A stretch of DNA of 50,003 nucleotides. Source: an uncultured bacterium (lineage in GTDB: Bacteria > Patescibacteriota > Minisyncoccia > Phycocordibacterales > CAINVO01). Shown here in pieces: positions 1 through 50,003 of this stretch (positions are counted from its first letter, which is position 1; each line of letters opens with the position of its first letter). Where the stretch lies: NCBI GenBank assembly GCA_903854195.1, contig CAINVO010000034.1, forward strand, positions 1 to 50,003, given 5' to 3'. The notes under the pieces were generated by a model. That model searched no databases. It was not told the origin of the DNA and saw only the letters and a list, made by a program, of their open reading frames with translations. The position numbers were made by a program, and so were the translations under genes.

Positions 1-2438
1 AGTGATTTCACAAGTCCCTCCTACTATTCCTCCTACTGAGTATTGTAGTGAACATGTGTTGTTTGAAACAAATTTTGTTGTTGCTTTAAGTATTAGTCCT
101 GCTGGGTTTGTTGAACCGTTGTTTCCGGTGTTGGTTCCGTTACCATTTCCATTGTTATTAGTGTTCTGACATTCAGACACCCCCGTGCTTGAAGTCTGAC
201 ATTCAGAACCTGGAGAACATGAATCTACAATGTTTCCACAGCTGTCTACTACGTCACCGTTACTACAGGTATTTTGTCCACCTGCTGTTGGGCAGGTTGT
301 ATCTGGTTGGCAACTTAGTACACCAGCATCATCTGCCTGACATGAATTACCTGTTCCACAGATAGATATTGTGTTACCACAACTATCTACGATGTTACCA
401 TTGCTGCAGGCTTCTTGGCCAGACAAAGGTACGCAAGAATCAGTAACATTAAGTGTCCAATACCCTGAAGCAGATGCAAAAGGCGAACGCCAAATAATAT
501 TTGTAAAATTATACCAAGGTGGAACAGGATGATTTTCTTTAAAACCACTTGCATTTGAATTTTTCTTGCAGGTACCAGCTAGAGAATTTGAAAAACTACC
601 ATTTGAACTATAACCACACAACCAGCCAGATAAAGGCCAATAATCATTTACTGCTAAATTTAATTTTACTTTTCCTACCTGATCTGGAGCCACAAAATCC
701 CCCATGTACAGGTCGTAGTAAACAGTATACTTATGAATATGAAGGGTTGGATCAAAAGCATCAACTAATTTTGTTTTATCGAGGCTTCCTGCTTGTCCAC
801 CAGCTAATGACCAAGTTGCATCAATATAATCTGGAGTATTTTCACATGCATACATGGAAACGGTTGCATTACCTGGAAATGATTCCCCTTTTCCTATAAC
901 ACTTGGAATATTTCCGGTGACATAAACAGGCATACTGCTCTTGTATTGTTTTGTATAAACAAAACTATCCGCATTAACCTGAGTAAAAGCAAGACATAGT
1001 CCCAAAATCAAAGCAAGAATAATCAAAGCGATTGCAATCTTTTTTTTCTTTAAAAAAACAGCAACAATTGCGAGAATAATAATGATAGCTAGAGAAACAA
1101 AACCTATCACCCTTGAGATAGAACCTCTTTCACTCTGTCCAAAACCATACTGAGAAAAAGTTCCAATGGCTTTTTTAACAACTCCGTCCTTATCGTAAAC
1201 AACATTTCCTTTATAACTAAAAGTACTTGACCCTGTCACAATGGAAACTTCAGCGACCAAACTATTTGAATCTCCAGTCAATGGAATGGCCATTGCTACA
1301 AAACCAGCTATATTAATAGGTGTATTTTTAATATTTTTCTGACCTACTAAAACGTTATTTTCATTGTAAAGTGATACATTCACATCTGCATTAAATGATT
1401 CAGTTGGAACAGAACTTGAAGCGTCAGAGGGTGACAACAAGGCGGAGTTCAAATTTACCGGTTTTCCCGTATATTTAACGGCAATATCAGCAACTCCCCC
1501 TGTTTTAATTGGAGTTTGATTTGTTACATAAACAGAATCAATATTTGCGATATTTCCACCCATAATAAACCTTGCATACAACTGTGGAATTTTTGATACG
1601 CCATTTGTATCATTCAATGTTACTGATGCAAGGTAAACTCCCGGAGCTAAGTTGTTAGTTGGAATATCTAATGAAAAAAATGTACTAGTAGCTTTTGCAG
1701 ATACTTTTACAGGCTGACCAATAACATCCACCGTCCCAGGTACTGGATTGAAAGCCTTATCCAAAAAGGATATTTTAGGAGTTAAAGTTGATGAGAATTT
1801 TTTAGGATTTATAAAAGTTGCATCAAAAGTTAATCGATCTCCTTGGGTTACGGTCATACCTGTCTGTAAACCTGCTTTAATAATGCCATCACTATTTTCA
1901 AGGGTAAGATTTGCGTCTACTGGCAAAAAGATACTACTACCTGATGTAACTTTTATAGGAGAAACAAACCAACCCAAAGATGCAGCATCTTTTGTTATTA
2001 CACGAACCAAAATACCCACGTGATCCTTATTAGGCAAAACACTTAAATTATAGTTTAATTTTATAGGTAAAGAGCTTTGTCCATCAATGTTCAATGGACC
2101 ATATTTTTTTCAGCATATGTAACTGTAGCAACATGATCTGAATCATCAAGACCAACAACAGAAACGTTGTAGTAAATATCATTTGCCACGTTTCCACCTT
2201 GATTCTTTATTGTAAATGATCCGTTCAAAGTATCCCCTTCTGAGTAGTCTTTTTTATCAAGACTTAAATTAGAAATAAAAACGTTCGGAAGTGCATATAA
2301 ATCTTTCTGAAATTGAGCAATTTCAGAATCCTGATCTGACGTCGGTTCCGTCTGCGCATTTGCTAATTTCACAAACCCAACTGACAATAAAGCACACACT
2401 ACCATACCCAAAAAAACTATTTTTTTATAAATGCTCAT
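1..2438 (-). CDS. Large secreted/membrane surface protein (>810 aa, runs off window start), split by a 1-nt frameshift at an A7 run (2104-2110)
   Basis: ORF 2091..2438 has a signal peptide (MSIYKKIVFLGMVVCALLSVGFVKLANA). A second frame, absent from the ORF track, is stop-free from 2103 to 1 on manual reading: beta-rich region, two hydrophobic helices around KKKK, then Cys-rich repeats (CSNGxxVDSCGN). One added A joins the frames. Confidence 0.85.
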
Positions 2439-2590
2439 TTTTTTAAAATTTACTTAATCTAAATAACTATTATAAATAGAGTACCAAAAACTAGACTTAA
2501 TTAAAATTATAGCATTAAAAATTTTGCCATGCATTTAATACATAGCTTTACTTTTTTAAAAAATCGTCTTTCATTTTAAGACGAACAAAT

Positions 2591-3277
2591 TTATTTAGAA
2601 ATACTTCTCCACTCCTCTATTTTTTTATGGTCGCCAGAGAGAAGAACCTCTGGAACTTTTAGTTTTTTATCTTTATAAACAATAACTTCTGGACGAGTAT
2701 AAACATCTGAGCTTGCATTACGACTCTCTTCAAGTGAGTCTATATTTCCAAGAACACCATCGATACGACGAGATACGGCATCCATAATGATCATGGCTGG
2801 TAGCTCACCCCCCGTTAAAACAAATGGACCCACTGACAAATCCTCCATTTTAAATACTTTTTTTATACGAGCATCAATACCTTCATATCTTCCACAAACA
2901 ATAACGATATCTGAAAATTTTTTAGAATAATTATTTGCTATAGTGTTTGTGAACTGTGTTCCGCCTGGAGACAAAAATAAAATCTTAGTAGTTTTAGTAT
3001 CACTTTTGCTTTTAGTTTTTTTGACCGCTTTTTCTAATGCTTTTATTATTGGTAGCGCTTGCATAACCATACCAGGACCTCCACCATATGGCTTATCATC
3101 TATACGAAGATATGGTTTTTCGTGAGTTTTTTGCTTTTTTGTTGGCTTCACAAAATCTCTAGGGTTGTAAAAAAGTGCTCGGATTTTTTTCTCTTTTTGA
3201 GCCCTAGCCAAAATAGACTCATTTATATATGAGTCAAAGCTTGCTGGAAATAGTGTGATGATGTGAAAGGTTATCAT
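2591..3277 (-). CDS. trmD: tRNA (guanine-N1)-methyltransferase
   Basis: DDKPYGGGPGMV, CGRYEGID, GPFVLTGGELPA, VPEVLLSGDH motifs. Confidence 0.97.
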   Translation of the reverse strand: MITFHIITLFPASFDSYINESILARAQKEKKIRALFYNPRDFVKPTKKQKTHEKPYLRIDDKPYGGGPGMVMQALPIIKALEKAVKKTKSKSDTKTTKILFLSPGGTQFTNTIANNYSKKFSDIVIVCGRYEGIDARIKKVFKMEDLSVGPFVLTGGELPAMIIMDAVSRRIDGVLGNIDSLEESRNASSDVYTRPEVIVYKDKKLKVPEVLLSGDHKKIEEWRSISK

Positions 3278-3330
3278 TTGTTTGTGATGAATATTGTCAT
3301 GTTTTTCAAACTTTGTAAAGGTGTGGTAGG

Positions 3331-3429
3331 CAAAAATAAAACCCTACTTAACGAAACATTCGCTACATCCAGGGAGAACTTGAGTCTTCAGGATGTGGGG
3401 CGAGTGAGTTAAGTAGGGTTTTATTTTTG
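3331..3429. repeat. Long intergenic foldback element (22-bp perfect arms, structured interior)
   Basis: CAAAAATAAAACCCTACTTAAC (3331-3352) is the exact reverse complement of 3408-3429; interior CATTCGC/GCGAGTG and ACATCC/GGATGT also pair. Confidence 0.9.
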
Positions 3430-3433
3430 TATA

Positions 3434-3745
3434 TTACAACTTTAAATCTGCCATTGCTTCGTCTACTGTTTTGATTGTAGGCTCACGCTTTAGACCACCT
3501 TCTGGTTCATTAATTTTTAGGTTTACTCGAGCGTTGTTTTTCATTCCCACAACTCGAAGAAGAGTTCTGATAGCTTTGGCTGTATTTCCTGATCGGCCAA
3601 TAATCTTGCCCATATCAGCACCATCAACAGTTAGGGTTAAAAGCACCCCCATCTCATCAACTGTTCTGTTTATTTTTACTGAATCTGGTGTATCTACAAG
3701 GGCCTTGATAACATAATCCAAAAACTGTGTGTCTAATTCATTCAT
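3434..3745 (-). CDS. khpA: KH-domain RNA-binding protein (KhpA/YlqC family)
   Basis: DMGKIIGRSGNTAKAIRTLL GxxG KH motif; classical rpsP-khpA-trmD context. Confidence 0.92.
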   Translation of the reverse strand: MNELDTQFLDYVIKALVDTPDSVKINRTVDEMGVLLTLTVDGADMGKIIGRSGNTAKAIRTLLRVVGMKNNARVNLKINEPEGGLKREPTIKTVDEAMADLKL

Positions 3746-3808
3746 ATTCTATGTTTGTCTATCAATTTATAATTTGCTAATTATAGCATCACTCCGTAAG
3801 ACGGCAAA

Positions 3809-3831
3809 TGCCCATGCTATTCACATGGGCA
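3809..3831 (-). terminator. Hairpin downstream of rpsP
   Basis: TGCCCATG / CATGGGCA 8-bp inverted repeat; weak U-tract. Confidence 0.45.
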
Positions 3832-3877
3832 CCTAATCGTAAGTATTGAAATACTTAGTAAATATTTAGATTAAAAT

Positions 3878-4417
3878 CTATGCTACTACTTCTGGGTTTG
3901 TATCAGGAGCTACCTCGGTTGCAGCTTCTGCTGTAACTTCAGATGGAGTTTCAGAAGAAACTTCAACAGGGGCAACCGGAGCTTCCTCTACGGGGGCAGC
4001 TTCTACAACAGGTTCAGGTTCTGAAACGGGCGCAACCTCAACTACTGCTTCAACTACCGGTGCTGCAACTGGTGCTGGAGCAACAACAGGAGCTGCTTTT
4101 GGCTGAGCTTTTACCTCTACAACAGGCTCTTCTTTCTTTTCAACAGTCTTCTTTGGAAGAACGTTTATTTTTTTACCTGTAATAACATTGTTTGTAATAA
4201 GAAGATTGTGAACTGTACCAGATGCCTGAGCTCCCTGGGCTAACCAGTGTTTTGCACGGTCGGCATTGATAATAGTAGATCCTTTTCTGCGAAAATCATG
4301 AGAACCAATAGTCTCAAGACTTTTGCCACTTTTTGTACTGTTTTTTGAATCAGTAACTACAAGTCGAAATGTTGGTTCGTGCTTGCGTCCTGTGCGTTGT
4401 AATCGTATTTTTAACAT
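3878..4417 (-). CDS. rpsP: 30S ribosomal protein S16 with long Ala/Pro/Val/Glu-rich C-terminal extension
   Basis: MLKIRLQRTGRKHEPTFRLVV...WLAQGAQASGTV; start reset to ATG 4417, preceded by TTGACC-17-TACTAT. Confidence 0.95.
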   Translation of the reverse strand: MLKIRLQRTGRKHEPTFRLVVTDSKNSTKSGKSLETIGSHDFRRKGSTIINADRAKHWLAQGAQASGTVHNLLITNNVITGKKINVLPKKTVEKKEEPVVEVKAQPKAAPVVAPAPVAAPVVEAVVEVAPVSEPEPVVEAAPVEEAPVAPVEVSSETPSEVTAEAATEVAPDTNPEVVA

Positions 4418-4491
4418 TGTCCGCCAATAGTAGCAGATGAATAGATATTGGTCAACGGTCGTGCTATAGTGAGGCGCATAACACAACACAC

Positions 4492-6561
4492 ATGAACAAA
4501 AAGCTAATAAAACATGCAGAAACCATGAAAGGCATCATAAGTATCAACTCTAAAGGGGCAGGCTTTGTAGCACCACTTGAGGCTGATCAAAAGGTTAATA
4601 AAAAGCGTTTAAAAGATGATGATTTGATGATACAACCAGAAATGTTGGGCACAGCCTTCCACGGTGACGAGGTTGAAGCCGAAATCATAGGGAAAAATCG
4701 CTACGGCCGCAATGAAGGAAAAATCACTGAAATCACAAAAAGAGCTCGTACAAAATTTGTAGGAACACTCGAAAGCGCAAAAAACGAAAATAATGCAGAA
4801 AACGCGCCCTTGAAAAATTCATCCTCTAATTTTTTCCTTGTAGCTGATGATAAAAGAGTTTATGTTGATATTTTTGTCGAGACAGGAAAGGATGAAAAAA
4901 ACAAACTCATTGAACAAAAAGCAAAAGAAGGTTACAAAGCCCAAATCGAAATAATTGATTGGAAAGGAGAAAATGGTCATCCAACTGGACACATATTAGA
5001 AGTACTTGGAAAAAAGGGTGACAACAATGTTGAAATGCATTCAATCGTACTCGAAAAAGGTTTTGAGATTGGTTTTCCAGATGAAGTTATAGCAGAAGCT
5101 AATGCTTTAGAAAAAAGTGAGAAGCCTATAAAAGAAAAGGAAATTTCTGAACGTAGAGACATGAGGAATGTTACAACATTCACAATTGACCCTGTAGATG
5201 CAAAAGACTTTGATGATGCAATTTCATACCGTGAACTTGGTTGGAATGAAGATCATAAATGTGAAATCATTGAAATCGGTGTTCACATTGCAGATGTGTC
5301 TCACTATGTCCGTCCAGGAACAGCACTTGATACTGAAGCACATAAACGAGCTTTTTCTGTATACCTTGTTGATCGTACCATTCCAATGCTCCCTGAAGTT
5401 TTGTCTAATGACCTATGTAGTTTAAATCCACACGAAGATAAACTTGCATACTCATCTATTTTTGAGATAAAAAAGCCCACAAACAACCACCACCCCTTAG
5501 AAATAGTTTCCAAATGGTTTGGACGTACAGTTATCAACTCAGATCGAAGATTTTCATACGAAGATGCTCAAGGAGTAATTGATGCGAAGCAGGGAGATTT
5601 TGTAAAAGAACTTTTGGCTCTGAACGATATTTCCCAAAATCTTCGTAAAGAAAAATTTGATAAAGGTGCTATTGATTTTGAAACATCCGAAGTAAAGTTT
5701 CGCTTGGATGAAACTGGTCGCCCTATTGAAGTTTACAAAAAAGAAAGACTTGAAACCCACAAGCTAGTTGAAGAATACATGCTCTTGGCCAACCGTGAAG
5801 TAGCTGAGTACATATACAAAGCCACTGAAGACAAGCAAGGTGCTGCAGGTATATATCGTATTCATGATGTGCCGCAAGAAGAAAAAATTGCAGAACTAGC
5901 TATATTCCTAAAGGCTATGGGATACGACATAACCCTAACAAAAGGAACAATTTCTTCAAAAGAAATAAATCTTTTACTTAAAAAAATAGAAGGAAAAGCC
6001 GAAGAGGCCCTAATCAAAACAGCAACAATCCGATCCATGGCCAAAGCTATTTATTCACCAGTAAATATTGGTCACTTTGGTTTGGCATTTACTTTCTACA
6101 CACACTTTACATCCCCTATTCGTAGATATGCGGATCTTCTAGTTCATCGTATTTTGCAAAATCATTTAACTGGTGGAAAAATTTCTCAAGATGAATTTGC
6201 CAAGTACAAACGAATAGCTGAACAATGTTCTGCCCAAGAAATAAAAGCTGCGGAAGCAGAGCGTACGTCTATCAAGCTCAAACAAGTAGAATATATGAGT
6301 GAAAGAGTTGGCCAAATTTTCGAAGGGACAATCTCTGGTGTGACTGAGTGGGGTATGTATGTTGAAGAAAAAAATACTCGATGCGAAGGTATGGTTCGTC
6401 TACGGGATATGAGCGGTGACTACTTCTCACTTGATGAAAAGAAATACGCCATTGTTGGTGAGAAAACAAAAAAAGTTTACTCCCTTGGCGATTCAGTACG
6501 ATTTAAAGTACTATCCGCTGATATTGAAAGAAAATCACTTGATTATGTTTTAGTTGATTAA
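4492..6561 (+). CDS. rnr: Ribonuclease R (RNase II family)
   Basis: TIDPVDAKDFDDA, HIADVSHYV, YTHFTSPIRRYADL, C-terminal S1 domain. Confidence 0.95.
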   Translation: MNKKLIKHAETMKGIISINSKGAGFVAPLEADQKVNKKRLKDDDLMIQPEMLGTAFHGDEVEAEIIGKNRYGRNEGKITEITKRARTKFVGTLESAKNENNAENAPLKNSSSNFFLVADDKRVYVDIFVETGKDEKNKLIEQKAKEGYKAQIEIIDWKGENGHPTGHILEVLGKKGDNNVEMHSIVLEKGFEIGFPDEVIAEANALEKSEKPIKEKEISERRDMRNVTTFTIDPVDAKDFDDAISYRELGWNEDHKCEIIEIGVHIADVSHYVRPGTALDTEAHKRAFSVYLVDRTIPMLPEVLSNDLCSLNPHEDKLAYSSIFEIKKPTNNHHPLEIVSKWFGRTVINSDRRFSYEDAQGVIDAKQGDFVKELLALNDISQNLRKEKFDKGAIDFETSEVKFRLDETGRPIEVYKKERLETHKLVEEYMLLANREVAEYIYKATEDKQGAAGIYRIHDVPQEEKIAELAIFLKAMGYDITLTKGTISSKEINLLLKKIEGKAEEALIKTATIRSMAKAIYSPVNIGHFGLAFTFYTHFTSPIRRYADLLVHRILQNHLTGGKISQDEFAKYKRIAEQCSAQEIKAAEAERTSIKLKQVEYMSERVGQIFEGTISGVTEWGMYVEEKNTRCEGMVRLRDMSGDYFSLDEKKYAIVGEKTKKVYSLGDSVRFKVLSADIERKSLDYVLVD

Positions 6562-6574
6562 GATTTAAAATAAT

Positions 6575-6610
6575 AAAACCCCCGTTGCACCTAAGTGTAA
6601 CGGGGGTTTT
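6575..6610. terminator. Bidirectional intrinsic terminator between convergent rnr and orphan ORF
   Basis: AAAACCCCCGTTGCAC-CTAA-GTGTAACGGGGGTTTT. Confidence 0.85.
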
Positions 6611-6651
6611 TAAAAGATCCCCTTTCTCTATTTTTTGATTTAAATAACAAC

Positions 6652-7230
6652 TCAAGAAATACTCCCAGAGGCAGCTTCAAGTTGTGTCATAGAAACCGGA
6701 ACCTGAGTTGGTAAAAATGGAACCAAATCCTTTACGTCATAAAGCTCTAGGCAATTAACATAAAAGGATGGTCTCCCCTCCTCAACGACGGGCACTGACA
6801 TCATAGGGAGATGCCAGTAAAAACTAACTGGATCCTCCACCGGATGTTCCCATTTTTCTGAAAACTCAGATGGGCAAACTGAACCAACTATTCCTTGAAA
6901 AACGACGGCAACTAAGATTTCTGCTTCATCGAATGTCAGTTTGATTGACCCTTCAACCATACGTATTTTGGAAAACACATACGATCTATTTGTCGCCACC
7001 ACTATCGACACAATAATCAACTCATGTGCCTGCCGCCCATGAAGTGCCATATTTTTTGCAAGAAAATGCAACTTTTTTGGAACATCAAAAGCGTTCATGT
7101 AGATTGTTAGTTGTGTCCTGGGTACGTCTTTGGCTTCGGACTTGGCCGATGTGGAATCTCTCGATGCCAGCCTGTTCTTACCCACACACAAAAGGGCTAA
7201 TGCCGCATTAAATATTTTTTCAAAAATCAT
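6652..7230 (-). CDS. Hypothetical protein
   Basis: 192-aa ORF filling the smc-rnr gap, upstream TGG-TATAGT and downstream terminator; no recognisable motif. Confidence 0.55.
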   Translation of the reverse strand: MIFEKIFNAALALLCVGKNRLASRDSTSAKSEAKDVPRTQLTIYMNAFDVPKKLHFLAKNMALHGRQAHELIIVSIVVATNRSYVFSKIRMVEGSIKLTFDEAEILVAVVFQGIVGSVCPSEFSEKWEHPVEDPVSFYWHLPMMSVPVVEEGRPSFYVNCLELYDVKDLVPFLPTQVPVSMTQLEAASGSIS

Positions 7231-7259
7231 TTAGAAAAGTCTAAATGAACTATACCATA

Positions 7260-9578
7260 TTATTTAGCAACTGTCACTGCCTCATCGAAAGCAATCGAGA
7301 GGAGTTTTGAAGCACCCTCTTTACCCATAGTCACCCCAAAAATACTGCCGGCTCGAGACATAGTCTCTCTATTATGTGTAATCAAGATAAGTTGAGAATA
7401 TTTTGCCAAATTTCCAATCATGTCTCCATATTTACGTGAGTTAGCCTCATCAAGCGCAGCATCTGTTTCATCAAGAATAATAAAAGGTGGTGGATTAACT
7501 TGAGAAATAGCAAAAAGAAGTGCAATAGATGTAAGGGCGCGTTCCCCGCCTGAAAGCATGACAAGACCTTTTATTTTTTTTCGCGGCAAAGAAACCTCTA
7601 TATCTACACCTTCTTCTGAGTCTTCTTCCTCTTCCACGTTTGAACTGTCTTCATCACCCAAGTCACCTACTCCTGACAAATCATCCGAAATATTTTCATC
7701 ATCTAAACGTGCGCGACGTTTACGTTTCTTTTCTTTGACAACAGTAAGTGCCGCATAACCTCCCCCAAACATTAGATTAAAGAAAGAATTAAACTGGTCG
7801 TTTATTTTTTTTACTCCAATTTTAAATTCTGTATCGAGTTTCTGTTCGAGTTCCAAAATAAGTTGTTCTAGTGAGCTTGCAGAACTAATAAGATCTTCCA
7901 GTTCTTTTGCAAGAAAATTATCACGTTCCTTTGCCTCTTGAAACTCCTTCATTGTTTCATCCGTACTACCTACGCCCGCCTCCTCTAGACGAATCTTAAT
8001 TTTTTCCAACGCTCGACGCCTCTCTATCTGTAAGTGTCTATCTTCATTTAAAATTTCCGAAAACTCCGAAGCACCAAGATCTATACGCTCATAATTCATT
8101 GATTCTCTACCAGCAATAAAAGCAGCCTCTCCAAGCTCACGTTTAAAGTCTTCTTCCTCAATTGCAATTTTTTCCTCACGTACTTTTAGTGCCTGTACTA
8201 CAACGTACAACTCATTCTGCCGGCTCATAATTTTCAAAATAGCTTTCTCGGCTTCTACATTTTTATCTTTTCCACGCTCAATTTCGAGCTTTATAGAATT
8301 ATACGCCTCCCCTGCCTCACGCTCTTCTTCTCTAATTGTTGAAATTTTTATCTCCACCAAAACTTTCTCTTCTTCTAGTTTTGAAAGTTCAATTTCATAC
8401 TCATTATTTTCTGGGACTTCATCTTGTTCGTGATGTCTTTTAATAAAACTCCCCAAAATTTCTCTAACCGACGCAAGTAAATTTTTTACAATAGATGAAT
8501 CCTCTCCTCGATCAACCGATTGATCGATCTCACTGAGTTTACCTTCCACATCTTTAGACAAACTCTCAACATCTCGCAAATAAACTGTACGATTATTTTC
8601 TCTGACCAACTCGTCACTTTTTTTTGCTATGGCACGTTTTAGATATGAAATTTCTCCTTCGATTCGTCCGAGCTCTCGTGTGGTTCCATCCTTTGCAGAA
8701 CGTATAGACTGAACTCTTGACTCAAGAGAAATAAGCTCGGGACTACGTGAGTCTTGTTGTGAGGTTTCAGCAATAGTTTTTTTCAAAATTTCGAGTTCCT
8801 CCGCAAGCTGAGCAAGCTCATGATGAGGCTCCTTTTTTTCATCAGAAATAACAGCTTTTTCTTTTAGAATATACGCATCTTCACGTCTAAAATATTCCTT
8901 ATACAAAGCAACAAGTTCAAGCTTCATAGCCATAGCTCTTTCTATTTTTTCAACTTGTTTCTTTAGAAATTTTATATGTGGAGCAAGTTCACGTCTAAGT
9001 GATTCAACTTGCTTCACGTTCTCACGAGTCTTTTCTAACTTTTTTAAACTCTCTTCTTTTTTATATTGGTAAAGCTTTAGACCAAGAGCATCCTCAATCA
9101 TAGATCGCCTTTCACGAATGTTTGAATTTAACATCTTGTCTGCCTCGCCTTGAGAAATAATATGATGTCCTGAGGCGCCAATATGAGCAGAAGCCAGGAG
9201 TTCAATGACATCACGCAAACGAACAGAACTACCATTTATTAAATATTCATTAATACCATCTCTATGAACAACACGCTCGATAGTTACTTCATCAAAATCA
9301 ATATTTATCATTCGTCGACTATTATCAAATGTCACTTTTACCGATGCTCTATTAGCTCTCCCTCCCTCCCCTGCACCATTAAAAATTAGGTCCTCACCCT
9401 TTTTACCACGCAATGATTTTATAGATTGTTCCCCCAAGACAAAACGAAAAGCCTCGGCAATGTTTGATTTGCCTGAACCATTAGGACCAACTATGGCAGA
9501 GATTGGTGAACCAAAAACCAATTCGCTTTTTTTTGCAAAAGATTTGAAACCAGCAATGTCTAGAGACTTGAGATACAT
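7260..9578 (-). CDS. smc: Short SMC-family ATPase (772 aa)
   Basis: GFKSF, Walker A GPNGSGKS, Q-loop ISQG, LSGGE signature, LDETDAALD, LITH; follows rnc as in the usual rnc-smc arrangement. Confidence 0.9.
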   Translation of the reverse strand: MYLKSLDIAGFKSFAKKSELVFGSPISAIVGPNGSGKSNIAEAFRFVLGEQSIKSLRGKKGEDLIFNGAGEGGRANRASVKVTFDNSRRMINIDFDEVTIERVVHRDGINEYLINGSSVRLRDVIELLASAHIGASGHHIISQGEADKMLNSNIRERRSMIEDALGLKLYQYKKEESLKKLEKTRENVKQVESLRRELAPHIKFLKKQVEKIERAMAMKLELVALYKEYFRREDAYILKEKAVISDEKKEPHHELAQLAEELEILKKTIAETSQQDSRSPELISLESRVQSIRSAKDGTTRELGRIEGEISYLKRAIAKKSDELVRENNRTVYLRDVESLSKDVEGKLSEIDQSVDRGEDSSIVKNLLASVREILGSFIKRHHEQDEVPENNEYEIELSKLEEEKVLVEIKISTIREEEREAGEAYNSIKLEIERGKDKNVEAEKAILKIMSRQNELYVVVQALKVREEKIAIEEEDFKRELGEAAFIAGRESMNYERIDLGASEFSEILNEDRHLQIERRRALEKIKIRLEEAGVGSTDETMKEFQEAKERDNFLAKELEDLISSASSLEQLILELEQKLDTEFKIGVKKINDQFNSFFNLMFGGGYAALTVVKEKKRKRRARLDDENISDDLSGVGDLGDEDSSNVEEEEDSEEGVDIEVSLPRKKIKGLVMLSGGERALTSIALLFAISQVNPPPFIILDETDAALDEANSRKYGDMIGNLAKYSQLILITHNRETMSRAGSIFGVTMGKEGASKLLSIAFDEAVTVAK

Positions 9579-9620
9579 GTTTAATATATTATCAAAATTT
9601 CATGAAATCTCCCAGCAATA

Positions 9621-9683
9621 AGATAAGGAGTGTCTCTTGAACGGGTTAGGTTTTACGCTTAGTGAAAGAGACACTTCTTATCT
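9621..9683 (+). repeat. Foldback element family B, copy 1 (degenerate core)
   Basis: 18-bp arms (17/18) around GAACGGGTTAGGTTTTACGCTTAGTGA; ends 2 nt from rnc stop. Confidence 0.85.
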
Positions 9684-9685
9684 GG

Positions 9686-10372
9686 CTACCAACTCATTTT
9701 ATCAAGTGCCTTGCGAGCTGCTTCTTGTTCAGCTTCTTGTTTTGATTTTCCACTACCTTCAATAATTTTTTCGTCGTTTACAAAAAGCCCAATAGTAAAT
9801 TGTTTGTTATGATCTGGACCTGTCTCGCGTACAGTTTTATACAAAGGAGTTGCTCCAAGTTTTTCTTGTGCCTTTTCCTGAAATAAACTTTTAGAATCTA
9901 TGAAAAGTCTTTTTTCTATAATGTCTTCTATCAAATTAAAAAGTTGGCTGCCAATAAAATCTCGAGCTGCGTCATATCCCTGATCAAGATAAATTGCACC
10001 GATAACTGCTTCAAAAGTATTTGCGAGGATATAAAGTCTAGCGCGTCCTGTATCTTTGGCCTCACCACGAGACAAAAGTAAAAGATCATTCATTCCAATT
10101 TTTTCCGCTGCAATAGCGAGAGTATTTGCATTCACAAGTGACGAGCGGAATGCCGTGAGCTCACCCTCAGGCTTTGTCTCATACTTACCAAAAAGATAAT
10201 CAGTAACCACAAGCTCTAGCACGGCATCACCCAAAAATTCTAGACGTTCATTGTGCTCAAGTTTAAGCTGTTTATTCTCATTTATATAGGAACGATGAAT
10301 AAAGGCCTGTTTTAATAGGTCTTTATTTTTGAATGTTGTTTTGATATTTTTCTGAAAAACTGATAGGTCCAT
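9686..10372 (-). CDS. rnc: Ribonuclease III
   Basis: HNERLEFLGDAVL signature, C-terminal dsRBD (GKSKQEAEQEAA). Confidence 0.98.
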   Translation of the reverse strand: MDLSVFQKNIKTTFKNKDLLKQAFIHRSYINENKQLKLEHNERLEFLGDAVLELVVTDYLFGKYETKPEGELTAFRSSLVNANTLAIAAEKIGMNDLLLLSRGEAKDTGRARLYILANTFEAVIGAIYLDQGYDAARDFIGSQLFNLIEDIIEKRLFIDSKSLFQEKAQEKLGATPLYKTVRETGPDHNKQFTIGLFVNDEKIIEGSGKSKQEAEQEAARKALDKMSW

Positions 10373-10390
10373 GGTAGTTGTGAAATAGGG

Positions 10391-11302
10391 CTACTTATTA
10401 GGTTTCTCGGCAAGCAAAATGTTTATAGCTTTAGTCACTATTGGCAGGATATCATTATAAAAATTAAGGTCAAGGATCTCTTTAAGATTGAACCATTTGG
10501 CATCGTCCAGCCCGCCTGAAGATTCCAACTTTAATTCAACATATTCTGCTTGCCCTAAAAAGTATGTAACCTGTTTACGAAGCTTACCTTTTTCAGGGTG
10601 AGTAGCGATATATTCATTTTTTGCGAGTTCATCTCTGATTTTGATATCCAAACCAATCTCTTCTTTAATTTCTCGCATAGTTCCCTCTTCAACATTTTCA
10701 CCTGGCTCTAATCTACCTTTTGAAAGGGTCCAATGTCCGAACACATCATGAACCATGGCAAGATAAATCTGATTCTCGTGACGGGCATAAACAACAGATC
10801 CTCCAAGTACTTCAATAGGCATTTCTTCATACGGAATATCTTTTCTAAATTTTTTCTTTTTTGAAACCTCATCTTTTCCTGGTTCACCCATTTCCTTGTA
10901 AACTGCACCAAGCACTCCGTTTACAAATTTTCCAGATGTATCTCCTCCGAAAGTCTTTGCAAGTTCGATTGCCTCATTTATTGCAACCTTCGCAGGGACT
11001 TCTTTTTTATCAGCAAAAAGAAGCTCATACAAGCCAATACGAAGAATATTTCTATCTGCAATTGCAATTTTATCAATAGGCCACTCAGGAGCTGCCTTTT
11101 CTATAATAGTGTCTAATTCTGAACGCTTCTTTAAAATATTTTGAACTAGCGTCCTCATGAATGAAAAATCTCCCATACCGGGAGCGAACTCTTCGGCATT
11201 ACGAGTAAAAATAGTCTCAATTTCAGAGTCAGGACGACTTGAAAAATCCCACTCAAAGAGTGATTGGAGAGCAATACTTCGTGAAAGATGCCTGTTTGCC
11301 AT
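10391..11302 (-). CDS. nusB: NusB antitermination factor fused to a C-terminal Nudix hydrolase
   Basis: NusB motifs DRNILRIG, VAINEAIELAK, FVNGVL; intact Nudix box GRLEPGENVEEGTMREIKEEIGL. Confidence 0.93.
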   Translation of the reverse strand: MANRHLSRSIALQSLFEWDFSSRPDSEIETIFTRNAEEFAPGMGDFSFMRTLVQNILKKRSELDTIIEKAAPEWPIDKIAIADRNILRIGLYELLFADKKEVPAKVAINEAIELAKTFGGDTSGKFVNGVLGAVYKEMGEPGKDEVSKKKKFRKDIPYEEMPIEVLGGSVVYARHENQIYLAMVHDVFGHWTLSKGRLEPGENVEEGTMREIKEEIGLDIKIRDELAKNEYIATHPEKGKLRKQVTYFLGQAEYVELKLESSGGLDDAKWFNLKEILDLNFYNDILPIVTKAINILLAEKPNK

Positions 11303-11406
11303 GTTTTGTATTAAGAACTTTAACCAACAACTGACTTATTTACCATCGAAACCAAATTTTATGAAAATTTACTAGTGTTAGCTAGTGACCGACTGAACAT
11401 TAAAAA

Positions 11407-11628
11407 CTATCTACCTTCTGCTGTCTTTATTTTTGCAGCTTTTTTATTGGCCTTTGCAAGAATATCTACAACAACTTTACCTTTGTATGTACCGCATTTT
11501 GGGCACATAACATGCTTTTCACGTGGGTTTCCACATTTTTCACACAGAGTAAAAGAAGCGCTAGCTAAAGCGTGATGAGATCGGCGGCTGCCGGTCTGTC
11601 CTCGATTGTGTCGCATGTGATTTACCAT
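11407..11628 (-). CDS. rpmF: 50S ribosomal protein L32 (Zn-binding type)
   Basis: RRSHHAL, CxxC..H..CxxCG.YKG; start reset to ATG 11628. Confidence 0.93.
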   Translation of the reverse strand: MVNHMRHNRGQTGSRRSHHALASASFTLCEKCGNPREKHVMCPKCGTYKGKVVVDILAKANKKAAKIKTAEGR

Positions 11629-11757
11629 AGGCAATAATCTATCATATTCATATAAAATTCGCAAGAATGTACACCTATCTACTCCATTTACCGCACAAAA
11701 ACACAACTAAATCACAAACAACAGCTCCCCCGACATTTTTAAAATTCTAACAAAAAA

Positions 11758-11805
11758 ACACCCAAAGGTAGTGGAGCAATAAACTGCTTCCAGACCTTTG
11801 GGTGT
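11758..11805 (-). terminator. Hairpin terminator after the Nudix-like orphan
   Basis: ACACCCAAAGGT / ACCTTTGGGTGT with T-tract on the minus strand. Confidence 0.75.
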
Positions 11806-11832
11806 GTTAAGTTAGCGAACTTTGTTCTTTGA

Positions 11833-12771
11833 CTATCCGATAAGTTGTGAAAACTTTATCTGATAGTCAACCAATACTTCTTTGTAGTTCTTGCGAACCT
11901 CAGCGTCCTCAATCGTGAGGAGTTGCAGGGTATTTAACCCAGCCTTGATGTGATGCTGAATATTCTTCTGCGATCGCGGGGCTGAAGTCAGCCAGGTAAG
12001 GAGAAGATCATTCACTTCAACCCAGGTTGGTGCACCGAGAATGTCTCCATCCTTAAGTGCGACTTTTTCTACGTTGCGGACTTTTCCGCGAACCAGGTCG
12101 TTGATGAAGAAGACTTTGTGATGCCACCCAGGCTTCTGCAAATCTCCCCGGGAGCTAAAGTAGTGAACAGGGCGCGGCCGAATTTCGACCGACATCCTGT
12201 GATCATTTGCAACTTCCCAGAACATGATTCGGTGAGCGGTCCGAGCTGGAAGCTCACCTTCCTCAACACTTCCCCCAGGAAATCGGATTGTTTTTCGGTT
12301 GACGTCCCCAAGCGGCGAATACGCCTGCACAAGGAAATAAACCTTTCCATCTTTTTTACTGTAGGTAACAACTCCGCACCATCCGGAATCCTTAGGGTCC
12401 ATCCTTACGTCAGGAGTGGAACTAAAAGTCATTTCTGCAAATGAGCTTTTAGAAAATGAGAGATTGTCTCCCTCACCTGCGTCAGAACCATCGGCCGACG
12501 AGCCTAAAGTTTTTTCAAGCTCCGGCTTCCCGACCTCGTGCCCCCTCCGAATCCTCGAAAGGTTGGCCTGGGTTGGATCAAACACAAACGTACTAGCGCC
12601 ACTCTCAAAGCGGCGACTATTATCAGTACGATGACTACCTTGTCCTTTTCGGCCGTCACGATTCGAATCGTGTTTCCGAAATTTCGTGTGTTCTGAACCT
12701 TTGTTCCTTCCACCACCGAGATCACGAGGGTCAAACGATTCCTCGTCTACAATTCTGCTTGCCTTTTTCAT
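11833..12771 (-). CDS. Nudix-fold protein with degenerate Nudix box and disordered N-terminus
   Basis: FPGGSVEEGELPARTAHRIMFWEV resembles GX5EX7REUXEE but lacks key Glu residues; flanking beta strands (VYFLVQ, HKVFFI) fit the fold. Confidence 0.6.
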   Translation of the reverse strand: MKKASRIVDEESFDPRDLGGGRNKGSEHTKFRKHDSNRDGRKGQGSHRTDNSRRFESGASTFVFDPTQANLSRIRRGHEVGKPELEKTLGSSADGSDAGEGDNLSFSKSSFAEMTFSSTPDVRMDPKDSGWCGVVTYSKKDGKVYFLVQAYSPLGDVNRKTIRFPGGSVEEGELPARTAHRIMFWEVANDHRMSVEIRPRPVHYFSSRGDLQKPGWHHKVFFINDLVRGKVRNVEKVALKDGDILGAPTWVEVNDLLLTWLTSAPRSQKNIQHHIKAGLNTLQLLTIEDAEVRKNYKEVLVDYQIKFSQLIG

Positions 12772-12864
12772 TAAAAATATCCCCTTTAGTTATAGGTATA
12801 TTGTTTTTCTCAAAGATCACCTCTGGCCCATCTGGGCCGCCATTTCTTCAAGACTCTACCTACA

Positions 12865-12893
12865 ATTGTATCACAATATTCAAAAATAGTCAA
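12865..12893 (-). promoter_or_regulatory. Sigma70-type promoter
   Basis: TTGACT-17nt-TACAAT with extended -10 TG. Confidence 0.7.
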
Positions 12894-12943
12894 TAATTCT
12901 TAGACGGTAAAACCATCATCAAAAACAATTAGGCAAAACAAAA

Positions 12944-12971
12944 AGCGGTCACACACAGGGGTGTGACCGCT
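12944..12971 (-). terminator. Intrinsic terminator
   Basis: AGCGGTCACAC / GTGTGACCGCT followed by TTTT on minus strand. Confidence 0.8.
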
Positions 12972-13014
12972 CTACAACTGTCTTGTAACCAGGTGGTTTC
13001 AGGTTGTTTGTGGC

Positions 13015-13491
13015 TTATAAAAGCTCTGACCCCTGTTTAAAAAGAACTGTAACTGCGCCCTGAAGAGCTTGAGCAAAAACAAGTGACGATGGACTCCAAG
13101 CCTGACACCTATGTTGGGTATCGAGACTTACCATTGACTCCCTTTTCGCAATTTCTACAAGCTGTTCTGGACTTAACATCTGACTTTCGGAAAGATGATC
13201 CTCTTCAATTTCGCGTTCCATCCCCAATACCAAGAGACCTACACCTACGTCCATTGTTTCGGCTTCGCGGCAAATGTTAATCAAGTTTGATTTTGCTGCT
13301 ATAAAAAGCCTCGTGCAAGAAGTCTCATTATTTCTGTCGGACCTTGTCGGATTCCAGGAACAAGAATGTTCTACCTGCCACTGAAGCAGTTTTCTTATTT
13401 TCCCAGAATCAGCAGTCCTATTTTTAAGACCTATTTCCTCAAGAAACCCGCAAAGAAAGGCTCTTGAGAAAACACAACTAGAGGATTTCAT
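13015..13491 (-). CDS. Hypothetical protein
   Basis: ORF with AGGAGG upstream of ATG 13491 (alternative start 13509) and its own terminator; no motif. Confidence 0.55.
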   Translation of the reverse strand: MKSSSCVFSRAFLCGFLEEIGLKNRTADSGKIRKLLQWQVEHSCSWNPTRSDRNNETSCTRLFIAAKSNLINICREAETMDVGVGLLVLGMEREIEEDHLSESQMLSPEQLVEIAKRESMVSLDTQHRCQAWSPSSLVFAQALQGAVTVLFKQGSELL

Positions 13492-13525
13492 ACTGGCCCC
13501 TCCTTTCATTTTTTTAAAAATCTAC

Positions 13526-14251
13526 CTATTTTTTATCACGTTTAGTTAAAAAAGTCAAACGATGTTCTGGATTTAAGCCGTTTTTATCGATAGCCTTCAT
13601 GTGAGCCATAGTTCCATACCCTTTATGTTTTTCAAAGCCATATAATAGATATTTCTTTGATAAGGACACCATCAGGTTATCTCTATCAACTTTCGCAAGG
13701 ATTGAGGCTAAAGCTATAACAGGTTCACTGTTATCACCCCTGATAATAGTCTTTTGTTTTTTAAAAATATCTGGGGCAACTAAACCACCATCAAGCAGAA
13801 CCTGAATCAAATCAAAAACATCCTCAGGTTTTTTATTTTCATCATTTTTTACAACTCTTTCAGTCACATTGTTTATAGATTTTTCTAGTGCCTTTCTTAT
13901 AGACGGAACAATCCCAATTTTATCTATTACACTTGCTTCTATATGGGTCACTGAAAAATATAAATTTTTTGCAATATTTTTATCAACTTGATTTGATTCA
14001 AAATTTTCTTTAATAAAATTTGATATTTTTTCCCTTTTTGTTGGTGTCATTTTTTTGCTATCTCTAAGACCCATTTTTATAAGCTCATCGAAATTAAAAT
14101 TTTCAATATTTATCATGACAGCACAAACTGTTACAGGTCCAGCAACTGGCCCCCTACCCACCTCGTCTATGCCAATTAGCCATTTAATATCCTTAGAAAT
14201 TTTTGTCTGATTTGCAGAATTTTCAGAAATGTTTTTTAAATTTTTTTTCAT
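13526..14251 (-). CDS. rnhB: Ribonuclease HII
   Basis: GIDEVGRGP, DSKK, LDG, ASILAKVDRD, HKGYGT. Confidence 0.97.
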   Translation of the reverse strand: MKKNLKNISENSANQTKISKDIKWLIGIDEVGRGPVAGPVTVCAVMINIENFNFDELIKMGLRDSKKMTPTKREKISNFIKENFESNQVDKNIAKNLYFSVTHIEASVIDKIGIVPSIRKALEKSINNVTERVVKNDENKKPEDVFDLIQVLLDGGLVAPDIFKKQKTIIRGDNSEPVIALASILAKVDRDNLMVSLSKKYLLYGFEKHKGYGTMAHMKAIDKNGLNPEHRLTFLTKRDKK

Positions 14252-14341
14252 CCCTTTGATTGTAGCAGATGGATAATTAATCGGATATAATGCAAAGATA
14301 AATAAAATCTAAAAATCTCTTAAACACCTCAAAACTCCAAA

Positions 14342-17300
14342 ATGTCCAAGTTTATCCACCTACATACACACAGTCACTACAGTCTACTGAGTGCCTTACC
14401 CAAGATACCCGAGCTAGTAAAAGCTGCAAAAAATGACGGAATGAAAGCTCTTGCGCTCACAGATAACGGCAACATGTACGGTGCGATTGAGTTTTACAAG
14501 GAATGTAAAAAGAAAGAAATAAATCCGATCATTGGTGTAGATTTTTATGTTGCGGCACGCACCAGACATGACAAAGAGGGTCGCCTAGATAGTCGACACA
14601 GTCGTATTGTGATGCTTGCAAAAGACATTGAAGGCTACAGAAGCTTAATCAAACTAGTCACAACCTCTAACCTTGAAGGTTTTTATTACAAACCACGCAT
14701 CGACAAAGAACTTATTGAAAAACACTCCGCGGGACTTATTTGTATTTCGTTATCCTTTAGTGGCGATATTGCTCAAGCTGTAAAAATGGATGATTTTGAT
14801 AAGGACAAGGAACTGATTGCATGGTATAAAAAAATATTCAAAGATGATTTTTATATTGAGATCACACACCATCCAGAACTAGAAGGGCATCAAGAGAAAA
14901 TGAAAAAACTTGTTGCTCTTGCGCGAGAAACTGATACTCAAATAGTTGCCGCACAAGATGTGTATTATCTAAATCCTGAAGACCAAAAAGCACGTGACAC
15001 CCTTGTGTCCGTACAAAATGATTTTGGTGGAGGAAAAGCTTCAGGTGCAGCTGGTGCCGGAAACACAGGAGGAAACGGCACGCGCGGAGGGTTTGGAAAT
15101 GACCAAGCTGACTTTTCTTTTATTAATGGAAAAACGGCTGACAAATATTTTATTGAAGAAGATGGTATTCCAGACGCCATAGAAAATTGCGAAAAAATTG
15201 CTCAGAAATGTAACTTGGAAATAACTCTTGGCAAATGGCTATTCGCCAACTTCGAACTCCCTGCAGGACAAACAGCTGATCAAGTGTTAAACGATATCGT
15301 ATACGCGGGTATAGAAAGAAGAGGTATCGAACGCACTCAGGTGGTCCTAGACCGCGTAGAATACGAACTCAAGGTCATCAGAGACAAAGGATATGCACCT
15401 TACTTTCTAACTGTGGCCGATCTTCTTAAATATGCACATGAAAACGGTATTCTTACAAACATTCGAGGATCTGTGGCCGGGTCCATGGTCACTTACCTTT
15501 CATATATTACCAACATCAATCCAATTGAGTTTATGCTACCTTTCGAGCGTTTCCTCAACCCTCTCCGTCCATCTGCTCCCGATATCGATATGGACTTTGC
15601 CGACAACCGACGTGACGAAATGATTGAGTACGCACGGAAAAAATATGGCCGCGACAAGGTTGCTCAAATTGGAACATTCGGAACCATGATGGCACGTGGC
15701 TCCGTACGTGATGTTACCCGAGCACTTGGTTTTCCTTATGCTCTTGGTGACCGTCTTTCAAAACTCATACCTATGGGTTCACAAGGTTTTCCAATGACAC
15801 TAGAAAAGGCTCTTGAAATAACACCCGAGCTTGAGAAAGCCTACAAACAAGAGAAAGATGCACATGAGATTATAGACATGGCAAAAAAAATTGAAGGCTG
15901 TGCAAGACACATTTCTGTGCATGCTGCAGGTGTCGTTATTTCTCCTGTACCACTTACTGATCTAGTACCACTCCAATACGACACCAAAGGTGATGAGAAA
16001 ATTATCACCCAGTACGACATGTACTCAGTAGATGAAAACAATGTTGGACTTTTGAAGTTTGACTTTCTTGGTATCAAAAACCTTTCTATTCTTGCAAATG
16101 CCATTGCCCTTGTAAAAAAAATTGAAGATGTAGAAGTAAACTTAGAACGAGTACCCATTGATGATTTAAAAACTTTCCAAATGCTAGCAAAGGGTGAAAC
16201 TGAAGGAGTCTTTCAGCTCAACGGTTCAGGAATGACACGTGCACTAGTCGACCTCAAACCAACAAGTATTCATGATATCAACGTGATGGTGGCGCTCTAT
16301 CGTCCAGGACCGATGGACACAATCGAAGAATACACCGCACGTAAACACGGTAAAAAACGTGTTACATATTACCATCCAAAAATGAAAAAGTTTCTGGAAA
16401 GAACATTCGGACTACTTGTATATCAAGATGACCTTTTGTACACGGCGCTTGAACTTGCTGGATACAACTGGGAAACCGTAGATAAGTTTCGTAAGGCTAT
16501 TGGTAAAAAAATTCCAGAGGAAATGGCAAAGCAACATGAAATTTTCGTAAAGGGATGTATAGAGTTCAGTGCCATGTCAAAAAAGGACGCTGAAACTATT
16601 TGGAAACTTTTTGAACCGTTCCAAGGATATGGTTTCAACAAAGCACACGCTGCGAGTTATGGACTTTTGGCATATCAGACCGGCTACATGAAAGCCAATT
16701 TCCCTGCTATTTATATGGCCGCTGTACTTACCGCTGATGCTGGAGATGTAGAAAAAATTGGAGCCTTTATTGCTGAGTGTAAGCGCATGAAAATTCCGGT
16801 ACTTCCTCCAGACATAAACGAAAGCTTCCGAGATTTTACAGTTATCAAATCTGAAACTGAAACTTTCGAAGAAACCCAACCCGATGGATCAATTATAATA
16901 AAACCACTCGAAAAAATTCGCTTTGGTCTTTTGACTATTAAAAATTTTGGAGAAAGTATTGGAAATGTCATCATCGAAGAACGCAAAAGGGGTGGACACT
17001 TCAAATCTCTAGAGGATTTTTTAAACCGAATAAAAGATCGAAACTTAAACAAAAAATCTCTAGAGGCACTCATAAAAGCCGGGGCTATGGATGCCTTTGG
17101 TGACCGTGGAGTGATGCTTGCAAATTCTGAGGATCTGCTCGAATACAACAAAGAAACACACAAGGCTCCAGCCAATCAAGATTCACTTTTTGCATCAATT
17201 CAGTCCGCTGATTCCAATGAGAACCTCCCCTCTCTTCGTCTCAAAGAAGCACCAAATGCCACACCATCAGAAAAACTTAACTGGGAAAAAGAACTACTTG

Positions 17301-17671
17301 GTTTGTATATTTCCGGACATCCATTAGACAAATATCGTCAAATACTCGACAAGAGGGATGTCAATATTTCAAAAATAAAAGGTGAATCTGCTGGAGGATT
17401 TGGACCAGGAATAAAAGAAGATAGTGAAATAGTTATTGGAGTAATCATCGAAGAAGTACGCGAAATTCTAACAAAGAAAGATCAGTCACGTATGTTATTT
17501 ATCAGAATTGCTGATTTTACAGGATCAATCGAAGCGGTAGTTTTTCCACGAACATTTGCTGAATTTAAAAATACTTTTGTTACTGACCGATGTGTTGCAA
17601 TCAAAGGAAAAGTATCAGACCGCAATGGAGAAAAGAGTGTAATCGTAGAGAGTGTGAAAGTCTTGCAATAA
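14342..17671 (+). CDS. dnaE: DNA polymerase III alpha subunit
   Basis: PHP HLHTHSHYSLL, FERFLNP, PDIDMDF, HAAGVVI, YGFNKAHA, C-terminal OB fold. Confidence 0.98.
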   Translation: MSKFIHLHTHSHYSLLSALPKIPELVKAAKNDGMKALALTDNGNMYGAIEFYKECKKKEINPIIGVDFYVAARTRHDKEGRLDSRHSRIVMLAKDIEGYRSLIKLVTTSNLEGFYYKPRIDKELIEKHSAGLICISLSFSGDIAQAVKMDDFDKDKELIAWYKKIFKDDFYIEITHHPELEGHQEKMKKLVALARETDTQIVAAQDVYYLNPEDQKARDTLVSVQNDFGGGKASGAAGAGNTGGNGTRGGFGNDQADFSFINGKTADKYFIEEDGIPDAIENCEKIAQKCNLEITLGKWLFANFELPAGQTADQVLNDIVYAGIERRGIERTQVVLDRVEYELKVIRDKGYAPYFLTVADLLKYAHENGILTNIRGSVAGSMVTYLSYITNINPIEFMLPFERFLNPLRPSAPDIDMDFADNRRDEMIEYARKKYGRDKVAQIGTFGTMMARGSVRDVTRALGFPYALGDRLSKLIPMGSQGFPMTLEKALEITPELEKAYKQEKDAHEIIDMAKKIEGCARHISVHAAGVVISPVPLTDLVPLQYDTKGDEKIITQYDMYSVDENNVGLLKFDFLGIKNLSILANAIALVKKIEDVEVNLERVPIDDLKTFQMLAKGETEGVFQLNGSGMTRALVDLKPTSIHDINVMVALYRPGPMDTIEEYTARKHGKKRVTYYHPKMKKFLERTFGLLVYQDDLLYTALELAGYNWETVDKFRKAIGKKIPEEMAKQHEIFVKGCIEFSAMSKKDAETIWKLFEPFQGYGFNKAHAASYGLLAYQTGYMKANFPAIYMAAVLTADAGDVEKIGAFIAECKRMKIPVLPPDINESFRDFTVIKSETETFEETQPDGSIIIKPLEKIRFGLLTIKNFGESIGNVIIEERKRGGHFKSLEDFLNRIKDRNLNKKSLEALIKAGAMDAFGDRGVMLANSEDLLEYNKETHKAPANQDSLFASIQSADSNENLPSLRLKEAPNATPSEKLNWEKELLGLYISGHPLDKYRQILDKRDVNISKIKGESAGGFGPGIKEDSEIVIGVIIEEVREILTKKDQSRMLFIRIADFTGSIEAVVFPRTFAEFKNTFVTDRCVAIKGKVSDRNGEKSVIVESVKVLQ

Positions 17672-17783
17672 AAATAATAAAACACCTTTTAGAGGGGCTC
17701 ACGGAGGCCGACGGGCCGAGTGTGAAGGAAAAAGTCAGCAGACTTTTTACCTGTACCCTATAAAAGGTGTTTTATTATTTTTA
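17669..17783 (+). repeat. Foldback element family A, copy 1
   Basis: 23-bp perfect arms beginning at the dnaE TAA; core GGGGCTCACGGAGGCCGACGGGCCGAGTGTGAAGGAAAAAGTCAGCAGACTTTTTACCTGTACCC. Confidence 0.93.
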
Positions 17784-17794
17784 ATGTAGAACTA

Positions 17795-18959
17795 TTACGC
17801 TATCAAACCACGATTCTTCATGTTCTCAATTTTAAACTGAGCAGCAAGACTTTGAGAATTTGATGTTGAAACATTTCCAGCAAGTTGAGCTTTGCGATTC
17901 TTACGTGCAATGAATATGTAAGTCATGAATGCACTCCACATTAGAAGTCCTAGGATAAATAGACCAACTTTCAAGTTGAAACTAATACCAGTTGCGGGCA
18001 CTTGATTTAGAAAGACACCAGCGACAGGAGTACCATTAGTAGGTGTGATATCACGAGTGACAGTTACACCAGCAGTGTTAATGTTTCCAACATTTGTGTT
18101 ACAACTTCGAGAGATGGACTGACCATCTGTAGATGTGATAGTAACTGTTGCTGTTTTGTATCCAGCTGTTGCATACATACCTGTAATACTTTGACCATTT
18201 CCATAAAGGTTATCTGATCCTGTCCAAGAATAACTGAATGATCCGCTTCCACCTGATGCAGTTGCTGACCAAGTTACTGGAGTATTAATTCCACTTCCTG
18301 TGTAAGAAACTACACAAGATCCACTCATTGCTGAATAGTTTGTAGCATTATTTCCATAATATCCATTTGGATAGTAAACACCATTGTTGTAATAGTTAAC
18401 GGCTAACTGATTATTACTATTGTTTCCATTATTATTGTTATTGTTTGAAACTATTGTTGTATTGTTTGTACTCCCAGAAGTTGTTCTTTGTGGAATATAA
18501 ACGTAGTGACTTGCCTGAGGCATATAAGTGTAACCACCGCCTGTAGAATATCCACCATTGTATGAGTAACCATGTGAAGCACATGATGAACAAGAAGATC
18601 CTGAACTATATGAACTAGTTGGTACGTATGTATCGTAGTTGGAAGTTCCTGAATATGAAGGGGTGTATGTATGTGTATGTATCGTAATTTGATGTACCAG
18701 AACTTGAGGGAGTATATGTGTAAGTATCATAGTTGGATGTACCTGAACTTGATGGAGTGTAAGTATCATAGTTGGATGTACCTGTATCATATGTATCGTA
18801 GTTGGAAGTTCCAGTATCAAAAGTATCATAATTAGATGTACCGTAATCTACTGAATCCCCTCCACCAGCATAAACTTTTACAGACAACCCGACAAAAACA
18901 ATTGAAAACACCATTATTACTGTAGTGATTTGAATTATTTTATTTAGTATATTTTTCAT
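17795..18959 (-). CDS. Repeat-rich surface protein (about 387 aa) with signal peptide, Ig/PKD-like domain and VPATG-TM-basic tail; frameshifted at about 18665-18682
   Basis: ORFs 18615..18959 and 17795..18829 carry the same GTSNYDTY repeat in different frames, switching within ACATACACATACATACAC. Confidence 0.85.
18628..18843 (-). repeat. Six intragenic GTSNYDT(Y/F) peptide repeats
   Basis: Repeated GG(T/A)AC(A/T)TCNAA(C/T)TA(C/T)GATAC units with variable spacers. Confidence 0.9.
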
Positions 18960-19020
18960 AAATTTTTCGTTAATGTTTAACCGTCAAATAGAATATCTCT
19001 TAAAATTATTTATTGATTAC

Positions 19021-19049
19021 ATTATATACTATATATTAAATAAAGTCAA
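19021..19049 (-). promoter_or_regulatory. Sigma70-type promoter for the repeat surface protein
   Basis: TTGACT-17nt-TATAAT. Confidence 0.7.
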
Positions 19050-19065
19050 TAGTTATTTAATTAAA

Positions 19066-19096
19066 AAGGGCAGCCGTCGTATTGACGTCTGCCCTT
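19066..19096 (-). terminator. Intrinsic terminator
   Basis: AAGGGCAG..CGTC / GACG..CTGCCCTT with T-tract on minus strand. Confidence 0.75.
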
Positions 19097-19113
19097 CTTC
19101 CACATCCTTATAC

Positions 19114-19893
19114 TTACTGAATGTAGGTTGAGAACCATTCGGTTCCGCGATTCCGTGACACCCTGACCGATTTCCAGTCAGGCCCATACTTGTTGATTAC
19201 CGACTGAGGTAATGCGCAGTCTGCCATAATCCCACCATTGTGACCAACTAACGCCGTCACCATGCGAGGACCTTCACCCTCGATGTTCAATGTGAGTCTG
19301 GCAGTTGTGAAGCCGCCATCGTATTTTGGGGCCAAAGTCCCCGCATTGACCATTGTCATCCTCGGCTTGGCCACCAGTCTTTCGACATTGGGCCGTCCGG
19401 GGGGGAGAACTTCTGGTTGCTGGCGATCGTCATCAACCCCAACTCCGACGAACTGCCGGTCATCGATAACCTTCCTTTGGGGAAGATCGGCGATTGCTGA
19501 GTAGGCGTAGAGCCCTGCCCAAAGAACCAGCATCAAACCGAGAAGCACCAATACCAGCACTCCAAACCCTTCCAGTACTTGACGGAGCGTTGTCCGACGA
19601 GTCGTTGTTGTGGTTGTCCGTGTTGCCCGAGGGGCAGACGGTGGAGGTGTTCCTAGATCTGGCATCGTGTTGTGCACATGCACAACAACGGGTTGCTGAG
19701 CGGCTGCTGCTTGACCTTGCGGGCGAGGAGTAGCTGCTGCGGCTGGTGTTGCAGGAGTTCCGGCAGCGGGTGCTGTTGGAACGTTTGTTGCGGCGGCGGG
19801 AGCGTTTGCACGACCACCACCACGACGAGGATTATTTCCAGTTGCCATTATCATTTGCGCCGTTATCGGGCGACTTGGTTTGTGCTTTCGCAC
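19114..19893 (-). CDS. Single-pass membrane protein with Ala/Pro/Thr-rich N-terminus (start uncertain)
   Basis: Low-complexity N-terminus, one TM helix (GFGVLVLVLLGLMLVLWAGLYAY), visibly GC-rich; own promoter and terminator. Confidence 0.7.
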   Translation of the reverse strand: MRKHKPSRPITAQMIMATGNNPRRGGGRANAPAAATNVPTAPAAGTPATPAAAATPRPQGQAAAAQQPVVVHVHNTMPDLGTPPPSAPRATRTTTTTTRRTTLRQVLEGFGVLVLVLLGLMLVLWAGLYAYSAIADLPQRKVIDDRQFVGVGVDDDRQQPEVLPPGRPNVERLVAKPRMTMVNAGTLAPKYDGGFTTARLTLNIEGEGPRMVTALVGHNGGIMADCALPQSVINKYGPDWKSVRVSRNRGTEWFSTYIQ

Positions 19894-19965
19894 TTTGTTT
19901 TAAAGGAGCGTTAGTTGGTGACCCTATTGGTCGTACTTGTTATTTTCCAATCTAACTATGCTACT

Positions 19966-19993
19966 ATTATAGCACAATACATACTTTTGTCAA
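19966..19993 (-). promoter_or_regulatory. Consensus sigma70 promoter
   Basis: TTGACA-16nt-TATAAT with extended -10 TG. Confidence 0.8.
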
Positions 19994-20041
19994 GCGATTA
20001 TAAAGTGCTATGACTGTTACATTTGAGACCAATTTTACAGC

Positions 20042-20782
20042 CTATATTATAGGGCTTTTATCAACAAAGTCAGCTTGTACAACATAGCGATCCGTTTTTT
20101 TACCAAAACTATCACACGTCGAAAGTGTAAGCATAGGGCTAGTTTTATCAAAGTCTACCCAAGAATTATTCTCATTTTGCAAAACTACAGTTCGCACCTT
20201 ATATACATAATGTGTGCTACTTGAATAAACATCTATAATATCGCCGGCTGCAAGCTTATCTAATCCATTAAAAGCCTTGTAAGCTTTATTATTTACGATT
20301 TTAAAACCTGTACTATGTCCAAATAGAAACATATTTCCTGATCCTGGAGTGCCAGACCCTGGGTAATGAACAACGCCTTTTGAAAGCTCTTGGTCCAAGT
20401 AGTCAACATCAGTAGTGTTTGGGTTACGGACAACAATATCAGTTCCTGATTTAATAATCACAACCCGAAGAGGAATATCACCTACTTGTATTTTTTGGGC
20501 CTTATTCTGAGCATTATTTAATACATTTTGGTCTGTAGTTGTGGTAACAGAATTATCCCCTTTTATCACAGAAAGTGACCATGCGTTCAAATTATCAAAA
20601 AAGTTAGTGGAAGTATCTTCTTGAAACTCACTTGGAACAAACCCAATTATATACAGGACTGTAAAGCTTAAAATAAAAATCGGAATAAAGAAAAGTCCGA
20701 ATTGAAACTCTGGATATTTTAAAAGATGTTTCCAAATTGTCCTTATTTTACTATCCTTGTTGTTACTCATATTAGTTGACAT
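20042..20782 (-). CDS. Sortase family protein
   Basis: N-terminal TM; GNMFLFGHS (His), LTLSTC (Cys), DRYVV (Arg) catalytic triad pattern. Confidence 0.9.
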   Translation of the reverse strand: MSTNMSNNKDSKIRTIWKHLLKYPEFQFGLFFIPIFILSFTVLYIIGFVPSEFQEDTSTNFFDNLNAWSLSVIKGDNSVTTTTDQNVLNNAQNKAQKIQVGDIPLRVVIIKSGTDIVVRNPNTTDVDYLDQELSKGVVHYPGSGTPGSGNMFLFGHSTGFKIVNNKAYKAFNGLDKLAAGDIIDVYSSSTHYVYKVRTVVLQNENNSWVDFDKTSPMLTLSTCDSFGKKTDRYVVQADFVDKSPII

Positions 20783-20831
20783 TTTAACCGATTATGATAT
20801 AATACTGTGTAAATAATAACTATACAAATTT

Positions 20832-21968
20832 ATGGAAACTAACAAATCATCCGGCGCTCGCACATTAGTTCGTGCCATCATTATAGCAGGAATTCTCATC
20901 ATTCTCTTGGTGATGAGTTATGCTGTGATTAAAATCGTACCAAAAGCATTTTCAACTTTGGCTTCTGCCAATATTTCTCTAGGTACACTGTTTTCTCCAA
21001 AAGGCGCAGCGACTTCAACAAACGCAATTGCAACTAGCACAACATCAGTTAAAAATAATGGAATAAGTGGTCCTGGTGGATTTACAGTTATTTCAACAAG
21101 TACTCAGGCAACAACAACTACAAAAAATACTTCAAGCTACAACAATCAAAGTAGCAACACTTATGTAAACCATCCTGTAGTTCAGAACGGCTTACCAGAT
21201 CTTGCAATTGCAATAACTTCAAAGGGTATCCAAGATCCTACAACTGGAAAATTTATTGAGACCAATAACGTCCAGCCAAATGATCGTGTGATTATAAATT
21301 TTATTGTAACAAACCAAGGTTCTCGTGCATCAGGGTCATGGACTCTACGCGCTCAACTTCCAGCATATGATGCCGCTGATCGTCTAAAAACAATTAATGG
21401 TGTATCTATCCCAGCAGGGCAAGCTATTAGTGGCCAAGTATATTTTGACCGCGTGCAGATTGCTGGCAACAATAATGTCATTTTGACAATCGATCCAAAT
21501 GGCTCAATTTCAGAATCAGACAAATCAAACAATGTCGCTCAGGTTGTAATCACTTCAACAGGAACAAACACAGGTACTACTTATACTACTGGAACTATTA
21601 CAAACGGTTCCCTATCAGACCTAAGCGTAAATATTATTGCAACAGGTATTCTTGATTCAAGTAATAATTTTGTACAGACAACTCCTCGATCCGGTCAGCG
21701 CCCAGCTGTACGTTTCCAAGTGGTGAACAATGGCGGAAGTGATACTGGAACATGGTACTTCAACGCTTTCATGTCTGGTCAAACATCGTATACTTCCGAC
21801 CCTCAACCAACTCTAGGTGCTGGTCAAAAATTCATCTACACTATTGGATTCAACTCTGTAAATTACGGAACAAATGCAATCACAATAAACGTAGATCCTA
21901 CAAACATTGTTCGAGAATCAAATGAAGGAAATAACACCGCAAGTGCAAGTGTTTATGTTGGGAACTAG
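20832..21968 (+). CDS. Membrane-anchored protein with two CARDB-like Ig domains
   Basis: N-terminal TM, Thr/Ser linker, two repeats (PDL...F.V.N.G...DP...I.ES...NN). Confidence 0.85.
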   Translation: METNKSSGARTLVRAIIIAGILIILLVMSYAVIKIVPKAFSTLASANISLGTLFSPKGAATSTNAIATSTTSVKNNGISGPGGFTVISTSTQATTTTKNTSSYNNQSSNTYVNHPVVQNGLPDLAIAITSKGIQDPTTGKFIETNNVQPNDRVIINFIVTNQGSRASGSWTLRAQLPAYDAADRLKTINGVSIPAGQAISGQVYFDRVQIAGNNNVILTIDPNGSISESDKSNNVAQVVITSTGTNTGTTYTTGTITNGSLSDLSVNIIATGILDSSNNFVQTTPRSGQRPAVRFQVVNNGGSDTGTWYFNAFMSGQTSYTSDPQPTLGAGQKFIYTIGFNSVNYGTNAITINVDPTNIVRESNEGNNTASASVYVGN

Positions 21969-21972
21969 TTAG

Positions 21973-22094
21973 TATATAAAACACAAAAAACACCTTTTAT
22001 CGGGTACAGGTAAAAAGTCTGCTGACTTTTTCCTTCACTCTCGCGCGGTCGCGCTCCGAGGGCCCCTCTAAAAGGTGTTTTTGTATTTTATATA
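21973..22094 (-). repeat. Foldback element family A, copy 2 (core reversed)
   Basis: About 26-bp near-perfect arms; core reverse complement GGGGCCCTCGGAGCGCGACCGCGCGAGAGTGAAGGAAAAAGTCAGCAGACTTTTTACCTGTACCC. Confidence 0.93.
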
Positions 22095-22182
22095 ACTACC
22101 TAAGTAAAACCCACAGTTACTCAACGGTGTTGAACTTTCGGGGTGGTTTTTTATTTGAGAAAATTGAAAGTATTAATGATGT

Positions 22183-22301
22183 TAAATAAAATACTAAATG
22201 TTTCTTTTTGGAGACTTGCAAGGCTCGACGGAGCGAGCACGAGGAAAATCCTAGTAAGGATTTATCCGTACTCCAAAAAGAAACATTTAGTATTTTATTT
22301 A
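22183..22301 (+). repeat. Foldback element family A, divergent copy
   Basis: 31-bp perfect arms including the gyrB stop codon; core GCTC-GACG-GAGC and GGA-AAATCCT-AGTA-AGGATTT-A-TCC mirrors the family A fold. Confidence 0.85.
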
Positions 22302-24518
22302 GATATCAATACTTGCTAACTTTGCATTCGACTGAATAAATGACTTTCGTGAAGGCACGTCATTACCCATCAAAATATCGATAACCTTATCGGCTTCAGC
22401 ACCGTCAGCAATAGTAACGCGCTTCAATACTCTTTTTTCAATATCCATAGTTGTTTCTCCAAGCTCATCAGCGTTCATTTCTCCAAGACCTTTGTATCGT
22501 TGAACGTGAATCTTACTTTTCTTTGCTTCAGATGCAGCATCTTTTCCTTTAGCACCTTTTCCTTTTGCTGTTTTTTCAGAATCTTCTTCATTTACACTTT
22601 CTTCTGTTTCCTCATTTTCGTTTTGATTATCTGAGTCTTGATCACCTTCTTCAATTTCTTGTATTTCGTTTGCATCAACACCTTCTTGTTTAAAATATTT
22701 TGAAAGTTCTTCATCACTGTAGAAATAGTGTACGTCTTTTCCTTTCTTCACTTTGAAAAGTGGAGGTTGAGCAATATACACATGACCTGCGTCTATAAGT
22801 GGGCGGAAATATCTGTAGAAAAGTGTAAGTAGGAGTGTACGAATATGGGCGCCGTCAACATCGGCATCTGTAGCAATGATAAGTTTGTGGTATCGAAGCT
22901 TTGTAATATCAAATGTATCTCCAATAGCGGTACCGAAAGCAACCACTAGATTTTTAATTTGTTCTGATGCTAACATTTTATCAAGGCGGGCTCGCTCGAT
23001 GTTTAGAATCTTTCCTCTCAAAGGAAGCACGGCCTGAGTACGACGATCGCGTCCCATTTTCGCTGTACCTCCAGCAGAATCTCCCTCTACAATAAATAGC
23101 TCTGATTCCTCAGCTCTTTTACTCTGACAATCCGCAAGCTTTCCAGGAAGAGTCATGCCTTCAAGAGCTCCCTTTCTAAGAACTGAGTCCTTTGCGGCTT
23201 TTGCAGCCTTTCGGGCACGCATTGCAAGCAAACCTTTGTTTATGATTGCTTTAGCGTCCTCTGGATTTTCCTCGAAAAACTCTGCGAAGGCTTCGCCGAA
23301 AGCAGCAGATGTTGCACCTTGTGCCTCCGTAGATCCAAGCTTAGCTTTTGTTTGTCCTTCAAACTGAATATCAGGCATCTTTACAGAAACCACAGCCACA
23401 AGACCTTCCTGCACATCATCACCAGTCAAAGTATCTTCATTATCTTTGATAATGTTATTTTTCTTGGCGTATGAGTTAATGGTACGAGTCAGAGCTGTTT
23501 TAAAACCGGCAATGTGAGTACCACCTTCACTGTTGTAAGTGTTGTTAGCGAAAGCCACAATCTTTGGGTTGATATCATCTACGTACTGTAGAGCAACCTC
23601 AACACCAACGTCTTTTGCGTGATTAGCTTCTTCACCATTACTACCTGTTGCGAGAACTTCTTTTTCTACATAGAAAATATTTTTATGAATTGGCTTTTGA
23701 GTGTGATTGTAAAAGGCAACAAGTGATCGAAGACCTCCTTCAAAATAAAAAGTCATTTCTGGCACATCAATGCACTCCTCTTGGAAACTATCCTTTAAGT
23801 AGAAAGAAGATTCATCTAGCAAACTTTTTGCAAGATGCTTTTGATTTTTTTCATCAAGACCTCTTGCATCTAGAATATTTATTTGCAAACCTTTTACAAG
23901 ATATGCTTGCTGGCGCAAATGAGCAATTATTTTTGCCCACTCAAAAACGATACCTTCCTTGAAGATTTCTGCATCGGCTTTAAACAAAACGATTGACCCA
24001 TGAGCTTTTGTTTTACCAACCTGTTTTACTTTGTATTGAGGTATACCAATCTTATATTCCTGGGCATAGATTCCACCATCTTTATGAACCGTAACTTTTG
24101 TATGAACTGACAGCGCATTTACAACTGAAGCTCCCACTCCATGCAAACCTCCAGAGACTTTGTATCCATCACCACCGAACTTTCCTCCGGCGTGAAGTGT
24201 AGTCATAATAGTTTCAAGAGCTGAAACTTTTGTTTTTGAATGCATGTCAACAGGAATTCCTCGTCCGTTGTCTACTACTCTAATGTATCCATCAGGAAGA
24301 AGTGCAACTTCAATACGGTTACAAAAACCACCCATGGCTTCATCACGTGAGTTGTCGAATATTTCCCAGATCAAATGATGCAGACCATCCGGTCCTGTTG
24401 TACCAATATACATTCCAGGTCGCTTTCTTACAGGCTCTAGACCTTCAAGAACTGTAATAGAATCTGCTCCGTAACTACTAGCTTTTTTTATTGTTTTTTC
24501 GTCTTCTTTTTTTGCCAT
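22299..24518 (-). CDS. gyrB: DNA gyrase subunit B
   Basis: LEGLEPVRKRPGMYIG, LHAGGKF, EGDSAGG, PLRGKILN, DADVDG, RYKGLGEM; start reset to ATG 24518. Confidence 0.95.
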   Translation of the reverse strand: MAKKEDEKTIKKASSYGADSITVLEGLEPVRKRPGMYIGTTGPDGLHHLIWEIFDNSRDEAMGGFCNRIEVALLPDGYIRVVDNGRGIPVDMHSKTKVSALETIMTTLHAGGKFGGDGYKVSGGLHGVGASVVNALSVHTKVTVHKDGGIYAQEYKIGIPQYKVKQVGKTKAHGSIVLFKADAEIFKEGIVFEWAKIIAHLRQQAYLVKGLQINILDARGLDEKNQKHLAKSLLDESSFYLKDSFQEECIDVPEMTFYFEGGLRSLVAFYNHTQKPIHKNIFYVEKEVLATGSNGEEANHAKDVGVEVALQYVDDINPKIVAFANNTYNSEGGTHIAGFKTALTRTINSYAKKNNIIKDNEDTLTGDDVQEGLVAVVSVKMPDIQFEGQTKAKLGSTEAQGATSAAFGEAFAEFFEENPEDAKAIINKGLLAMRARKAAKAAKDSVLRKGALEGMTLPGKLADCQSKRAEESELFIVEGDSAGGTAKMGRDRRTQAVLPLRGKILNIERARLDKMLASEQIKNLVVAFGTAIGDTFDITKLRYHKLIIATDADVDGAHIRTLLLTLFYRYFRPLIDAGHVYIAQPPLFKVKKGKDVHYFYSDEELSKYFKQEGVDANEIQEIEEGDQDSDNQNENEETEESVNEEDSEKTAKGKGAKGKDAASEAKKSKIHVQRYKGLGEMNADELGETTMDIEKRVLKRVTIADGAEADKVIDILMGNDVPSRKSFIQSNAKLASIDI

Positions 24519-24633
24519 AAAAATAAAAAGCATTAAGGCTTTATTGGGCAAAGTATACCAAATTGAGCCTAAAACTGCTAGGAAAGAAGGGTTGCGATTT
24601 AGCTAAAATTGGGGTATAATAGCCTCTATAAAT

Positions 24634-25938
24634 ATGGACATCTCGATAGTGCCAATTTTGGCAACAATCACGGGTAGTGTGACATATGTAGCCCTATTTG
24701 GGGCCCTATATTTTCAGGTTTTTCTTCTAATTACTTTTATAGAAAAAAGAAAGACATTTAGAGCGGAGGAACATTTTCTAGATAAAAGAAACAGTGACAA
24801 GAAGCTTGGAATTTCAAATGAATCTTTAGACTACCCAAGCGCAACAGTTATTGTCCCCTGCTTTAACGAGGAGAAGACAGTCGAAGGAACAATTAGATCA
24901 TTACTCCAATTGGATTATCCAAAAGATAAACTAAAAATACTTATAATAAATGACGGCAGTAAGGATAATACTGGAAAAGTAATAGATACATTTTCAGGAA
25001 ATCCTCAGATTGAAATCTACCACAAAGAAAACGGCGGAAAATACACGGCACTAAACTTTGGCCTTTCGAAAACTCATACAGAAATAGTTGGATGTTTGGA
25101 TGCTGACTCTTATGCTGATTCACAAGCTCTTAAGATTATTGCTTCATATTTTGATGACAAAAGTGTTATGGCAGTTACACCTTCAGTTGTAATTAATCAC
25201 TCTAGAAATGTTTTACGACAAATTCAAAAGGCCGAGTATAATCTCGGTATTTTTGTTAGAAAGGTTTTAGGAATGATTGATGCAATTCATGTTACTCCTG
25301 GGCCATTTTCTTTCTTTCGCCGTGAAGTTTTTGAAATTATTGGGAACTATAAACATGCTCATAACACAGAAGACCTAGAAGTTGCATTTCGTATGCAGAA
25401 GCATCACATGAAAATAGTAAACGCACACAAAGCCTTTGTTTATACAGTTGGACCAAACACTGTAAAAAAACTTTACAGACAACGTGTGAGATGGACTAGT
25501 GGGTTTCTTGCAAACCTCGTGGACTACAGAGAAATGATCTTTAAGAAAAAATATGGTGATCTTGGTATGCTCATACTTCCTATGACTATTTTTACAATAG
25601 GCACAACACTGATTGTAATTGGTCTATCAATAATAAATTTTGTGATATCACTCCACAAGGAATTTGTTAAGTTAGAATCCGTTGGTATGCAACTAAAAAT
25701 GCCTTCGTTTAATTTTGATTGGTTTTTTATGAATACAAGTGCAATTGTGATAATAGCCCTAGGACTATGGCTTTTAACTGCAGCTGTGATAGTATCTGGC
25801 CAAAGAATTGGTACAGGAAAGACAAGAATAACAATAGATGTATTCTACTTTCTACTCTTATATTCTTTCATTGCACCATTTTGGCTTATAAAATCAGTCT
25901 ACAACACTACATTTTCCAAAACAGCACCATGGAGATAA
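24634..25938 (+). CDS. Processive GT2 glycosyltransferase (PgaC/cellulose-synthase-like)
   Basis: DGS.D, DAD, TED, QRVRW motifs with flanking TM helices. Confidence 0.9.
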   Translation: MDISIVPILATITGSVTYVALFGALYFQVFLLITFIEKRKTFRAEEHFLDKRNSDKKLGISNESLDYPSATVIVPCFNEEKTVEGTIRSLLQLDYPKDKLKILIINDGSKDNTGKVIDTFSGNPQIEIYHKENGGKYTALNFGLSKTHTEIVGCLDADSYADSQALKIIASYFDDKSVMAVTPSVVINHSRNVLRQIQKAEYNLGIFVRKVLGMIDAIHVTPGPFSFFRREVFEIIGNYKHAHNTEDLEVAFRMQKHHMKIVNAHKAFVYTVGPNTVKKLYRQRVRWTSGFLANLVDYREMIFKKKYGDLGMLILPMTIFTIGTTLIVIGLSIINFVISLHKEFVKLESVGMQLKMPSFNFDWFFMNTSAIVIIALGLWLLTAAVIVSGQRIGTGKTRITIDVFYFLLLYSFIAPFWLIKSVYNTTFSKTAPWR

Positions 25939-25991
25939 AATATTATAAATTAGGCTGTTATTTAAAGATTAAATAAAATAAACATAAAAAA

Positions 25992-26837
25992 ATGAACAAC
26001 GATCAAAACCCTAACCCGCCACACCACACAGAACCTCACCAACATGTTCGTGCACCTTTTGAATGGCAAAAATATTTAATTGCCTTTCTTATAACAGCTA
26101 CTATTTTTTTAAGTGCAGTTTATTTTAATAACTACTTTGATAATAAAAGGGTTGAAAATATCAAGTCAATTCAAGATCAGATTTCGCTAGATATTCTTTC
26201 CTCTGAGACCCAATTTGATTTGCTCAAAGAAGCAACATGTAAAAGTGTGGACGACTCCGTATTATCTCAAGAGCTAAACACTTTGGCCAGCAAGCTCTCT
26301 TACATGGAAGAAAATGACAGTACAAATACTGACCTACCTCAACTTAAAAAATATTACTCTTTACTCGAAATCAAAGATTTTCTACTTATGAAACAGCTAG
26401 GACAGAGATGTCCTTTCAAACCGGTTTCTATACTATATTTCTATTCTCAAAAATCAGACTGTCCTAACTGTGAAAAAATGGCCTATGTTCTAACCTACCT
26501 ACGTCAACAGTATCCTGAAGTGCGTATATACTCATTTGACTATAACCTAAACTTATCCGCAGTTGATACAATGAAAAAGGTTTATTCTCTAAACGATACA
26601 GAACTCCCAGCAGTCATTGTTGGAGATAATGTATATCATGGATTCATAAGTGTAGACGACATGAGAAAAGCTGTACCTGAACTAAAGAGCTTAGATAAGA
26701 AACATGCAGCTGATGCCGCTGCAGCAGCAAAAGAAGCCGCACAACAAGCATCTAGCACTCAAAGCACATCTCAATCATCAACATCCAAAAATAGTACATC
26801 TAACACAAACTCCACATCTACTGGCTCTAGTAATTAA
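25992..26837 (+). CDS. Membrane-anchored protein with thioredoxin-like CxxC domain
   Basis: N-terminal TM; ILYFYS..DCPNC..., ELPAVIV; Ser/Thr tail. Confidence 0.7.
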   Translation: MNNDQNPNPPHHTEPHQHVRAPFEWQKYLIAFLITATIFLSAVYFNNYFDNKRVENIKSIQDQISLDILSSETQFDLLKEATCKSVDDSVLSQELNTLASKLSYMEENDSTNTDLPQLKKYYSLLEIKDFLLMKQLGQRCPFKPVSILYFYSQKSDCPNCEKMAYVLTYLRQQYPEVRIYSFDYNLNLSAVDTMKKVYSLNDTELPAVIVGDNVYHGFISVDDMRKAVPELKSLDKKHAADAAAAAKEAAQQASSTQSTSQSSTSKNSTSNTNSTSTGSSN

Positions 26838-27277
26838 TATTTGTAAAACTTCCCAGCATTATAATTATTTAAAATTTTCTGACTTGGAGGAAAAATTGGT
26901 GATGGTAATTTATCCAACGGAAACCATTTCCATTCAGTTATTTCATCTGGCTCCATTACTTTTGGCTCATATGGATAATTTTCACAAAATAAACCGACAG
27001 TAACAAAGTGAGCATCTGGAACAATGTCGTTTGTAAGACTTACAACCTTTAAGTTGTCGATGGAAATTTCTACCCCAGTTTCTTCTAGAACTTCTCTCTT
27101 TGCACCCTCTTCAAAACTTTCTCCGAAGCGCAATTTACCACCCGGCATAGTCCATGTACCTTCACCGTGCAGCTCACTGTCTGCTTTTAACGGATCAGCA
27201 TGTCTTTTTCCAAGTAAAAGTTTCCCATCCTTTAAGACCATCACCCCGAATCCGTTACCTATCTTTAGATTCTCCAT
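26834..27277 (-). CDS. Nudix hydrolase
   Basis: PGGKLRFGESFEEGAKREVLEETG; start reset to ATG 27277 because the track start lies inside the tRNA. Confidence 0.92.
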   Translation of the reverse strand: MENLKIGNGFGVMVLKDGKLLLGKRHADPLKADSELHGEGTWTMPGGKLRFGESFEEGAKREVLEETGVEISIDNLKVVSLTNDIVPDAHFVTVGLFCENYPYEPKVMEPDEITEWKWFPLDKLPSPIFPPSQKILNNYNAGKFYKY

Positions 27278-27280
27278 AAA

Positions 27281-27356
27281 TGGAGCCACCTCTCAGATTT
27301 GAACTGAGGACCTACTGTTTACAAAACAGTTGCTCTACCAACTGAGCTAAGGTGGC
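27281..27356 (-). tRNA. tRNA-Thr(UGU) with encoded CCA
   Basis: GCCACCT/AGGTGGC acceptor stem, D-arm GCTC/GAGC, anticodon loop TTTGTAA, T-loop TTCAAAT, 3' CCA. Confidence 0.97.
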
Positions 27357-27456
27357 TTTAATTTTTGACTATCATACCATGTAAATTTACACGAATCGGC
27401 CTAACACTTTCCCCTCTTTTTCATATTGCCGCTACAGAAATATATACTATTTGGAA

Positions 27457-27873
27457 TTATTTGTCCAACATTCCAGCGACTTTTTGGTCAAGATTATCTA
27501 TATTTCTCTGAGCTTCTTTATGCTCCTCAATATGTTTAAGAAAGAAAGAAACTGAACCCCTATTTGTTGGAATATCTGTACGACAAACAACCTTCATGAA
27601 TTTTTTCCACCATTTATTTAAGTTTATTATTGATCTCACAAAAATACCCTCAACCGTTGTAAGAATATTATGACCAATATTATGCCATGAACCCGCAGTT
27701 AACAAATGTGAAAATTTATTTATAAATCCAGAAAATGAACCTAGCCATTTATCTGTCTTATTAAAAGTAACAGAGACAACTTTTCTACCTGTCTGTAGTT
27801 CAGAAATCTTGTTTCCAAGAAGAGCCACTAGACCGACAAGCGACAAGGACAATGTAATGTATAGATAAATCAT
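27457..27873 (-). CDS. Hypothetical membrane-anchored protein
   Basis: 138-aa ORF with N-terminal hydrophobic helix. Confidence 0.7.
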   Translation of the reverse strand: MIYLYITLSLSLVGLVALLGNKISELQTGRKVVSVTFNKTDKWLGSFSGFINKFSHLLTAGSWHNIGHNILTTVEGIFVRSIINLNKWWKKFMKVVCRTDIPTNRGSVSFFLKHIEEHKEAQRNIDNLDQKVAGMLDK

Positions 27874-27881
27874 AAGAGTAA

Positions 27882-27908
27882 GCGCGCGAGGGCAAAGCCC
27901 TCGCGCGC
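27882..27908. other. Very GC-rich perfect hairpin after tsf
   Basis: GCGCGCGAGGGC-AAA-GCCCTCGCGCGC; no strong U-tract. Confidence 0.8.
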
Positions 27909-27914
27909 AGTTAA

Positions 27915-28505
27915 TTATTTCTCCAAAACCCCGAACCGCACAAACTTTGCAACCTCGATCTTTTCACCAAACTTCTGAATAGCGTTCTCAATTAATTGAC
28001 TAATTGTGAGATCTGGATTTTTGATAAACGGCTGTTCAAGTAAAATCTTATCCTGAAAATATGAAGCCAACTTCCCTTCTAAAATCTTTGCTTTCATTTC
28101 TTCTGGTTTTCCTTCAACTTCCTTTTCAAAAACTTCAGTAGCTTTTTGTTTGGCTTCCTCACTTATCTCATCTTTACTAAGATATGTAGGACAAGCCGCT
28201 GAAATATGCATGGCAATATCATAAGCAAGTTTTTTAAACTCTTCATTCTTTGAAACAAAGTCTGTCTCAGAAACAAGCTCAACCATGGCACCAATGGTGT
28301 CATTTGAGTGAATATAAGCAGCTACAGTACCAGCTCCTAGAGTACGGTCTGATTTCTTTGAGGCAATGTCTGATCCTTTCTTTCTAAGTAGGATTAAAGC
28401 CTTCTCCTTGTCACCACCAGCCTCTTCTAGAGCTTTTTTACACTGCATAACAGAAATACCTGTCATATCTCGTAATTCCTTAATTTGTTCAGTAGTTATA
28501 GCCAT
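27915..28505 (-). CDS. tsf: Elongation factor Ts (short form)
   Basis: IKELRDMTG..MQCKKAL, ETDFV; downstream of rpsB. Confidence 0.97.
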   Translation of the reverse strand: MAITTEQIKELRDMTGISVMQCKKALEEAGGDKEKALILLRKKGSDIASKKSDRTLGAGTVAAYIHSNDTIGAMVELVSETDFVSKNEEFKKLAYDIAMHISAACPTYLSKDEISEEAKQKATEVFEKEVEGKPEEMKAKILEGKLASYFQDKILLEQPFIKNPDLTISQLIENAIQKFGEKIEVAKFVRFGVLEK

Positions 28506-28630
28506 ATGATTAAATTTATATAAATTATATGTAAATATTTTCTTATCCTTATAATATAACCGCCATTCTCATATTATTGGACCTATAGGATATATAATAA
28601 CAAAAAACGACAAATGTCGCCTTGTAGTTA

Positions 28631-29341
28631 TTAACCTATTTTCTTTGCGCCTTTGTATGCCTCTACAAACTTCTCCATGAAGAAAGTTACGCTTGAAACA
28701 GAAGAGTCGTTTCCAACAATAGCGTAGTCAACTTTTTTAATATCACAATCAGATCCACAAAGAGCAATTACGGGCACACCCATCTGTTTTGCCTCTGCTA
28801 CAGCGATAGCTTCTTTTTTAGAATCAATAACAAACATTGCAGCTGGCATTTTTGTCATAGAAGAAAGTCCTGAGAAAAGTACATCTAAACGAACAATTTC
28901 TCGGTCGATCAAAAGTCTTTCTTTTTTAGTATATTTTACAAGTTCACCCTTTTCTTTCTGAGAAACAAGGTCATGAAGCTTTTCAACTCGCTTACGAATA
29001 CTGTCGAAATTAGTTAGAGATCCTCCAACCCATCGTCCAGCAACAAAAGGCATATCTAGTGATTCACCTGCCTTTCGAGCAATAGCCTGAGCTTCGCTCT
29101 TTCCACCAACAATCAAAATTTGTTTGTTTTCTGAAGCAAGCTTCTTTACAAATTCAAGAGCTCCGTTTAATGACTCTTCTGTTTTTTCTAGATTAAAAAT
29201 TTCTATCTTGTTTTTAGCACCGAAAATAAAAGGCTTTGTAGATGGGTGACGGCGTGACTTAATAAAGCCAAAATGAGCTCCAGCCTTAAAAAGGGAGTCC
29301 ATCAGTTCGCCTGTTTTCTTTACTGTTGTTTCATTTGTCAT
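28631..29341 (-). CDS. rpsB: 30S ribosomal protein S2
   Basis: AGAHFG, RWVGGSLTN, AVAEA, GND; start reset to ATG 29341. Confidence 0.97.
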   Translation of the reverse strand: MTNETTVKKTGELMDSLFKAGAHFGFIKSRRHPSTKPFIFGAKNKIEIFNLEKTEESLNGALEFVKKLASENKQILIVGGKSEAQAIARKAGESLDMPFVAGRWVGGSLTNFDSIRKRVEKLHDLVSQKEKGELVKYTKKERLLIDREIVRLDVLFSGLSSMTKMPAAMFVIDSKKEAIAVAEAKQMGVPVIALCGSDCDIKKVDYAIVGNDSSVSSVTFFMEKFVEAYKGAKKIG

Positions 29342-29533
29342 GTGTTCGGATATAGTAGCAAAAAGGGTGATTTTATGCAATACCAGGCTAAATATGGCTA
29401 AAACAATCCCTGCCAATATGTTTTCTCACTAAAGCACATAGACAGGGATTGTTTATCCAATTTGCCTCCTATTGCATGATCAACCTTTCAAAAATGTGAC
29501 GGTTGGCATATAATCCACGTAGTCAAACAGTAT

Positions 29534-29767
29534 ATGAAAAATATAAAAAAAGGAATTTACAGAAGCTTTAAAAGTCCAGAAATGACCTATGAGGTTCTTG
29601 GTGTCGCTTCGCACAGCGAAAACCCAGAGCAAAAGCTCGTGGTTTACAAAGCACTTTATGGCGAGAAAGAACTATGGGTTCGCCCTGCGGAAATGTTCTT
29701 GGAAATTATTGACCGTCCGGAACACAACTACAAAGGTCCCAGATTCCTTATGATTGAAGAAAAATAA
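29534..29767 (+). CDS. DUF1653-like small protein
   Basis: Y.VLGVA.HSE...VVYKALYG...WVRP.EMF...PRF pattern. Confidence 0.85.
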   Translation: MKNIKKGIYRSFKSPEMTYEVLGVASHSENPEQKLVVYKALYGEKELWVRPAEMFLEIIDRPEHNYKGPRFLMIEEK

Positions 29768-29780
29768 TAAAACTAGGGGA

Positions 29781-29848
29781 AAAAATCCTTATATTCTTTT
29801 TGCGAGTTAGCGGAACGCTTTAGCAAAAAAAAAAATATAAGGGTTTTT
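29781..29848 (+). repeat. Foldback element family B, copy 2 (variant core)
   Basis: Imperfect arms of about 23 bp around GAGTTAGCGGAACGCTTTA between convergent DUF1653 gene and prfA. Confidence 0.75.
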
Positions 29849-30815
29849 ATTTTTCCAAACCAGCCTGGTACTGCTCCAAACTCTGAATAATAGCATCCAT
29901 TTTACCCAAGAAAATACCTTCAATATTGTGCCAAGATTCTTTTATACGGTGGTCAGTCACGCGATCCTGAAGAATGTTATACGTACGGATCTTCTCTGAT
30001 CTATCCCCTGTTCCTATTTGAGCCTTTCTGTTGGCAGCAAATTTTTTGGCATCTTCTTCTTGTTTCATTGCTTCAAGTTTAGCCAAAAGAATAGACATTG
30101 CCTTTTCACGATTTTTAAGCTGACTGCGCTCACTAGTTGAACGAACATCAATACCTGTTGGCTTGTGAATAAGACGTACAGCTGTTTCAACTTTATTAAC
30201 ATTTTGACCACCAGCACCTCCAGATCTAGAGAATTCCATTTCAATATCTACAGGATTAATTTCTATACTGATTTTTTTACGAATAGGAAGAATGGCAACT
30301 GATGCAGTAGATGTGTGTACGCGTCCCATTTTTTCTGTTGCAGGTACTCGCTGTATACGATGCACTCCTGTTTCAAAGCGGAGTAATCTGTAAACATCAA
30401 GACCGTGTATTTCAATGGAGGCTTCTTTATAGCCGCCGACCGCGCTTTCTGACTCGGAGACAATGTGACTAGTCCAACCGCGGGAGGCGGCAAAAGCTCG
30501 ATACATGTCAGCTAGCTCTCGAGCAAAAAGTGAAGCTTCTTCCCCTCCGGCACCGGCACGAACTTCAAGAATAATTTCTGATGGAAACTCCTCTTCTTTT
30601 TCTTCAGCCTTCAAGATATCCTGCATTTTTTCCAACAATGTCTTTTGTTGTAGATCTAGGTCAACAAGTTCGGCGTCTGCCATTTCTTTAAAAGCAGGAT
30701 CACTTTCAGCCATAATCAAAACTTCTCCGCGTTGTCGACTGAGTTTTTCATACTCACCTGCCCAATAATTAGTCTTGGGATTTTGTTTAAATTGTTCTAG
30801 GTTTATTTCTGACAT
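29847..30815 (-). CDS. prfA: Peptide chain release factor 1
   Basis: PAT anticodon motif (VPATE), [18 protein letters not shown]. Confidence 0.96.
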
Positions 30816-30896
30816 TTTATAAATTTCTTATTTAACACACACTTGGGATTTTTACTATCACTTATTAGCTCTTACATTCTACCAATTTTTCCAAAC

Positions 30897-30927
30897 AAAA
30901 AAACCACCCAGGATGTGGTGGCTTTTT
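30897..30927 (-). terminator. Hairpin terminator after rpmE
   Basis: CCAC stem flanked by A and T tracts. Confidence 0.55.
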
Positions 30928-30937
30928 GTGAGCTTAG

Positions 30938-31183
30938 CTATTTTTCTGAACTAGTGTCTGAAACTGCTTTTGCTTTTGGTTTTGCACTTGACTGACGAGC
31001 CTTAAACTTTTCGACACGTCCAGCTGTATCTAGTGATTTCTCAAGTCCTGTGTAGAAAGGATGGCAATTACTGCAGATTTCAATATTTATCTTCTCTTTT
31101 GTACTACCAATAGTAAACACATGCCCACAAGCACATGTGGAGGTAGAATCTGCATAAAACTTTGGATGTATGTCTTTTTTCAT
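30938..31183 (-). CDS. rpmE: 50S ribosomal protein L31 (Zn-binding type)
   Basis: MKKDIHP, Cx[17 protein letters not shown]. Confidence 0.97.
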
Positions 31184-31243
31184 ATTTTTATAGGTTTTTA
31201 GAGTATAACAGAAAGTTCTAAAAAGGCAACTCCCTCTTATTTT

Positions 31244-32668
31244 TTACTGATTACCAGCCAAAATATCAATATTTCCTTGAAGCGCCGTTGCCTTTGCAAT
31301 AACCTGATCACCATAAAATTTATTACTACTATTACATGAACTTCCTGAATAATACTTACAAGCGGCGTTTCGTTCAGCTGTATAGCCACCATTTCCAGCC
31401 CCAAGATCAGATAAATACAGGGCAGAAGCCATGAAAGCATCTTTTGGATTCCAAGGATCTGGCTCTGATGAAATACCGAGGGAGGTCTTGAGACGTGAAA
31501 TATTCAGAGCCCAAGTAGAAGCGATAAACTGGGCCGGACCCATAGCCCCACCATAACCAACACTGAAAGGACAAGATACGCGAGTTTTGTAAGGGTCTCT
31601 GCCAAGAGCACCTGTAATGGCAAGAAACGGTTGAACATCTCGACTTGGCTTCATGATGTTTTTAACAGCCACACCTGTGCTAATTTTTATACCACTTCCA
31701 TCTGTAGCATTTGTCAGATAACATGCACCCACGTTTGAGCCAAGGTTACTTTCTTGTTGAATAACTGCGAGTAGAAATGCGGGTCGGACACCAGTCGCGG
31801 CAGAAGCAGCTTTTGCATAAACAACAGCATCTCCGAATTGAATTGAAGGTGCATCACGAAGCGAAAACAAAGCTGTTCGAATTTTTGAAGCCTGTGACTG
31901 TTTGTCTGCAATTGTAGATTGATAATTTTTCTGTTGAGTTTTGTTTAAACTTAAAAGCTTCTTTTTTTGGTTCTGAGCTGCCGTGATGTTTTGCTTTTCT
32001 GTTTCTACGTTCACTTCAATAGCCTGTTCCTGCACTCGCTTATCACTAAGTTGCTGCTTTGTTTGAACATTCTGATCTTTTGAAGATTTTATATCGCCAA
32101 GAATTGATCTTAATGACTGATTTATTGAAGCAAAGGAGTCAAGATCAATAAAAAACTTAGACAGATCTCCTCCACTAAGAAAAGCCTCCGCTAAAGAAAA
32201 ATTTTCGAGTTGGTTTGCCTGATTTATGATACGTCCAAGAGAACCTTGATCATGCCCTATCTGATCTGTAAGGGCATTAATGGTGTTATTAGTTACAGCA
32301 ATATTTTTACTAAGATTATCTATAGCAAGTTTATGAGCTTTGATTTTTAACTGAGCCTGTTTTACCTGTAGATCCAAAATTGAAATATCTCTACTGATTG
32401 ATGAAGCTTGATTTTGTGTAGTCGTAAGCTGACTAGTAACATCTGTGATTTGATTTTCCAAATCAGTCAAAGCTGTTTGACAAGCAATTTTTTGAGCTGG
32501 GGTATCACACTGAACACTCCCATTTGATGCCGCAGCTGATTGAATTTGTACTGCTGTCTGCGCGAAAGCTGGTTGCAAAAAAGAAACCGGATTAAGCACC
32601 AGTGAGAGTAATATTATTGAGATTGAAAATGATAGAAAAATGCTCCGTTTAAATAACGCGATAGGCAT
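31244..32668 (-). CDS. Secreted coiled-coil protein with C-terminal lytic transglycosylase-like domain
   Basis: Signal peptide, long Gln-rich coiled coil, QES catalytic motif, GAMGPAQF, DPWNP.DA; start reset to ATG 32668. Confidence 0.85.
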   Translation of the reverse strand: MPIALFKRSIFLSFSISIILLSLVLNPVSFLQPAFAQTAVQIQSAAASNGSVQCDTPAQKIACQTALTDLENQITDVTSQLTTTQNQASSISRDISILDLQVKQAQLKIKAHKLAIDNLSKNIAVTNNTINALTDQIGHDQGSLGRIINQANQLENFSLAEAFLSGGDLSKFFIDLDSFASINQSLRSILGDIKSSKDQNVQTKQQLSDKRVQEQAIEVNVETEKQNITAAQNQKKKLLSLNKTQQKNYQSTIADKQSQASKIRTALFSLRDAPSIQFGDAVVYAKAASAATGVRPAFLLAVIQQESNLGSNVGACYLTNATDGSGIKISTGVAVKNIMKPSRDVQPFLAITGALGRDPYKTRVSCPFSVGYGGAMGPAQFIASTWALNISRLKTSLGISSEPDPWNPKDAFMASALYLSDLGAGNGGYTAERNAACKYYSGSSCNSSNKFYGDQVIAKATALQGNIDILAGNQ

Positions 32669-32727
32669 AGCCGATATTATACCAATTTTTAAAGAGGAAA
32701 AACAGCTGCAGAACAATGTGTAAACAC

Positions 32728-32857
32728 AATTTAAAAACAAAATAAAAACACACCTTAGGGGGGCTCTCGGAGCGCGACGGCGCGAGAGTGAAGGAAAAAG
32801 TCAACAGACTTTTTACCTGTACCCGATAAAGTGTGTTTTTATTTTTGTTTTTAAATT
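32728..32857 (+). repeat. Foldback element family A, copy 3
   Basis: About 29-bp near-perfect arms; core GGGGCTCTCGGAGCGCGACGGCGCGAGAGTGAAGGAAAAAGTCAACAGACTTTTTACCTGTACCC. Confidence 0.93.
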
Positions 32858-32863
32858 AACACA

Positions 32864-33508
32864 TTACTCAGCAGCTGATTCTCCCTCTTCTTCTTTCTTA
32901 CCTTTCTTCTCAGAGATTTCAATTGCTGATAGATCAACTGGAGTAGCTTCTTCTTCCTTCTCCTCCTTTGGAGCAGCAGTTAGAGCGATAACTTCTTCAG
33001 CTTCTGTAATAAGAGTAACTCCTGCAGGCAATTTGATTTCATTTGCCAATACTTGGCTATCAAATGTAGCGAGTGTAGAAATATCTACTGTTAACTCATG
33101 TGGTAGGTCCTTAGGCAAAGCTTCAATTTCAACTTCGTGCAATACTTTTACAAGTACTCCACCAAGCTCTTTGACAGCTGGAGCAACACCAACGAATTCC
33201 AATGGAACGTGAACTTGAACTTTTTTACCTTTTTCAAGAATATAAAAGTCAACATGTTTAACGACTCCTGTTACAGGATCAACGTAAACATCATGGATAA
33301 GTGCCTCGTGGTCCTCGCCAACACCTTTTAGGGTGATAACGGAAGATTCGCCTGCCTCTTTCCATGCCTTTAGAAAATCAACTTTAGGCACCGAAATAGA
33401 CGTTGACGGCTCTTTACGACCATAAAATACTGCTGGGATAATGCCTGAGGCGCGCATTTCATCCAGTTTCTGGGCGATATCTCGCTTTACAACGTTTAAT
33501 GTAGTCAT
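32864..33508 (-). CDS. rplY: 50S ribosomal protein L25 (long Ctc form)
   Basis: IPAVFYG, HVDFY, VPLEFVG..GGVL; acidic tail; start reset to ATG 33508. Confidence 0.95.
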   Translation of the reverse strand: MTTLNVVKRDIAQKLDEMRASGIIPAVFYGRKEPSTSISVPKVDFLKAWKEAGESSVITLKGVGEDHEALIHDVYVDPVTGVVKHVDFYILEKGKKVQVHVPLEFVGVAPAVKELGGVLVKVLHEVEIEALPKDLPHELTVDISTLATFDSQVLANEIKLPAGVTLITEAEEVIALTAAPKEEKEEEATPVDLSAIEISEKKGKKEEEGESAAE

Positions 33509-33588
33509 GCGAGCCATCATAACCTATTTTGCTTAAAAATCAAGTCTTTATTTAAACAAACCTTCAAAAAATATGAGGTCTATGTACC

Positions 33589-34062
33589 TTAATTACACAA
33601 ATATGAATTGTTGTTGATACCAGTTGAGGTTCCCGACTTGCCAGTACTATCAACACAATATGTTACACCTCCGGACGGACTTGAACTTGCGGCCACTGCC
33701 CATGCATATGTTGGGGTAGTTGATGCAGCACAATAAACATTTGCACCACCCACGGAAGTAATACCTGCGATAAGTCCAGAGACACCATTAGCAACGGACG
33801 CTGTATTAAATGGCGCCTGACTTGTGCACACAGTTTTAGCAGGAGCTGCCGCCACGCCATAGTTACCCTTTGTTGAATAATACATTTCCATCTGAGATCT
33901 AAGATTTACAAGTTGAAGCTGTACGGCTGAAGTTTTGCCTTTCTGTCTAGCAACACTAAGAGCTGCCAAAACGATTCCAGATAAAATAGTAATAATTGCA
34001 ATAACTATCAATAGTTCTATTAGGGAAAAACCTGAATTCGCTTTTTTAGTCATTACTTTCAT
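33589..34062 (-). CDS. Type IV pilin-like protein
   Basis: Prepilin motif G|FSLIELLIVIAII, C-terminal YCVDSTG. Confidence 0.9.
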   Translation of the reverse strand: MKVMTKKANSGFSLIELLIVIAIITILSGIVLAALSVARQKGKTSAVQLQLVNLRSQMEMYYSTKGNYGVAAAPAKTVCTSQAPFNTASVANGVSGLIAGITSVGGANVYCAASTTPTYAWAVAASSSPSGGVTYCVDSTGKSGTSTGINNNSYLCN

Positions 34063-34072
34063 ATTATCAGAT

Positions 34073-34978
34073 TTATAATCTCAAATCTATACGTATCTTT
34101 TCTTCAGCAACTTTCTGCATTGCTAGGCCAGCGCTTGCTGTAATTTTATATGGTGTGTTTTCATCTGTATTTTCAGCAAGATATTTTCTAAGAGCCTGAG
34201 TATAGGCAAAACGAAGCTCAGTACTAACATGAACAATACCTACTCCATTTTCAATACTTTTTTTAACATCTTCAGCAGAGTTTCCTGATGCACCATGAAG
34301 CACTAATGGGATTTTAACAACATTATAAACAGAAGCCACGGCCTCAATATTTAAAGCAGGATCTACCCCACCACGAAGCATTCCATGAAAATTACCAACG
34401 GCAGGGGCAAGCAAATCCACCCCCGTCTCATTTACAAAACGAATTGCATCTTCTGGTTTGGTCAATGAATCAACTGAAAGAGAAGCTCCATCTGGAATAG
34501 CATCGAGCACCTTTGAGGACTGTCCAATGTATCCGAGTTCCCCTTCAATCAAGATGTCTCGTCCCGTTTTTTGCATTAAATCTTTTGCATATTCTACACA
34601 TTTTTTTGCCTCAATAATATTTTCCTCCATTGAAAGTTTTGCCCCATCAAAAATTGCCATGTCGTATCCTGCATCTAGAGCCTCTTTTACCTTTTCAAAT
34701 GAGTATGTGTGATCAGCATTTAGAAAAACAGGCTGTCCCTTTACTCGAAGACTCTGAACAAGAGCCACTGCCTGGTCTAAGCCTATAACCTCCCTCTCAC
34801 CTTCCGATGTTCCAATAATTACTGGAATAGTCTGTTCATTGGTGAGCCCGATTTCTTTTGACACAACCTGCGCAGCTTTTACAACCGCCCAAAAACCTTC
34901 TAGGTTTGAAATATTAAAATGAGCGACAGCTGTCTTTGATTCTGATGCTTCTTTTACGTACTGGCGAAGTGATTTCAT
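34073..34978 (-). CDS. fba: Class II fructose-bisphosphate aldolase
   Basis: NADH, EGELG, AVGNFHG, PLVLHGASG. Confidence 0.92.
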   Translation of the reverse strand: MKSLRQYVKEASESKTAVAHFNISNLEGFWAVVKAAQVVSKEIGLTNEQTIPVIIGTSEGEREVIGLDQAVALVQSLRVKGQPVFLNADHTYSFEKVKEALDAGYDMAIFDGAKLSMEENIIEAKKCVEYAKDLMQKTGRDILIEGELGYIGQSSKVLDAIPDGASLSVDSLTKPEDAIRFVNETGVDLLAPAVGNFHGMLRGGVDPALNIEAVASVYNVVKIPLVLHGASGNSAEDVKKSIENGVGIVHVSTELRFAYTQALRKYLAENTDENTPYKITASAGLAMQKVAEEKIRIDLRL

Positions 34979-35066
34979 TTTGATTGTTGATAATCTGTTA
35001 ATTTGTTGGGCTTATTTTAACATGCCCTGACCTGACAGGATACAGCTCTGTGGTACAATATAGGCC

Positions 35067-36167
35067 ATGAATAATTCATCAATAAATGATTCTGGAGATA
35101 TACAGGCGTCTGACACAGATAAACATGAGGAACCAGTAGGACTAGAATTTTTAGCAATTGGAGACACAGTTATAGATGCTTTTATAAAACTCAAACAAGC
35201 ACATGAAGTAAAAACAGCTGGGAAAGAACCAGAGCTGTGTATGCCGTTTGCGGACAAAATTCCTTATGAGATGTCCGAAGAACTACCCGCAGTAGGAAAC
35301 AGCGCCAACGGTGCAGTCTCCGCAACAAGACTTGGAATGAAATCTGGGATTATCACCAACCTAGGTGACGACCAACACGGTAAAGAATGTTTAGACAGAT
35401 TTCATCTAGAAAATATTGATACATCTCTTATCACTATCCACCAAGGCTTAAAGACAAATTACCATTATGTACTTTGGTTTGAAAAAGATCGAACTATTTT
35501 AATAAAGCATGAAATCTATCCATACAAACTTCCATCAGTTCTGACTCCAAAATGGCTTTATTTAAGTTCCCTCGGAGAAAATTCTCTGGATTATCACAAA
35601 GAAATTTCAGAATATTTAAAAGCAAATCCTTCAATAAATCTTATTTTTCAACCAGGCACTTACCAGATAAAATTTGGTAAAGAAATTCTTGCAGAAATTT
35701 ACAAGCGTTCAAAAATTTTTGTCTGCAACATTGAGGAGGCTCAACACATACTTGGTATCACAGATAGTCGTGATGTCAAAATTCTTATGGAAAAAATATC
35801 AAATCTTGGACCAGAGATTGTAGTACTCACAGACGGACCAGACGGAGCCTATGCTAGATACAAAAGAAATAATCCAGAAAGCGAACAAGGATCAAATCAA
35901 TCGCAAAATTTCGTATCAGTATTTATACCAGCATATCCTGACCCACTTCCTGCATACGAACGAACAGGTGCGGGTGATGCTTTTTGTTCAACATTTTCAG
36001 TGGCTATAGCTCTTGGAAAAACCAAGGAAGAAGCCATGAAATGGGGTTCAATAAATGCAGCTTATGTTGTACAACAAGTTGGTGCCCAGAAAGGACTTTT
36101 ATCAAGAGATCGAGTAGAAAAAATCATGTCTGAAGCTCCATCAGATTGGCAAGTCAAAGAAATCTAA
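35067..36167 (+). CDS. PfkB/ribokinase-family carbohydrate kinase
   Basis: GNSANGA, GDD..G, N.EEA, TGAGDAF. Confidence 0.92.
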   Translation: MNNSSINDSGDIQASDTDKHEEPVGLEFLAIGDTVIDAFIKLKQAHEVKTAGKEPELCMPFADKIPYEMSEELPAVGNSANGAVSATRLGMKSGIITNLGDDQHGKECLDRFHLENIDTSLITIHQGLKTNYHYVLWFEKDRTILIKHEIYPYKLPSVLTPKWLYLSSLGENSLDYHKEISEYLKANPSINLIFQPGTYQIKFGKEILAEIYKRSKIFVCNIEEAQHILGITDSRDVKILMEKISNLGPEIVVLTDGPDGAYARYKRNNPESEQGSNQSQNFVSVFIPAYPDPLPAYERTGAGDAFCSTFSVAIALGKTKEEAMKWGSINAAYVVQQVGAQKGLLSRDRVEKIMSEAPSDWQVKEI

Positions 36168-36209
36168 AGCCAGAATATTTTTAATTTAAATTTTCAACTA
36201 GTTTTTAGA

Positions 36210-37235
36210 CTAGAAAATATTTTTTCTAGTACGAACTTTTTCAATAGCTATCCCAATATCTGACTCCCCCATTCCGTAATATTCTAAAAGTTCATCGGGT
36301 GTACCGGATTGTCCAAAACGATCACACACTCCAATAAATTCAATTGGTACTGGAAAAAATCTAGCTACACACTCTGCAATAGCACTACCCATTCCTCCAT
36401 ATACTTGATGCTCTTCTATTGTCACAAGTGCTCCAGCTTCTCGAGCTAAAGCAATGATTGAAGCTTCATCGAGGGGTTTAATTGTGGAAAGATTTAAAAC
36501 CTTAATAGATCCGAGTCCCTCATCTGCATATTTTTTTGCAACTTTAAGTGCTTTGTAAAGAAGTGCCCCTGTTGCAATCACACCTACATCAACTTTTTTA
36601 AAGTCCTTTATGAAATCTTTTGGATCAAAAAAAACCTGAGCCTGCCCAATTTTAAAAGGTGTTTCTTCGCTAGTCATGATTGGAGTTTTCTCGCGCGCTA
36701 GGCGTATATACGTTGGTTCTTTTGTAGTGGCAGCTGCCATTGTAGCCTTACGCGCCTCTATAGCATCGCATGGGGATATCACCACCATATTTGGAATAAC
36801 CCGAGTAATAGCAATGTCCTCAATAGCCTGATGAGTTCCACCATCTGGCCCTACAGAAACCCCAGCATGTGACCCTGCAATTTTCACAGGGACATCGTTG
36901 TAGCAAATTGTTGTGCGAATCTGTTCCCAATTTCTTCCAGGAGAAAACATTGCATAAGAGGAGATAAAAGGTATTTTACCCATAGCCGCCATACCTGAAG
37001 CAACTGATGCGAGATTTTGTTCAGCAACCCCCACCTGTACAAAACGCTCAGGAAATCTTTCCTTAAATAAATACATTTGAGTTGACTCTGAGAGGTCCGC
37101 GCAAAGACCCACTACATTTTCATCAAGCTTTCCTGCCTCAAGCAATCCATCACCAAATCCACGACGTATTGGCAACATCTCAATGTCTTTTTCAAAAAGT
37201 TTTGGATTTAGTTTTAAATTATTTTCTTTTGGCAT
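36210..37235 (-). CDS. Transketolase, C-terminal subunit
   Basis: GVAEQN, GPDGGTHQAIED, IEEHQVYGGMG. Confidence 0.93.
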   Translation of the reverse strand: MPKENNLKLNPKLFEKDIEMLPIRRGFGDGLLEAGKLDENVVGLCADLSESTQMYLFKERFPERFVQVGVAEQNLASVASGMAAMGKIPFISSYAMFSPGRNWEQIRTTICYNDVPVKIAGSHAGVSVGPDGGTHQAIEDIAITRVIPNMVVISPCDAIEARKATMAAATTKEPTYIRLAREKTPIMTSEETPFKIGQAQVFFDPKDFIKDFKKVDVGVIATGALLYKALKVAKKYADEGLGSIKVLNLSTIKPLDEASIIALAREAGALVTIEEHQVYGGMGSAIAECVARFFPVPIEFIGVCDRFGQSGTPDELLEYYGMGESDIGIAIEKVRTRKNIF

Positions 37236-37284
37236 TTTATTTTTTATTTGTGTACATTAATCAATGTTTATTTTATGCACATTT

Positions 37285-38178
37285 TTACTGATGTTCACTA
37301 GAAATTTTTCCTCCCAAAGTTCGGAGTTCGGCAAGAGCCATATCGGCTTCGGCTTTACTTGGTGGTTTACCATGCCATTCTGGTTTTCGTTCAAACTCTT
37401 TTACACCACGGCCTGGAATAGTATGAGCAATGATGACAGATGGCTTTTCAAAAAAGGCTTTTGCTTGTTCTATAGCATCAGCAATTTGTTGAAAATTATG
37501 ACCATCAATTTGCTGAACATGCCAACCAAAAGACTTCCACTTTTCATATAAGGGAGAAAGGGGCATAACATCTTCAGTAAAACCATCTATTTGAATATTA
37601 TTTCTATCCACAATTGCAATGAGATTACTTAATCTTTCTTTACTTCCCAACATTGCAGCCTCCCAATTTTGACCCTCGTCAAGCTCTCCATCACCAAGCA
37701 AACAATATATAAAACGATCAATTCCAGATGGACCTCTAAGTTCAGCTCCTGTACGATTTTTAGTATTTATTTGGTCTGCTATCGCCATACCAACAGCTTG
37801 TGAAAGACCTGACCCTAATGGACCTGAGCTATTTTCTAAATATGGTAAAAAATCTCGATGTGGATGACCCTGCAAACGTGAACCGAATTTTCTTAAAGTT
37901 TGCAACTCTTCTACTGGAAAATATCCACTATGGGCCATGGTTGCATAAAGCACTGGACAGATATGTCCATTTGAAAGTACTAGCCTGTCACGCTCCGGCC
38001 AAGTGGGATTTTTAGGATCGTGACGAAGTGAATGAAAATATAAAGTAGTAAAAATATCTGCCATACCAAGTGGTCCGGCAGTATGACCAGACCCAGCAGT
38101 AACAAGCATTGAGATAATAGATTGCCTTATCTCATTTGCGGTTTTTTCAAGCAGGATAATTCCTTGATCTGTTAACAT
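37285..38178 (-). CDS. Transketolase, N-terminal (TPP-binding) subunit
   Basis: SGH, DRLVLSNGH, LQGHP, GDGELDEG...N TPP motif. Confidence 0.94.
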   Translation of the reverse strand: MLTDQGIILLEKTANEIRQSIISMLVTAGSGHTAGPLGMADIFTTLYFHSLRHDPKNPTWPERDRLVLSNGHICPVLYATMAHSGYFPVEELQTLRKFGSRLQGHPHRDFLPYLENSSGPLGSGLSQAVGMAIADQINTKNRTGAELRGPSGIDRFIYCLLGDGELDEGQNWEAAMLGSKERLSNLIAIVDRNNIQIDGFTEDVMPLSPLYEKWKSFGWHVQQIDGHNFQQIADAIEQAKAFFEKPSVIIAHTIPGRGVKEFERKPEWHGKPPSKAEADMALAELRTLGGKISSEHQ

Positions 38179-38205
38179 TTTATTTATTTAAATTATACCA
38201 AAGTA

Positions 38206-38277
38206 TTGCAAATATATACACGACCTTTTTACTAAGCGCTTCGCTAACCCGTAAAAAGGTCGTGTATATATTTGCAA
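38206..38277 (-). repeat. Foldback element family B, copy 3 (core reversed)
   Basis: 27-bp perfect arms; 38232-38252 is the reverse complement of ACGGGTTAGCGAAGCGCTTAG. Confidence 0.93.
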
Positions 38278-38334
38278 CCATTTAGCGTTATTCAACAAAC
38301 CAGGCATTGGATTTTTGACGAGAATAATTCTGAG

Positions 38335-38412
38335 GTAGCCCTGTAGGAAAATATCTTTTTGAACGGGTTAGCGAAGCGCTTAGAGAAAAAAGATATTTTC
38401 CTACAGGACTAC
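38335..38412 (+). repeat. Foldback element family B, copy 4
   Basis: 26-bp arms (25/26) around GAACGGGTTAGCGAAGCGCTTAGAGA. Confidence 0.93.
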
Positions 38413-38429
38413 TTTAGTTATTATCTTTA

Positions 38430-39152
38430 TTATTCAAAACAGTCATCAAGAGCGTGTATCTCTCCAGCAACATCAATACTTTCTATAAGATCATGACCGA
38501 CGACTAGTCTAGATGCACCTGCATCAATCAGATCGAGCGCTGTGGCAATAGTAACGGCTCCATCAACACTTATTGTTAAATCAGGAAAAGCGTCTCTAAT
38601 AGCTTGAACCTTAACTAACGAACGAGGATCAAAATCCTGACTTTGAAAACCTACATTGGCAATTCCCATCACTTGAACAAGATCAAGCCGATCTCGTATT
38701 TCAGAAATATAAGAAATATCATCTTCTACAGCAGAATCCAAATGAACGGCAAGACCAGCAAAAACCCCACGAGAAGAAAGCTCTTCCAAAATTTTCTCTA
38801 AAGTTTCTTTATCATACTTTCCATCTCGTTTTGGATGAAGAACAATACACTCTGCCCCAGCCATTATCCATTTGTCTATTTCTGCAGCTGGGTCAACAAC
38901 CATAAGATCAATTTCAAAATTTATATCCTGCCAAAAAGGCAAGCCCTCTTCTTGGTCAACAAGCTTTTGAAGGTCACCTTGTGCCGCTTCTGTTCTATAA
39001 GGCCATGAAGCCTTTGGTGTAAGTTCCCCATCACAAACATCTATTTGAACTAAAGGTACAAAATTTTTAAATCTACAAACACCGTCCACCAAGTCGCGAT
39101 CTCGTGAAGGTAAAATTGCAGGAACTATTCTTGATGAAATATATTTTGACAT
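38430..39152 (-). CDS. rpe: Ribulose-phosphate 3-epimerase (divergent)
   Basis: PAIL, QIDVCDG, DLMV, QVMG..GFQ.Q.F, ISVDG; pentose phosphate context. Confidence 0.85.
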   Translation of the reverse strand: MSKYISSRIVPAILPSRDRDLVDGVCRFKNFVPLVQIDVCDGELTPKASWPYRTEAAQGDLQKLVDQEEGLPFWQDINFEIDLMVVDPAAEIDKWIMAGAECIVLHPKRDGKYDKETLEKILEELSSRGVFAGLAVHLDSAVEDDISYISEIRDRLDLVQVMGIANVGFQSQDFDPRSLVKVQAIRDAFPDLTISVDGAVTIATALDLIDAGASRLVVGHDLIESIDVAGEIHALDDCFE

Positions 39153-39164
39153 GTTTTTTAAAAT

Positions 39165-39617
39165 TTAATCTATTTTTGCGATTCTTCTTGCGTGCCTTTC
39201 CTCTCCTGAAAATTTTGTTTCAAGCCAAATCTTAGTGACATCACGAGCCTCTGAATCTGTAAGGAAATGCGCTCCGAGAGATAAAATATTTGCATCATTA
39301 TGTTGTCTTGAAAGTTTTATTATTTCTATCGGTTCACCATAATAAACTACTGCTCTTACGCCCTTATATCTATTTGCAACAATTGCCTCTCCTTGACCAG
39401 AATGCCCTAAAATAACAGCTTTTGCTTCTCCAGCAAAGCTATTTTGATCTTTACTAATCTCTTGTGCAACTAATTTTATATAATCAGGATAATCATCTCC
39501 AGCAACAAACTTAGATGGTCCCAAATCTTTTACATCATGACCCCACTCTTTTAGCCAAATATTAAGCTTTTCTTTTAGCTCGAAGCCTGCATGATCTGAT
39601 CCTAAATATATTTTCAT
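39165..39617 (-). CDS. rpiB: Ribose-5-phosphate isomerase B
   Basis: GSDHAG, DYPD, SGQGE, HNDAN, RHARRI. Confidence 0.94.
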   Translation of the reverse strand: MKIYLGSDHAGFELKEKLNIWLKEWGHDVKDLGPSKFVAGDDYPDYIKLVAQEISKDQNSFAGEAKAVILGHSGQGEAIVANRYKGVRAVVYYGEPIEIIKLSRQHNDANILSLGAHFLTDSEARDVTKIWLETKFSGEERHARRIAKID

Positions 39618-39662
39618 TTATGTTTTTTAATTTAAATTTGGAGACATTGTAAGACTTTATAC

Positions 39663-40691
39663 TTACACTAATTTTCCAGCCTCGATAACATGATCTACTA
39701 GAGCATTTGTATATCCCATTTCGTTGTCATACCATGCACAAACTTTTACCAAGTTTCCGTCTATTACTTTTGTAAGTCCTAAATCTGCAATAGACGCATG
39801 AAAATCTCCCACAATATCAGATGAAACTATTGGATCCTCTGTTACTGTGAAAACTTTTTTCCATCTTTCATCACCCGCAGCTTTTTTCAACAAACTATTT
39901 ACCTCTTCTACTGTTGTGTTTCGTTTTGAAATAAAAGTCACATCAGCAATGGATCCAGAAATAACAGGCACACGCATAGAAATACCATCAAATTTTCCAA
40001 TCATTTGCGGAAGAGCCTTGCCAACAGCAATAGCAGCACCTGTAGTTGTTGGGACAATATTGTGTGCAGCGGCGCGACCTTCTTTAAAATCCTTTTTATT
40101 TGGACCGTCAACAATACTCTGACTTGCAGTGTAACCATGCACTGTATTTAATACAGCTTTTTCTATACCAATTGATTCATCCAAAATAGCAATTAAAGGA
40201 CTTGCTGCATTAGTTGTACAAGAAGCATTTGAAGTAATGACACATGTTTTTATAGCATCATCATTTATACCCAAAAGCACGGTTGCGGCCTGTACTGCAT
40301 CTAGTGCGTCTTTCACAGGGGCAGAAATAACAACTCTCTTTGCACCAGCTTTTATATGTGCCTCTGATTTTTCATAACTAGTAAAAAGTCCAGTAGACTC
40401 AACAACAACGTCTACGCCGAGTAGACCCCATGGGAGATTTGCGGGATCTTTTTCAGAAACATATTGAATATTTTTTCCGTTTATAATTAGGCTTTTACTA
40501 TCGTCGCTGACAGTTACATCCAAACCGCTTCGCCCATACGCACTATCATATTTTAAAAGATATGCGATATTTTTAATATCTCCAAGATCATTTATTGCCA
40601 CTATTTCAAGTTCGGGTTTATTTTGAGCTACTTTTAGAAATGCTCGACCGATTCGGCCTGCACCGTTTATTGCGATTTTTGTTGTTTTCAT
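39663..40691 (-). CDS. gap: Glyceraldehyde-3-phosphate dehydrogenase (type I)
   Basis: INGAGRIGR, SNASCTTN, WYDNE; start reset to ATG 40691. Confidence 0.97.
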   Translation of the reverse strand: MKTTKIAINGAGRIGRAFLKVAQNKPELEIVAINDLGDIKNIAYLLKYDSAYGRSGLDVTVSDDSKSLIINGKNIQYVSEKDPANLPWGLLGVDVVVESTGLFTSYEKSEAHIKAGAKRVVISAPVKDALDAVQAATVLLGINDDAIKTCVITSNASCTTNAASPLIAILDESIGIEKAVLNTVHGYTASQSIVDGPNKKDFKEGRAAAHNIVPTTTGAAIAVGKALPQMIGKFDGISMRVPVISGSIADVTFISKRNTTVEEVNSLLKKAAGDERWKKVFTVTEDPIVSSDIVGDFHASIADLGLTKVIDGNLVKVCAWYDNEMGYTNALVDHVIEAGKLV

Positions 40692-40783
40692 GCGGTCATT
40701 ATAGCAAAAGGTCTGAATCAAAACTACATCAAAACATTACAGAGCGGCAGACAGAATTGTAGAGTAAATTGCAGGCCAATTTG

Positions 40784-42310
40784 TTAGCCAATTATCTCTA
40801 AAATAGTGTTCCTAATAAGCTCTGGATTTGCAGAGCCTTTCGTTGCTTTCATCGCCTGGCCGACAAAAAACTGTAAGGCTGTTTGCTTTCCATTTTTATA
40901 GTCTTCTACCACTGACTGATTTGCTGCGATTATTTCAGACAAAATTCTCTTCAACTCTTCTGGATCATTTTTCTGAATAAGACCATTACTCATTGCTACA
41001 GATTTTGCAGATGTGGAAATATTACCAGCAAGACCGTCTGTAAAAATGATTGCGAGGGTATCTTTAGCTCCTCTAGATGAGACCTCAGAATTTTTTATCA
41101 TCATAATTAGTTCAGCAAAAGCCTCAGGAGAAACTGGTATTTTTTCCAAGATACTATCAGTTTTTTTAATAAGACCGGCTAGATCTGAAGTGATGTAATT
41201 AATTGCAAGCTTTATTGTTTCAACATTTTCTGTCCCAATTTTTGACACGACTGATTCAAAAAACTCTCTCATCAAAGATTGCTGTACAAACATTTCAGCA
41301 TCTTCATCTTTCATACCAAAATCTTTTTTATATCTATCTCTTTTTTGCCATGGAAGTTCTGGGAGTTCAGCATAAAGTGAATCACGAGAAAATTCAGGAA
41401 TTTCACTTAACTTTAATTTTGGAAGATCGGGATCCGGAAAATATCGGTAATCATTTGAATCTTCCTTTACTCTTTGTGAGAAAGTTTTTTGTTTTGTTTC
41501 GTCCCAACCTCTTGTTTCCTGAATGATTTTTTCAGTAGTATTTCCAATCTCCGTAGCTTCTAAAATATCTATATGACGAGCTATTTCATAGGCAATAGCT
41601 CTTTCAACCGCTCGAAAGGAATTCAGGTTTTTAACTTCAACTTTTGTACCAAATTTTAATTTACCTTCTGGAGTTTTTGAATCGGCTCTTGAAACAGAAA
41701 TATTGGCCTCTACTCTCATTTCACCCTTCTCCATATTAGCCTCACCAGCACCAAGGTATCTTAAAAGTGTTTGGAGTTCCTTTGCAAAAGTTACAGCTTG
41801 TTCTGCACTGTGAATTACAGGTTCAGTTACAAGTTCCATCAATGGAAGTCCTGCACGATTGAAATCAACGAGAGAATATTTATCTGCATTAGCATCTACT
41901 GACTTAGTTGCATCATGTGAAGATTTTGCAGTATCTTCTTCGAGATGAACACGAGTTAATTCGACACCTGAAATTAACCCTCCAGAAACTAATGGATATT
42001 TAAACTGACTAATTTGATACCCTTTTGGAATATCAGGGTAGAAATAATTTTTTCGATCAAATTCAGTATAATCTGCAAGGTTTCCCTGTGCAGCAACCCC
42101 CATTTTTAGGACGTGTTTAACCGCCTGTTTGTTTATAACGGGAAGAGTTCCGGGATGCCCCATACAAACTGGGCAAATATTGTGGTTTGGGTTAACTTCA
42201 TCTGTATTGTTTACACACCCACAGAACATTTTTGTACGGGTATTAAGCTCAGCATGTATTTCTAACCCGATTATTGGAATATATTTTTTATTTACTTCGT
42301 CGTTTGTCAT
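40784..42310 (-). CDS. gatB: Asp/Glu-tRNA amidotransferase subunit B
   Basis: IGLEIH, FDRKNYFYPD.PKGYQISQ, EVKNLNS, DYRYFPDPDLP. Confidence 0.98.
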   Translation of the reverse strand: MTNDEVNKKYIPIIGLEIHAELNTRTKMFCGCVNNTDEVNPNHNICPVCMGHPGTLPVINKQAVKHVLKMGVAAQGNLADYTEFDRKNYFYPDIPKGYQISQFKYPLVSGGLISGVELTRVHLEEDTAKSSHDATKSVDANADKYSLVDFNRAGLPLMELVTEPVIHSAEQAVTFAKELQTLLRYLGAGEANMEKGEMRVEANISVSRADSKTPEGKLKFGTKVEVKNLNSFRAVERAIAYEIARHIDILEATEIGNTTEKIIQETRGWDETKQKTFSQRVKEDSNDYRYFPDPDLPKLKLSEIPEFSRDSLYAELPELPWQKRDRYKKDFGMKDEDAEMFVQQSLMREFFESVVSKIGTENVETIKLAINYITSDLAGLIKKTDSILEKIPVSPEAFAELIMMIKNSEVSSRGAKDTLAIIFTDGLAGNISTSAKSVAMSNGLIQKNDPEELKRILSEIIAANQSVVEDYKNGKQTALQFFVGQAMKATKGSANPELIRNTILEIIG

Positions 42311-42315
42311 TTTGT

Positions 42316-43335
42316 CTATTCTAAATCAAGTTTGTCATTTCGTAAAATCTTGACCAACTCATCAATCAAAGCCTTTATTTCCTTATCATCCAAAATAGAT
42401 ACTGATAGACAATCCTTTTGCAGAGCTTTTGGCAATTCTTTAATTTTTGCCTTAATTTCTTTTGGATCTGAAAGTGTGTCAGTCTTTGTTAAAATAATTA
42501 TTTCTTTTTTATCAGCAAGAGTTGGATCAAATTTTTCAAGTTCATCTCTTACCGTCTTATAAACTTCTCCAAGATTTTCATTTTCAAGAGAAATACAATG
42601 CAGAAGCGCACGTGTTCGTCTAATATGTTTTAAAAACTTATGTCCCAAGCCCTTTCCTTCTGAAGCTCCTTCAATAAGACCGGGAATATCTGCAATAACA
42701 AACTCCTGCAAAGCACCGAGGTTTGGTTCAAGAGTTGTAAACTGATAGCTACCTATTTTTGCCTGAGCATTTGTTAGTGAATTCAATAGTGAAGACTTTC
42801 CAGCATTTGGAAGACCGATAAGGCCAGCAGCTGCAATAAGCTCAATCTCAATGTGAAAATCTGCCTTTTCACTCTCACGCCCAAGAGTACACTCCATAGG
42901 CTTTACATTTGTGGAGGCTTTAAAGTGTTCATTACCGAAACCACCTCTACCCCCTTTTAAGATCAACTTTTCTTCTCCAACTTTTTCAAGTGAAATTTTT
43001 ATCTCAGCAGAAGTTGTATTGTCCTCTGCGATTGGTGACATGTTTGTGATAATACTTCCGACAGGTAAATTAATATAAAGGTCTTCACCATTTTTTCCGT
43101 GCATACTTCTCTTTGCTCCGTCTTCACCTCTTTCGGCAAGAAATTCTTTTTTGTGTCGATAATGAGCAAGCAAGTTTAAATCGCCCACGGCACGTACATA
43201 TACATCACCTCCATTTCCTCCATCCCCACCAGCAGGACCCATAAATTCTCTTCCTTTTTCATGAAGCCAACGAACAACACCGTCACCTCCTCGGCCAGCT
43301 TCTGCATGAAAATTTAGTTCGTCTATAAATGCCAT
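42316..43335 (-). CDS. obgE: GTPase Obg
   Basis: Gly-rich Obg fold, GLPNAGKS, FTTLEP, DIPGLIEGA. Confidence 0.96.
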   Translation of the reverse strand: MAFIDELNFHAEAGRGGDGVVRWLHEKGREFMGPAGGDGGNGGDVYVRAVGDLNLLAHYRHKKEFLAERGEDGAKRSMHGKNGEDLYINLPVGSIITNMSPIAEDNTTSAEIKISLEKVGEEKLILKGGRGGFGNEHFKASTNVKPMECTLGRESEKADFHIEIELIAAAGLIGLPNAGKSSLLNSLTNAQAKIGSYQFTTLEPNLGALQEFVIADIPGLIEGASEGKGLGHKFLKHIRRTRALLHCISLENENLGEVYKTVRDELEKFDPTLADKKEIIILTKTDTLSDPKEIKAKIKELPKALQKDCLSVSILDDKEIKALIDELVKILRNDKLDLE

Positions 43336-43380
43336 TTTGTTTTAATTATTAGTTATATTCTATTTAAAAGTATCTCCAGC

Positions 43381-44364
43381 TTATCGAGGTTTCTGTGGTC
43401 CAGAGTCAAGGGCAATTTTAACCATATCCAGAGCCCCTTTTTTGCTTTTGGCGGCTATAAAATGAGTACCATTGTGACAAAATACTGCATCAACTACCCC
43501 GCTTTCCTTAACGATTTCACCATCAGTCTTTCCAGCCCAACTTTTAGGAAAATATGCTCGTCGCTCGAAAGGGTCTTTAGTTGATTCGGTATCTATTCCT
43601 TCAGCTGCCCAACCTCCGTCAGACCTCTTGTATACCACAAAAAGCGGTTCTAGAAAATGCTTAGCAGAAAATGATATATGGGTGGGTAAAACAATTACTC
43701 TCGGATCTTCACCTTTTGAAATTTGTTTTGCATAAATTTTTTCAAAGTTTTTCTGATCATTGACCTTTTTCTTTCTTTTTTGGATCTCGCACTGCAATAT
43801 TTCTTGTGCTACTTCCACTGCCTTCAGAAAAACTTTGTCACTATCTACAGGATCATTTTTTGCCAAAATATTCATTGCAGAAATAACATTAAAAACTGTA
43901 TATGGCTCATACCCCTCAAATATAGACTTGGTAAAAACAATACCGTTATCTGTTGCATCAATATACGCAATCAAAACCTTATCTATAGCTTCAGCCACCT
44001 TTTCGGAACCTGTAATTTTTTTGCCGTATTTTTTCCAAACTAAACCAAAAGAGGCGTATGGTATAGAATTTTCTCTTTTACCAGCACCACCTTTTTGGTG
44101 ATGATCGAAACGTTCCTTATTGGCATTATATTGATATCCAACATCCACAACATAATCACCCGTATTTATTATCTCTTCATCTCTAGTTCTAATTATTTTT
44201 ATATTTGTGTCACTACTTACAATTGTCTTTGTAATCCCACCTTTTTCGATATTTTTAAAAACTTTTTTTTCCAAAAGAATTCTCAAGGTTGCAACAGCAA
44301 AAACATCATCAGCGTGGAAAATTCCGTTATGAGTAATTATCGATATTGTTTTATTTTTTTTCAT
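43381..44364 (-). CDS. MYG1-family (DHH-like) nuclease
   Basis: THNG.FHADD, DVG..Y, FDHHQ, VFCH. Confidence 0.92.
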   Translation of the reverse strand: MKKNKTISIITHNGIFHADDVFAVATLRILLEKKVFKNIEKGGITKTIVSSDTNIKIIRTRDEEIINTGDYVVDVGYQYNANKERFDHHQKGGAGKRENSIPYASFGLVWKKYGKKITGSEKVAEAIDKVLIAYIDATDNGIVFTKSIFEGYEPYTVFNVISAMNILAKNDPVDSDKVFLKAVEVAQEILQCEIQKRKKKVNDQKNFEKIYAKQISKGEDPRVIVLPTHISFSAKHFLEPLFVVYKRSDGGWAAEGIDTESTKDPFERRAYFPKSWAGKTDGEIVKESGVVDAVFCHNGTHFIAAKSKKGALDMVKIALDSGPQKPR

Positions 44365-44415
44365 ATTAAGTTTTCGAGAAATTTTCTGTAAAAAGCATAC
44401 TTTCTTTTACAAAAA

Positions 44416-44685
44416 CTACAAACCAAGGTTAGACAGGTTTGTAAGACTTGATGAAGCGTTCGTTAGGCTGTCAATTGACCCTCCACCCCCATAAATACTT
44501 AGGAATGACGGCATAACAAAAATCAAACCAATGAGAGGTAAAACAAAAAGCACAACTGTGATAATAAATGTCCACAAAAAATATTTTCGAGTTTTTTCAA
44601 CAGAAACATATATAGCATCAATCTTAAATTGTTGACTTTCTATTTTTTGTTTTAGATCAATGACTTCTTTTTCTAAGTTATCCAT
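44416..44685 (-). CDS. Small membrane protein
   Basis: N-terminal coiled coil then one long hydrophobic segment. Confidence 0.75.
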   Translation of the reverse strand: MDNLEKEVIDLKQKIESQQFKIDAIYVSVEKTRKYFLWTFIITVVLFVLPLIGLIFVMPSFLSIYGGGGSIDSLTNASSSLTNLSNLGL

Positions 44686-44762
44686 ATTTTTAGGCTTATA
44701 TTAAGGTTATTTGATACTTACTTTGATTATTATAGCACACAAGAAAAATGACTTTTTGGCGA

Positions 44763-45518
44763 CTATTTAAAGAATTCCCTTCGAACTTTCATTACCTCCT
44801 CATGAAATCCTGGACCCTGCTCTCGTCGTGGATATGGAAGATCAACAGAAAATGAAGCATCTAGTGTATGATTTTTAATTAAAAAAACTTTTTGTGACAA
44901 CGACACGGCTTCCTCAATTAAATGCGAAACCATGACGATAGTTTTTTTACTTTCGTGCCATATTTTAATAATATCGTTGTGGAGTTCATCAGTAGTTTTT
45001 GCATCAAGTGCAGAAAAGGGCTCATCAAGAAGTAGAACTTCTGGGTCTACCGCAAGGGCTCTAGCAATACCAACTCTTTGTCTTTGCCCACCAGAAAGCT
45101 CATGTGGGTATTTTTTTGAAAATTCTGAAAGCTTCATCATCTCCAGCATCTCTTTAACTTTTTTATCAATACTTTTTTCATCATAAAAATTTTTTTGAAA
45201 GTTTATAGCATTATTCAAATCACCAGAAACCATTCTTGCTCGCATACTAAAAGCCACATTGTCATAGACGGTAAGCCATGGGAAAAGAGCACCATTTTGA
45301 AAATCCATCGAGACAGCATCGGGTTTTACAACCTCTCCGCTTGTTTCCTTTTCTAGTCCGGCAATCATTTTTAAAATTGTAGACTTTCCACCACCAGAAG
45401 GCCCTATAAGACATGCAAATTCCCCAGGAAAAATATCCAGTGAAACCCCCTCTATCGCCATTTCGTGAGGGTCATCATAAATCTTTGTTACATTTTTTAG
45501 TGAAATTATTGGATTCAT
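44763..45518 (-). CDS. ABC transporter ATP-binding protein (NitT/TauT-like)
   Basis: GPSGGGKST, LSGGQRQR, LLLDEPFSALD, VSH..EEAV. Confidence 0.93.
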   Translation of the reverse strand: MNPIISLKNVTKIYDDPHEMAIEGVSLDIFPGEFACLIGPSGGGKSTILKMIAGLEKETSGEVVKPDAVSMDFQNGALFPWLTVYDNVAFSMRARMVSGDLNNAINFQKNFYDEKSIDKKVKEMLEMMKLSEFSKKYPHELSGGQRQRVGIARALAVDPEVLLLDEPFSALDAKTTDELHNDIIKIWHESKKTIVMVSHLIEEAVSLSQKVFLIKNHTLDASFSVDLPYPRREQGPGFHEEVMKVRREFFK

Positions 45519-45527
45519 TTTTTTATA

Positions 45528-46379
45528 TTAATCAAATTTAAATCTTTCAGCATATCTCAATAGTTTTTGCCAAACAAAGAAATTAAGCAAGGCTATAACT
45601 AGGACCATAGAAAGTAAAGCAAAAATAAATAAATCATTTTGACCCTTAGCTGCAGCATTTACCAAAATACTTCCTACACCAAAAAGATCCTGTGCGGCTG
45701 TTCCATTTGGAATATACACATGCAAAACCTCAGCTACTATAATAATATTCCAACCTTGTGCCACAGCAAGAAGCGAACCCGTCACAAGTTGTGGAACAAT
45801 TGATGGCAAAATGACTTTAAAAAAAGTTTGCACCTTTGATAACCCAAAAATTACTGCAACTTCTTTAATATCCTTTGGAATAATCTTTAAACCTCCAATC
45901 AATGTAAAAACTATATTCCACAACATACTCAAATATAAAATAAAAAGTGCAGCACCATTTAAGAAACCAATGGAAACAAAAAAAACAATGAGGATCGGGA
46001 AAAATGCCAGTATCGGAATAGACTCTAAAATATCAAAGGCTGGTAAGAAAATTTTCTCAGTAAAACGACTTCTTGTTGCCAAAAGGGCCAATGGAATCGC
46101 TGTAACGATAGACAAAATAAAGGCCACAAGAAGTCTTAATGAGGTTGCAAGTAAGGCAGAAAAAATTAAACCTAAAGGTAGAGGCGTAATATCATCAAGA
46201 CTAATGGTAGAATTTGAAAATAATTTTAATAAAATAAAAAGTCCAGCCACAAAAACTACTGGCCCGAGAACAAAAGAATAAAATCTCTCCCATAAGGAAA
46301 TAGGATATGTTATCACCACATGTCTATGAAAACGACGGTGAACAGGTTGATGATTTACTTTTGGAAAGATTTTTGTCAT
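45528..46379 (-). CDS. ABC transporter permease (NitT/TauT-like)
   Basis: Multiple TM helices, EAA-like loop, W...IVAE. Confidence 0.88.
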   Translation of the reverse strand: MTKIFPKVNHQPVHRRFHRHVVITYPISLWERFYSFVLGPVVFVAGLFILLKLFSNSTISLDDITPLPLGLIFSALLATSLRLLVAFILSIVTAIPLALLATRSRFTEKIFLPAFDILESIPILAFFPILIVFFVSIGFLNGAALFILYLSMLWNIVFTLIGGLKIIPKDIKEVAVIFGLSKVQTFFKVILPSIVPQLVTGSLLAVAQGWNIIIVAEVLHVYIPNGTAAQDLFGVGSILVNAAAKGQNDLFIFALLSMVLVIALLNFFVWQKLLRYAERFKFD

Positions 46380-46406
46380 TAAAAATAAATTAAAAGTTTT
46401 ATATAT

Positions 46407-46808
46407 TTACTTTGTTAAAATAATTTCTTTTTTAATTTCATCAAGTTCACTCTTTATATCATGCATCTCATTTTGAACTTCCCGTAAAACATCTTCCTCA
46501 CCCTTAACATCATCTTCTGTTTTCTCAATTAACTTTTTCTCCTTACGTAAACCAGACATTAAAATAACATCTCCCACAAAAAAAGATACAAAAAGACCAG
46601 TTACCAATAGAACGGCCACGCTCACAAAAACAGAAACAAAACCATTACTCAAAAAAGGTGTTTCGTCGGCTAATACCCATATTCCACGCCAAAAAAGCAC
46701 AATAGCAATTCCTGATATAAAACTATACAAAATAGGGTGAAGACTCAAATATTCTCTAACATGATCTTCAAGCTTATCAAAAAAATGAAAAATTTTTTTA
46801 CCAAACAT
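46407..46808 (-). CDS. Small membrane protein with C-terminal coiled coil
   Basis: Two TM helices (IVLFWRGIW), charged tail. Confidence 0.75.
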   Translation of the reverse strand: MFGKKIFHFFDKLEDHVREYLSLHPILYSFISGIAIVLFWRGIWVLADETPFLSNGFVSVFVSVAVLLVTGLFVSFFVGDVILMSGLRKEKKLIEKTEDDVKGEEDVLREVQNEMHDIKSELDEIKKEIILTK

Positions 46809-46868
46809 ATATCAATTATAACCTTTAAAACAGGCTTAGACTAGCGACAGTAAGAAAATTTCTTTTGA

Positions 46869-49535
46869 TTAAGAATTAGCTCCGTGACATTTTTTGTATT
46901 TTTTTCCACTTCCACAAGGACATGGATCATTTCGTCCAGCAGACTGATTTGTTGCACCTACACTAGCACCTCCAGTGACACCTAGTACTCCAGATGCCTC
47001 ACCAGGACCACTTGGACCAAGTTCTATGGTTTGAATTTTAGGACCGAGAGTTATATTCCCGACAATATTTGGAATTGTATTTAATATCTGGTATGAAATA
47101 GCACTTTCCATTTCCTTGAACAAACGTAGACCTTCTTTTTTATACTCAACAAGAGGATCTCTTTGTCCATACGCGCGAAGATTCACACTACTTCTCATAT
47201 ATTCCATCATCTCAAGATGATCAACCCAGAGAAGATCTATGGTTTGCAATATTAATGCCTTGATAGAACCATAAAAATGTTCCTCACCTAGTTCTTTTTT
47301 CTTTTCTTCTATTTTTTCTTTTATTTGTTTTTCACCACTTATATTTTCAATATTGGTGTCAAATTTATTATCACTTGTACCATTTGAAAAAGTTACGATA
47401 TTTCCAATATTTGCGTCTGCAGACATCTTTGAAAGTTCTGCATCAATATCCTCTACCCCGCCACAAAGAATTGCTCTGCGACGCTTGTAGATAATAATAC
47501 GATGATAATTTAGGACATCATCATATTCGAGTACATTTTTTCGTGCATCAAAGTTGAAACCTTCAATCTTACTCTGAGCAGTTTCTAGGGAACGAGTAAT
47601 CAAACTATTTTCTATTGGTTGATCTTCAGGAATATTAAATCTACCCATCATTCTTTTAATAATGTCCGTAGCAAAAATTCTCATCAAGTTGTCCTCAAGA
47701 GAAACAAAAAACTGAGTTTCGCCAGGATCTCCTTGACGTCCTGATCTTCCGCGAAGCTGGTTGTCTATGCGGCGCGCTTCGTGGCGTTCGGTACCGATAA
47801 CATACAAGCCGCCAAGTGAGCGAATCTCCTCAGACTCCTCCGCTCCAGAAAGCGCGCCGCCAAGCTTGATATCAACTCCTCGCCCTGCCATATTGGTTGC
47901 AATAGTTACTGCACCTTTTTTACCTGCGTTTGCAACGATCTCACCTTCTCTTTCAGCAAACTGAGGTTTGGCATTTAGAATTTGATGCTTTACCCCCTCC
48001 TGTGCCAAATAATCAGATAGAAGTTGGTTTTTTTCAATAGAAACAGTACCAACAAGAACAGGTTGACCATTTACATTCACCTCTTTAATACGTTTTGCTA
48101 TAGCCATGAACTTTCCCTTCTCAGTTTGAAAAATGAGATCATTTTTATCAATACGAGAAACGGGCTTGTTTGTAGGAATCTCAACAACATCTAATCCGTA
48201 TACTTTATAAAATTCTTCAGCATTTGTTGAAGCGGTACCTGTCATACCTGACAGTTTTCCATACATACGAAAATAATTCTGGAAAGTAATAGAAGCATAA
48301 GTGCGTGACTCTTTCTGAACACGAACACCCTCTTTTGCTTCCATTGCTTGATGCAGACCTTCTGACCAACGACGTCCTGGCTGTAAACGTCCCGTGAATT
48401 CATCCACAATAATAACTTCCCCATCTTTAACAATATATTCCTTTTCTTTATGATAAAGAGCCTTGGCACGTACAGCTGTTTCGAGATGATGTACATACTT
48501 CATGCCTTTTTCCGTATAAATATTTTCTATATTTAATGTTTTCTCAGCAAGATTGATACCTTCTGGTGTAAGAGTTGCACTGTGCATTTTTTCATCTACC
48601 TCAAAATGTTTCTCTTTTTCCATTCTGTCAGCAATTTTTGCAAAAATGCCATATAGATCTTCAGACTCAGTTGTCGGCATAGAAATAATAAGCGGTGTGC
48701 GAGCCTCATCAATTAAAATAGAATCTATCTCATCTACAATTGCATAATTATATCCTCGTTGTCGAAGATCATCTTTTCTTTGTTCAATATTATCTCTAAG
48801 ATAATCAAATCCGAATTCATTATTTGTTCCATATGTGATATCTGCCAAATATGCTTCTGGACGAGTACATGGTCTCAAAAATTCATAACCAACCCTAAAT
48901 GCACCTTCTAAAGCAGCTTCCTCAATTTTTTCTTTTTCTTCATCACTTTTATTTTTGTCATCTAAACCATTTTCCACACTACCTTTATGACTTGGATCAT
49001 ACATAAAAGAAGTTTCGTGATTAATTACTGACACACTGAGACCTAACGCAGAATAAACTCTTCCCATCCAAGTTGCATCACGACGTGACAAATAATCATT
49101 CACAGTAACAATATGAACACCCTTTCCAGTTAAAGCATTTAAATATGCTGGCAAAGTTGCTACCAATGTTTTTCCTTCACCAGTTTTCATTTCTGAAATA
49201 TTTCCTCTGTGCATAATAGCCCCACCAATAAGCTGGACATCAAAATGTCTTTGTCCGAGTGTGCGCTTTGCAGCCTCACGAACTGCAGCAAAAGCTTCTG
49301 GTAAAATATCCTCTAGCGTTTCAATTTTATTTAAAGTATCAGACAGATCTGACATATCTGTATTGTTTTCCAAAACTCCCAAACGTTTTCTAAAATCAGC
49401 GGTAACATTTAAAAGCTCCGTATCAGTCATAGCCGCAAAACGTGGCTCTATAGCGTTGATTTTCTCAACCAGTGGTGAATATTCTTTTAATGCCCTTGCG
49501 GACGATGATCCAAAAATTTTATTTAAAAATGACAT
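46869..49535 (-). CDS. secA: Preprotein translocase SecA with SEC-C motif
   Basis: MKTGEGKT, DEIDSILIDEARTPLIIS, QLRGRSGRQGDPG, GRNDPCPCGSGKKYKKCH; start reset to ATG 49535. Confidence 0.98.
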   Translation of the reverse strand: MSFLNKIFGSSSARALKEYSPLVEKINAIEPRFAAMTDTELLNVTADFRKRLGVLENNTDMSDLSDTLNKIETLEDILPEAFAAVREAAKRTLGQRHFDVQLIGGAIMHRGNISEMKTGEGKTLVATLPAYLNALTGKGVHIVTVNDYLSRRDATWMGRVYSALGLSVSVINHETSFMYDPSHKGSVENGLDDKNKSDEEKEKIEEAALEGAFRVGYEFLRPCTRPEAYLADITYGTNNEFGFDYLRDNIEQRKDDLRQRGYNYAIVDEIDSILIDEARTPLIISMPTTESEDLYGIFAKIADRMEKEKHFEVDEKMHSATLTPEGINLAEKTLNIENIYTEKGMKYVHHLETAVRAKALYHKEKEYIVKDGEVIIVDEFTGRLQPGRRWSEGLHQAMEAKEGVRVQKESRTYASITFQNYFRMYGKLSGMTGTASTNAEEFYKVYGLDVVEIPTNKPVSRIDKNDLIFQTEKGKFMAIAKRIKEVNVNGQPVLVGTVSIEKNQLLSDYLAQEGVKHQILNAKPQFAEREGEIVANAGKKGAVTIATNMAGRGVDIKLGGALSGAEESEEIRSLGGLYVIGTERHEARRIDNQLRGRSGRQGDPGETQFFVSLEDNLMRIFATDIIKRMMGRFNIPEDQPIENSLITRSLETAQSKIEGFNFDARKNVLEYDDVLNYHRIIIYKRRRAILCGGVEDIDAELSKMSADANIGNIVTFSNGTSDNKFDTNIENISGEKQIKEKIEEKKKELGEEHFYGSIKALILQTIDLLWVDHLEMMEYMRSSVNLRAYGQRDPLVEYKKEGLRLFKEMESAISYQILNTIPNIVGNITLGPKIQTIELGPSGPGEASGVLGVTGGASVGATNQSAGRNDPCPCGSGKKYKKCHGANS

Positions 49536-49627
49536 AAAACACACTATATCATAAAAGTGCCCATATTTCAGCCCCTTGTTTCCCAAATATAAGTATAAAA
49601 AACAAACAATTTATTAAAAATTTTACA

Positions 49628-49661
49628 AGTAAAAACCCCGCACAAGTGCGGGGTTTTTACT
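49628..49661 (-). terminator. Intrinsic terminator after Lys-rich peptide gene
   Basis: AGTAAAAACCCCGCAC-AA-GTGCGGGGTTTTTACT. Confidence 0.85.
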
Positions 49662-49675
49662 AAGCGGGAAGAAAA

Positions 49676-49786
49676 TTATTTCTTACCTTTTTTTGCTTTA
49701 GCTTTCTTTACTGGCTTCTTTGCCTTTACTGCTTTCTTTACTGGCTTCTTTGCCTTTACTACCTTCTTTGTTTTTTTAACTGCCAT
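49676..49786 (-). CDS. 36-aa Lys-rich, histone-H1-tail-like peptide (not in ORF track)
   Basis: MAVKKTKKVVKAKKPVKKAVKAKKPVKKAKAKKGKK*, ATG to TAA, followed by a terminator; exact 30-nt tandem repeat at 49701-49760. Confidence 0.8.
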   Translation of the reverse strand: MAVKKTKKVVKAKKPVKKAVKAKKPVKKAKAKKGKK

Positions 49787-49966
49787 ATTATTATGAAAAT
49801 ATTATTTTTAAAAGTTTTTTTACAACGACGCGACCGACTTTCAAAAATATTTTTAAATTTGCAAAAGCTTTTTTAAAAATATTTTCTATTTGTCTTTGTC
49901 ATCGCAAAAACTTATCTTAATTATCATGCATTTGAAAACAATGCACAAGATTTTTTTTAAAAAAAG

Positions 49967-49975
49967 TGTGGATAA
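49967..49975 (-). promoter_or_regulatory. Single consensus DnaA box
   Basis: TGTGGATAA = reverse complement of TTATCCACA, in AT-rich intergenic DNA. Confidence 0.45.
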
Positions 49976-50003
49976 CTTTTTTTTAATTTTATTTTTAAAA
50001 AAA

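What the first reader, a model, noticed from the sequence alone, without database searches (positions are those of the whole stretch)
9621..38412. Repeat family B: fixed apex ACGGGTTAGCGAAGCGCTTAG on long stems of unrelated sequence
Seen: four copies (9621-9683, 29781-29848, 38206-38277, 38335-38412). The 21-nt core is identical in two and degenerate in two, but the 18-27 bp arms share little beyond T/A runs at the core junction. This is the reverse of REP, MITE or attC logic, where ends are conserved and the middle varies. The core occurs in both orientations relative to flanking genes. It contains GCGAAGC, an established unusually stable DNA mini-hairpin. Inference: a protein-recognised ssDNA/cruciform or RNA apex that spreads while its stem is built from local sequence.
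Basis: partly seen in the sequence, partly recalled or inferred. Interest (0 to 1): 0.8.

Follow-up and report, generated by a model that had tools for sequence, protein, structure and literature searches.

The report
Capped terminator hairpin repeat family
Four gene-end hairpins in this tiny-genome bacterium belong to a previously undescribed family of mobile, terminator-like DNA palindromes that keep an almost fixed 26-33-letter tip while their stems differ from copy to copy.

Summary
All four hairpins lie at the stated places. The genome (G000, an 814-kb CPR/Patescibacteria MAG) has six copies, and I compiled 41 non-redundant copies from about 14 genomes.

Architecture: A-tract, 3-4 free bp, five pyrimidines, GA(A/G)C, GNG bulge, TTAGCG, loop (AAG, TAG, GAA or AGTCNTCGAG), CGCTT(T)AG, NGA, five purines, T-tract. 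That is a bidirectional intrinsic-terminator hairpin with a self-folding cap. It sits 0-30 nt after stop codons of housekeeping genes.

It matches no Rfam family and no paper holds the sequence. It is concentrated in one CPR order (6 of 151 genomes). A Vallitaleaceae chromosome carries two copies with the identical 26-nt cap, inside a block its sister genomes lack. A 68%-GC metagenome contig carries one copy.

The unit of gain and loss is the whole hairpin. At one site three related genomes are empty, hold family B, or hold another capped-hairpin family. One MAG has three near-identical whole copies. The two arms change in concert. So "stem built from local sequence" is not supported. No transposase co-occurs.

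Best reading: a non-autonomous palindromic terminator-like repeat with a sequence-constrained cap whose reader is unknown.

The scan noted analogous conserved-tip families elsewhere in this genome. No sequence look-up matched this one.

The parts
9621..9683 (+). Family-B copy 1 (degenerate cap). It has an 18-bp stem and a 27-nt cap at 9639-9665, GAACGGGTTAGGTTTTACGCTTAGTGA. It begins 3 nt after the stop of the RNase III gene (9686-10372, minus strand) and lies 43 nt before the SMC gene start (9578).
   Evidence: (57.8 bits, E=2.8e-11).
29781..29848 (+). Family-B copy 2 (degenerate, imperfect arms). The cap is at 29800-29826, TTGCGAGTTAGCGGAACGCTTTAGCAA. Here Watson-Crick pairs replace the tandem G.A, and the loop is GAA. 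It overlaps the stop codon of a peptide-chain release factor gene (29847-30815, minus strand).
   Evidence: (48.8 bits, E=6.7e-9).
38206..38277 (-). Family-B copy 3. It has a perfect 23-27-bp stem; the cap reads TTACGGGTTAGCGAAGCGCTTAGTAA on the minus strand (38229-38254). It lies about 10 nt upstream of an extended -10 like TGGTATAAT of the transketolase N-terminal gene (37285-38178, minus strand).
   Evidence: (72.4 bits). The promoter-like motif was read by eye.
38330..38417 (+). Family-B copy 4. The stem is 28-31 bp; the cap is at 38361-38386, GAACGGGTTAGCGAAGCGCTTAGAGA. This cap is identical to both copies in the Vallitaleaceae chromosome. It begins 13 nt after the stop of the ribulose-phosphate 3-epimerase gene (38430-39152, minus strand).
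   Evidence: (73.6 bits).

Best explanation
Family B is a lineage-restricted, non-autonomous palindromic repeat that has the anatomy of a bidirectional Rho-independent terminator with a cap. An A-tract and a T-tract flank a stem, and the loop is replaced by a 26-33-nt self-folding cap.

On the strand reading GGGTTAGCG the cap stacks on the stem in this order: tandem G.A/A.G; one covarying pair (A-U, G-C or A.A); a C-G pair; a 3-nt GNG bulge; a 6-bp helix with a fixed U.U mismatch; and a small loop.

Shown:
- The whole hairpin, stem plus cap, is gained, lost and copied as one unit, next to gene ends and existing terminators.
- Other capped-hairpin families occupy the same sites in relatives.
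- The arms change in concert while the cap stays nearly fixed.

Inferred:
- In the cell it works as a transcription stop and 3'-end hairpin for the gene it follows. The orientation bias reflects selection on that role.
- The cap is kept because something reads its sequence.
- Perfect arms are maintained by hairpin-templated correction (template switching within quasipalindromes, a known mutational route that I recall and did not test) or by selection for pairing.
For: Reality and anatomy:
- 41 non-redundant copies share the layout. The 5' arm is 85-98% pyrimidine at positions -1 to -5 and 65-80% A at -10 to -12. The cap start is GAAC in 31 copies and GAGC in 6. The cap end is TGA in 19, AGA in 12 and CGA in 6.
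- Plain terminators of the same genome (n=71) are only 46-65% pyrimidine at -1 to -5.
- Hairpins begin 0-30 nt after stop codons. In the window and on C33/C26 the genes are housekeeping: rnc, a release factor, rpe, rpsI and a PBP.
- Pair counts: the outer helix has 11 of 14 pairs with changes on both sides, and 82% of cells are paired against 27-53% when partners are slid. Pair 13-42 is A-U in 18, G-C in 7 and unpaired in 8.

Whole hairpin as the unit:
- After one conserved conventional terminator, G451 is empty, G453 has a ~99-nt B hairpin and G452 has an A1-type capped hairpin.
- Three copies in one MAG share ~26-bp stems plus cap at unrelated loci, with two compensated pair changes.
- Sister genomes of the Vallitaleaceae MAG have one terminator in 116-178 nt where it has ~700 nt containing two copies.
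- Turnover at orthologous sites: the B sites of G001 hold an A1-type hairpin, an A2-type hairpin or plain terminators in G000.

Concerted arms: a symmetric AAAG/CTTT indel.

Constraint on the cap: the same 26-mer occurs in a CPR and a Firmicute, and the inner helix is invariant.
Against: - No termination, transcript end or expression data exist. Only DNA runs hold the window.
- The strand on which the cap folds best is not the mRNA strand in most copies. The sense strand has the tandem G.A; it folds 1.6-4.8 kcal/mol better as RNA in three examples; and it carries 16 G.T against 7 A.C stem mismatches. Yet the cap is antisense to the mRNA in 16 of the 20 assignable copies. A simple 'better RNA terminator' role does not predict this.
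- No transposase or other candidate mobiliser co-occurs, and I saw no target-site duplication. The copying mechanism is therefore unknown.
- Gene calls for the orientation counts are ORF heuristics. Some copies are orthologues and so are not independent.
- The genome scans score only part of the first-look candidates, so the distribution may be wider than found.
Confidence: 0.55

Rival explanations
1. The cap is a host-functional RNA (or RNA-protein) module. It would be a fixed binding or processing signal mounted on terminator stems. For example, it could be a determinant or anti-determinant for RNase III on the 18-39-bp double-stranded stems, or a site for a 3'-end-binding protein. On this reading the copies persist because the host uses them, not because they are selfish.
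For: - The inner helix, the bulge and the U.U mismatch are sequence-invariant.
- The tandem G.A plus a covarying pair is a typical RNA structural motif.
- The stems are long enough for RNase III, and the genome encodes RNase III. One copy directly follows the rnc gene.
- A cousin in another family of the class keeps the junction GAGC-GGG...CGA with a different distal part.
Against: - Distribution is sporadic: 6 of 151 genomes of the order, 0 of 150 others in the phylum scan, and 1 weak hit among 150 others in the class scan.
- Copy number varies from 5 to 13 among relatives.
- Orthologous sites are empty or hold other families.
- The well-folding strand is antisense to the mRNA in 16 of 20 assignable copies.
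- Several cap families in an ~800-gene genome would need several readers.
Confidence: 0.22
2. A very small mobile cap (about 26-40 nt, perhaps with its pyrimidine/purine tract) inserts into or converts the loops of pre-existing terminator hairpins. The outer stem is therefore local DNA.
For: - Conservation decays outward from the cap.
- A 7-nt insertion, GTCTTCG, in the cap's own loop separates the long and short types at one orthologous site.
- Different cap families sit at the same terminator sites.
- The Vallitaleaceae pair shares only the inner 11 bp of stem.
Against: - At the one clean empty/filled site the whole hairpin is the indel.
- Three copies in one MAG share their entire stems.
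- The pyrimidine tract is a compositional rule with many different sequences, not one sequence shared by descent.
- The Firmicute stems are GC-rich and unlike their surroundings.
Confidence: 0.12
3. The cap is a single-stranded-DNA signal. The hairpin would extrude on one DNA strand and be read by a replication, priming or recombination enzyme, in the manner of ssoA-type lagging-strand origins (conserved CS-6 in a hairpin loop) or of HUH-enzyme hairpin sites.
For: - The cap contains TAGCGA, and in two variants TAGCGT. TAGCGT equals the CS-6 given in passages of PMC4598088.
- The structure-favoured strand is mostly the transcription template strand rather than the mRNA strand.
Against: - There is no RSB-like sequence near any copy; the only match in the window is one chance-level hit at 46049.
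- The copies are chromosomal, multi-copy and at gene ends.
- No Y1 HUH gene was found in 4 of 5 carrier genomes.
- In G452 the five copies split 2 versus 3 between replication strands by GC skew.
- No viral, phage or plasmid hit was found.
Confidence: 0.08

Closest known systems
REP / REPIN elements mobilised by RAYT transposases (Bertels & Rainey 2011, PMC3116915, and Di Nocera et al. 2013, PMC3733652; search listing and abstract starts seen)
   Same: - Short extragenic palindromes at gene ends, in both orientations.
- Multi-copy, gained and lost between relatives.
- Pairing is kept by compensated change.
- Proposed terminator or mRNA-stabiliser roles (recalled).
   Different: - In REPs the conserved part is the stem with a GTAG/CGTC tag, and a RAYT gene is present. 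Here the stem is free and the tip is fixed.
- No Y1 gene was found in 4 of 5 carrier genomes.
- Copy number is only 1-13 per genome.
SPRITE (pneumococcal Rho-independent terminator-like repeat), Correia/NEMIS and ERIC repeats (recalled, not read here)
   Same: - Dispersed repeats that act as, or resemble, terminators or RNase III/RNase E substrates when transcribed.
- Orientation-dependent effects on neighbouring mRNAs.
   Different: - Those families are conserved along their whole length, or at terminal inverted repeats.
- None is known to me to have a fixed apex on free stems.
- They belong to other phyla.
Bidirectional intrinsic (Rho-independent) terminators
   Same: - A-tract, stem and T-tract.
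- Placed 0-30 nt after stop codons and between convergent genes.
- Plain versions occupy the same sites in relatives.
   Different: - Ordinary terminators have 3-8-nt loops with no sequence conserved between genes. In this genome the commonest loops are TTGC, TTTC and GAAA.
- Here a 26-33-nt structured cap is conserved across genomes and phyla.
IS1272 / TnSha1 (IS1182 family) 'inverted-repeat-replacing' insertion at hairpins (Wan et al. 2017, PMC5678879, abstract read; Furi et al. 2016, PMC4923244, listing only)
   Same: - Mobile DNA that targets inverted-repeat or terminator structures.
- No target-site duplication.
   Different: - Those are full insertion sequences with a transposase gene and conserved terminal repeats.
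- Here the elements are 60-100 nt with no transposase. DDE_Tnp_1 is found in 1 of 5 carrier genomes.
Small dispersed repeats (SDR, 21-27 nt) of heterocystous cyanobacteria (Elhai et al. 2008; recalled, only cited in papers listed)
   Same: - Very small repeated units with conserved predicted structure.
- Apparent mobility without a known enzyme.
   Different: - Different phylum and different sequences.
- SDRs are not described as caps of terminator hairpins.
ssoA single-strand origins of rolling-circle plasmids (CS-6 and RSB; passages of PMC4598088)
   Same: - A conserved short motif (TAGCGT/A) in the terminal loop of a long hairpin whose stem sequence is less conserved.
   Different: - No RSB and no plasmid context.
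- Many chromosomal copies at gene ends.

Membership tests
REP/REPIN (RAYT-dependent) | Conserved palindromic stem sequence shared by copies, with a GTAG or CGTC tag at one end | tested here: not met
   The stems are unrelated between copies, and 11 of 14 outer pairs change on both sides. No shared terminal tag is visible in the 41 aligned copies.
REP/REPIN (RAYT-dependent) | A Y1 HUH (RAYT/IS200-like) transposase gene in the carrier genomes | tested here: not met
   PF01797 was found in 1 of 5 carrier genomes (G108 only). G000, G001, G033 and G133 had none. These are MAGs that are 94-100% complete.
Intrinsic bidirectional terminator | A stem-loop followed by a T-tract and preceded by a complementary A-tract, downstream of a stop codon | tested here: met
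   A is 65-80% at positions -10 to -12 of the 5' arm, with matching T on the 3' arm. In 20 of 39 copies exactly one ORF end lies within 30 nt, and in 3 more an ORF end lies within 30 nt on both sides. The simple scanner misses these hairpins because it allows loops of only 3-8 nt.
Intrinsic bidirectional terminator | Transcripts actually end at the T-tract | not testable with these tools
   No RNA run holds the window.
MITE | Conserved terminal inverted repeats and a target-site duplication | tested here: not met
   The termini differ in every copy. Three recent copies show no direct repeat at their borders; the A/T-rich flanks merely extend the palindrome.
Integron attC site | Conserved R''/R' core sites at the base of the stem, with a variable tip | tested here: not met
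   The conservation pattern is the reverse: tip fixed, base free. An IntI gene was not searched for specifically. Each carrier has one or two tyrosine recombinases, a family that is also found in all 14 control genomes.
ssoA single-strand origin | CS-6 (TAGCGT) in the terminal loop, plus RSB (TTATGCCGAGAAAATTT) in the stem | tested here: not met
   TAGCGA or TAGCGT is present in the cap. RSB is absent: the window has one match with 3 mismatches, at 46049, and 35 of 100 shuffles do as well.
Any Rfam family | A covariance-model match at the gathering score | tested here: not met
   At gathering thresholds only a tRNA was found. At E<=5 only sub-threshold miRNA-precursor and PK-BYV matches lie on the hairpins.
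Kink-turn | C-stem, then a 3-nt bulge, then G.A/A.G immediately 3' of the bulge on the same strand | tested here: not met
   By inspection of alignment A5, the tandem G.A lies 5' of the GNG bulge and is separated from it by two pairs. The K-turn definition is recalled.

The most novel reading that the evidence does not exclude
Family B is one of several competing lineages of transposase-less 'capped hairpins'. Each is a 60-100-nt palindrome whose structured cap, rather than its ends, is the heritable recognition element. They insert beside terminators, replace one another at the same sites, regenerate perfect arms by hairpin-templated copying, and can cross phyla (CPR, Firmicutes, a high-GC organism). 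The cap would be read by a widely conserved host machine on one folded DNA or RNA strand. That would make this a new mode of small-element mobility and a new class of 3'-end signal.
Probability: 0.2. Interest if true: 0.75.

Novelty: new variant of a known kind. Interest (0 to 1): 0.55.

Why it matters
CPR/Patescibacteria have tiny genomes, few known regulators and almost no experimental genetics. In these genomes, one family of gene-end hairpins keeps a fixed structured tip across species, and even across phyla, while everything else in the hairpin drifts. That points to an unidentified reader of the tip, or to an unidentified copying mechanism that needs no element-encoded enzyme.

The family also gives a concrete, clonable 26-nt motif with which to ask how termination, RNase III processing and small-repeat mobility work in these organisms. 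It further shows that 'terminator slots' turn over between interchangeable capped-hairpin families.

Tried and rejected
- **Rfam:** gathering and E<=5 scans of the window found no family on the hairpins.
- **Literature:** six forms of the core sequence were searched in full texts and 0 papers hold them. A CPR/terminator/hairpin word search found nothing specific. bioRxiv supplements are closed, so a 2026 preprint that maps prokaryotic non-coding families (listing) could hold this family unseen.
- **Viral, phage and plasmid collections:** no hit.
- **Exact 19-mer ...TTAR outside the own genome:**
  - Genome contigs gave 7 matches in 6 loci, 3 of them centred in palindromes.
  - Metagenome contigs gave 5 loci, 1 of them palindromic.
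  - The 8 non-palindromic matches (Xanthomonas, Sutterella, Bacteroidota, Nitrosomonas and 4 metagenome loci) are about what my own arithmetic gives for chance in genome contigs (about 9 expected at uniform composition).
- **Sequencing runs:** no RNA holder is listed. Contigs from four DNA runs were laid on 20001-40000 and showed no joint or variant at the hairpins. Coverage was low.
- **Empty-site tests:** G000 versus G001 are too diverged (about 70% identity) for intergenic alignment. A second G453/G451 site was not syntenic.
- **Half-sites:** I looked for half-sites separated by a large insert, which would indicate a full-length parent element. The search gave only noise.
- **Mimicry or complementarity:** the cap shares only chance 11-mers with the rest of G000.
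- **Promoter scan** for antisense promoters beside two copies: at chance level.
- **Replication-strand bias:** 2 versus 3 copies in G452, so no signal.
- **Motif readings:** K-turn, attC, boxA and T-loop readings were rejected by inspection.
- **Earlier-findings look-ups by sequence:** one unrelated weak match and one with nothing.

Full report
**1. The observation**

Two carry the exact 21-mer ACGGGTTAGCGAAGCGCTTAG, one on each strand; 100 shuffles of the window gave none.

I laid the whole genome: G000, 814,274 bases, 45 contigs, 36.9% GC. The window is contig C34. A survey of inverted repeats there showed many long, near-perfect hairpins with small loops and A-/T-tract flanks. A minority have large loops that fall into families.

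Family B has six members in G000: the four in the window plus C33:9590-9643 and C26:14107-14167. A covariance model built from ten copies scored them at E from 1.6e-15 to 6.7e-9. All four window copies fold as long hairpins on either strand, with z from -3.6 to -12.2.

**2. Anatomy**

I compiled 41 non-redundant copies from G000, its congener G001, other genomes of the same order, a Firmicute and a metagenome contig. The layout, from 5' to 3', is:
- an A-tract (65-80% A at positions -10 to -12);
- 3-4 unconstrained base pairs;
- five pyrimidines (85-98% Y at -1 to -5);
- GAAC (31 copies), GAGC (6) or another tetramer (4);
- G-N-G;
- TTAGCG;
- a loop;
- CGCTT(T)AG;
- TGA (19), AGA (12), CGA (6) or another triplet (4);
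- five purines;
- the mirror of the stem, and a T-tract.

The loop is AAG in 30 copies, TAG in 2, AGTCNTCGAG in 8 (the long type) and TTTTA in one degenerate window copy. The window copy at 29800-29826 was not among the 41; its loop is GAA.

Plain terminators of G000 (n=71) are only 46-65% pyrimidine at -1 to -5. The pyrimidine/purine tract therefore belongs to the family and is not a general terminator feature.

On the strand reading GGGTTAGCG, the cap continues the stem as follows:
- G.A and A.G;
- one pair that covaries (A-U in 18, G-C in 7, A.A or other in 8 of 33 aligned copies);
- C-G (31 of 33; U-G once; T-A in the C33 copy);
- a three-base bulge;
- a six-pair helix with an invariant U.U.

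The outer helix shows changes on both sides at 11 of 14 pairs. The inner helix never covaries; 4 of its 6 pairs are invariant. In three copies Watson-Crick pairs replace the tandem G.A.

It is not the conserved feature.

**3. Position and orientation**

In G000 the hairpins begin 3-18 nt after, or overlap, the stop codons of RNase III, a release factor, ribulose-phosphate epimerase, ribosomal protein S9 and a penicillin-binding protein. The exception is 38206-38277, which is a second hairpin just before the next gene.

I examined 39 copies with an ORF heuristic:
- 21 lie between co-directional genes. In 15 the cap is antisense to the mRNA and in 6 it is sense.
- Counting by hand only the cases where exactly one ORF end lies within 30 nt gives 16 antisense and 4 sense, with 19 unassigned.

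Oddly, the strand that folds better is the other one:
- it carries the tandem G.A;
- it has 16 G.T against 7 A.C stem mismatches in 37 copies;
- it folds 1.6-4.8 kcal/mol better as RNA in three examples.

In the one nearly complete chromosome available (G452), GC skew places 2 copies on one replication strand and 3 on the other.

**4. Distribution**

Exact-pattern scans:
- The TTTAG form gave 26 hits among 185,579 species genomes. 25 are centred in unique palindromes and all 25 lie in CPR MAGs, nine genomes in all. The remaining hit, in Melghiribacillus, has no palindrome.
- The TTAG form gave 7 matches. Three are centred in palindromes: two in a Vallitaleaceae chromosome and one in a Candidatus Taylorbacteria MAG of the window's order. 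Four non-palindromic matches are at about chance level.
- One of 5 metagenome loci is a palindrome, in 68%-GC DNA.
- Viral contigs gave 0 hits in two scans.

Covariance-model scans:
- 6 of 151 genomes of the order, counting G000;
- only G000 itself among the 151 of the phylum scan;
- G000 plus one weak cousin among the 151 of the class scan;
- only the carrier itself among 151 genomes of the Vallitaleaceae order.

These scans score only part of the first-look candidates, so absence is 'not found'. Copy numbers are 7 in G001 and 13, 5 and 12 in the related genomes G451, G452 and G453. Several G451 contigs end inside a copy.

**5. What moves**

Three results show that the whole hairpin is the unit.

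(a) One conserved conventional terminator is followed by nothing in G451, by a ~99-nt B hairpin in G453, and by a hairpin with a different 53-nt cap (A1 type) in G452.

(b) One MAG has three copies whose ~26-bp stems and caps are nearly identical, at loci with unrelated flanks. Two of their few differences are compensated pairs.

(c) In the Vallitaleaceae chromosome the two copies lie in inverted orientation about 300 nt apart. Their stems are 32-39 bp and GC-rich. They sit between convergent leuA and aconitase genes. Two sister genomes have only one bidirectional terminator there, in 116-178 nt.

Further turnover at orthologous sites:
- One G000 copy (C26) is orthologous to a G001 copy. Both follow the same PBP gene and both have the long cap, but their stems are unrelated.
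- Other G001 copies correspond in G000 to an A1-type hairpin (C21:51881), an A2-type hairpin (C29:~18110-18215) or plain terminators.
- At one orthologous site whose flanks are 84% identical, the long and short caps differ by a 7-nt indel in the loop, and the stems have diverged far more than the flanks.
- At another site a 4-nt indel is mirrored in both arms.

The arms therefore change in concert. I saw no case of one arm being older local sequence.

**6. What might copy or read it**

Named transposase and related families in carrier genomes:

| Family | Carrier genomes with a hit |
|---|---|
| Y1 HUH | 1 of 5 |
| Reverse transcriptase | 3 of 5 |
| DDE_Tnp_1 | 1 of 5 |
| TnpB zinc ribbon | 0 of 5 |
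| Tyrosine recombinase | 5 of 5 (also 14 of 14 control genomes) |

Other checks:
- No target-site duplication is visible.
- The cap has no notable match elsewhere in the genome.
- The resemblance to ssoA origins is limited to TAGCGA/T. The companion RSB is absent.

**7. Reading**

The anatomy and placement are those of bidirectional intrinsic terminators. The dynamics are those of small dispersed palindromic repeats such as REP, SPRITE or Correia. The conservation logic is inverted: the tip is fixed and the stem is free. No mobilising gene is apparent.

I therefore file it as a new variant of a known kind, with 0.55 confidence in the composite statement. The identity of whatever constrains the cap remains open. 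The mismatch between the better-folding strand and the mRNA strand is unexplained.

**8. Context from the scan**

Earlier notes on other pieces of this genome describe a ~55-nt three-way-junction cap family and a 19-21-nt conserved-tip family on terminator hairpins. My survey saw the first of these as the A1 and A2 types.

Noticed in passing
window 22183-22301; also G000 C29:16704-16814, C21:51881-52019, C25:10784-10898, C12:19642-19758; G452:C1 ~11,100 and ~275,100: A second capped-hairpin family (A1). Its 51-59-nt cap appears to hold two small hairpins on a junction (TTGCACAGG...CCGAGCA...), on 27-43-bp unique stems. It occupies sites that hold family B in sister genomes.
   Followed up: partly
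window 3327-3433; also G000 C7:14551, C37:8860, C43:1992, C43:12355, C19:5803, C29:~18110-18215: A third capped-hairpin family (A2). Its ~55-nt cap has nested helices that covary between copies (for example ACATCC/GGATGT versus CTCTGT/ACAGAG). It has no Rfam match at E<=5.
   Followed up: partly
L120 1491-1566 (G477:C1:490705-490770): A cousin hairpin in another family of the class. It keeps the junction GAGC-GGG-TT...AGCGA but has a different, longer distal part. This suggests that the junction is the most persistent piece.
   Followed up: no
L023 7560-8130 (G041, Vallitaleaceae chromosome): A ~600-nt non-coding block that is absent from sister genomes. It consists of two GC-rich capped hairpins in inverted orientation, a 300-nt AT-rich spacer with its own small hairpin, and a second terminator. 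It has no match in phage or plasmid collections.
   Followed up: partly
window 38186-38196 (minus strand): An extended -10 like TGGTATAAT lies about 10 nt upstream of the ATG of the transketolase N-terminal gene and directly after hairpin 38206-38277. This would give a leaderless or very short-leader mRNA.
   Followed up: no
G452:C1 379244-382214 (L091/L092): Two family-B hairpins bracket four accessory genes (epimerase, NADAR, MBL-fold, peptidase S51) between pth and rpsA.
   Followed up: partly
G000 contigs C32, C39, C11, C15, C18, C31: Short contigs carry reverse-transcriptase ORFs (506 and 250 aa open frames) and DDE transposase ORFs. These are probably a group II intron and IS copies that broke the assembly.
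   Followed up: no
L046 215-250 and 360-410 versus L060: The flanks of one orthologous hairpin are about 95% identical between two genomes whose hairpin stems are about 50% identical. The flanks may belong to a conserved structured RNA or gene end.
   Followed up: no

Follow-up and report, generated by a model that had tools for sequence, protein, structure and literature searches.

The window analyzed here, by which we mean the whole stretch of 50,003 nucleotides, carries four copies of a repeat beside dnaE, gyrB, rplY (L25/TL5) and a gene encoding a CARDB-domain protein. An earlier note on this DNA had described three close copies and one divergent copy; 4 of 4 sit where it placed them, and all were recovered by a covariance model in a search of the genome from which the window comes (the source genome), with E-values from 1e-21 to 7e-24. 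The features are as follows.

17666..17786, plus strand: whole hairpin of copy 1, between dnaE (plus) and a convergent minus-strand gene
17669-17671 and 17795: neighbors of copy 1, the stop codon of dnaE (plus) and the end of the convergent gene (minus)
17693-17759, sense on the plus strand: core of copy 1, a three-way junction
17698-17724, P2; A17725, J2/3; 17726-17752, P3; A17749, bulged A; 17753-17755, joiner GTA: parts of the copy 1 core
17679-17773, plus strand: covariance-model span of copy 1 (108.6 bits, E 6.8e-24; whole-hairpin MFE -56.0 kcal/mol)
~21974..22092, minus strand: whole hairpin of copy 2, downstream of the CARDB-domain gene
~22001-22067, sense on the minus strand: core of copy 2, antisense to the CARDB-domain gene
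21987-22081, minus strand: covariance-model span of copy 2 (101.2 bits; whole-hairpin MFE -51.7 kcal/mol)
22183..22301, plus strand: whole hairpin of copy 4, the divergent subtype, which at its right end shares 3 nt with the gyrB stop codon
~22210-22274, sense on the plus strand: core of copy 4, antisense to gyrB
22196-22288, plus strand: covariance-model span of copy 4 (97.0 bits; whole-hairpin MFE -57.4 kcal/mol)
32728..32857, plus strand: whole hairpin of copy 3, downstream of rplY (minus) and upstream of the next minus-strand gene
~32759-32825, sense on the plus strand: core of copy 3, antisense to both neighboring genes
32745-32839, plus strand: covariance-model span of copy 3 (98.3 bits; whole-hairpin MFE -55.7 kcal/mol)

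The core, about 67 nt long, is a three-way junction with conserved unpaired bases: a GNA/GA internal loop, a GACG loop, an AGCA loop, a bulged A and a GTR joiner. The parts described earlier are seen in the copies, namely, hairpin 1 with a GAC(G/C) loop on a covarying stem, hairpin 2 with a 4-nt loop (AGCA, AACA or AGTA) and, in its 3′ strand, a bulged A, and a closing helix followed by GTA. The orientations given then, sense after dnaE and antisense after the CARDB gene, gyrB and rplY, also agree with ours. A 25-nt core pattern had three matches against 0.00 expected, which excludes chance. Minimum-energy folds place the three-way junction atop a stem of 22 to 35 bp in 7 of 7 copies folded, and in the MFE fold of copy 3 all 130 nt are paired except the core loops. 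In an alignment of 37 rows from 25 genomes, compensatory (double) changes occur in 34 of 36 pairs and 96.5% of cells are paired; this level of covariation was reached by none of 500 shuffles, and slid partners pair in only 44 to 53% of cells. Eight copies from the source genome alone show covariation in 26 of the 36 pairs. Several unpaired bases are nearly invariant (GA, 34/36 and 36/36; J2/3 A, 35/36; mismatch T, 35/36), while pairing is almost all Watson-Crick (98.1% in core helices, with wobble in less than 1% of core pairs). The structured family is real, and its structure is conserved over its sequence, as the earlier note had proposed from far fewer copies.

The element extends well beyond the window. 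A covariance-model search found 11 copies dispersed on seven contigs of the source genome, of which seven (on contigs C4, C29, C21 [two copies], C25, C12 and C40) had been missed before. Among genomes of the same order, 29 of 61 have matches, with up to 34 or more per genome, whereas only 2 of 150 other genomes sampled across the phylum have any. When the window is scanned with Rfam (release 15), a tRNA is the sole match at the gathering score. Relaxing the threshold to E up to 10 for copy 1 brings up, at best, a long-hairpin miRNA model (23.2 bits against a gathering score of 90), and among 20 diverse loci no family comes up repeatedly at the elements. We found no description of the branched core in the literature searched. 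The core family matches no catalogued family, so the earlier impression that it was not a known one holds.

Copies in tandem-gene contexts are almost evenly divided, with 33 sense and 29 antisense to both genes; the core is without overall strand preference, and its orientation is independent of the adjacent gene, as first observed at the four copies in the window. Two genomes show a bias. In G035, 20 of 24 copies share the direction of the downstream gene and lie just upstream of promoter-like boxes, an arrangement left unexplained by the two-layer model that we favor below; in G001, 17 of 24 share the direction of the upstream gene. As for the strand itself, G-T combinations outnumber A-C combinations about 2:1 (68 versus 36 over arms, P1 and core helices; 19 versus 10 in core helices), so that wobble pairs favor the sense strand only mildly, and the sense strand folds more stably than the antisense by 0.6 to 10.4 kcal/mol in 9 of 9 copies folded.

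Might the core be a functional structured RNA, that is, a protein-binding or active module at the tip of 3′-UTR or terminator hairpins, or one with its own promoter, with new copies arising by duplication? Such a role would suit the unpaired bases that stay invariant over 25 genomes, a core conserved above neighboring genes, the sense-strand excess of G-T over A-C (68 versus 36 in all helices), the steadier sense fold in all nine copies, and the biases in G035 and G001. However, with 29 antisense against 33 sense copies in tandem contexts, half of the copies would go without sense transcription unless they had their own promoter, and none is conserved at the copies. Wobble at less than 1% of core pairs is unusually low for RNA under structural selection, and the patchy presence and rapid turnover between sister species also speak against this role, which we regard as possible but unlikely.

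That the hairpins contain a small self-cleaving ribozyme of a new kind, or some other RNA that is catalytic or binds a ligand, strikes us as highly improbable. Known small ribozymes are likewise compact, with conserved junction bases, and likewise multicopy and linked to mobile elements; the ~67-nt three-way junction, with invariant bases in its junctions and internal loops, is similar in each of these respects, including its mobile-like behavior. Since no known ribozyme family is matched, it would have to be a new one. Nevertheless, models of the hammerhead, twister, pistol and hatchet families gave no match even with E relaxed to 5 to 10, covariation offers no support for a pseudoknot or tertiary contact (the strongest nonhelical signal fits subtype linkage), and orientation relative to transcription is random.

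The outer stems resemble terminators. The source genome holds 357 plain hairpins with stems of 10 to 25 bp, and the 45 longest among those listed mostly have, as read by eye, a left arm rich in A and a right arm rich in T. The outer stem of the element shares this build of A tract, G+C clamp and T tract, and in a feature test it proved to be a G+C-clamped stem with A and T tracts directly behind a stop codon. Where both neighbors were called, 43 of 109 copies (39%) lie between convergent genes, against a genome baseline of 16%, and 15 lie between divergent genes. Of 145 gene 3′ ends that face a copy, 47 come as close to it as 10 nt or less and 29 run into it, the arms reaching into coding ends by at most ~24 nt and mostly by less than 10. 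Given this build, the abutment on stop codons and the plain hairpins at corresponding sites of a sister species (below), the long variable stems are probably local bidirectional terminators, and the core alone is probably the add-on. The earlier note had set the element against a cis terminator, a contrast not supported by stems of terminator build that abut or overlap stop codons. It had also taken the conservation of structure over sequence as a sign of selection on a single-stranded fold; because the long stems are probably terminators, the compensatory changes in them are weak evidence for such selection.

Arm sequences are largely free of the core. In G020 and G001, copies with cores of 97% identity or more agree at just 50 to 56% of the innermost 14 bases of their arms. 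Five G020 copies nevertheless have 18 nt of arm in common, and therefore some arm sequence travels; the type-A arms in the source genome are also recognizably alike.

Comparison of G020 with its sister species G061, for which 7 of the 22 fetched G020 copies were examined, gives a picture of rapid turnover. At two of the seven G020 element places, G061 has a plain terminator-like hairpin; at two, an element of a different core subtype; and at one, an element of the same subtype with unrelated arms and a core of ~92% identity (counted from printed sequences), compared with 71 to 82% for the flanking genes. One further place is rearranged. The last one is empty; its homologous flanks are 30 nt apart, compared with 143 nt in G020. 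The empty site has a 21-nt spacer and no hairpin whatever; therefore, the arms there came with the insertion or were made by it. Congeneric G001 has no element at the sites after dnaE and rplY. The search for empty orthologous sites that had been suggested earlier yielded one clean case, in G061. No match to the element appeared in 41 metagenomic gyrB loci, and no insertion polymorphism was seen inside one species.

The empty site invites the idea that only the core and a short inner stem insert and that the arms are made in place, flanking DNA being copied in inverted form by fold-back or template switching, with mismatches erased in the same way. Ten of 13 arm bases match the native 21-nt spacer in position (chance, by a rough estimate, ~0.06); arms that are perfect yet differ among copies with near-identical cores, and pairing that is Watson-Crick only, also suit this idea. 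However, the match comes from one site and is of marginal significance, 2 of 7 orthologous places already have a plain hairpin that lacks the core, the overlap of arms with coding ends is small (no more than ~24 nt and mostly below 10), and the orthologous same-subtype pair has arms unrelated to each other. We consider such self-made palindromes decidedly unlikely.

Evidence of conventional transposition is confined to one genome, G028. There, the inner arms are identical in 19 copies, which also have an 18-bp terminal inverted repeat in common, with 7-bp flanking repeats that are perfect in 8 of 19 and match at 6 of 7 positions in 3 of 19, while a control never exceeded 4 of 7. The same inverted repeat bounds an element of ~970 bp (C20:3941-4911) that encodes a 266-aa DDE transposase (Pfam DDE_Tnp_1_3, E 1.7e-23), for which the best NCBIfam match is IS982 (E 7.8e-30, below the IS982 cutoff). 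Hairpin and core in G028 are shown by these features to be cargo of an IS982-like miniature transposon, which multiplied by cut-and-paste with 7-bp duplications.

Elsewhere the signs are different. Among 102 copies outside G028, no 7-mer direct repeat was found at the hairpin ends, the distribution equaling that of the control, and conserved terminal inverted repeats common to a genome's copies, or an autonomous partner with the same ends, were found only in G028. No mobilizing protein was found among the families tested: 4 of 61 genomes, the source genome not among them, have an IS982-like transposase; Y1 transposase (PF01797) is not associated with the element (18 of 29 genomes with it, 19 of 32 without); and reverse transcriptase occurs in 14 of 29 and 13 of 32, respectively. 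IS200/IS605-derived PATEs would go with TnpA (Y1), TnpB or both in the genome and with the absence of a target duplication. Such an absence is seen here, which agrees, but searches for Y1 in G000, G001 and G020 and for TnpB in five genomes found neither. An ordinary MITE throughout, with arms as traveling, transposase-bound terminal inverted repeats and differences among copies due to old divergence, holds true in G028 and would account for the 18 nt of arm in common among five G020 copies and for the similar type-A arms of the source genome. For the family as a whole we think it very unlikely, given the 102 copies without target duplication, arms of ~50% identity where cores are at least 97% identical, and the result that no known transposase family among those tested occurs in the source genome or tracks the element.

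In its turnover and lack of target duplication, the core behaves as a non-autonomous cassette in a hairpin loop. The earlier proposal of a mobile or DNA-level element is upheld by the rapid turnover and the use of either orientation, but not in its opposition to a terminator. We tentatively favor, with a probability of roughly 45%, a two-layer model of a terminator stem and a mobile ~67-nt core cassette moved at the DNA level. The outer stem of 20 to 35 bp would be the local bidirectional intrinsic-terminator hairpin of its intergenic spot, made up of a 5′ arm rich in A, a short G+C clamp and a 3′ arm rich in T, its sequence drifting while pairing stays. The conserved cassette, which besides the ~67 nt includes a few inner-stem base pairs, would lie in the apical loop of this hairpin and, being non-autonomous, would move or be copied among hairpin loops at the DNA level, taking either orientation and leaving no target duplication. 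It would be gained and lost between close species, and subtypes would replace each other at one site. We infer that the cassette spreads while the hairpin is single-stranded, possibly through template switching or gene conversion with both endpoints in the A/T tracts common to terminators, or alternatively through a candidate protein that reads the junction fold.

The core is conserved above its flanking genes, and its unpaired bases are invariant across families. Such conservation exceeds what a purely selfish repeat would require and points to a function or a conserved partner. It is conceivable, though we hold it doubtful, that the core is a new kind of mobile nucleic acid module, a folded three-way junction without its own transposase that homes to the apical loops of terminators by way of A/T-tract template switching, an unrecognized host protein or catalysis by the core itself, and that is kept by a function at the tip. 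If so, a structured parasite or symbiont would be living in the terminators of these reduced genomes, and new terminators would arise when a core is lost.

The genomes of Patescibacteria are among the smallest and most streamlined known. Even so, this 100- to 140-bp element persists in them at up to 34 or more copies per 600 to 900 kb, with a core kept more faithfully than neighboring protein genes. A selfish core would have spread into hairpin loops without duplications, a route that other bacterial repeats are not known to use; a functional core would mark an RNA-protein or DNA-protein system specific to one uncultured order. On the practical side, such repeats mark gene ends and break assemblies (contigs end within copies of the element), and the covariance model could annotate them.

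Among known systems, the REP/BIME and REPIN elements of Proteobacteria, mobilized by RAYT, a Y1 HUH transposase, are similarly short, multicopy intergenic palindromes, situated mostly behind genes or between convergent ones, that form hairpins and may act as terminators. REP elements are defined by a conserved stem sequence with a 5′ GTAG-type motif; here, the stem sequence is free and the branched core conserved, and Y1 transposase neither tracks the element nor was found in the source genome. Hairpin-forming bacterial MITEs, such as Correia/NEMIS in Neisseria, ERIC/IRU in enterobacteria and RUP and BOX in pneumococci, are likewise non-autonomous intergenic repeats of 100 to 150 bp with inverted ends that vary among close relatives. 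By its inverted repeats and 7-bp duplications, the lineage in G028 qualifies as a true MITE. In the other genomes, the ends are not conserved and lack flanking duplications, and a conserved center with free ends is the reverse architecture. Elements that home to hairpins include IS1397 and ISKpn1 (into REP loops), class C group II introns (at terminators) and IS110/IS1111 (into palindromes). Their target, too, is a hairpin or terminator and not a sequence; these elements are autonomous with their own enzyme, whereas the cassette encodes nothing and no partner was found for it.

TIGR-Tas units, present in CPR bacteria among others, have variable but always palindromic stems, a likeness to our element; they are arrayed in tandem next to a Tas gene, and their loops contain box C/D motifs together with variable spacers (PMC12045711). 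Our element is instead dispersed on seven contigs, with a conserved loop and no C/D boxes. Finally, bidirectional Rho-independent terminators resemble the outer stem in build, place behind stop codons and enrichment between convergent genes. The 15 of 109 copies between divergent genes lie where a terminator is not expected, and the loop of the element is a conserved ~67-nt three-way junction, which no terminator needs.

An earlier note, made from the sequence of the window alone, had reported a branched repeat in three close copies and one divergent copy, and all four are present:

17666-17786, plus strand: copy 1
21974-22092, minus strand: copy 2
22183-22301, plus strand: copy 4, divergent
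32728-32857, plus strand: copy 3

A 25-nt pattern taken from the second hairpin has three matches in the window against 0.00 expected, and the minimum-energy folds of seven copies each consist of a near-perfect stem of 22 to 35 bp capped by a three-way junction. The junction core of copy 1 is built as follows:

17693-17759, plus strand: core, opening with helix P1 of 4 bp
helix P2: 5 bp with a constant T mismatch, 3 nt facing GA in an internal loop, then 4 bp closed by the loop GACG
joiner between P2 and P3: a single A
helix P3: 3 bp, an A bulged on the 3' side, 8 bp and the loop AGCA
final joiner: GTA, leading back to P1

The four copies adjoin dnaE, a CARDB-domain gene, gyrB and rplY; the core is sense after dnaE and antisense after the other three, as the note had it. 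The 90-nt spacer separating copies 2 and 4 (22093-22182) has its own A-run, G+C segment and T-run and is possibly a third, plain terminator, which would place three hairpin-type signals between two convergent genes.

A first covariance model, built from four close copies, recovered the divergent copy and others, and a second, built from eight, found 11 copies in the 814-kb genome to which the window belongs (G000). Matches occur in 29 of the 61 genomes of the same order, at 1 to at least 34 copies per genome (the number scored in each being capped), while only 2 of 150 other genomes, sampled evenly from the rest of the phylum, matched under stricter filters. Blastn against phage and plasmid collections returned no match to the element. 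Among the eight copies from the window's own genome, 97.2% of helix cells are paired and both sides have changed in 26 of 36 pairs; in an alignment of 37 rows from 25 genomes, one row being an antisense match, the corresponding values are 96.5% and 34 of 36. The level observed in the larger alignment was reached by 0 of 500 shuffles, with slid partners pairing in 44 to 53%; both alignments were fitted to the model, so that structure is favoured, and the margin is nonetheless very large. Unpaired positions hardly vary from genome to genome: the GA after P2b (34/36 and 36/36), the joining A (35/36), the mismatch T (35/36), the P3 loop (A 32/36, G 28/36, C 25/36, A 34/36) and the G (34/36) and T (32/36) of the final joiner. 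A pseudoknot or tertiary contact was looked for by covariation and rejected: the strongest signal outside the helices is an added base pair in the stem, and the next, which connects the central GNA-loop base with the second P3 pair, may reflect subtype linkage. Searches of Rfam with copy 1 and with 20 diverse loci found no family at the gathering score or at permissive thresholds, and a full-text literature search, supplements aside, turned up no account of a repeat like this one in Patescibacteria. The earlier note had recognised no known family and read the base changes as selection on a fold; since Rfam holds no match and covariation is strong in the larger alignment, the family is real and uncatalogued, a widespread structured repeat of one Patescibacteria order. 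At two loci, L034 (G033:C2) and L036 (G050:C1), copies adjoin rRNA genes, and the 23S rRNA at L034 has two sub-threshold matches to the group I intron model (39.4 and 26.5 bits; gathering score 50).

The stems vary far more than the core. In G020, another genome of the order, and in G001, a congener, copies with a core identity of 97% or more have 50 to 56% of the 14 core-proximal arm bases in common. The window's own genome contains 357 plain hairpins (stems 10 to 25 bp, loops 3 to 10 nt), and the 45 longest listed, judged by reading, mostly run from an A-rich left arm through a short G+C clamp to a T-rich right arm; the arms of the element look like these ordinary terminators. Loops longer than 8 nt hide the elements from the terminator scanner. 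A perfect 12-bp G+C-rich palindrome between two minus-strand genes of the window (27882-27908; 11 G-C pairs, 3-nt loop) contrasts sharply with the A/T-rich hairpins that this genome usually has. We examined the context of 121 copies from 27 genomes; the 109 with both neighbours called lie between convergent (43), tandem (51) or divergent (15) genes, against a baseline of 16% convergent, 69% tandem and 15% divergent among 765 gene pairs of the window's own genome. Gene 3' ends that face a copy are often close to it: for 47 of 145 the distance to the hairpin is at most 10 nt, and 29 extend into it. A promoter scan of 17400-33100 found 45 sites against 42.9 in shuffles and thus gives no evidence for a dedicated promoter.

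For 7 of the 22 G020 copies retrieved, we looked at the same place in the sister species, G061, where the genes are 69 to 87% identical:

L137 and L149: G061 has, immediately after the shared stop codon, a plain terminator hairpin
L134 and L150: G061 has an element of a different core subtype
L139: G061 has the same rare subtype, with a core about 92% identical (own count) and arms that share nothing
L133: G061 is empty, its homologous flanks being separated by 30 nt that hold no hairpin, compared with 143 nt in G020
L144: G061 is rearranged

The variability of the arms, their terminator-like build and placement, and this comparison together changed our view of the stems, and our best reading is that the element is a conserved three-way-junction cassette living in the loops of terminator hairpins. 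At the empty site, L133, 10 of 13 arm bases agree with the spacer native to G061, which keeps alive the idea that arms are copied from the flank. The cassette reading leaves this match unexplained, as it does two features of G020: five copies have 18 nt of arm in common before diverging, and another subgroup carries a conserved motif outside its variable arms.

The congener G001 has no element at the places after dnaE and rplY, and none was found within 2.5 kb of gyrB at 41 metagenomic loci (protein identity at most 73%, none of the same species). Contigs from four DNA runs over 16800-23200 include long listed pieces that match the window exactly and end within the repeats; none skips an element, and no insertion polymorphism was seen. 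The sequencing runs listed for the stretch include none of RNA. Four nucleotides at 18664, within a minus-strand open frame (17795-18829), are absent from contigs of two DNA runs from different studies, which reflects strain variation or a mistake in assembly. The nearest core is usually from the same genome (mean best identity 0.82 to 0.99 within against 0.77 to 0.89 between genomes), and some core subtypes are common to G000 and G001 or, more rarely, extend across families. In G035, also of this order, truncated or chimeric core fragments lie in left flanks directly beside full copies (L176, L177, L183). One ends at the P2 loop and another fuses the halves of two P3 subtypes at the loop, which suggests recombination between copies at their loops.

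Orientation is free overall, with 33 copies sense and 29 antisense to the genes in tandem contexts. Nearly all pairs are of the Watson-Crick type. Core helices comprise 2180 Watson-Crick cells, 19 G-T, 10 A-C and 13 other; arms comprise 1487, 46, 23 and 65, respectively. G-T cells outnumber A-C cells by roughly 2:1, a hint of greater importance for the sense strand; we place little weight on it, since the rows are related and the model favours G-U. Given the free orientation and the scarcity of wobble pairs, we lean towards an element acting at the DNA level. A bias by replication strand was rejected, on the weak evidence of one 680-kb G035 contig whose replication origin was not located: the 24 listed copies occupy both strands, and two of them, neighbours separated by 177 nt, face opposite ways. 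Among the G035 copies (C7; L019, L171-L188), 20 of 24 are co-oriented with the downstream gene, about 12 of 24 precede, by 9 to 14 nt, a -35-like box that is followed 16 to 18 nt later by a -10 box (by eye), and recurring motifs occupy the left flanks. This subfamily adjoins promoters rather than terminators, a pattern of orientation and promoters that the cassette-in-terminator reading leaves unexplained.

Our search for a mobilising partner covered IS982-like transposases, Y1 transposases, TnpB and reverse transcriptases; among these four families no mobiliser was identified, and none tracks the element. Y1 transposase, present in 37 of 61 genomes, shows no association with the element (18 of 29 genomes that have it, 19 of 32 that lack it) and was not found in G000, G001 or G020, and TnpB was found in 0 of 5 genomes. 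Reverse transcriptase occurs in 27 of 61 genomes (14 of 29 with the element, 13 of 32 without) and was not found in G035, G003, G014 or G049, which hold 15 to 34 copies each. Reverse-transcriptase genes of 340 to 370 aa have a copy no more than about 1 kb away in three genomes:

G001:C1:55540-56404 (L162): copy directly behind the gene's stop codon
G020:C2:77037-78640 (L151): gene and copy
G044:C16:102639-104158 (L030): gene and copy

Such proximity is commoner than copy density predicts, but the presence of the gene does not follow that of the family as a whole. Two reverse-transcriptase genes occur in G000 itself, neither near a copy (G000:C32:932-1564, in a 506-aa frame, and G000:C39:21-545, 250 aa).

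One genome of the order, G028, does have a transposon route. All 19 of its copies have identical inner arms with a conserved 18-bp terminal inverted repeat outside them, and at fixed offsets bounding an element of 140 to 141 bp, 8 of 19 have perfect 7-bp direct repeats and 3 of 19 match at 6 of 7 positions, while a control offset never exceeds 4 of 7. A 14-nt motif of the inverted repeat occurs 55 times in G028, against once for its reversed control, and also bounds units with other content (24, about 160, 190, 240 and 305 bp). Since these contents are unrelated, a single set of ends serves several MITE families in G028. The units so bounded (L118-L127) include an IS982-like insertion sequence of about 970 bp, with no junction core inside:

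G028:C20:3941-4911 (L118): its 266-aa product is a DDE transposase that matches Pfam DDE_Tnp_1_3 at E 1.7e-23; the best NCBIfam match is to IS982, whose 104 bits fall short of the 130-bit cut-off

In G028, then, hairpin and core became the cargo of a miniature IS982-type transposon. Arms travel in this genome; in the others they are mostly local and resemble terminators. The route is not general, since 4 of 61 genomes carry the transposase, with G000, G001, G020 and G035 not among them; among 102 copies outside G028, direct repeats at the hairpin ends do not exceed control.

Several known systems invite comparison. TIGR-Tas stem-loop arrays have variable palindromic stems in common with the element; however, as described (PMC12045711), TIGR units are tandem and have C/D boxes and variable loop content, unlike the element, and a TIGR-Tas array was rejected on those grounds. 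Membership of the REP/BIME or MITE class was also rejected, as the ends are not conserved and there is neither duplication nor a RAYT or other transposase partner. In how it works, the element nevertheless comes closest to intergenic palindromes of the REP/BIME and MITE types, and its stems most resemble bidirectional terminators.

Follow-up and report, generated by a model that had tools for sequence, protein, structure and literature searches.

How does the stem of a long hairpin come to run across a stop codon and into the coding sequence of a ribosomal protein gene? The question is raised by the rplY locus of an uncultured bacterium (genome G000), within the contiguous 50,003 nt analyzed here and called the window. 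The gene encodes the 218-aa ribosomal protein L25/TL5 (32864–33520, minus strand), as judged from the open reading frame list and from Pfam matches to Ribosomal_L25p and TL5_C (Ribosomal_TL5_C), and its C-terminus, ...KKGKKEEEGESAAE followed by the stop, is common to relatives. Directly 3' of rplY lies a hairpin of about 200 nt (32692–32889), and its stem spans the stop codon and 23 coding bases. In the rplY sense, RNA of positions 32680–32900 folds into this single hairpin, with 32889 and 32692 as the outermost pair and an energy of -95.8 kcal/mol, versus -44.9 ± 4.6 for shuffled sequences (z = -11.1, with none of 200 shuffles as stable); the opposite strand reaches -82.2 kcal/mol. A gapped alignment of the two arms, 65 and 68 nt long, gives 54 Watson-Crick pairs and 7 unpaired bases, and the mismatches in the mRNA sense are five G-U, no A-C and four others.

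Read along the minus strand, the hairpin has five parts. The coding part of the gene-side arm (32864–32889) consists of the stop codon and the last 23 coding bases; it is ancestral in the congener and other relatives, and from the fold, the significance test and the swap control it would be the template of the mirror copy. The non-coding remainder of this arm (32825–32863) is A-rich, and sequence, alignments and inverted repeats show that its inner 20 nt or so are common to the other A-type copies. The conserved core (32758–32824) is delimited by core matches, the consensus fold and the score of the family model R1, and it is a three-way junction with an A5GUC/GACU5-stem hairpin and a GC-rich hairpin having a 4-nt loop and an internal loop. 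The far arm then begins with a U-rich inner part (32717–32757), in which sequence, fold and arm alignment reveal a 5-nt mini-palindrome additional to the gene-side arm. It ends with an outer part (32692–32716) that, on the significance test, the empty-site comparison and the swap control, appears to be an inverted copy of the rplY end. Immediately beyond the hairpin, a TGnTATAAT-like -10 box (32676–32681, preceded by TG) and the ATG of the next gene (32666–32668) can be read from the minus strand (32666–32681 in all). A consensus scan calls no full promoter after the hairpin, and the next gene encodes a secreted-looking protein of 474 aa that has no Pfam match.

The first-pass annotation of this DNA, made from the sequence alone, had described pairing that reaches about 26 nt into rplY and covers its stop, and this is confirmed. 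The 26 nt of the coding end (32864–32889) match 32692–32716 at 20 positions with one 1-nt gap, a score attained by none of 20,000 shuffles of the distal 25-mer and by one of 20,000 random 25-mers from the window. The arms reach 26 nt into the real gene, and when the ends of other genes are swapped in, the reach is at most 7 nt and averages -4.2 (20 controls).

The hairpin after rplY is one member of a hairpin repeat that Paceibacteria-type CPR bacteria have in multiple copies. R1, a model of the core and stem, finds eight loci in G000, and matches are present in 52 of the 151 genomes of the same order used for comparison, with up to 26 in a genome. R1 scores the rplY copy at 111.6 bits (E = 1.6e-27). 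A ninth match in G000 (C24, E = 0.31) was dropped, as it lies within probable coding sequence and lacks the fold. The consensus fold has 36 pairs, 17 of them with compensatory changes. In each copy, the three-way junction is the conserved core, about 65 nt long; around it are an inner stem that the family carries and an outer stem that is specific to the locus. The inner stem is part of the element, about 20 nt of it being common to four A-type copies, and the spreading unit is the three-way-junction core together with an inner inverted repeat of about 20–30 bp. No Rfam family matches the element at its gathering threshold, a single tRNA being the only pass in the window, and the best sub-threshold matches are to plant miRNA hairpin models (34 bits versus 211). 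A consensus terminator scan calls no intrinsic terminator at the element, whose loop is the 65-nt core. A literature search, with supplementary files outside its scope, found no paper describing this CPR hairpin repeat. Records of relatives are labeled Paceibacteria or Parcubacteria (CPR).

Other hairpins of the window were also said to mirror gene ends, and they differ in how well this stands up to controls. The second A-type copy (17648–17804, minus strand; inverted repeat and R1 match) lies between convergent dnaE and a 344-aa open reading frame, reaching 10 nt into the latter and 24 nt into dnaE; swapped gene ends reach at most 5 nt, and the dnaE mirror is upheld. The third A-type copy (21966–22102, plus strand; R1 match and Pfam) starts at the TAG stop of a CARDB-domain gene. 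After gyrB, a B-type copy (22160–22323, minus strand; inverted repeat, R1 match and Pfam) has 31-bp perfect arms from the stop codon and an imperfect extension whose 25-nt reach into coding sequence is individually within its control (maximum 28). The hairpin after khpA (3316–3444, minus strand; inverted repeat and Pfam) belongs to another family, “Z,” with a different conserved core of 55 nt; its arms (3316–3352 and 3408–3444) are 86% complementary and take in the stop and eight coding nucleotides. The two hairpins after rpe (38188–38417, minus strand; inverted repeats and Pfam) close in opposite orientations on the same 18–26-nt loop motif (“Y” family); their arms end 13 nt before the rpe stop, and the weaker mirror ascribed to rpe is not borne out, being absent among reaches of at least 8 nt. 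The copies in the window are located between housekeeping genes. Contigs listed from four public DNA runs over positions 17000–33500 end inside the palindromes and none bridges one; among these short contigs there is no joint that skips an element, nor any empty or inverted allele. One low-depth contig has a 1-nt deletion at 32842. No RNA run is among the public runs listed.

Across the family, complementarity to coding ends exceeds chance. In 88 copies from eight genomes the arms continue beyond the modeled 18-bp stem by a median of 15 nt, versus 0 in chimeric controls, and the extension is at least 10 nt in 60 of the 88 copies versus 54 of 880 controls. Beside a reliable gene end, 25 of 59 copies reach at least 10 nt into coding sequence and 14 reach at least 20 nt, versus 81 and 12 of 1180 pairings with swapped gene ends. 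The arm extension into coding sequence, which the first-pass annotation proposed to measure, is far above that with swapped gene ends. It is confined to hairpins that have a core: in G000, a reach of at least 10 nt is found for 5 of 16 hairpins with a core (loops of 46–90 nt), versus 1 of 42 plain hairpins (loops up to 12 nt), none of which reaches 20 nt, and no ungapped stem of at least 30 bp occurs among 74 plain hairpins. The census is gapped, an ungapped version having been dropped for undercounting imperfect arms; an ungapped “CDS-end mirror” score on rplY relatives was likewise dropped as insensitive, since the real rplY mirror scores only 8. Arm identity is 0.53–0.61 between copies and 0.80–0.92 within a copy, meaning that the arms drift yet stay matched.

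The direction of copying can be read where filled and empty sites are compared. The rplY site of the congener G001 is empty and has the same ...AAE end before the stop, as have more distant relatives. The stop-proximal 14 nt of the rplY far arm have no counterpart there, while the outermost 10 nt or so have one that is complementary at 8 of 10 positions, so that part of the rplY complementarity may predate the element. After rplY, no R1 element occurs at any of 73 metagenome loci searched (of 80 kept) or of 80 genome-collection loci. Two of these 80 have an R1 element upstream of the rplY start. The closest metagenome relative of rplY has 69% protein identity, i.e., it is no strain-level allele, and no genome or strain allele of the site closer than the congener (about 76% flank identity) was found. 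The dnaE end, ESVKVL[QE] and stop, is the same with and without the element, and in G001 the ...LLPFVAR end and stop of rpsR have a perfect 16-nt mirror. Among 18 further genes compared, seven share their C-terminus and the position of the stop with their G000 orthologues, and nine have variable C-terminal tails, from which no direction can be read. The gene gyrB is mirrored separately in three families; in G070 the mirror of about 45 nt is decaying and a perfect 11-mer is still present. A DNA search for gyrB in G001 returned element matches only and no orthologue, so the filled and empty comparison for this gene rests on G132 and G070. Taken together, these comparisons of orthologues show that the coding arm is ancestral for rplY, dnaE, gyrB, rpsR, ftsZ and EF-G, so that the far arm is the copy. 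This is the templated inverted copy of the gene flank that the first-pass annotation had thought probable, and it had reasoned that coding sequence cannot arrive with an element. That premise does not always hold. Two convergent G001 genes both end in ...AVR and the same stop, their tails are encoded by the two arms, and this tail is absent from both G000 orthologues; judging from the shared tails, a copy has overwritten coding sequence in G001. No expansion event was caught in the act among the nearest empty sites, whose flanking DNA is about 72–76% identical, so that ancestral spacers cannot be aligned.

The explanation that we favor, and hold to be reasonably probable, is DNA-level copying of one flank onto the other by fold-back or template switching. 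In this view the outer stem of each locus, at rplY also where it crosses the stop, would arise when one flank is copied in inverted form across the element, either by intrastrand fold-back priming or by replication template switching, an enzymology that we infer. The element's own inverted repeat would nucleate the event, and the same process would keep the arms matched during sequence drift; a capping or priming role of the core itself, as put forward in the first-pass annotation, is hypothetical. Since overwriting a gene end would usually be harmful, the surviving events would be those in which the coding side serves as template and the spacer is written, and occasionally a copy would replace the C-terminal tail of a neighbor. 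Escherichia coli SbcCD cleaves palindrome hairpins. SbcD is not found in G000 and exceeds the cut-off in only one of the 151 genomes of the order, in a search whose control gave a signal in 13 of 14 reference genomes and exceeded the cut-off in eight. We propose that the long palindromes may persist because the lineage lacks this hairpin nuclease. As to whether copying comes after insertion or with it, and what the core or the long stem does, we can only infer.

Such copying is a known mutational process that is unusually prominent in this family. Perfect stems are formed and lengthened by template switching (PMC8794818), through which inverted repeats of 7 and 9 bp have grown to 25 and 24 bp, respectively (PMC13100816; see also PMC8604942 and PMC5941160), and the process proposed here is the “quasipalindrome” correction of Ripley (1982) and Lovett (as cited in PMC13100816). 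In template-switch mutations, as proposed here, one arm templates the other, a stem is made, perfected or lengthened in one step, coding sequence can be touched and the spacer can be inverted. A template switch is recognized by new sequence that is reverse-complementary to its neighborhood and in register with a stem already there, and the far arms of the present family have both features. Here, however, the copying is tied to a mobile structured core, it affects about 40% of the copies beside gene ends, it extends into essential genes by as much as about 45 nt, and it occurs in a lineage with SbcD near-absent. A second parallel is found in yeast without the Mre11 nuclease, in which fold-back inverted duplications are reported to dominate (PMC10622511). 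There too, a 3' end folds back at a short inverted repeat and is extended with its own flank as template, and absence of the Mre11/SbcD nuclease favors the outcome; the products there, however, are large chromosome rearrangements, whereas here 10–45 nt are copied and the event resolves to a normal chromosome.

Arm building could instead be coupled to insertion, the integration reaction itself duplicating the target flank in inverted form so that arms are born with each copy, which we consider unlikely. Long unique arms are present even in copies with near-identical cores (nearest-neighbor identity of at least 0.97, n = 32), in which the median is 12 nt beyond the model, and arm length does not correlate with core identity taken as an age proxy (rho = -0.02, n = 88). 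This would fit an origin of the arms at or soon after insertion, but core identity could equally be no clock. Outside G061, direct target duplications are also lacking at the arm ends, where repeats of at least 6 nt occur in 5 of 79 copies versus 27 of 790 controls, and arms have grown in hairpins with a core but not in plain hairpins. The G000 genome, 94% complete, has no match to the Y1 (RAYT/IS200-type) transposase PF01797, and no other candidate enzyme was identified, which leaves room for another mechanism. Carried to its full extent, this would be a new form of mobile DNA whose terminal inverted repeats are made out of target sequence: with the inner repeat as primer, fold-back synthesis would complete integration at a gene end, and copies would be born with a locus-specific palindrome able to rewrite neighboring 3' ends, with no need of a conventional transposase. 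We find that version doubtful. The G061 copies argue against insertion-coupled arm building, since they insert like transposase-driven MITEs, with direct target duplications of 7–14 bp in five of seven evaluable copies and fixed, perfect terminal repeats of 28 nt; only in this genome are terminal repeats fully conserved among copies, outer arms being locus-specific elsewhere. The repeat ends of G061 form pairs with a spacing of about 97 nt throughout, and no pair encloses a gene. Many arms in G020 are diverged forms of one shared terminal repeat and not flank copies, either flank of the core can serve as template, and the arms extend beyond the model by anything from -3 to 50 nt, in a continuous range. 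One point tells against our favored explanation: none of the nine G061 copies examined has a flank-derived extension.

It is also rather unlikely that the core landed in the loop of pre-existing hairpins, such as terminators overlapping a gene end, both arms then being older than the element. The elements are located where terminators are expected, and the first-pass annotation had held that arms present at empty sites without the core would tell against copying. This is partly what is seen. Among 20 filled G001 sites, seven cannot be placed on one G000 contig and L062 was left out as ambiguous; 12 orthologous empty sites in G000 include two with a plain terminator of at least 14 bp and two with another core family, and at rplY the congener's empty site has the outermost complementarity described above. 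The G000 terminator after the L048 gene is loosely like the G001 arms, a further point for this explanation. On the other side, at 8 of the 12 empty sites no hairpin attains 14 bp, the stop-proximal 14-nt mirror is absent from the empty rplY site, plain G000 hairpins almost never reach into coding sequence and never form the longest stems, and the AVR tails common to two convergent genes require a copying event.

Selection at the RNA level, by which point mutations in 3' UTRs would accumulate toward pairing over the stop, for instance for protection or processing of the mRNA 3' end, had been offered as the alternative to copying and is now very improbable. It had been noted that most arm differences are G-U compatible in the mRNA, and in this window the polarity does favor the mRNA: G-U versus A-C is 5:0 for rplY (five of nine mismatches), 2:0 for gyrB and 4:1 for dnaE in the dnaE sense. 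The core is oriented in the sense of the upstream gene in 35 copies and antisense in 12, and RNase III is encoded in the window, so that long stems would matter if transcribed. Family-wide, however, an RNA-strand bias in the arm mismatches is absent, with 51 G-U versus 52 A-C in the outer arms and 22 versus 20 in the mRNA sense of the overlapped gene. Moreover, perfect coding mirrors of at least 16 nt are implausible by single substitutions, outer mirrors decay, as in G070 gyrB, and plain terminators have no such pairing. Finally, a chimeric fold-back join made during assembly or amplification, suggested by the breaks of short public contigs inside the palindromes, is scarcely credible, since the same architecture recurs at hundreds of loci in 52 of 151 independently assembled genomes, returns after the same genes in different families, and has mirrors with the mismatches and indels typical of evolved sequence.

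Flank copying, our preferred reading, also sets the family apart from the small repeats that it resembles. Correia/NEMIS, ERIC, RPE, REP/BIME and MITEs are multi-copy, roughly 100–200 bp long and intergenic, often lie just after stops, and form hairpins when transcribed, with the terminal repeats as their conserved part. The present elements are like them in copy number, size, placement and hairpin folding, and those of G061 also in their fixed terminal repeats and target duplications. Unlike them, they have a conserved central three-way junction, and the outer stem is unique to each copy and mirrors the local DNA; unlike REP/BIME, they have no RAYT or Y1 transposase found in G000. Like bidirectional intrinsic terminators, they follow stops or separate convergent genes, and their arms are A-rich on the 5' side and U-rich on the 3' side; orthologous empty sites often have ordinary terminators. 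They differ in having a structured core of about 65 nt as loop, stems of 30–65 bp and no call by the terminator scan.

These repeats provide a large natural data set of palindromes growing by copying of flanking DNA, essential coding sequence included, a kind of growth for which the evidence has so far come mostly from short events in yeast, primates and rRNA. Copying explains how the stems of this CPR repeat family can be perfect and yet different at every locus. Because such locus-specific perfect stems mimic RNA covariation, “covariation” in the outer stem is no proof of a functional RNA. Copying also offers a route to rewritten gene C-termini and stop codons, as in the common AVR tails. 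It connects tolerance of palindromes with the rarity of SbcCD throughout an order whose bacteria are ultra-small. If transcribed, the long perfect stems that cross stop codons would be substrates of RNase III, and their effects on mRNA 3' ends are testable.

Downstream of rplY (32864-33520, minus strand; Pfam Ribosomal_L25p and TL5_C), a single hairpin at 32692-32889 takes up nearly the entire spacer together with the final 26 nt of the gene, including its stop. The ATG of the next gene is at 32666-32668, and a TGnTATAAT-like box can be read just before this start codon. Folded as rplY-sense RNA, 32680-32900 reaches -95.8 kcal/mol, compared with -44.9 ± 4.6 for shuffles (z -11.1, with 0/200 as stable), and the opposite strand folds at -82.2 kcal/mol. 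The arms of 65 and 68 nt form 54 Watson-Crick pairs and five G-U pairs (in the mRNA sense), with no A-C, four other mismatches and seven unpaired bases. Over the coding part, 20 of 26 positions match the opposite arm with a single gap, a level reached by 0/20,000 shuffles and 1/20,000 random 25-mers of the window. The mirroring of the rplY end across the element, with a stem over the stop, which the first-pass annotation had read from the sequence, is thus real and beyond chance.

Comparison with relatives shows which of the two arms was copied from the other. In the congener G001, the gene order around rplY is as in the source genome (G000) without the element, and rplY ends in ...KKEEEVPAAE-stop followed by a 66-nt spacer. 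The C-terminus in more distant relatives is ...EE(V/A)PA(S/A)E-stop, and no R1-type element (a three-way-junction core with an inner inverted repeat and locus-specific outer arms) was found 3′ of rplY at 73 metagenome loci and 80 genome loci. The ancestral sequence is thus that of the rplY end; the insertion is recent, and the derived side is the far arm, distal to the gene. Since the purine-rich rplY end of the empty G001 site already has 8/10 complementarity to a pyrimidine stretch ahead of the -10 box of the following gene, the ~10 nt at the outer edge of the mirror may pre-date the element; for the 14 nt nearest the stop, no counterpart exists there. Similarly, dnaE ends in ESVKVLQ-stop in G000 and in ESVKVLE-stop in G001, where it has no downstream element. 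In G001, the last codons and stop of rpsR (...LLPFVAR-stop; ...LLPFVSR-stop in G000) are perfectly mirrored on the far side over 16 nt, and rplL and a HIT-like gene show the same pattern. There are 21 further cases with a reach of at least 10 nt, and 18 have a G000 orthologue. In seven of these, the end position is shared and the residues are similar (the HIT-like gene, an ftsZ-like gene ending in ...AFLRRSK[IL]K-stop, EF-G, a small basic protein, gyrB twice, and one more), two are off by one or two residues, and nine have variable tails. An element follows gyrB in three families (G000, G132 and G070, the latter two from the same order), with unrelated inner arms and a far arm that mirrors the gyrB end of its own genome in each. 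The G070 mirror is decayed, spanning ~45 nt, and within it an 11-mer from the conserved ...FIQSN... codons is still perfect. At another congener locus (G001:C6 ~7640-7790, L064), a YidC-like gene and the gene convergent with it both end in ...AVR-stop with the same stop and 3′ sequence; a single palindrome encodes these tails in its two arms. The tail is absent from both G000 orthologues, and the inverted copy can thus also overwrite coding sequence.

These individual cases reflect a family-wide property. Among 88 copies (eight from G000, 20 from G001 and 60 from six further genomes), which are the best-scoring matches listed for the core's covariance model R1, the arms extend past the 18-bp modelled stem by a median of 15 nt, as against 0 when the outer 5′ flank is swapped between copies. 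Extensions of at least 10 nt occur in 60/88 copies and 54/880 swapped controls, and those of at least 20 nt in 30/88 and 14/880. Arm identity between copies is 0.53-0.61, about the level of unrelated AT-rich DNA, while the two arms within a copy are 0.80-0.92 identical. Reach into coding sequence, counting the stop, was measured in 59 cases where an ORF of at least 150 codons has its stop no more than 70 nt from the element. It is at least 10 nt in 25/59 cases and at least 20 nt in 14/59, compared with 81/1180 and 12/1180 when gene ends are exchanged among cases. For rplY it is 26 nt, whereas no control exceeds 7 nt. Where the first-pass annotation had extended the mirror to other loci, the dnaE case holds (24 nt, control maximum 5), but the G000 gyrB case is not significant on its own (25 nt, control maximum 28). 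An identical gapped measure was applied to every G000 hairpin with a stem of at least 14 bp. Reach is at least 10 nt in 5/16 hairpins with 46-90-nt loops and in 1/42 with loops up to 12 nt, and at least 20 nt in three and none of these, respectively. The longest stems in G000 are those of core-bearing hairpins. Arm growth into genes is therefore linked to the cores, and is not a general terminator habit in this genome.

The conserved core of the rplY hairpin is at its centre (32758-32824). Pattern and BLAST searches found four near-identical cores in G000 and a more diverged fifth downstream of gyrB. Their alignment gives a three-way junction in which 17 of the 36 consensus pairs show compensatory changes, and R1 was built from these five. 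Searching the 814-kb G000 yielded eight loci; a ninth match, weak and within coding sequence, was discarded. Across the order, 52/151 genomes have matches, with a maximum of 26 per genome. Database records of relatives carry the labels Paceibacteria, Paceibacterota, Parcubacteria or Nomurabacteria. An Rfam search returned no family matching the core, and no description of the repeat family was found in the literature searched. In one copy (L169, G135:C98 ~7033-7159), a further small hairpin, rich in GC, is inserted in the second core helix, showing that the core can accommodate nested insertions. At the orthologous site in G020, a congener of G135, the copy has wholly different arms. In two other genomes (L228, and L257 at 556-656), an R1-type element is ~45 nt upstream of the rplY start instead of 3′ of its stop.

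Two explanations had been proposed for the arms: fold-back synthesis or template switching that duplicates the flank, or selection of 3′ UTRs for pairing over stop codons. In the window, the G-U to A-C polarity (rplY 5:0, gyrB 2:0, and dnaE 4:1 in the dnaE sense) would suit the latter, but it is only local, since outer-arm mismatches family-wide are 51 G-U to 52 A-C in the sense of the R1 model and 22 to 20 in that of the overlapped gene's mRNA. These even counts argue against RNA-level selection of the outer pairing, which is not supported, and for a strand-symmetric process at the DNA level. Core orientation relative to the abutting upstream gene (35 sense, 12 antisense) would still allow the core a role at the RNA level. 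With an ancestral coding arm, reach above controls and no strand bias, the reading with the best support, and on balance a probable one, is templated inverted copying of the target flank.

How the element arrives is a separate matter. Twelve of the 20 G001 copies can be placed in syntenic G000 intervals, and none of these holds the element (eight lack any hairpin of 14 bp or more, two have a plain terminator, and two a different core family), so it is highly dynamic between congeners. In G061, the core is within a uniform ~115 bp element (L188-L196) with fixed terminal repeats of 28 nt, and 5/7 evaluable copies are flanked by direct target duplications of 7-14 bp; no terminal-repeat pair brackets a gene. 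In some G061 copies, the short outermost ends seem exchanged with respect to the core, a hint that the core may invert. Many of the G020 arms are divergent forms of one common repeat, both arms being altered together. Outside G061, the palindromes are not flanked by direct duplications beyond chance (5/79, compared with 27/790 controls). From these fixed ends, the shared repeat and the lack of duplications elsewhere, what moves appears to be the core together with the inner repeat, the flank-derived part being an addition. There is no correlation between arm length and core similarity (rho -0.02): copies whose cores are almost identical are already armed, and those of G061 have no flank-derived arms.

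SbcD was not found in G000. Its profile (TIGR00619) scores over cut-off in 1/151 genomes of the order, with E <= 1e-5 in five; the control search rings in 13/14 reference genomes, eight over cut-off. This hairpin nuclease thus seems largely missing from the order. SbcC gave only a weak Walker-motif match, no Y1 transposase was found in G000, and RNase III is encoded within the window.

Other hairpin families are present. Family Z has a conserved core of ~55 nt, different from R1 and closed by locus-specific long stems (window 3316-3444; G000 C37:8863-8957, C7:14551-14663 and C43:1992-2090); the rpsR spacer holds a Z element in G000 and an R1-type element in G001. Family Y has a conserved 18-33-nt loop motif within long unique stems (window 38188-38417, 29781-29848 and 9621-9683; G000 C26:14061-14213). 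Two Y copies are side by side in opposite orientations downstream of rpe, and the C26 copy has 60-nt arms extending 32 nt into a gene. The 330-nt spacer from a CARDB-domain gene to gyrB (21966-22323) contains three consecutive hairpins, in which a plain, GC-rich hairpin resembling a terminator (~22108-22150) has an A-type element on its CARDB side and a B-type element on its gyrB side, A and B being variants of the R1 element. Degenerate tandem repeats of 30-49 nt occur at 18626-18837, inside a 344-aa ORF (17795-18829) with no Pfam match. Over 17000-33500, short contigs from four public DNA runs (X1-X4) stop within palindromes at ~17758, 22031, 32751 and 32872; such palindromic elements are a probable cause of fragmentation when these genomes are assembled from short reads.

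By the features tested, the R1 family is outside REP/RAYT, Correia and any Rfam family, and textbook MITE behaviour is confined to the G061 subfamily. Template switching from one arm of an inverted repeat to the other is an established process, which can produce a perfect stem in a single event and preserve it (PMC8794818); in yeast strains it has lengthened repeats of 7 bp to 25 bp and of 9 bp to 24 bp (PMC13100816). In yeast lacking the Mre11 nuclease, fold-back inverted duplications are the predominant rearrangement (PMC10622511). The R1 arms work alike, but they are tied to a mobile structured core, are more frequent, and reach essential genes.
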